This document shows, in pieces, positions 1-22,632 of a stretch of DNA of 22,632 bases (position 1 is the first letter of the stretch; the number at the start of each line of letters is the position of its first letter). Under the pieces are notes generated by a model, which did no database searches, was not told the origin of the DNA, and worked only from the letters and a program-made list of their open reading frames with translations. The position numbers and the translations under genes are program-made. Source of the DNA: Chiloscyllium plagiosum (Eukaryota); the NCBI RefSeq assembly GCF_004010195.1, contig NC_057749.1:5659634-5682265 (forward strand), given 5' to 3'.

Positions 1-34
1 CATGGAAAGAGAAGCTTCATATTGGTTGGGATTT

Positions 35-306
35 GGGGCGGCATGGTGGCTCAGTGGTTAGCACTGCTGCCTCATAGTCCCAGGTTCGATTCCAGTCTTG
101 GGTGACCGTCTGTGTGGAGTTTGCACATTCTCCCCGTGTCTGCGTGGGTTTCCTCCCACAGTCCAAAGATGTGCAGGTCAGGTAAATTGCCCATAGTGTT
201 AGGTGCATTAGTCAGAGGGAAATTGGTCTGGGTGGGTTAGTCTTTGGAGGGTCGGTGTGGACTGGTTTGGCTGAAGGGCCTATTTCCACACTGTACGGAA
301 TCTAAT
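35..306 (+). mobile_element. HE1-like tRNA-derived SINE (shark/ray V-SINE type)
   Basis: A box TGGCTCAGTGG (47-57), B box GGTTCGATTCC (83-93), core tgtgtggagtttgcacattctccccgtgtctgcgtgggtttcc, CR1-like tail. Five copies in the window. Confidence 0.85.
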
Positions 307-619
307 TTTTCTGTGCCTGTTTTCCATTATCAGAATGGTGTGAGCACCCCTCCGCCCCCAGTCTGATTTAGTTCTGGTAGCTCAGTCCAGCAGCCAATCC
401 TCCAGATAAGAACACATTTAATTTAAAAGGATTTAAAATTTGTGCGGTATTGGGAAATTAAAAAGGCTACTTATAATGGACAATGGTCAGACAATTGTCA
501 TGTCTTGCATGAAACTTTGGAACGGGACTTAAAACATAAATCATGAAACCCAGACCTAGTAAAGTGACCTCTTGAATATATTAGCATGCAGCTACTCATT
601 TGTCTGATTGTATCACTTT

Positions 620-900
620 TAGATTAGATTACTTACAGTGTGGAAACAGGCCCTTCGGCCCAACAAGTCCACACCAACCCGCCACCCACCCAGACCCATT
701 CCCCTGCCCCTAACACTACAGGCAATTTAGCATGGTCAATTCACCTAACCTGCACATTTTTGGACTGTGGGAGGAAACCAGAGCACCCGGAGGAAACCCA
801 CACAGACACGGGGAGAATGTGCAAACTCCACACAGTCAGTCGCCTGAGGCGGGAATTGAACTCGGGTCTCTGGCACTGTGAGGCAGCAGTGTGCCACCAT
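620..900 (-). mobile_element. HE1-like SINE, 5' end damaged
   Basis: Reverse complement of the same consensus, with an (aatct)n-type tail at 620-630. Part of the A-box region and the 5' GGGCGGC are missing. Confidence 0.85.
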
Positions 901-1011
901 GAAGTGATAAATTCACAATCAGCAGTTAAATGGTGTTTTTCAGTGAATTAGTTTGGCCAAGCTGCATGTCTGTGAATACACAACTAATGAGTCATGCTAT
1001 CTGGAATAACA

Positions 1012-1214
1012 AAATGAAAGAACTGGAAATCTGAAACAAAAACAGCAATAGCTGAGAAAGTCAGCACTTTCTATAGAAACACACTCAACATTTTGGATCT
1101 AGGGACCTTTCTTTAGAATGGTTTGAAGCAAAGTCAGTGGACTCAAGATGCTGACTGTTCCTGTCTCAACAGATGCTGCCAGACCTGCTGAGTTTCTCTG
1201 GCTATTTCTGCTTC
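1012..1214. mobile_element. Degenerate palindromic Penelope-like terminal-repeat element (family B)
   Basis: Left arm aaacaaaaacagcaatagctgagaaagtcagca and right arm acagatgctgccagacctgctgagtttctctggctatttctg resemble the 12515-12758 palindrome. The hammerhead cores are decayed. Confidence 0.6.
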
Positions 1215-1538
1215 ATACTTGGTTGTGTCTGAAAAAAACACCTGTATTCCATGGAGTTGCTAATCCCAGAATGGATTTCATTAAAGTGAAATTCACTTTC
1301 CAACCTGATGATGCTGTTCAGCCAGAATCTCTCTCATTGTAACACCGTCATATGTTACTGCAGGATTCATGAACACAGGATGTAGGATTATTGCAACAGT
1401 GAAGCATGGACAGTCAAAAGTGGAGGGGATTGGGATAATTCATTGGCAAGGGTGTGATTTGTGTTTAACCAGAAGGATAGGACCATGCAAAGTAATGAGA
1501 AGCAGGATTGCCTATCTGCAGACATGGACACCCATTGT

Positions 1539-1922
1539 GACCTTTTAGAGGTTTACAAAATCATGAGGGGCATGGATTAGGTAAATAGGCAAAGTCTTTT
1601 CCCTGGGGTCGGGGAGTCCAAAACTAGAGGGCATGGGTTTAGGGTGAGAGGGGAACAATATAAAAGAGACCTATGGGGCAAGTTTTTCACGCAGAGGGTG
1701 GTACGTGTATGGAATGAGCTGCCAAAGGACGTGGTGGAGACTGGTACAATTGCAAGATTTAAGAGGCTTTTGGATGGGTATATGAATAGGAAGGGTTTGG
1801 AGGGATATGGGCCGGGTGCTGGCAGGTGGGACTAGATTGGGTTGGGATTTCTGGTCGGTGTGGATGGGTTGGACTGAAGGGTCTGTTTCCATGCTGTACA
1901 TCTCTATGACTTTATGACTATA
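1539..1922 (+). mobile_element. CR1 (HER1-like) LINE 3' end
   Basis: Encodes a decayed CR1 ORF2 C-terminus (EVYKIMRGMD..TRGHGFRVRG..FFTQRVVRVWNELP..FKRLLDGYM), followed by the 3' UTR and a ctatgact-type repeat tail. Confidence 0.88.
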
Positions 1923-2279
1923 AGCAGTGACCCTTTTTGCAAGGGGAGGAACTCTGAGCAATGTTCTCCAGACCCCATGGCTATTGACACCCACTGCATT
2001 GCTTTAAACAAGAATAATTAATGTAGACTTCTGATTAAACCTACAACTTTCCTATATTTTATGGATCAATAAAATATGTCTTTAAGCACCTCCCAGATCT
2101 CTTGAGGAGCCTTGTTGGGCTGAATGGCCTACATTTGCCTCTCGTCTTTTGGTTATACAGGATACTGACATTTTAGGTTATTGGTAGTATGATAATTTGT
2201 TAAAATAATAGAAGCATATTGATTTGTGAGCACTGACCATATCTTCACACAAATGGGCCCAGGTCAGACCTTAAGGTTA

Positions 2280-2765
2280 AGAGTATTCACTTGTGAGATG
2301 TGGGTGTTGCTGGCTGGCAAGTAATCTTTTGCCCATCCGTAGTTGCCCTTGAGAAGGTGGCAGTGAGCGTCCTTCTTGAACTGCTGCAGTCCACATGCTG
2401 TAGGTACAGGATGTGCTGCAGAAATTCTCCAAAGAGCCTTAGACAGAACCTTCTACTTCTATCTAGAAGGACGGGGGCAGCAGATACATGGGAACATCAC
2501 CCCCTGCAAGTTCTGCTCCAAGCAACACTCCATCCTGACATGGAAATATATCGCTGCTCCTTCACTGTCACTGGGTCAAAAATCCTGGAATTGCTTCCCA
2601 AAGGACATGTTGGGTCGACCTACAGCAGTTCGAGAAGGCAGCTCAAGGGAAGGGCAATAAATGCTGGCCAGCCTGTGACCCCTACATCCCACAAGGGAAT
2701 AGAAAATGAAAGATAGTTCCACAACATCCCTAGGGAAGAAATTCCAGGATTTTGATTCAGTGACA
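2280..2765. mobile_element. CR1-like LINE 3' ends: minus copy (~2280-2410 and ~2720-2765) interrupted by a plus copy (~2430-2710)
   Basis: gtgggtgttgctggctggc...gcccttgagaaggtgg is the reverse complement of agggcaataaatgctggccagcc...catcccaca. The same family occurs at 4015-4700, 13040-14440 and 14940-15210. Confidence 0.65.
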
Positions 2766-2918
2766 GTGATGGCGCAGGCTCAGTGGTTAGCACAGCTGAC
2801 TCACAGCGCCAGGGACCCGGGTTCAATTCCAGCCTTGGGCGACTGTCTGTGTGGTGTTTGCACATTCTCCCCATGTCTGCGTGGGTTTGCTTCAAGTGCT
2901 GTGGTTTCCTCCCACAGT

Positions 2919-3014
2919 TGAAAAATGTGGTGCTGGAAAAACACAACAGGCCAGGCAGCATCCGAGGAGCAGGAGAATCGACGTTTCGGGGATAAGCCCT
3001 TCTTCAGAAATGAG
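2919..3014 (-). mobile_element. Penelope-like short element (family A) with an 8-bp TSD
   Basis: TSD cccacagt at 2911-2918 and 3015-3022. Body gtggtgctggaaaa...gcagcatccgaggagcagg...cgacgtttcgg is shared with many copies. Confidence 0.8.
2980..3007 (-). ncRNA. Minimal hammerhead ribozyme motif (best-preserved core)
   Basis: Minus strand CTGAAGA-A-GGGC-TTAT-CCCC-GAAACGTC: CUGANGA, stem II (three G-C pairs plus one mismatch), GAAA, palindromic ACGT and a GUC cleavage triplet. Confidence 0.65.
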
Positions 3015-3635
3015 CCCACAGTCCAAAGATGTGCAGGTTAGGTGAATTGGCCATGCTAAATTGTCCCATAGTGTTCAGGGATGTGTTAGTGAGGGGTAAA
3101 TGTAGAGTAATAGGGTAGGGGAATGGGTTTGGGTGGGATATCCTCCAGAGGGTCGGTGTGGGCTTGTTGAGCCGAAGGGCCTGTTTCCACACTGTAGGGA
3201 TTCTATTATTCGATAAAAAAATTTTACATTTCCAAGTGAGGTAGTATGAAAGAGATGTTGTGATTTCATCTACTTGTGCCACTGATACACCCTAACGAAG
3301 TACCAACTGTGTAAATGAGTCCATTTCCAAATTTATTAGGGGTCTGTTTCACTGTATTTTTACTGGTAGTGTGAGCCCATCATTCTTTAAGGTGCACTTT
3401 TTGAAATAAAAAATATTCAGCACAGAATCTGGCAATTCTATCCAAAAGGATTATGTTGGTCCATATTATCTCCATGGACCTCCTCCACCTATACTTACTT
3501 TAACCCAGATAGCAATATCTTTCTCTCTCATGCACCTATCTGACTTCCCCTTAAAGGCATTTGTGCTATTTACCTTTATCACTTTTCTGCAATAGTAAGC
3601 TCGTCAATCTTCTAAATTGGTTATTGAATTCATTA

Positions 3636-3673
3636 AGAAAAAGTGAGGACTGCAGATGCAGGAGATTAGAGTC
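3636..3673 (-). mobile_element. 38-bp terminal fragment of family A element with TSD
   Basis: aagtgaggactgcagatgcaggagattagagtc is flanked by tgaattcatta (3625-3635) and tgaatttatta (3674-3684). Confidence 0.6.
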
Positions 3674-3827
3674 TGAATTTATTACAGAATTTATTAGTCC
3701 CACAATTACAATGATGGTCTCTAAAATGGCCCCAGTACAAGTGGTAACATTTTCCCGCTGTATCCCAGTGTCCACATAATTTTGAATTCCTCTATTGGAT
3801 CGCGTTAATTGGTTGTGATTTACTTAC

Positions 3828-3891
3828 TCATTCTTTTTCTTTATTACGAAGGAAACCCGGTTTGCTTTGTCATGTTTCTTTCCTTCAGGTC
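3828..3891 (-). CDS. DUOX: Dual oxidase short exon (64 nt, phase 1 to 2), basic linker with RVSF
   Basis: Acceptor tcacttcag|GACCT, strong donor AATGA|gtaagt. Translates (G)PEGKKHDKANRVSFVIKKKN(E/D). Phase fits the previous exon, and RVSF occurs at the equivalent place in DUOX2. Confidence 0.82.
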
Positions 3892-4014
3892 CTGAAGTGA
3901 TAAATTCACAACAATTAACATCAAATGTAAAAGTACCAAGCTACAAGTTAGTAAAAGTACCATTGATAACATCTTCTCAGTTTTACTTCGACTTGTGGTT
4001 GGGTTAAATTGTTT

Positions 4015-4700
4015 TGTGGGACGTGGATGCCAATGATGAAGCCAATAATTGTTGTCCATCCTTAACTGCTCTTGAGGAGGTGGTGGTTACTTACATCCAC
4101 AATGCTGTCAAAAAGGACTTTCCAGGATTTGGACAAAGCAATACTAATGGAATGACCACATATTTCCAAGTTAGGATGATCTGTGACTTTAAGAGGAACT
4201 CACGGCTAGTAGGGACCATCGCATCTGCTGACTAGGTCCTTCTACATGTTTGAGATTGTGGTATCTATCAAAAGTTTGTGAATTGCCACAGTGCATTGTC
4301 TAGATGGTACATACTGTCATCATTGTGGAGTGGAGTGAGTGAACGTTGAAGGTGGTGGATGGGATGCCTATCAAGTGGATTTCTTTAACCTGGTTGGTGT
4401 CGAGCTTCTTGAGTGATCTTGGAGCTGCACTCATCCAGGCAAAGAGGGAGTATTCTTCACACTCTTAACTTGTGTCTTAGAGATGGTGGTCAGACTTTGG
4501 GAAATCCGTTGCTACAAAATAATAAGCTTCTGACCTCCACACATTGTCACTTTCTTCACTGTCATTCAGCCAATATCCTGTAATTCCCTCCCTAACAGCA
4601 TTGTTGAGTATACCCATGCCACAAGGTCTGCAATGGTTCAAAAAGACGTCTCATCACCAGCCTTTCAAAGGAAATTAGGGTTGGACAATGAATTGTGCCC
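4015..4700. mobile_element. Decayed CR1-like LINE pieces, minus (~4015-4520) then plus (~4545-4700)
   Basis: Similar to the 2280-2765 and 13040-14440 family (tatttccaagttaggatg; aattccctccctaacagcattg; ggttcaaaaag). Confidence 0.55.
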
Positions 4701-5122
4701 TTGGATCTCACAATTTTCTTTTTAAACCTGGCATTATTAGTGAAAAGAAAAATATTAACATTTCTGATGAACAGGTGTGATGAATGAGCATTAACTTGAA
4801 ACAGTAACCATTTGCTCCTTGTTTCATAGATGCTGCCATAAACTAACTACTGTACCTATTTCAAATAAAGACAGAAAGATTTTATCAGGAGGAAAAATTA
4901 GGGAAGGTATTAGCCAACATGGTGAAGGTAATTGAAAGGAAAGGTATTAGTCAGTGATTTGGTGAGTGCAGCAATATATCCAATCCTTACATAAACGAAC
5001 CTGCACATTATATTGCCCCCAAATAATGACCCAGATAATCATGGCTATAAAATACCAATTTGCCTTTACTATTTGGAAACATAGGATTCACCGGTCTTTA
5101 ATACTCTAAAAGGTTTGATGAC

Positions 5123-5298
5123 CTTTCAGAGCAGGCTGAGAAAGCTCCATCTCTTGGTAATGGTCACGGAACAGGCAATGGAAATCCTCCCACATTATCT
5201 CCTCTTTATCTTCAAATCCTGCATCTTTGAACATTGACTCCATCACATTCTCTATCTCTCCCTTTGGCAAGCTGTTGTTTGAGATCTCGATGAAAGAC
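5123..5298 (-). CDS. DUOX: Dual oxidase exon (176 nt, phase 2 to 1), EF-hand-like region
   Basis: Acceptor tattttag|GTCTTTC, donor CTGAAAG|gtcatc (weak). Translates (R)SFIEISNNSLPKGEIENVMESMFKDAGFEDKEEIMWEDFHCLFRDHYQEMELSQPALK(G), matching DUOX SFIEISNN..ESMF..GF.DKEE..WEDFH. Confidence 0.93.
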
Positions 5299-5604
5299 CT
5301 AAAATATTAAAAGGAAAACAGCCCTGCCTTTAAGCAAATGGAACAAAAAATTATGATACTCACATGAGTTTTAACTTTCCACTCAATACAAAGACGTTAC
5401 TAATGTTTCTCATCAAATCAGAAAAGTATCTTTAGAGTAGTACTCTGTTTAATTTAGTTTCATAGCGAGATAATGGCCAATTGCTGTTTGTTTGAAGAAA
5501 ATAAACAAGGAGCAAGAGTAGACTATATGACTCTACACGTCTCTGCTCTAGTATGATGTGACTATTACTGATCTTGTGCCTCAAATCCACTTTCTTGCCT
5601 AATC

Positions 5605-5719
5605 GGGCTTATGTCCGGAACATCAATTCTTCTGCTCCTTGGATGCCGCCTGACCTGCTGTGCTTTTCCAACACCACATTCTTGACTCTGATCTCCTGCA
5701 TCTGTATACCTCACTTTCT
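5605..5719 (+). mobile_element. Family A Penelope-like element truncated inside hammerhead stem II, within a decayed CR1-like tail
   Basis: gggcttatgtccggaacatc...tgacctgctgtgcttttccaacacc...cctcactttctc. Candidate TSD cctaatc at 5598-5604 and 5720-5726. Confidence 0.7.
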
Positions 5720-6349
5720 CCTAATCCCCAACATCCCTGGTTTTCAATGAGATCAAAAGTCTACATCAATAAAGATAATCAGTGATGGAATATCCATAAT
5801 GCTCTAGGGGCAAGAGGTCTAAAGAACAATAAGATACTCCAGGCAGATTTCAATGGCTATCTGTGTCAAGGCTAGCCACATAAAGGTGGTTAGTACAAAT
5901 GATACAGGACGATCTTAAAAAAGGGCATTCCAAATTTTTGGAATGCAGGCCTCCTCTATTGGGAAAGCAATGTAGCTGACTGGCCCAAGTGGAGGCAAAC
6001 ATCAGAATCTGGTTTGGTCTGTGTCATGGAACATCTATGCCAAAGTCACAATACCCACCTCTCCCAGAGGAAGGCCGGATACTGCACAACTGCAGAAGCT
6101 CCTGGGTGAGCATGAGTTGAGGATGAGGGTGAGGGTTAGGGGATCAACATGAGCTGCCAGATCCATGCCAATCTCATGTTGGACCCCTCAGTTATAAGAG
6201 GAACAAGATGATGATGAAATTGTTTGGATATACTCAAATAATATATTTGATTTTATTACCACGCACCGATCTACATGATTTCTGTAACAGCACTTTCAGA
6301 GCTATTGCGAAAATGTCCCCTTTTTTTTATCTGAAACAACCTATTTGTT

Positions 6350-6900
6350 TGGTTACTCTAAACAGGGCACTGAATCGCAGAGGTGCAACAGCAGAGATGC
6401 AGCGCAAAACAAAGCCTTTTGTGTTGTGCCAGCTACCTTCATGAGCAATTTACCTATTGCCACAGCCTTCTTGTTATAGACCGACATGAACTTCACTTTC
6501 AGATAATAACCCAATGCCGTTTCGAATGCCTCAGTTGACCTGTCACTACCACAACCTCAGGCTTCCAGATCCCAACCACCAACTGCATGAAAATATTTCT
6601 GGTTGTGTCTCCAAATATTTCTTTTACTATTCACTTTCAATCTGGTGATTTATCCTTCTTGATCCTTTCGCCAATGGGAAGGGCTTTGCCCAGGTACAAA
6701 ATTTTGAATACCTCTATCAATTTTATTCTCAGCCTTCTTCTCTCCAAGAAAAGCAACAATTGAGGTAACTAATTCCTGGAACCATTCTTGTGAATTCTGC
6801 ATTCTCACTAATGTCTTCAGATTCTTTCTGAAAGTGTACCACCCAGAACTTGACACATCAGAGAAAATCCTCAATCAAACTTTTATAATATCACAACATG
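6350..6900 (-). mobile_element. Highly decayed CR1-like LINE 3' fragment
   Basis: Patches such as ttccagatcccaaccaccaactgcatgaaaatatt and aattttgaatacctctatcaa resemble the reverse complement of CR1 ends elsewhere in the window. Boundaries are approximate. Confidence 0.45.
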
Positions 6901-7283
6901 TACTTTAGTGTTCAATGGTTCTATTGTCGAGTGTTTGATGATGTTATTTCTGGGAACTGATACTTACTAACTCCACTTGATTGCTTAAGCCTATTGATGA
7001 GACTAGAGAGTTAAGTAATGAAAACTACAGGGACAATGTTTCTGGATTGTGGATTGAGACTATGTGTGTTAAAACCCTGAAAGTTCAAAGATATTTCAAA
7101 GTACTATAATAAAACCTGTTTGGATTTAGAACAAGTGCCATCTCTGGAATATTTTGAGCTAAAGCAGACAGTATAAGATATAAGCAAGCCTGTGAATGCA
7201 CAATAGGTACTGTCCAGAGAAACAATTACATGCGCACTGGATAAAGAACAATATTAAATGTGAATAATGTTTATTTCATTTAC

Positions 7284-7377
7284 CTCAGCAGTTGTGAGAA
7301 CTCTTCCTTTGACATGGAACCACTCCCATCGACATCATACATTGCAAACATTAGCTTTGATTTCTCCTCAGGAGTAC
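7284..7377 (-). CDS. DUOX: Dual oxidase exon (94 nt, phase 1 to 2) containing EF-hand 2
   Basis: Acceptor ttgtctag|GTACT, donor CTGAG|gtaaat. Translates (G)TPEEKSKLMFAMYDVDGSGSMSKEEFSQLL(R), with a 12-residue loop DVDGSGSMSKEE. Phases fit both neighbours. Confidence 0.95.
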
Positions 7378-7457
7378 CTAGACAAATCAAATAGTTAAAT
7401 ATTAAATTGTGGAAATGAAAAATTGAATGCTTTCACGACAGGAGACCAAACCTTCAA

Positions 7458-7554
7458 CAACAACAGAAGTTGCTGGAAAAGCTCAGCAGGTCTCACAGCA
7501 TCTGTAGTGAGAAATCAGAGTTAACGTTTCAAGTCCAGTCTCCCTTCCTCCAGT
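7458..7554 (-). mobile_element. Family B Penelope-like short element with a decayed hammerhead and a 14-bp TSD
   Basis: Minus strand CTGGAGGAAGGGAGACTGGACTTGAAACGTTAAC. TSD gaccaaaccttcaa (7444-7457) and gaccgaacctacaa (7555-7568). Confidence 0.7.
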
Positions 7555-8175
7555 GACCGAACCTACAATGCGGGTTTAATCTCCAGGATTGAGGAAGTGT
7601 GGATTGAAACATTTTAACGAGTATTAGTTAAAACTTCTAAGAAAAACAGTAAAATATCACAGACGGGGGTGTGCCTAATCCATTTACTTATTCCAAACTT
7701 GACGTTTTGGTCTTATGTATTAACATTTCTAACCTGCTCTGTAATTTTGTGATATGGCAGAATATTTGCAAGTAACAAAACAGATTTTAGCTTCTGCACA
7801 ACACAGAGTTGGAGCTTCACAGTAACAGTGTCAAACAAAGCAGGAGCTGTCAGTCATTGTTTTGGAGACAGGCTGACCAGCCTGGTATTTCAAAGAACAT
7901 TCCCTCCTTTTTAAACTACAGTGAAAATCAGACTAGGATCTGCAAAGCAGAAACTTATCTTTAAATTTCCAATCAAAGCCACGAAGTTTTCACTTTCATT
8001 GATTGTAGCTGCAAACTTTCCAGGTAAATGATCCAAATCTTCTGCAACATGCACACATTTTCTTTTCACTGTGGGACTGAAAAGCAAGTTGTTTCCATGA
8101 TGAGCACCTCGCTAACTTTAGCTGGTTTAATTAGCCACGAAACTGACTTCCACTGAGTTCTCAAAAGGAATTTGA

Positions 8176-8502
8176 GGGTAACACGGTGGCTCAGTGGTTA
8201 GCACTGCTGCCTCACAGTGCTGGGGACACAGGTTGAATTCCAGCCTCAGGTGACTGTCTGTGTGGAGTTTGCACACTCTCCACGTGTCTGTGCGGGTTTC
8301 CTCCGGGTGCTCCGGTTTCCTCCCACAGTCCAAAGATGTGCAGGTTAAGTGAATCGTGCTAAATTTCCCATCATGTTCAGGGATAAATATAGGGTGGGGA
8401 GGGGGGGTAGGGGGAATGGGTCCGGGTGGGTTACTCTCCAAAGGGTCAGTGTGCACTTGTTGGGCTGAAGCGTCTCTTTCCACTCTGTAGGGATTCAATG
8501 AT
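8176..8502 (+). mobile_element. HE1-like SINE
   Basis: Near full-length consensus with A box, B-box-like ggttgaattcc, core and CR1-like tail. Confidence 0.85.
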
Positions 8503-9372
8503 TACCTCAGTTAGTGCTCTTTTCTCTGAATCATAAGGTTCTGTATTCAAGTCACACACCAGTGCACAAAAATATAGGCTAACTCCAGGGCAGCAGTGAA
8601 GCGGTGCTGTTCTCTTTGGATGAGATGTTCAGCCGATGAGGCATCTGCCTGCTTAGGTAAATGTGAGAGATCCCATGGCACTAATGTACAGAGCAGGGAG
8701 TTCTTCTCAATGTCTGTGCCAACAGTTATCCATCAACAAAAACTACATAAAACAAAATCATGCACTCGCAATCATTGCCCTGTTTGTGGGAGCTTGCTCT
8801 GTGTAAATTCGCTGTTAAGTCTCTTACACATTTGAGAATTCTGAGACAACACTTGATGGAGTTTAGAAGGATGAGGGGAGATCTGATTGAAACTTTCAGA
8901 ATACTGAACTGCCTGAACCGAGTGGATGTTGGGAATACGTTTCCAATTTTAGGACAGACAAGGTCCTGAGGGCACAGCCTTGGAGGAAAGGGAAGACCCT
9001 TTAGAACAGAAATAGGGAGAAACAGCTTCAGCCAGAGAGTGGTGAATCTGTGGAATCCATTGCCACAGAAGGCTGTGGAGGCCCAGTCATTGAGTATATT
9101 TAAAACAGAGATAGATAGATTCTTGATTGCCAAGGGGATCAGGGGTTACAAGGAGAATGAGGGAAAATGAGTTTGAAAAACCTATCAGCCTTGACTGAAT
9201 GGTGGAGCAGACTCGATGGGCCAAATGGCCTAATTTCTGCTCCTATGTCTTATGTTCTTAAGGTCTTATGACAACAGCTATTACACTTCAAAATTACTTC
9301 ACCTGCTGTAAAGTGCTTTGAGATAGCTGGTTGTTTTGAAAGACACTATGTAAATACAAGGCTACTTTCTTT
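8503..9372 (+). mobile_element. Deu-domain SINE (SacSINE1-like), split by a CR1 insertion at ~8850-9270
   Basis: tRNA-like head, then ggatgagatgtt...gagatcccatggcacta...gagcagggagttct and tgtttgtgggagcttgct. The 3' part acacttcaaaattacttc...tgtaaagtgctttgag resumes at ~9271. Confidence 0.6.
8850..9270 (+). mobile_element. CR1 LINE 3' end (second subfamily)
   Basis: EFRRMRGDLIETFRILN..FSQRVVNLWN.LPQKAVEA..FKTEIDRFL, then 3' UTR and a tcttatg-type tail. Confidence 0.85.
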
Positions 9373-10103
9373 ATGTTAACTTTAACAGGCAGAGCTGAGT
9401 GAGGAACATCAATGTTTTGGTCATTTCTTTATACATATCAGAGTAGTATGACACCTGATTAATCAAAGTAAATGTAAAAAAAAAGTTCAACTAACAAACA
9501 AGAAGTTATAGAGTCCTGAACTGCCTGAACCGAGTGGATGTTGGGAATACGTTTCCAATTTTAGGACAGACAAGGTCCTGAAGACCCTTTAGAACAGAAA
9601 TAGGGAGAAACAGCTTCAGCCAGAGAGTGGTGAATCTGTGGAATTCATTTCCACAGAATGCTGTGGAGGCCCAGTCATTGAGTATATTTAAAACAGAGAT
9701 AGATAGATTCTTGATTGCCAAGGGGATCAGGGGTTACAAGGAGAATGAGGGAAAATGAGGTTGAAAAACCTATCAGCCTTGACTGAATGGTGGAGCAGAC
9801 TCAATGGGCCAAATGGCCTAATTTCTGCTCCTATGTCTTATGTTCTTAAGGTCTTATGACAACAGCTATTACACTTTAAAATTACTTCACCTGCTGTAAA
9901 GTGCTTTGAGATAGCTGGTTGTTTTGAAAGACACTATGTAAATACAAGGCGACTTTCTTTATGTTAACTCTAACAGGCAGAGCTGAGTGAGGAACATCAA
10001 TGCTTTGGTCATTTCTTTATACATATCAGAGTAGTATGACACCTGATTAATCAAAGTAAATGTAAAAAAAAAGTTCAACTAACAAACAAGAAGTTATAGA
10101 GTC
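8904..10103 (+). repeat. Direct tandem duplication: 8904-9515 (612 bp) and 9516-10103 (588 bp)
   Basis: By eye the copies differ by about 9 substitutions and a 24-bp deletion in copy 2. Junction agttatagagtc|ctgaactgcc. Confidence 0.95.
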
Positions 10104-10372
10104 ATAGAAATCTACAGGATAGAAAAAAAAGACCCTTCAGCCTATCGCATTCACACTAGTCAAAAACAACCACCTAACTATTCAAATCCCATTTTTCTGC
10201 ACCTGGCCCATGGCCTTGTACACCCTGGCATCACAAATGCACATCTAAACACTTCTCAGTATTGAGGATTTCTGCCTTTACCACCCTTACAGATCCAGAT
10301 TCCCACCACCCTCTGGGTAAAAAGGATTTTTCTCACATCTGCTCTAAACCTTCTGCCCCTTACCTTAAACCT
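10095..10372 (-). mobile_element. CR1-like LINE 3' fragment
   Basis: atagagtcatagaaatctacagga...gacccttcagcc tail, then cccaccaccctctgggtaaaaaggatt (reverse of the FFTQRVV region). Confidence 0.65.
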
Positions 10373-10598
10373 CCATATAATCTCAACAAGATTTCTGTTT
10401 TGAGAGAAGTTTCGACAATGCAGGAACAAATGTGTTCAGGATACACATGAATGTGCAGATGCCATAGCACAGGACATTTTCTTCATTGTCCAGGCTTTGT
10501 GACTGGCACCTCTATCGGTCAATCGTCAATGCCTTCAAGACAAAGCAAACGTCCAAATGACATTTCAAATAGGTGTCATGTCCTCAGCTCTGGATTAC

Positions 10599-10824
10599 CT
10601 TTCATCAAGATGACAAAGATGTCCAGAAACTCCCGGAAAGATAGGTAGCCATTTCCATCCTTGTCAGCTAAAGCAAACATCTGCTCCACAAACATAGAGT
10701 TCTCCTTTAGTCCCAATGCATCTGCAAACTCTGTTGTAGTCAGTTCACACTTCAGGGACTCTTTAGCTTTCTTTGAACTTTCAATATCAAAGTCACCAGC
10801 ATCTGAACCATCAATCTCCAGAAC
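10599..10824 (-). CDS. DUOX: Dual oxidase exon (226 nt, phase 0 to 1) containing EF-hand 1
   Basis: Acceptor atttag|GTTCTG, donor ATGAAAG|gtaatc. Translates [75 protein letters not shown](G). [17 protein letters not shown] is the hallmark DUOX EF-hand. Confidence 0.96.
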
Positions 10825-11119
10825 CTAAATGTGGCAACAAGATAGTATAGAATAATCCATTTTCTACTCTTCATTGAATAAAAGTAGATAAAACATGACC
10901 CTGATTACTACTGCTGACAATATTATCAGATAAACATTTGCATAGCCTTTTTCTTTTTTTAACTGAATTTGTTAAATTATTTACAATTAAAATGTTAATG
11001 TATACATTGAAGTAATAAGCACAACACCATAAAAATCCTTAACAATAATTTACATGCCTCAATGCTCTTGATTCAACTAGTTCTGCAAATTGGTTTAGTG
11101 ATCAGTCTTCGAAACTTCC

Positions 11120-11260
11120 CATATATGTGGGTGAATACAATATGGGGCAGTGTACATGGTGTGCGTGTGGTGTGCAACTTGTACTTGTGTCGTGTGTGCA
11201 TGTGTGGGGTGTATATAGTTGGTGAAGGTGCAGTGTGTGATGCATGTGTCTGGTGTATGA
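11120..11260. repeat. GT-rich low-complexity tract (decayed microsatellite)
   Basis: gtgtgcgtgtggtgtgcaac...gtgtcgtgtgtgcatgtgtgggg. Confidence 0.5.
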
Positions 11261-11262
11261 GC

Positions 11263-11700
11263 TAGTGCTGCTGAATAGGCACCTTATCAAACGATACATG
11301 ATACTGAGCCATAAAAGAAGGAATTAGGTCAGATGACCAAAAATTATTTTTTGGCTTTAAGGAGTGTCTTGATGAAGGAAAGTGAAGCGGAGGGACAAAG
11401 AAATTTAGGAAGAGTATTCCAAATCTTAGGCCTGAAGGTATGCATACCAATAGTAGCCTGAATATAACTGAGAATACACAAGTGGCCAGAATTAGAGAAG
11501 CACTGATACCTCAGAGGGTTGTGGAGCTAAAGGGAATGCAAGAGATGAATGTTAAGATGTTGCTTGACTGGGAACCAATGTAGATCTGTGAGTAAAAGAG
11601 GGAGGGCAAAAACTTGAGTTAAGATTTAAACTGCAGTTTTGGAAGATTTCACGTTTACAGAGTGGAGAATGTGAGAGATCAGCCAGGAGTGAGCTGGAAC
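11263..11700 (-). mobile_element. Decayed L2-like LINE fragment
   Basis: Minus strand CTACATTGGTTCCC (LHWFP, similar to the L2 LHWLP motif) near 11570-11583. A related remnant lies at ~17450-18020. Confidence 0.45.
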
Positions 11701-11984
11701 AACGTACCAATTTTGTTAAACTACCAATAATGGGTTAAACCTGGCATCACCCTGTTACAATGAAGTTTTACTCACTTCAAAACAAAAATAAATTCCTGAC
11801 TTTGTTAATGAAGACAAACACCTTGAACGAGAATAATCACAGCTTTCCATGACTTAAAATTCCTTATGATATCTGGAGAAACTGTACATCTATTTCATTG
11901 TAGTACCAAGTGGAAACAAATAGAACACTACGCATGACCAAGAGGATTATTTAAACGGTGCAATTCATGTAACTGGAACGGTAC

Positions 11985-12170
11985 CTCTGCAAATACACGA
12001 CGGAAGAAAGTATCTAAGATTTTAATCCGCTGCTGCTTTGTCACTGCTTCTTTCAAAAGCGTCCGTTCTTTCACTTCATGAATCAGTGGAGTTACGCGAT
12101 GCGTTTGGAGATGTGCTGTCAATTCTTCCACAAAATTAGCACGATCTTCTTCCCCAGTAAACATCAATAC
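11985..12170 (-). CDS. DUOX: Dual oxidase internal exon (186 nt, phase 0 to 0), cytosolic linker before the EF-hands
   Basis: Acceptor ttgcacacag|GTATTG, donor GCAGAG|gtaccg. Translates VLMFTGEEDRANFVEELTAHLQTHRVTPLIHEVKERTLLKEAVTKQQRIKILDTFFRRVFAE, matching the vertebrate DUOX segment ending AVTKQQR..IL..FFR.LFA. Confidence 0.93.
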
Positions 12171-12514
12171 CTGTGTGCAAGATGTAGCATTCAGATTAGA
12201 TTCATGAGATGCCACTTAAAGACCATGCATATTCCTGTGACGATGACGGCAACCAAGATGAAACCTACATCTGTCAATTAAGATACAAATAGTAAATAAA
12301 AGATGGGGAGGGTAATACATGTCACAATAAAAGCATTGATGGAACTTCATTGGAAAATGTGCATGCAATGTTGAGACATAAACAGACGTTTCTTTCATGA
12401 CCGTCCAGACTTAATATGTCATAAACGGTTGAAATGATTGTATTGTTGTTAAGTTCCTAGAGTAGAAATCAAAATTGTGCACTGTGATATCGAAACCATG
12501 ATTACAGGAATGTT

Positions 12515-12758
12515 AAATTGAAACCAAAAGAATTGCGGATGCTGTCAAACAGAAGCAAAAACAGAAATTGCTGGGAAAGCTCAGCAGGTCTGGCAGCATC
12601 TGTGGAGTGAAATCAGGGTTAACGTTTTGGATCGGGTGACCCTTCCTCAGAACTTCCTCACTTCGGAGGAAGGGTCACTTAACCTGGAACGTTAACTGAT
12701 TTCTCTCACAGATGCTGCCAGACGTGCTGAGCTTTTCCAGCAAATCCTGTTTTTGTAT
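12515..12758. mobile_element. Family B palindromic Penelope-like element with two head-to-head decayed hammerheads and a 14-bp TSD
   Basis: Inverted arms ~12556-12653 and ~12662-12755. TSD attacaggaatgtt (12501-12514) and attacaagaatgtt (12759-12772). Left arm (minus) GTT-CTGAGGA-A-GGGTC-ACCC-GATCC-AAAACGTT-AAC. Confidence 0.8.
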
Positions 12759-13039
12759 ATTACAAGAATGTTGCTCAAGGTTGTAAACTTCTGAAAATAA
12801 AAGTTTAACACATGCAATAATATAAACCTTACAGAATCACTGGAAGATTTCAGATGACAGTATTCGTATAATGACACATTGAGTTGTTTGAATTGCAGTT
12901 AATGGTGAAAATTTCTGCCACCAAATAGCAATGCAGTGTACAACAGACAGTGCTAAGAGATCTCATTGCCAACAGATCAGATCTAAGCTTTGCTGTCCTA
13001 CCACATCTGGCCATTAATGGTGATAGACAATTAAATAAT

Positions 13040-14440
13040 TAACATGACAATGAGGCTTCACAACTATTTCAATCCTCAATGATGGGAACCCAGTATATCA
13101 CTGCAACAGACAAGGCTGAAGCATCTATACCATCTTCAATCATAGGTGCCAAAGGGATGATCTATCAATGCCTCCACCTGAAGGCTCCAACATCAAAAAT
13201 GGCAGTCTTCAGCCAATACAATCCACTTCACATATAACAAGAAGGTTTTCTTATTCAATCACAGGATATGGGCATTACCGTTTGGATCAGTATTTATTGT
13301 CCATCCCTAGATGCCCTTGACAAGGTGGTAGTGAGCTACCTTTTTGAATCGCTGCAGTCCAAGTGATGGAGGTAGATGCACAATGGTGTTCAGGAGGGAG
13401 TTACAGGATTTTGACCCAGTGACACTGAAGAAATAGTGATATATTTCCAAGTCAGGATGGTGAGTGACTGGAAGGGAACTAGAGGGTGTGTGGTTTTCCC
13501 CATACATCTGTTTCCATTTTGTTCAAAATGATTATGGGTCATTGAGTCATAAAGATCTCCAGCACAGAAAAAAGGCCTTTTGATTCATTGCATCTGCACT
13601 GGTCTGTATCCATATGCTGTAAGCCTGGACAACATCCAGATTTGGGCCTATAAGTGGCAAGTAACATTCATCCAACCAACTTCCAGGCAATGACCATCTA
13701 TAAATAGAGGGAATCTAACCATTTCCCCTTGACATTCAAGAGCATCATTATCACGGAATCACACACAAAAGTCCTGGGGTTAATGCTGATCAAAAACTAA
13801 GCTGGGCCAGCAATACAAATACTGTAGCTCAAGAGCAGGTCAGAGGTTAGTACTTTTATAGTGAGTAACTTGTTTCCTGCATCCAAACTACAAGGCACAA
13901 GTTAAAAGTATACTGGAATAACTTTTCAATATGAAGAGGCTCAAAACCACCCAAAGCATCCCAGTTGATTGGCACCTCAACCATCATCCTCAACAAACAC
14001 TCCCTTCACCATCAACACATGATGGTAACATATGTATCATCTACAAGATGCACTTCAGTAACCCCTTTGATAGCACCTTCCAAACCCCCGATAGCTACCA
14101 TTTATAAGAGCAATGACAGCAGGTGCATGGGAACACCATCATCTGTGTGGTACTATTCTAACTTTAAACGATATTATCATTTCTTCAGTGTTGTTGGTTC
14201 AAAATCCTGGAATTTCCTTCCTAACAGCACTCTGGGTATCCATATAAATCAAGGATCGCAGTCGTTCTGTAATGAAGCATACCATCACTTTCTCAAGTGG
14301 AAGTAAGGATAGCAAATAAATGCTGGCCTAGGTATAGTTCATGAATAAATAACAAGATGGGCCAAGGCATTCATTATCCATTCCTAATTGCTCTTAAGAA
14401 GAAGCTGGTGAAACCCCATCCTGAAACACAGTAGCCTGCT
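13040..14440. mobile_element. Cluster of decayed CR1-like LINE pieces (plus ~13040-13245 and ~13610-14350; minus ~13250-13515 and ~14355-14440)
   Basis: From ~13625 the plus strand reads LDNIQIWAYKWQVTF..QAMTI..RESNHFPLTF..KVLG (post-RT region), with 3' tail aaataaatgctggccta. Confidence 0.65.
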
Positions 14441-14469
14441 TGACCATGACAAAGTTAAATCAAAACATT

Positions 14470-14640
14470 ATAAAATTTGCTAAAATACTTAGGGGTATAG
14501 ATAAGGTTAATGGTAGTTGTCTTTTCCCTAGGATGGGGGATTCAAGACTAGGGGACACATCTTTAAGGTGAGGGGAGAGAAATTTTAAAAAGACATGCAG
14601 GACTTTTTTCGACATAGAGGGTGACTCTATGACTATGACT
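14470..14640 (+). mobile_element. CR1 3' fragment with internal deletion
   Basis: KILRGIDKVN..TRGHIFKVRGE..FF.HRG joined directly to the gactctatgactatgact tail. Confidence 0.7.
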
Positions 14641-14695
14641 AAGTTATCAGTTTGCTACCTTAGTTAAGTGCCTCTCTCAATCTTCACAATAAGTG

Positions 14696-14824
14696 GCAAA
14701 AGTGAGGACTGCAGATGCTGGAAACCAGAGTTTAGATCAGAGTGGTGCTGGAAAAGTACAGCAGGTCAGGCAGCACCTGAGGAGCAGGAAAATTGATGTT
14801 TCGGGCAAAAGCCCTTCATCAGCC
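14696..14824 (-). mobile_element. Family A Penelope-like element with a 14-bp TSD
   Basis: TSD cttcacaataagtg (14682-14695) and cttctcaataagtg (14825-14838). Confidence 0.8.
14795..14822 (-). ncRNA. Minimal hammerhead ribozyme motif
   Basis: CTGATGA-A-GGGC-TTTT-GCCC-GAAACATC: intact core and perfect 4-bp stem II. ACGT has become ACAT (CpG decay). Confidence 0.62.
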
Positions 14825-14939
14825 CTTCTCAATAAGTGTCCTGCTTCACGACTCCAAACCAGCTCCAGCGGCCTTACTGGTTTAGTCTTTTTGAACTCTA
14901 AATCCAGAATGAAATTAAAACTCACAACCGTGCTAACAT

Positions 14940-15210
14940 AACCTTGCAAATCTGTGACATCTACTACTTAAAAGGAACCAGGGCAGCACAGGCACATCAG
15001 CAGCTGCACATCCCTCTCCTTATCGGACACGGCCCTGAACTGGAAGTATATCACCAGTCCTCCATCAAAACCATGGAAGTTGTGACTTAACAACACGGTA
15101 GGGTTGCTCAGCTCAAGGAAGTGTCTCAACAACATCTCCCCGAGAGCAAATCAGAATGGCCCATAAATGCTTGTTTTGCAGAAACACTTTAATCCCATTA
15201 ATGAACATTT
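14940..15210 (+). mobile_element. Decayed CR1-like LINE 3' end
   Basis: ctgaactggaagtatatcacc...tcaaaaccatggaa...ataaatgctt, the same family as 2430-2710. Confidence 0.5.
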
Positions 15211-15825
15211 TCATTCTGGAAAAAAGGACTTGAAAGAAACTGATCCTTCAAACTGTTAATCTCAATGTCAGCGCATCATTTTCTGAATTGGCTAATTAAT
15301 TAAAATCAGAAAATTAATTGTCAGCTTTGGCATTAGCTACATGACTAACAACCACAGAACTGGGCCAGAACCAGTTAGGCAACTCCTTTGTAAATTGATG
15401 AATCTGTGCTTTATATTGACACATCAGTTTATAAGGTGGGGCAGCTTTGACATTTTGCAAGTTGAATAGCAGAATAATATTTCATTTTCGAGAGCACTAA
15501 CCTGACAGTTCAGTGTAAAAACAAAACCATATGATTATATAGCACACCACATTAAAAAAGCAAATAAACTGTTATTGACTATTTTATGAAGCCCAACAAA
15601 ACATTCAGATAGACCAGTGTCATATTTCACAGGAAGGTCAGAATTGTTCCTAATGAAACAATAGGCAGATCCTGCTGTCAGTATTAATGAAGAACTTCAT
15701 TGTACTCTGTCCTGGACCATCTGGCAAACATTTGGAGCTTTTGTGGGATTTTAAACCATATATTCAAGTAAATGCTTTTCTCCCTCAGCTTGCCACCCAT
15801 TTTCCTGAAGAAAGGGTTCCTTTCT

Positions 15826-16290
15826 GAAGTAAAGATAAAATAGCTTGAGTCCTTATTGGACCAAAGAGCTGCTCGGCCATTAGCGAGAGATCAGGATTAG
15901 AGTGGTGCTGGAAATGCACAGCAGGACACGTAGCATCCGAGGAGCAGGAAAATCGACGTTTCAGGCAGGAGCTCTTCATCAGGAATGTTTCCTCATGAAG
16001 GGCTCCTGCCCGAAACGTCAATTTTCCTGCTCCTCGGATGCTATCTGACCTGCTGTGCACTTGCAGCACCACTCTAACCTTGACTCTGCATCTCCTGCAT
16101 CTGCAGTCCTCACTTTCACATCAGCGAGAGGTGATTAGCGATGTTTTAACCTGAGGGTCACCATGCTCAGGTGAGGTTGAGAAGGAATGTCCTTCACAAT
16201 AACCTCAGCCAGTGCAGGAATTGAACCCTTGCTGTTGGCGTTACTCTGCAGTGCCGGTCATCCAGCCAAGTGAACTAAGTGAACCCTTGC
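15826..16290 (-). mobile_element. tRNA-derived SINE (non-HE1), interrupted by a palindromic Penelope-like insert
   Basis: Minus strand tagttcacttggctgg (A-box-like) and gggttcaattcc (B box). The body continues across the 15890-16118 insert. Confidence 0.55.
15890..16118. mobile_element. Family A palindromic element with two head-to-head hammerhead motifs and a 12-bp TSD
   Basis: Minus 15955-15982 CTGATGAAGAGCTCCTGCCTGAAACGTC; plus 15992-16019 CTCATGAAGGGCTCCTGCCCGAAACGTC. TSD cattagcgagag (15878-15889) and catcagcgagag (16119-16130). Confidence 0.85.
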
Positions 16291-16363
16291 CCTTTCTGAA
16301 GTCCAGAACCATAGGCCCTGGGAATCATTTGATACTATGGCCAATCATGGATAGTCTTAACAA

Positions 16364-16581
16364 CCAAGAGAAGGTGAGGACTGCAGATGCTGGAGATCAG
16401 ATTCAAAGAGTGTGGTGCTGGGAAAGCGCAGCAGCTCAGGCATCATCCGAAGAGCAGGAGAATTGAGGTTTCAAGCATAAGCTCTTCATCAGGATTCCTG
16501 ATGAAGAGCTTATGCTCAAAAGATCGATTTTCCTGGTCCTCCGATGCTGCCTGACTGGCTGTATTTTTCCAGCACTCTTTC
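16364..16581. mobile_element. Family A palindromic element
   Basis: Perfect 21-bp inverted repeat agcataagctcttcatcagga-t-tcctgatgaagagcttatgct (16474-16516) at the centre of longer imperfect arms. Candidate TSD agtcttaacaa (16353-16363) and agtcttgacaa (16582-16592). Confidence 0.82.
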
Positions 16582-16671
16582 AGTCTTGACAATCTGGTAA
16601 TTGGCTATTCAACATGGAAATTGAGACCCATTTTGGCTTCATCTAGCTTTGACCTTGCCCACATTTTTAGC

Positions 16672-16890
16672 AAGACTTTCTAGCTGTGAATCTTTGGAAC
16701 TGCTCACCCCAGAGGACTGTGGACATTTTATCACCAAGTACATGAAGTAAGTAGAATTTGGTGTCTCAGGGAATCAGGGGCGGGGGAGGAGTGAAGGGGG
16801 CATGAAAATATAATTGAAGTTAGAGATGAGACATGGTAGAGCAGGCTCAAAGGGCCAAATGGTCTACCCCTGTTCAGATTTCTTGTCTTT
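16672..16890 (+). mobile_element. Decayed CR1 3' end
   Basis: gtgaatctttggaac...cagaggactgtgga and tail ggtagagcaggctcaaagggccaaatggtcta, similar to 9040-9250. Confidence 0.55.
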
Positions 16891-17584
16891 TATCCCCTTC
16901 TTTTCCTTTCTTTTTCTTATTTTATATCCAGAAATGCTTTTTTGCACAACTCGATGTTCTTTTCTCCCCAACACCAAATCACCCATGTTACTTTTCACAT
17001 GGTATCCATCCGTATTTCTGATTAATTATCAATTTACATGAAGAACCTCTCAAAGGCAATACAATGACACCAAAGGTGAGTGAAAGGTGGGGAAAGAGGG
17101 AAAGCATTAAGTCAAGATGGAGTTGGAAGGGGTTTCCAGGCACTCCATCCCTGCAGCGCCAACCTCTCTCTGAAGAGATTGAGAGTATTGGTGGACACTG
17201 CATACTCTCGTTCCAAGGACTTCCACAAGGAGAACAAGGGGAAAGCAATTTCTCATCATCTTAGGAGAATGATATAATTGATTTTCCTCTTCCTGACCAC
17301 AAAACCAACCATAGTTGCCCTTGTTAGAATTCCCATATATGGAGTGAAAGCAGAGTTTAATGGGTAGCAATCTGGGTATGGGACCAAGACATTTAGTACA
17401 ATTCATTTGAGACTCGTCGAGGTCAAGCTTAAGCCACAAATTACACTTGTACAGTGCCCTTAAACAGAAGAAACATCCAAAGACACTGCACAGGAGACCA
17501 ATCAGGAAATATTGAATCATACAATTGGGATGATTGTACACTTTTCAGGAGCACCTTAAACACGAGATGGGTAAAGAGATAGAG

Positions 17585-17772
17585 TAATAGTCATAGAGAT
17601 GTACAGCATGAAAGAGACTCTTCAGTCCAACTCGTCCATACTGACCAGATATTCCAACCTAATCTAGTCCCATTTGCCAGCACTTGGTTCGCATCCCTCC
17701 AAATCCTCCTATTCGTATACCCATCCAGATGCCTTTTAATTGTTGCAATTGTACGAGTCTCCACCACTTCCG
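17585..17772 (-). mobile_element. CR1 (HER1-like) 3' end inserted in an older L2-like remnant
   Basis: Reverse complement of ~1730-1912 (tagtcatagagatgtacagcatg...ctaatctagtcccatttgccagcac). Confidence 0.85.
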
Positions 17773-18034
17773 TTGTAGAGGTTTAAGGAAGGAATTCCAG
17801 TACTCTGGATTGAAATTTTTTTAAAAATCAAAGCTGCACACAATGACAGGATTCAAAGAAGACAGAGTTTTCAGAGGGTTGAAGATCTGCAGATAGTTAC
17901 AGACATAGGGTGCATTGATACCATCGAATGATTTGAACGCAAGGATGAGCAATGTAAATTTGAATCATTGTTAGATCAGGAAGCAATGTGAGTCAGTGAG
18001 CAAATCAAATCTGGAGACTTCCTGGTTTTTAAAT

Positions 18035-19202
18035 GTTGGGCGCACATAAGTCCATTCAGTCCAACTTGTCCATGCCAACCAGATTTCCCCAAACTAAACA
18101 AGTCCTATTTATCTGCATTTTATCCATATCCCTGTCTGATGAAGGTCTCTTGTCCGAAACATCGACTTTCCCGCTTCTCAGTTGCTGCCTGACCCACTGT
18201 CCTTTTTCAGTACTGCACTTTTCGATTCTGACTCTCCAGCATCTGCAGTCCCCACCTCCTCCATATCCCTCTAAGCCTTTACCATTCATGTACCTGTCTA
18301 AATATCTTTAAAATGTTGTAACTGTATTTGTATCTATCAGTTCCTCTGGCAGTTCACTCCACATATATAACCACCCCCTCTGTGTGAAGAAGTTGGCCTT
18401 CAGGTCCCTTTTAAATCTTTCTCCTCTCACCCTCACCTTCTCCCCTCACCTCCTCTCACCCTCTAGTTTTGATCTTCACAAACCTAGGCAAAATATCTTT
18501 GCTATTCACCTTATCTATGCCCCTCATGATTTTCTAAACTTCTATAAGCTCATCCCTCTTACGCTCATGTGAAAACCCTCCGAGCCTATCCAGCCTCTCT
18601 CTATAATTCAGACCCTTCGGTCTTGGTTACATTCCCCTAAATCTTTTCTGCAACCTCTCCATTTTAATAATAAATCCTTCTTATCATAAGGGGGATCAGA
18701 ACTGTACACAGCATCCCAAAAGTGGCGTCACCAATGTTCTGTACAACCTCAACATGACATCCCAACTCGTGTACTCAATGGACTGAGCAACGAAGGTAAG
18801 TGTGCCAAACGCCTTCTTTACCACCCTGACTTGTGTGAACCAATTTTCAAAGAACTATGTGCTTCAGCCCCAGGTCTCACTGTTCATCAGTGCTCCCTAG
18901 GGCCCTACTATTAACTGAGAAAGTCCTGCCCTTGTTCATTTTACCAAATGCAACACCTCGCATTTATCCAAATAAAACTCCATCTGCCTCTCCTCAGCCC
19001 ATTTGGCCTAATTGATCAAGAGCCCTTTGTAATCTTAGATAAGCTTCTTCACTGTTCACTTTACTACCAATTTTGGCACCATCTGCAAACTTACTAATCA
19101 TGCTGCCTAAGTTCTCATCCAAATTGTTTACATAAATGACAAACAACAGTGGACCCAGCATTGATCAATGCGGAACACTGTTGGTCACAAGCCTCCAGTC
19201 TG
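18035..19202 (-). mobile_element. 5'-truncated, decayed CR1 LINE (RT C-terminal half to 3' UTR)
   Basis: Minus 19200-19066 reads DWRLVTNSVPH*SMLGPLLFVIYVNNLDENLGSMISKFADGAKIG, the broken PQGSVLGP and FADD RT motifs. Confidence 0.88.
18134..18259 (+). mobile_element. Family A Penelope-like element with hammerhead motif (18136-18163) and a perfect 11-bp TSD, nested in CR1
   Basis: CTGATGA-A-GGTC-TCTT-GTCC-GAAACATC. TSD tccatatccct at 18123-18133 and 18260-18270. Confidence 0.82.
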
Positions 19203-19414
19203 TTTATGCTGTTGCTGCTCTCAAACATATTGCAATTCCTGACAAATATAAAACCGTTAGCCTCGGTCTGACATCGTAGGCTTGTGGTGCATAAGGGGAG
19301 AGGGCTCTGTCCGTTCAACTCTGGGATCAAATCAATGTCTCTTTTCATCTCATTGCTGGCTCTAATGTTTTCAAGTGAAAGTAGCTCACACAATTCTCAA
19401 ACCAATTTAGCAAA

Positions 19415-20356
19415 GAGGTGGAACAAATGGAGAGTGTCAAGCTCCCGGGAGTGGTCATCCACAACAAGCTTTCTTGGACTCTTCATGTGGACGCACTGGT
19501 TACAAAGGCCCAAAACGTCTCTTCTTCCTCAGGCAGCTAAGGAAATTGGGCATGACACAAATACCCTTGCCAACTCTTATAGGTGCGCCATCGAGAACAT
19601 TCTGTCTGGATGTATCAATATCTGGTATGGCAACTGTACCATTCAAGATCGGAGACGGTTACAGAGATTGGTGAACTCAGCCTGGACAATCACAAAAGCC
19701 AACCTCCCATCTATAGAATCCATCTACCAGGCCCACTGTCAAGGAAAGGCCGCCAGCATTCTCAAAGATCTATCCCACCCTGACAATGTTTTTCTACAAC
19801 CTCTACCATCGGGGAGAAGGTACAGAATCCTGAACACATGCACCAGCCGGTTTCAAAACAGTTCCTACCCTACTGTTGTTAGAATACTGAATGGACTCCT
19901 ATACCTGTGTTTTTTGTTTTTGTTGCTGTTACCTATTATTTATTTCTCTATGCTACATAACGGGCGGCATGGTGGCTCAGTGATTAGCACTGCTGTCTCA
20001 CAGCACCAGGGTCCCAAGTTCGATTCCAGCCTTGAGCAACTGTCTGTGTGGAGTTTGCACATCTCCCCGTGTCTGCGTGGGTTTCCTCCGGGTGCTCCGG
20101 TTTCCTCCCACAATCCAAAAATGTGCAGATTAGGTGAATTGGCCATGCTAAATTGCCCGTAGTGTTAAGTGAAGGGGTAAATGTAGGTCTGGTGGGTTAC
20201 GCTTCAGCGGGTCAGTGTGGACTTGTTGGGCTGAAGGGCCTGTTTCCACACTGTCAGTAATCTAATAACTCTGTGATCTGCCTGTATTGCTCGCAAGACA
20301 AAGTCTTTCACTGTGCCTCGATATGCATGACAATAAATTCAATTCAATTCAATTCA
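19415..20356 (+). mobile_element. Rex1/Babar-type LINE 3' end (frameshifted), interrupted by an HE1 SINE
   Basis: KRLFFLRQLRKLGM / YRCAIENILSGCINIWYGNC..LQRLV..LPSGRRYR..SRFQNSSYP..RILN, then aataaa and an (aattc)n tail at 20336-20355. Confidence 0.8.
19962..20264 (+). mobile_element. HE1-like SINE
   Basis: Full head gggcggcatggtggctcagtga, B box gttcgattcc. Possible short TSD ataac (19957-19961 and 20265-20269). Confidence 0.85.
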
Positions 20357-20604
20357 GTTAAATTCAGAGGGTTTGACCACATACCTTCAATAATTGACAG
20401 AATGCCAATCAGCTTGAAAAATAGTAAATATTCGAAACAATGTCATGGTAAAGAAAGCAACAATTGTTCTTATGATTCAGACAGCCAGAAGGATTGAATT
20501 GGAGCCAATATTTACTCAGCTTTACATTTCACTATAGACTTAAATATTACAAGTATATACTTCTTGACACAACCACAAAATTGACAATTGTTTAAACAAC
20601 TCGG

Positions 20605-22483
20605 TTTCAAGAACCCCTCCCCAGCATATGCCTGTTAAATGTCCAAGCCAAACAAGGTGAACGAGCTGAAAGATAGACTCACCGACCAAAGGAAATTGAG
20701 AGACTGCTGTGTGCTCTGTTTTACGGAGACATGGCTCACTCCTGCTACACTTGACTGTGCCTTACAACCTGAGGGTTTCTCAATCCACCAGATGGACAGC
20801 ACAGCATCCTCGGGCAACGCAAAGGGAGGCAGGGTCTGTCTCCTGATCAACACAACTCTTGTTGCTTGGACATGATGACTGGCAAGATACTGCTTCCTGG
20901 GCCTAGAATATCTAATGGTGAAGTGCCATCCCAACTACCTTCCACAGCAGTTTGCTTCTGCTATCCTGGCAGCAGTTTATATCCCACCCCATATAAAAGT
21001 AAAGAGCATACTTGATGAAATATACACTGCCACAAATAGCCTTATGACGGAATACCCCAAGGCCTTGTTCATCACAGCTAGTGACTTCAAGAGGGATAAC
21101 CTCAAGAGTGTGCGACCAAGATATCATCAACATGGCTCCTGTCCCACCAATCACCCTGGACCATTGCTGAACAACCAGCAATGACACCTACCATTCTATT
21201 CCACTCCCGCATTTTGGTAACTCAGTCAATAAGATTGTGCTCCTTCTCCCAGCTCACAGGCAGAAACTGAAGTGTGAGGATCTGGTACAGAAAGGTGTAC
21301 CCCGCTGGTCTGAGGTAATGAATGAGCTCCGAAGTGATTGCTTGGAATCGATGGACTGATCCATCATCAACAACTCAATGGTCAACCTAAATGAGTATGC
21401 CATTACCATCACAGACTTCATCAGTAAGAGTGTAGAGGACTGTGGTGCTAAAGAAGTTAATCTGAGTGTACCCCAACCAGAAACCATGAATGAATCAGGA
21501 GATCCACTCCCTACTGAAGTCCAGGTCTGAGGCGGTCAAGTCAGGTGACCCTGACCTATACAGGAAATCTAGATACAATCTTCACAAAGTCATCAGGGAC
21601 ACCGAGAGACAATACCAAACTAAACTAGAGTCCCAGACTAACCACACAAACATAGATCGACTGTGACAAGGCTAATATGACATAATGGACTACAAAGCTA
21701 AGCTGAATAGAATCGCTGACAACAGTGTATCCCTCCCTGATGGGCTCAATGCATTCTATGCTAGTTTTGATCAGAAGGTCAGTGAAATGGTGTCACCTGC
21801 CCCTGACAGCCTCGGGTGTACCTATACCCACACTCACTGCCACAGGGGTCAGATCAGCGTTCTGGAGGGTGAACCCACGGAAAGCAACAGGCCCGGATGT
21901 AGCCCTCGGCTGTGCACTCAGATCCTGTGCAGACCAGCCGGTGAGAGTATTTTCAGAGATCTTTAACCTCCCCGTACTACAATGTGAGGTTCTCACCTGC
22001 TTCAAGATGACCACCATCATCCCAATGTCAAAGAAAAATCAGGCAATGTGCCTTAATGCCTACCATCTGGTGGCTCTGACCTCCATCATTATGAAGTGCT
22101 TCGAGAAGTTAGTCTTGGCACATATCAACTCCAGCCTCCCAGACTGCTTTGATCCTCTACAATTCACTGATTGTCACAATAGGTCCACAGCAGACGCCAT
22201 CTCCCTGGCCCTACACTCATCCCTGGAACATCTGGATAACACAGACATCTGCATCAGAGTCCTAGTTATTGACTTTGGTTCCCTTCCAACAACATCATTC
22301 CAACAAAATCCACCTCCAAACTCCAAGATCTATGACTCTGCTCCTCCCTCTGCAACTGAATCCTTGACTTCCTGACCCTCAGACCGCAATCAGTAAGGAA
22401 AGGCAACAACATCTCCTCCGTAATCCTCAACACTGGTATCTGCAAGGCTGCATACTCAGCCCTTTACTATACTCCTTATACAT
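20605..22483 (+). mobile_element. Decayed Rex1/Babar-type LINE ORF (AP endonuclease plus N-terminal RT), many stops and frameshifts
   Basis: CVLCFTETWL, GGRVCLLIN and AVYIPP (APE); KATGPD, IIPMSKK, VALTSIIMKCFEKLV, DPLQF and RSTADAI (RT). Cut at ~22484 by a Penelope-like element. Confidence 0.85.
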
Positions 22484-22632
22484 TCATTCTGGATTAGTGG
22501 TGCTGGAAGAGCACAGCAGTTCAGGCAGCATCCAAGGAGCAGCGAAATCGACGTTTTGGGCAAAAGCCCTTCATCAGGAATAAAGGCAGTGAGCCTGAAG
22601 CGTGGAGAGATAAGCTAGAGGAGGGTGGGGGT
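22484..22632 (-). mobile_element. End of a longer Penelope-like element (family A terminal repeat plus internal sequence), running off the window
   Basis: Minus 22550-22577 CTGATGAAGGGCTTTTGCCCAAAACGTC (GAAA changed to AAAA). Unlike the short copies, it appears to continue into purine-rich internal sequence (gaataaaggcagtgagcctg...). Confidence 0.65.

Follow-up and report, generated by a model that had tools for sequence, protein, structure and literature searches.

Hammerhead-bearing repeats in and near DUOX introns of Chiloscyllium plagiosum as likely 3'-terminal pieces of Penelope-like elements

Short repeats with hammerhead-like motifs recur in and near introns of a DUOX gene of Chiloscyllium plagiosum, which raises the question of whether they are small mobile elements in their own right or the remains of a larger one. 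The window analyzed here is a stretch of 22,632 nucleotides (NC_057749.1, positions 5,659,634 to 5,682,265). A sequence-only reading had described in it two families, A and B, of short mobile elements built around minimal hammerhead ribozymes, and had taken them for non-autonomous derivatives of Penelope-like elements (PLEs). We find it very likely that these pieces are the decayed 3'-terminal parts of endonuclease-positive PLEs that carry a minimal type I hammerhead (min-HHR) and were mobilised as ordinary PLE insertions. Both the element type and the ribozyme type have already been described in other animals.

Hammerhead-like motifs in and near DUOX introns

The repeated motifs of the window are real and far above chance. 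All 12 sites listed by the sequence-only reading were recovered in the right place and on the right strand. With up to three mismatches, the family A pattern matches six times in the window and never in 100 shuffles, and the family B pattern matches once, again with no match in the shuffles; a strict gapped pattern was found twice, for 0.01 expected. Across the genome we counted 21,180 exact cores of family A, 402 of family B, and 1,521 tight head-to-head pairs, all with zero counts in the reversed controls. A profile search for the extents of whole copies delineated about 14 family A or B fragments in the 22.6 kb window (Table 1), so the proposed density of one copy per about 2 kb fits this window.

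Table 1. Hammerhead-bearing copies and DUOX exons in the window (HHR, hammerhead motif)
Feature	Position	Strand	Remarks
Decayed extra family B copy	1016-1256	both	Outside the range of the sequence-only reading (2,919 to 22,632); profile search
Decayed family B arm	1016-1122	-	HHR relic
Decayed family B arm	1164-1256	+	Tail only
Family A copy A1	2927-3021	-	HHR 2980-3007; 86% identity to family consensus; 3 of 4 stem II positions paired; short 3' end class
Probable DUOX exon	5109-5306	-	Reading of the translation only; no Pfam match
Family A partial copy	5605-5723	+	76.5% identity; profile search; no CUGANGA box because of 5' truncation inside stem II
DUOX exon	7283-7432	-	Evidence shared with 11931-12215 and 10579-10824
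Family B copy B1	7445-7553	-	HHR 7523-7553; short 3' end class; CUGANGA box broken, reads CTGGAGGA; CpG preceding G12 mutated
DUOX exons	11931-12215, 10579-10824	-	With 7283-7432: solved DUOX1 structures, E 2e-29 and 2e-6; EF-hand domains (Pfam)
Family B head-to-head foldback	12513-12759	both	Arms B2 and B3; profile search; 14-bp target duplication, 1 mismatch
Arm B2	12513-12655	-	Long, with tail; hammerhead dead (G12 to A)
Arm B3	12661-12759	+	Short; hammerhead dead (U4 to G, and GGAA)
Family A copy A2	14685-14822	-	Begins exactly at CUGAUGA box; long 3' end; ACGT to ACAT (CpG transition), so helix III palindrome lost
Family A foldback, TCCT-loop subfamily	15889-16128	both	Arms A3 and A4; 95-nt arms, 88% complementary; 8-bp target duplication AGCGAGAG
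Arm A3	15889-15986	-	Short; core kept, stem II weakened
Arm A4	15988-16128	+	Long; G5 to C
Family A foldback, TTAT-loop, GAGC/GCTC subfamily	16358-16581	both	Arms A5 and A6; 11-bp target duplication, 1 mismatch
Arm A5	16358-16494	-	Long
Arm A6	16496-16581	+	Short; stem II compensated, G12 mutated
Family A copy A7	18131-18250	+	Begins at box; 79.5% identity; one mismatch in stem II; ACGT to ACAT
Family A copy A8	22468-22630	-	E 4e-54 (profile search); short 3' end class (+92); youngest in window, 97% identity to the consensus drawn from genome copies with an exact core; 53 nt or more retained upstream of box, reaching window edge; G12 to A via CpG transition

The placement of the copies in DUOX introns is verified for part of the window. 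Minus-strand DUOX exons, the lowest of them only probable, span positions 5109-12215, and there the placement stands; above 12215, no DUOX exon turned up when 130 minus-strand ORFs (42 aa or longer) were scanned against Pfam. B1 sits in the intron separating the two EF-hand exons, and the partial family A copy between two DUOX exons (one of them only probable). A1 is located within a copy of a tRNA-derived SINE.

As had been suggested, most copies are mutated: of the window's 11 complete motifs, not one matches its family consensus. All core bases are kept by only one or two of them (A1 and, by one tally, A3, with its weakened stem II), and nine of the 11 carry a CpG transition at C11.1-G12 or C15.2-G16.2. 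Identity to the consensus ranges from 76 to 92%, with one copy at 97%. The window copies are old and lost function mostly through CpG transitions, which struck the two CpGs in the catalytic core. The genome-wide counts, too, show CpG methylation decay to be the chief inactivator of the ribozyme core. The copies are probably inert passengers in or near DUOX introns, and for the DUOX gene itself they are most likely inert intron filler.

Motif architecture and covariation of its stems

The motif consists, in order, of helix I (four positions), CUGANGA, an unpaired A, helix II (4-5 bp), GAAA, ACGU, and GUC or GUU, and is followed downstream by a tail of about 90 or about 127 nt. The CUGANGA and GAAA boxes and the NUH triplet are exact in 21,180 genome copies of family A and in 402 of family B. 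The min-HHRs of metazoan PLE pseudo-LTRs, in the sections of Cervera and De la Pena (2014, PMC4209133) that define them, have CUGANGA and GAAA, no helix III, an unpaired base after A9 (A9/10.1), a G10.1-C11.1 pair, palindromic positions 15.2-16.2 and a short helix I. All these features are present here: in the consensus of either family an A follows the box, G...C closes stem II, and ACGU takes the place of a helix III loop. Judged by sequence, the published min-HHR fits the motif, which supports the original identification. The likeness extends to the thousands of mostly solitary genome copies, to the consensus families with covariation and to the close pairs on opposite strands described in the same sections. 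By contrast, helix II has 4-5 bp here against 7-8 bp in the Schistosoma families, the copy number exceeds the approximately 4,000-9,000 given for coelacanth and Xenopus, and the host is cartilaginous-fish(-like), a kind of host that these sections do not name.

The helix I pairs and the stem II counts support two related families, with covariation in helices I and II. At pair 1 of helix I, family A has C-G where family B has U-A, and at pair 3, family A has U.U where family B has G-C. The pairing attributed to helix I of family A is correct at three of the four positions, but the third is U.U in the consensus (29 of 30 loci). In stem II, the variation of the loop and the change to GAGC/GCTC at 16506-16517 are both present as described. 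This compensated form occurs in 339 genome copies, where the counts of the two single changes (613 and 547), taken with those of the 21,180 unchanged copies, would predict about 16; the 339 are one subfamily event and not as many independent changes. Compensatory change is found in both helices, and the genome-wide counts represent a clean natural case of stem covariation.

The suggested covariance-model check came out negative: Rfam gave no hammerhead match in the window, either at gathering scores or up to E 10. Such a miss is expected if the Rfam hammerhead models require helix III. Energy folding, which is uninformative for a ribozyme core, gave minimum-energy pairings that differ from the active fold for a young family A hammerhead, both as monomer and as dimer. 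No RNA run is listed as containing the stretch. Among raw single-cell polyA reads, 445 from one run and none from a second could be placed, on both strands, and 98% of the 445 extend into dissimilar flanks. Their starts and ends do not pile up at the predicted cut, in a type of library unsuited to the cleavage question.

Link of family A to a PLE, and its insertion products

Of 30 GIY-YIG loci, at least 14 align without a break to one family A locus (L030) over the stretch from -600 nt relative to the box as far as +90, most closely L042 and L056 (84-86%). Directly upstream lies an ORF with a GIY-YIG domain (Pfam, 3e-6 and 7.5e-6) and a CX4CX2C linker, and about 410 nt separate the GIY-YIG motif from the family A hammerhead motif, which follows it downstream on the same strand. 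Further upstream there is RT-like sequence (protein-atlas RVT_1 clusters, 0.94; Pfam RVT_1, only 0.13). Since a strict pattern scan of the 30 GIY-YIG loci found an intact sense motif 141-412 nt downstream in only four, the link rests mainly on the DNA alignment, which shows family A to be a physical part of a PLE. The RT and GIY-YIG linkage comes from partial copies and applies to family A alone. No complete pLTR-ORF-pLTR unit appeared among the loci fetched, where the stretches that might contain one read N, as do the long open frames near two of the GIY-YIG hits. None of the 15 family B motifs (14 loci, one with two) is linked to an ORF, and the family B upstream regions have only short repeat matches to the GIY-YIG loci. 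A candidate PLE body downstream of L006 and L019, which have about 700 nt of downstream sequence in common, was rejected, as the ORFs there are LINE-like.

That the copies are short mobile elements built around hammerheads is not borne out as originally worded. Family A is a continuous series of 5' truncations, with upstream extents of 0 to 359 nt; the longest copies run into the GIY-YIG ORF. Its 3' ends are bimodal: among 30 loci, 13 end at +90 to +97, nine at +126 to +128, five at +133 to +150 and three elsewhere. The two classes are about 33 nt apart, in agreement with the optional "tail" of PLEs. Four foldbacks were found, one of them outside the range of the sequence-only reading; the three inside it each have one long and one short arm, and target duplications of 8, 11 or 14 bp. 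Ordinary PLE insertions, as presented in the relevant passages of PMC8557442, include inverted pairs that arise from a single event with target duplications. Short and long family A copies differ at two weak diagnostic positions in 90, in an ungapped comparison of a small sample (10 short and 20 long loci). The idea of non-autonomous derivatives is not upheld, given the lack of clear differences between short and long family A copies and inverted pairs that are single PLE-type insertions. Because of the 5' truncation, the inverted arms with target duplications and the two classes of 3' ends, the short units look like dead-on-arrival insertion products rather than a separate non-autonomous family.

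Competing explanations and a possible insertion mechanism

The units of 95-135 nt could instead form a non-autonomous SINE- or retrozyme-like lineage with its own master copies, starting at helix I and mobilised by PLEs in trans. We regard this as unlikely overall; it applies especially to family B, with its lack of any ORF link. It draws on the sharp 5' boundary, which lies within 6 nt of the box in all 15 sampled family B motifs and within 8 nt in 8 of 30 family A loci, recurs in both arms of the foldbacks, and is unlike what random truncation predicts. In addition, the arms mostly terminate at ATTC or GAAT among the first 50 listed of the 1,521 tight foldbacks, and contig loose ends accumulate at the box and 4 nt upstream of it. 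A 2026 preprint (Li et al.) argues for a derivation of vertebrate non-LTR retrozymes from PLE pLTRs. As described in passages of Cervera and De la Pena (2020, PMC7229834) and of Li et al., these retrozymes are, like the copies here, short non-coding units with type I hammerheads and a relationship to PLE pLTRs; they occur in lower vertebrates, among them, according to the preprint, one cartilaginous fish. However, they form head-to-tail arrays and circular RNAs, whereas the window copies are solo or head-to-head, have no helix III and include no direct tandem of units; a single 177-nt two-unit repeat lies elsewhere (L077). The upstream lengths of family A also cover every intermediate up to the ORF, short and long family A copies have their sequence in common (in the small, ungapped comparison), and no promoter is evident in the short copies.

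Somewhat less probable still is that the motif is conserved for a non-catalytic reason, for instance because it binds protein or helps the PLE RNA to fold, and does not self-cleave in vivo. Published min-HHRs cleave weakly in vitro in the assays reported in sections of PMC4209133, and PLE clades without hammerheads proliferate, according to passages of PMC8557442. Work on PAc, a Poseidon-clade PLE from Anolis carolinensis (Frangieh et al. 2024, PMC11167929), found that mutating the hammerhead leaves insertion in vitro normal and that RNA-seq reads do not end where the ribozyme would cut, the latter being matched by the lack of read pile-ups here, for what an unsuited library can tell. Yet all catalytic-core positions are retained in both families despite their differing stems, helices I and II covary, and protein-assisted cleavage in PAc is abolished by core mutations and partly rescued by C3G/G8C (PMC11167929). 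We give very little credence to a reading of the foldbacks as miniature inverted-repeat DNA transposons, or as genes for hairpins or microRNAs, with a mere likeness to hammerheads. Their arms are 79-88% complementary and spaced by 1-3 nt, and Rfam returns miRNA-like scores below threshold (e.g. mir-789, 50 bits for a gathering score of 100), the A3/A4 foldback scoring there solely as a miRNA-like hairpin. But one arm is longer than the other (137-143 nt, the shorter about 86-99 nt), the target duplications vary from 8 to 14 bp, and the same sequence is found in solo and ORF-linked copies.

For the preferred reading, decayed PLE insertions, PAc suggests a mechanism. Its protein makes staggered cuts in the two target strands, and reverse transcription begins at one of two internal RNA sites (PMC11167929). 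The same staggered cutting and two internal start sites may operate here, and the two sites would explain the two 3' end classes as well as the long and short foldback arms. The abundant 95-135 nt units would come from cDNAs that extend just to the hammerhead's 5' edge. As for the ribozyme, it would work only in RNA from active elements, either dimerised via the ACGU palindrome or assisted by protein, with cleavage predicted after GUC or GUU; its role in PLE transposition is unsettled in the literature.

A more speculative proposal, which we think doubtful, is that the PLE RNA really starts at the sharp 5' boundary, which would then not be a point of random truncation. Solo copies begin at the first helix I base, as do both arms of each of the three window foldbacks and most of the first 50 foldbacks listed for the genome. 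The 95-135 nt units would then be run-off cDNAs begun at the 5'-proximal internal start site. The transcript would carry the hammerhead at its very 5' end and, on self-cleavage, would lose a capped leader of about 32 nt. If true, the PLE hammerhead, long unexplained, would gain a job in switching the RNA from messenger to template. Initiator-like words (YYANWYY) occur at the boundary in both families, which is a post hoc reading and weak evidence.

The comparison with PAc (PMC11167929), known biochemically where the present element is known from its sequence, reveals both likenesses and differences. In both, the hammerhead lies about 110-150 nt upstream of the insertion end; the two adjacent internal start sites of PAc lead to an optional tail, and PAc cuts and extends both target strands, which fits the foldbacks here, each with a long and a short arm, as products of single events. 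In contrast, the PAc ORF begins inside the hammerhead, whereas the frame from the in-box ATG of young family A copies stops after 17 codons. The CX4CX2C linker of the endonuclease is of the Neptune type and not Poseidon, following the linker descriptions in PMC8557442. The agreement of the 3' end classes and the long and short arms with an internal-initiation model based on one lizard element suggests that this model may hold across vertebrate PLEs. A search for literature on Penelope hammerhead ribozymes in sharks found none, "shark" in the matching review being an analogy of shape. Our results add a cartilaginous-fish(-like) genome, with a very high copy number, to the range of PLE min-HHRs.

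Hammerhead motifs in the window and the genome

All 12 sites listed in the sequence-only reading were recovered, with coordinates and strands as given. These hammerhead-like sites are not due to chance, since pattern matches exceed those in shuffled sequence or expected: with as many as 3 mismatches allowed, the family A pattern has 6 matches in the window versus 0 in 100 dinucleotide-preserving shuffles, the family B pattern has 1 versus 0 in the same test, and a strict gapped pattern has 2 versus 0.01 expected. The core sequence is conserved across the 3.56-Gb assembly of the same genome, where the exact core of family A is present at least 21,180 times (reversed control, 0) and that of family B at least 402 times (control, 0). 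In sequence flanking other family A loci, copies occur roughly once every 2.9 kb (19 matches over 54.6 kb, in a biased sample that includes two overlapping locus pairs), a density like that of the window.

The motif consists of four helix I positions, the CUGANGA box, one unpaired A, a helix II of 4-5 bp closed by G10.1-C11.1, GAAA, ACGU without a helix III loop, and then GUC or GUU. Judged by this layout, it is the minimal type I hammerhead defined for metazoan Penelope-like elements (PLEs) by Cervera and De la Pena, whose emergent features are an extra base, the G10.1-C11.1 pair and a palindromic 15.2-16.2 (PMC4209133). An Rfam scan of the window identified no hammerhead, neither at gathering scores nor up to E = 10, and the inverted pairs had only sub-threshold microRNA-like hairpin scores. 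Two head-to-head inverted pairs of copies (hereafter foldbacks), at 15934-16040 and 16470-16520, form long near-perfect hairpins (mir-789, 50 bits versus a gathering score of 100 in Rfam) and, if transcribed, could give rise to hairpin small RNAs.

Helix I lies outside the search patterns and therefore provides an independent check on the motif. Its pairs are C-G (22), U-A (28), U.U (29) and A-U (28) in 30 family A loci, and U-A (11), U-A (11), G-C (11) and A-U (9) in 15 family B motifs. Both sides of pair 1 differ between the families, and family A has a standing U.U mismatch that was absent from the earlier account. Helix II also covaries: the compensatory GAGC/GCTC change pointed out in the window holds genome-wide, with 339 occurrences versus about 16 predicted under independence (GAGC/GCCC, 613; GGGC/GCTC, 547; GGGC/GCCC, 21,180). 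Most of these doubles have a TTAT loop in common, and thus represent one propagated subfamily rather than many independent events. A lone motif at the genome locus L040 (G000:C2), antisense to a GIY-YIG endonuclease (EN) match, has the stem AGGU/ACCU and an AUAU palindrome replacing ACGU; it may belong to a third family of hammerheads, one in which 15.2-16.2 covary.

The claim that most copies are now mutated was correct, as none of the 11 complete window motifs is identical to its family consensus. Only in the motif at 2980-3007 (-) are all conserved bases of the core present, and 3 of its 4 stem II positions pair, while the one at 15955-15982 (-) keeps the core with a weakened stem II. CpG transitions affect 9 of the 11, at C11.1-G12 or C15.2-G16.2, the core's two CpGs; methylation-driven decay is therefore the chief cause of motif damage in the window.

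Copies, host gene and neighbouring repeats

Profiles of 30 family A loci and 14 family B loci (15 motifs), all taken from the genome, were searched against the window. Each profile matches copies of the other family, and the two families therefore have tail homology in common. Copies are 76-92% identical to the family consensus, except that at 22468-22630 (97%).

Features identified in the window
Feature	Coordinates	Strand	Basis or remark
Family A copy	2927-3021	-	profile search
Family A partial copy	5605-5723	+	profile search
Family A copy	14685-14822	-	profile search
Family A foldback	15889-15986 / 15988-16128	- / +	profile search
Family A foldback	16358-16494 / 16496-16581	- / +	profile search
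Family A copy	18131-18250	+	profile search
Family A copy	22468-22630	-	profile search
Decayed family B copy	1016-1122	-	profile search; outside the earlier range
Family B tail fragment beside decayed copy	1164-1256	+	profile search; outside the earlier range
Family B copy	7445-7553	-	profile search
Family B foldback	12513-12655 / 12661-12759	- / +	profile search
Probable DUOX exon	5109-5306	-	translation read by eye only; no Pfam match
DUOX EF-hand exon	7283-7432	-	EF-hand match
DUOX exon	10579-10824	-	with 11931-12215, matches solved DUOX1 residues ~697-839
DUOX exon	11931-12215	-	with 10579-10824, matches solved DUOX1 residues ~697-839
tRNA-derived SINE, five copies	36-310, 623-891 (inverted), 2765-3210, 8176-8503, 19962-20269		

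The placement of the copies in DUOX introns stands for 5109-12215, where exons lie on either side and the copies between them are intronic; above 12215, where a Pfam search of 130 minus-strand ORFs found no DUOX exon, it is only putative. The tRNA-derived SINE, which probably resembles those of elasmobranchs and is the reason for describing the genome as shark-like, is interrupted in its third copy (~2929/3015) by the family A insertion at 2927-3021. A local direct duplication (8891-9291 and 9503-9879, period 588-612 nt, 94-98% identical) contains a LINE-like ORF fragment. Frameshifted ORFs at 20639-22375 (+) read like a LINE endonuclease/reverse transcriptase fragment, with no Pfam match at 0.01, and the young family A copy at 22468-22630 adjoins their 3' side.

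Relationship to Penelope-like elements

At the sequence level, family A is physically linked to a reverse transcriptase (RT) and an EN. One genome locus, L030, can be aligned continuously, starting 600 nt upstream of the box and reaching 90 nt past it, with no fewer than 14 of the 30 loci that a genome search for GIY-YIG retrieved, best with L042 and L056 (84-86%). In L042, the GIY-YIG match and the hammerhead share a strand, the hammerhead being 412 nt farther downstream. The ORF upstream of the hammerhead has a Pfam GIY-YIG match (3e-6) directly preceded by a CX4CX2C linker, a type assigned to Neptune PLEs by Craig et al. (PMC8557442). Farther upstream, L056 has an RT-like frame (protein-atlas RVT_1 clusters 0.94, Pfam RVT_1 just 0.13). 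When a strict pattern is applied, just 4 GIY-YIG loci out of 30 have an intact motif in sense orientation 141-412 nt downstream, and stretches that could contain a full-length unit read N. A comparison of family B upstream regions linked none of 15 motifs to a PLE ORF.

The copies also carry a PLE insertion signature. Craig et al. characterize such insertions by a high degree of 5' truncation, by a neighbouring inverted copy that is itself 5'-truncated, and by a tail of 30-40 bp that is often present at just one end; all three are found here. The three foldbacks in the range read earlier are bounded by duplicated target sites, one of 8 bp (AGCGAGAG) and two with 1 mismatch each (11 bp and 14 bp), so that each foldback is a single insertion event. 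Genome-wide, 1,521 loci hold closely spaced head-to-head pairs whose boxes are 0-12 nt apart (control, 0). The 30 family A loci show a bimodal distribution of 3' ends (13 at +90 to +97 from the box, 9 at +126 to +128, 5 at +133 to +150, and 3 outside these ranges), and each window foldback has a long arm of 137-143 nt and a short one of 86-99 nt. These traits fit the insertion of PAc, a PLE of Anolis carolinensis, whose protein cleaves both strands of the target and extends them, and whose reverse transcription has two adjacent internal start sites that define the tail (PMC11167929).

We read the short units as dead-on-arrival insertion products. The sequence-only reading regarded them as a separate non-autonomous family, which we consider unlikely, though less so for family B alone. 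A sharp 5' end would suit such a family: all 15 family B motifs, and 8 of the 30 loci of family A, start within 8 nt of the box, foldback arms end mostly at ATTC or GAAT (in the first 50 of the 1,521 listed), and loose contig ends accumulate at the box and 4 nt upstream. However, the upstream extent of the 30 family A loci runs from 0 to 359 nt with every intermediate present, the majority base is the same in short and long copies at all but 2 of 90 positions (10 versus 20 loci, ungapped), and the window has no head-to-tail array. Elsewhere, at L077 (G000:C4:54039500-54040500), a family B unit is repeated in the same orientation at a distance of 177 nt, each of the two units being preceded by a short inverted arm; this is the sole retrozyme-like head-to-tail arrangement seen.

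Possible cleavage and occurrence in other species

RNA of active elements would be cleaved after GUC or GUU, in dimeric or protein-assisted form. Published minimal hammerheads cleave weakly in vitro (PMC4209133), and that of PAc is protein-dependent and dispensable for in vitro insertion (PMC11167929). Energy folding of the hammerhead RNA did not give the active fold. Raw single-cell polyA reads occur on both strands, 98% of them continuing into unlike flanks, and have no end pile-ups at hammerhead units.

Hammerheads in PLEs are a kind known since 2014. A literature search on Penelope hammerhead ribozymes in sharks found no dedicated paper. One cartilaginous fish is among the genomes in which a 2026 preprint (Li et al.) describes PLEs and retrozymes, and these families may already be listed in its supplements or in Dfam/Repbase. 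For L025:1392-1545, contigs in runs X1 and X10 hold the hammerhead-plus-tail unit with at least 93% likeness and very high summed depth; they come from a run whose label names a different organism (A), and the family therefore seems common to related species.
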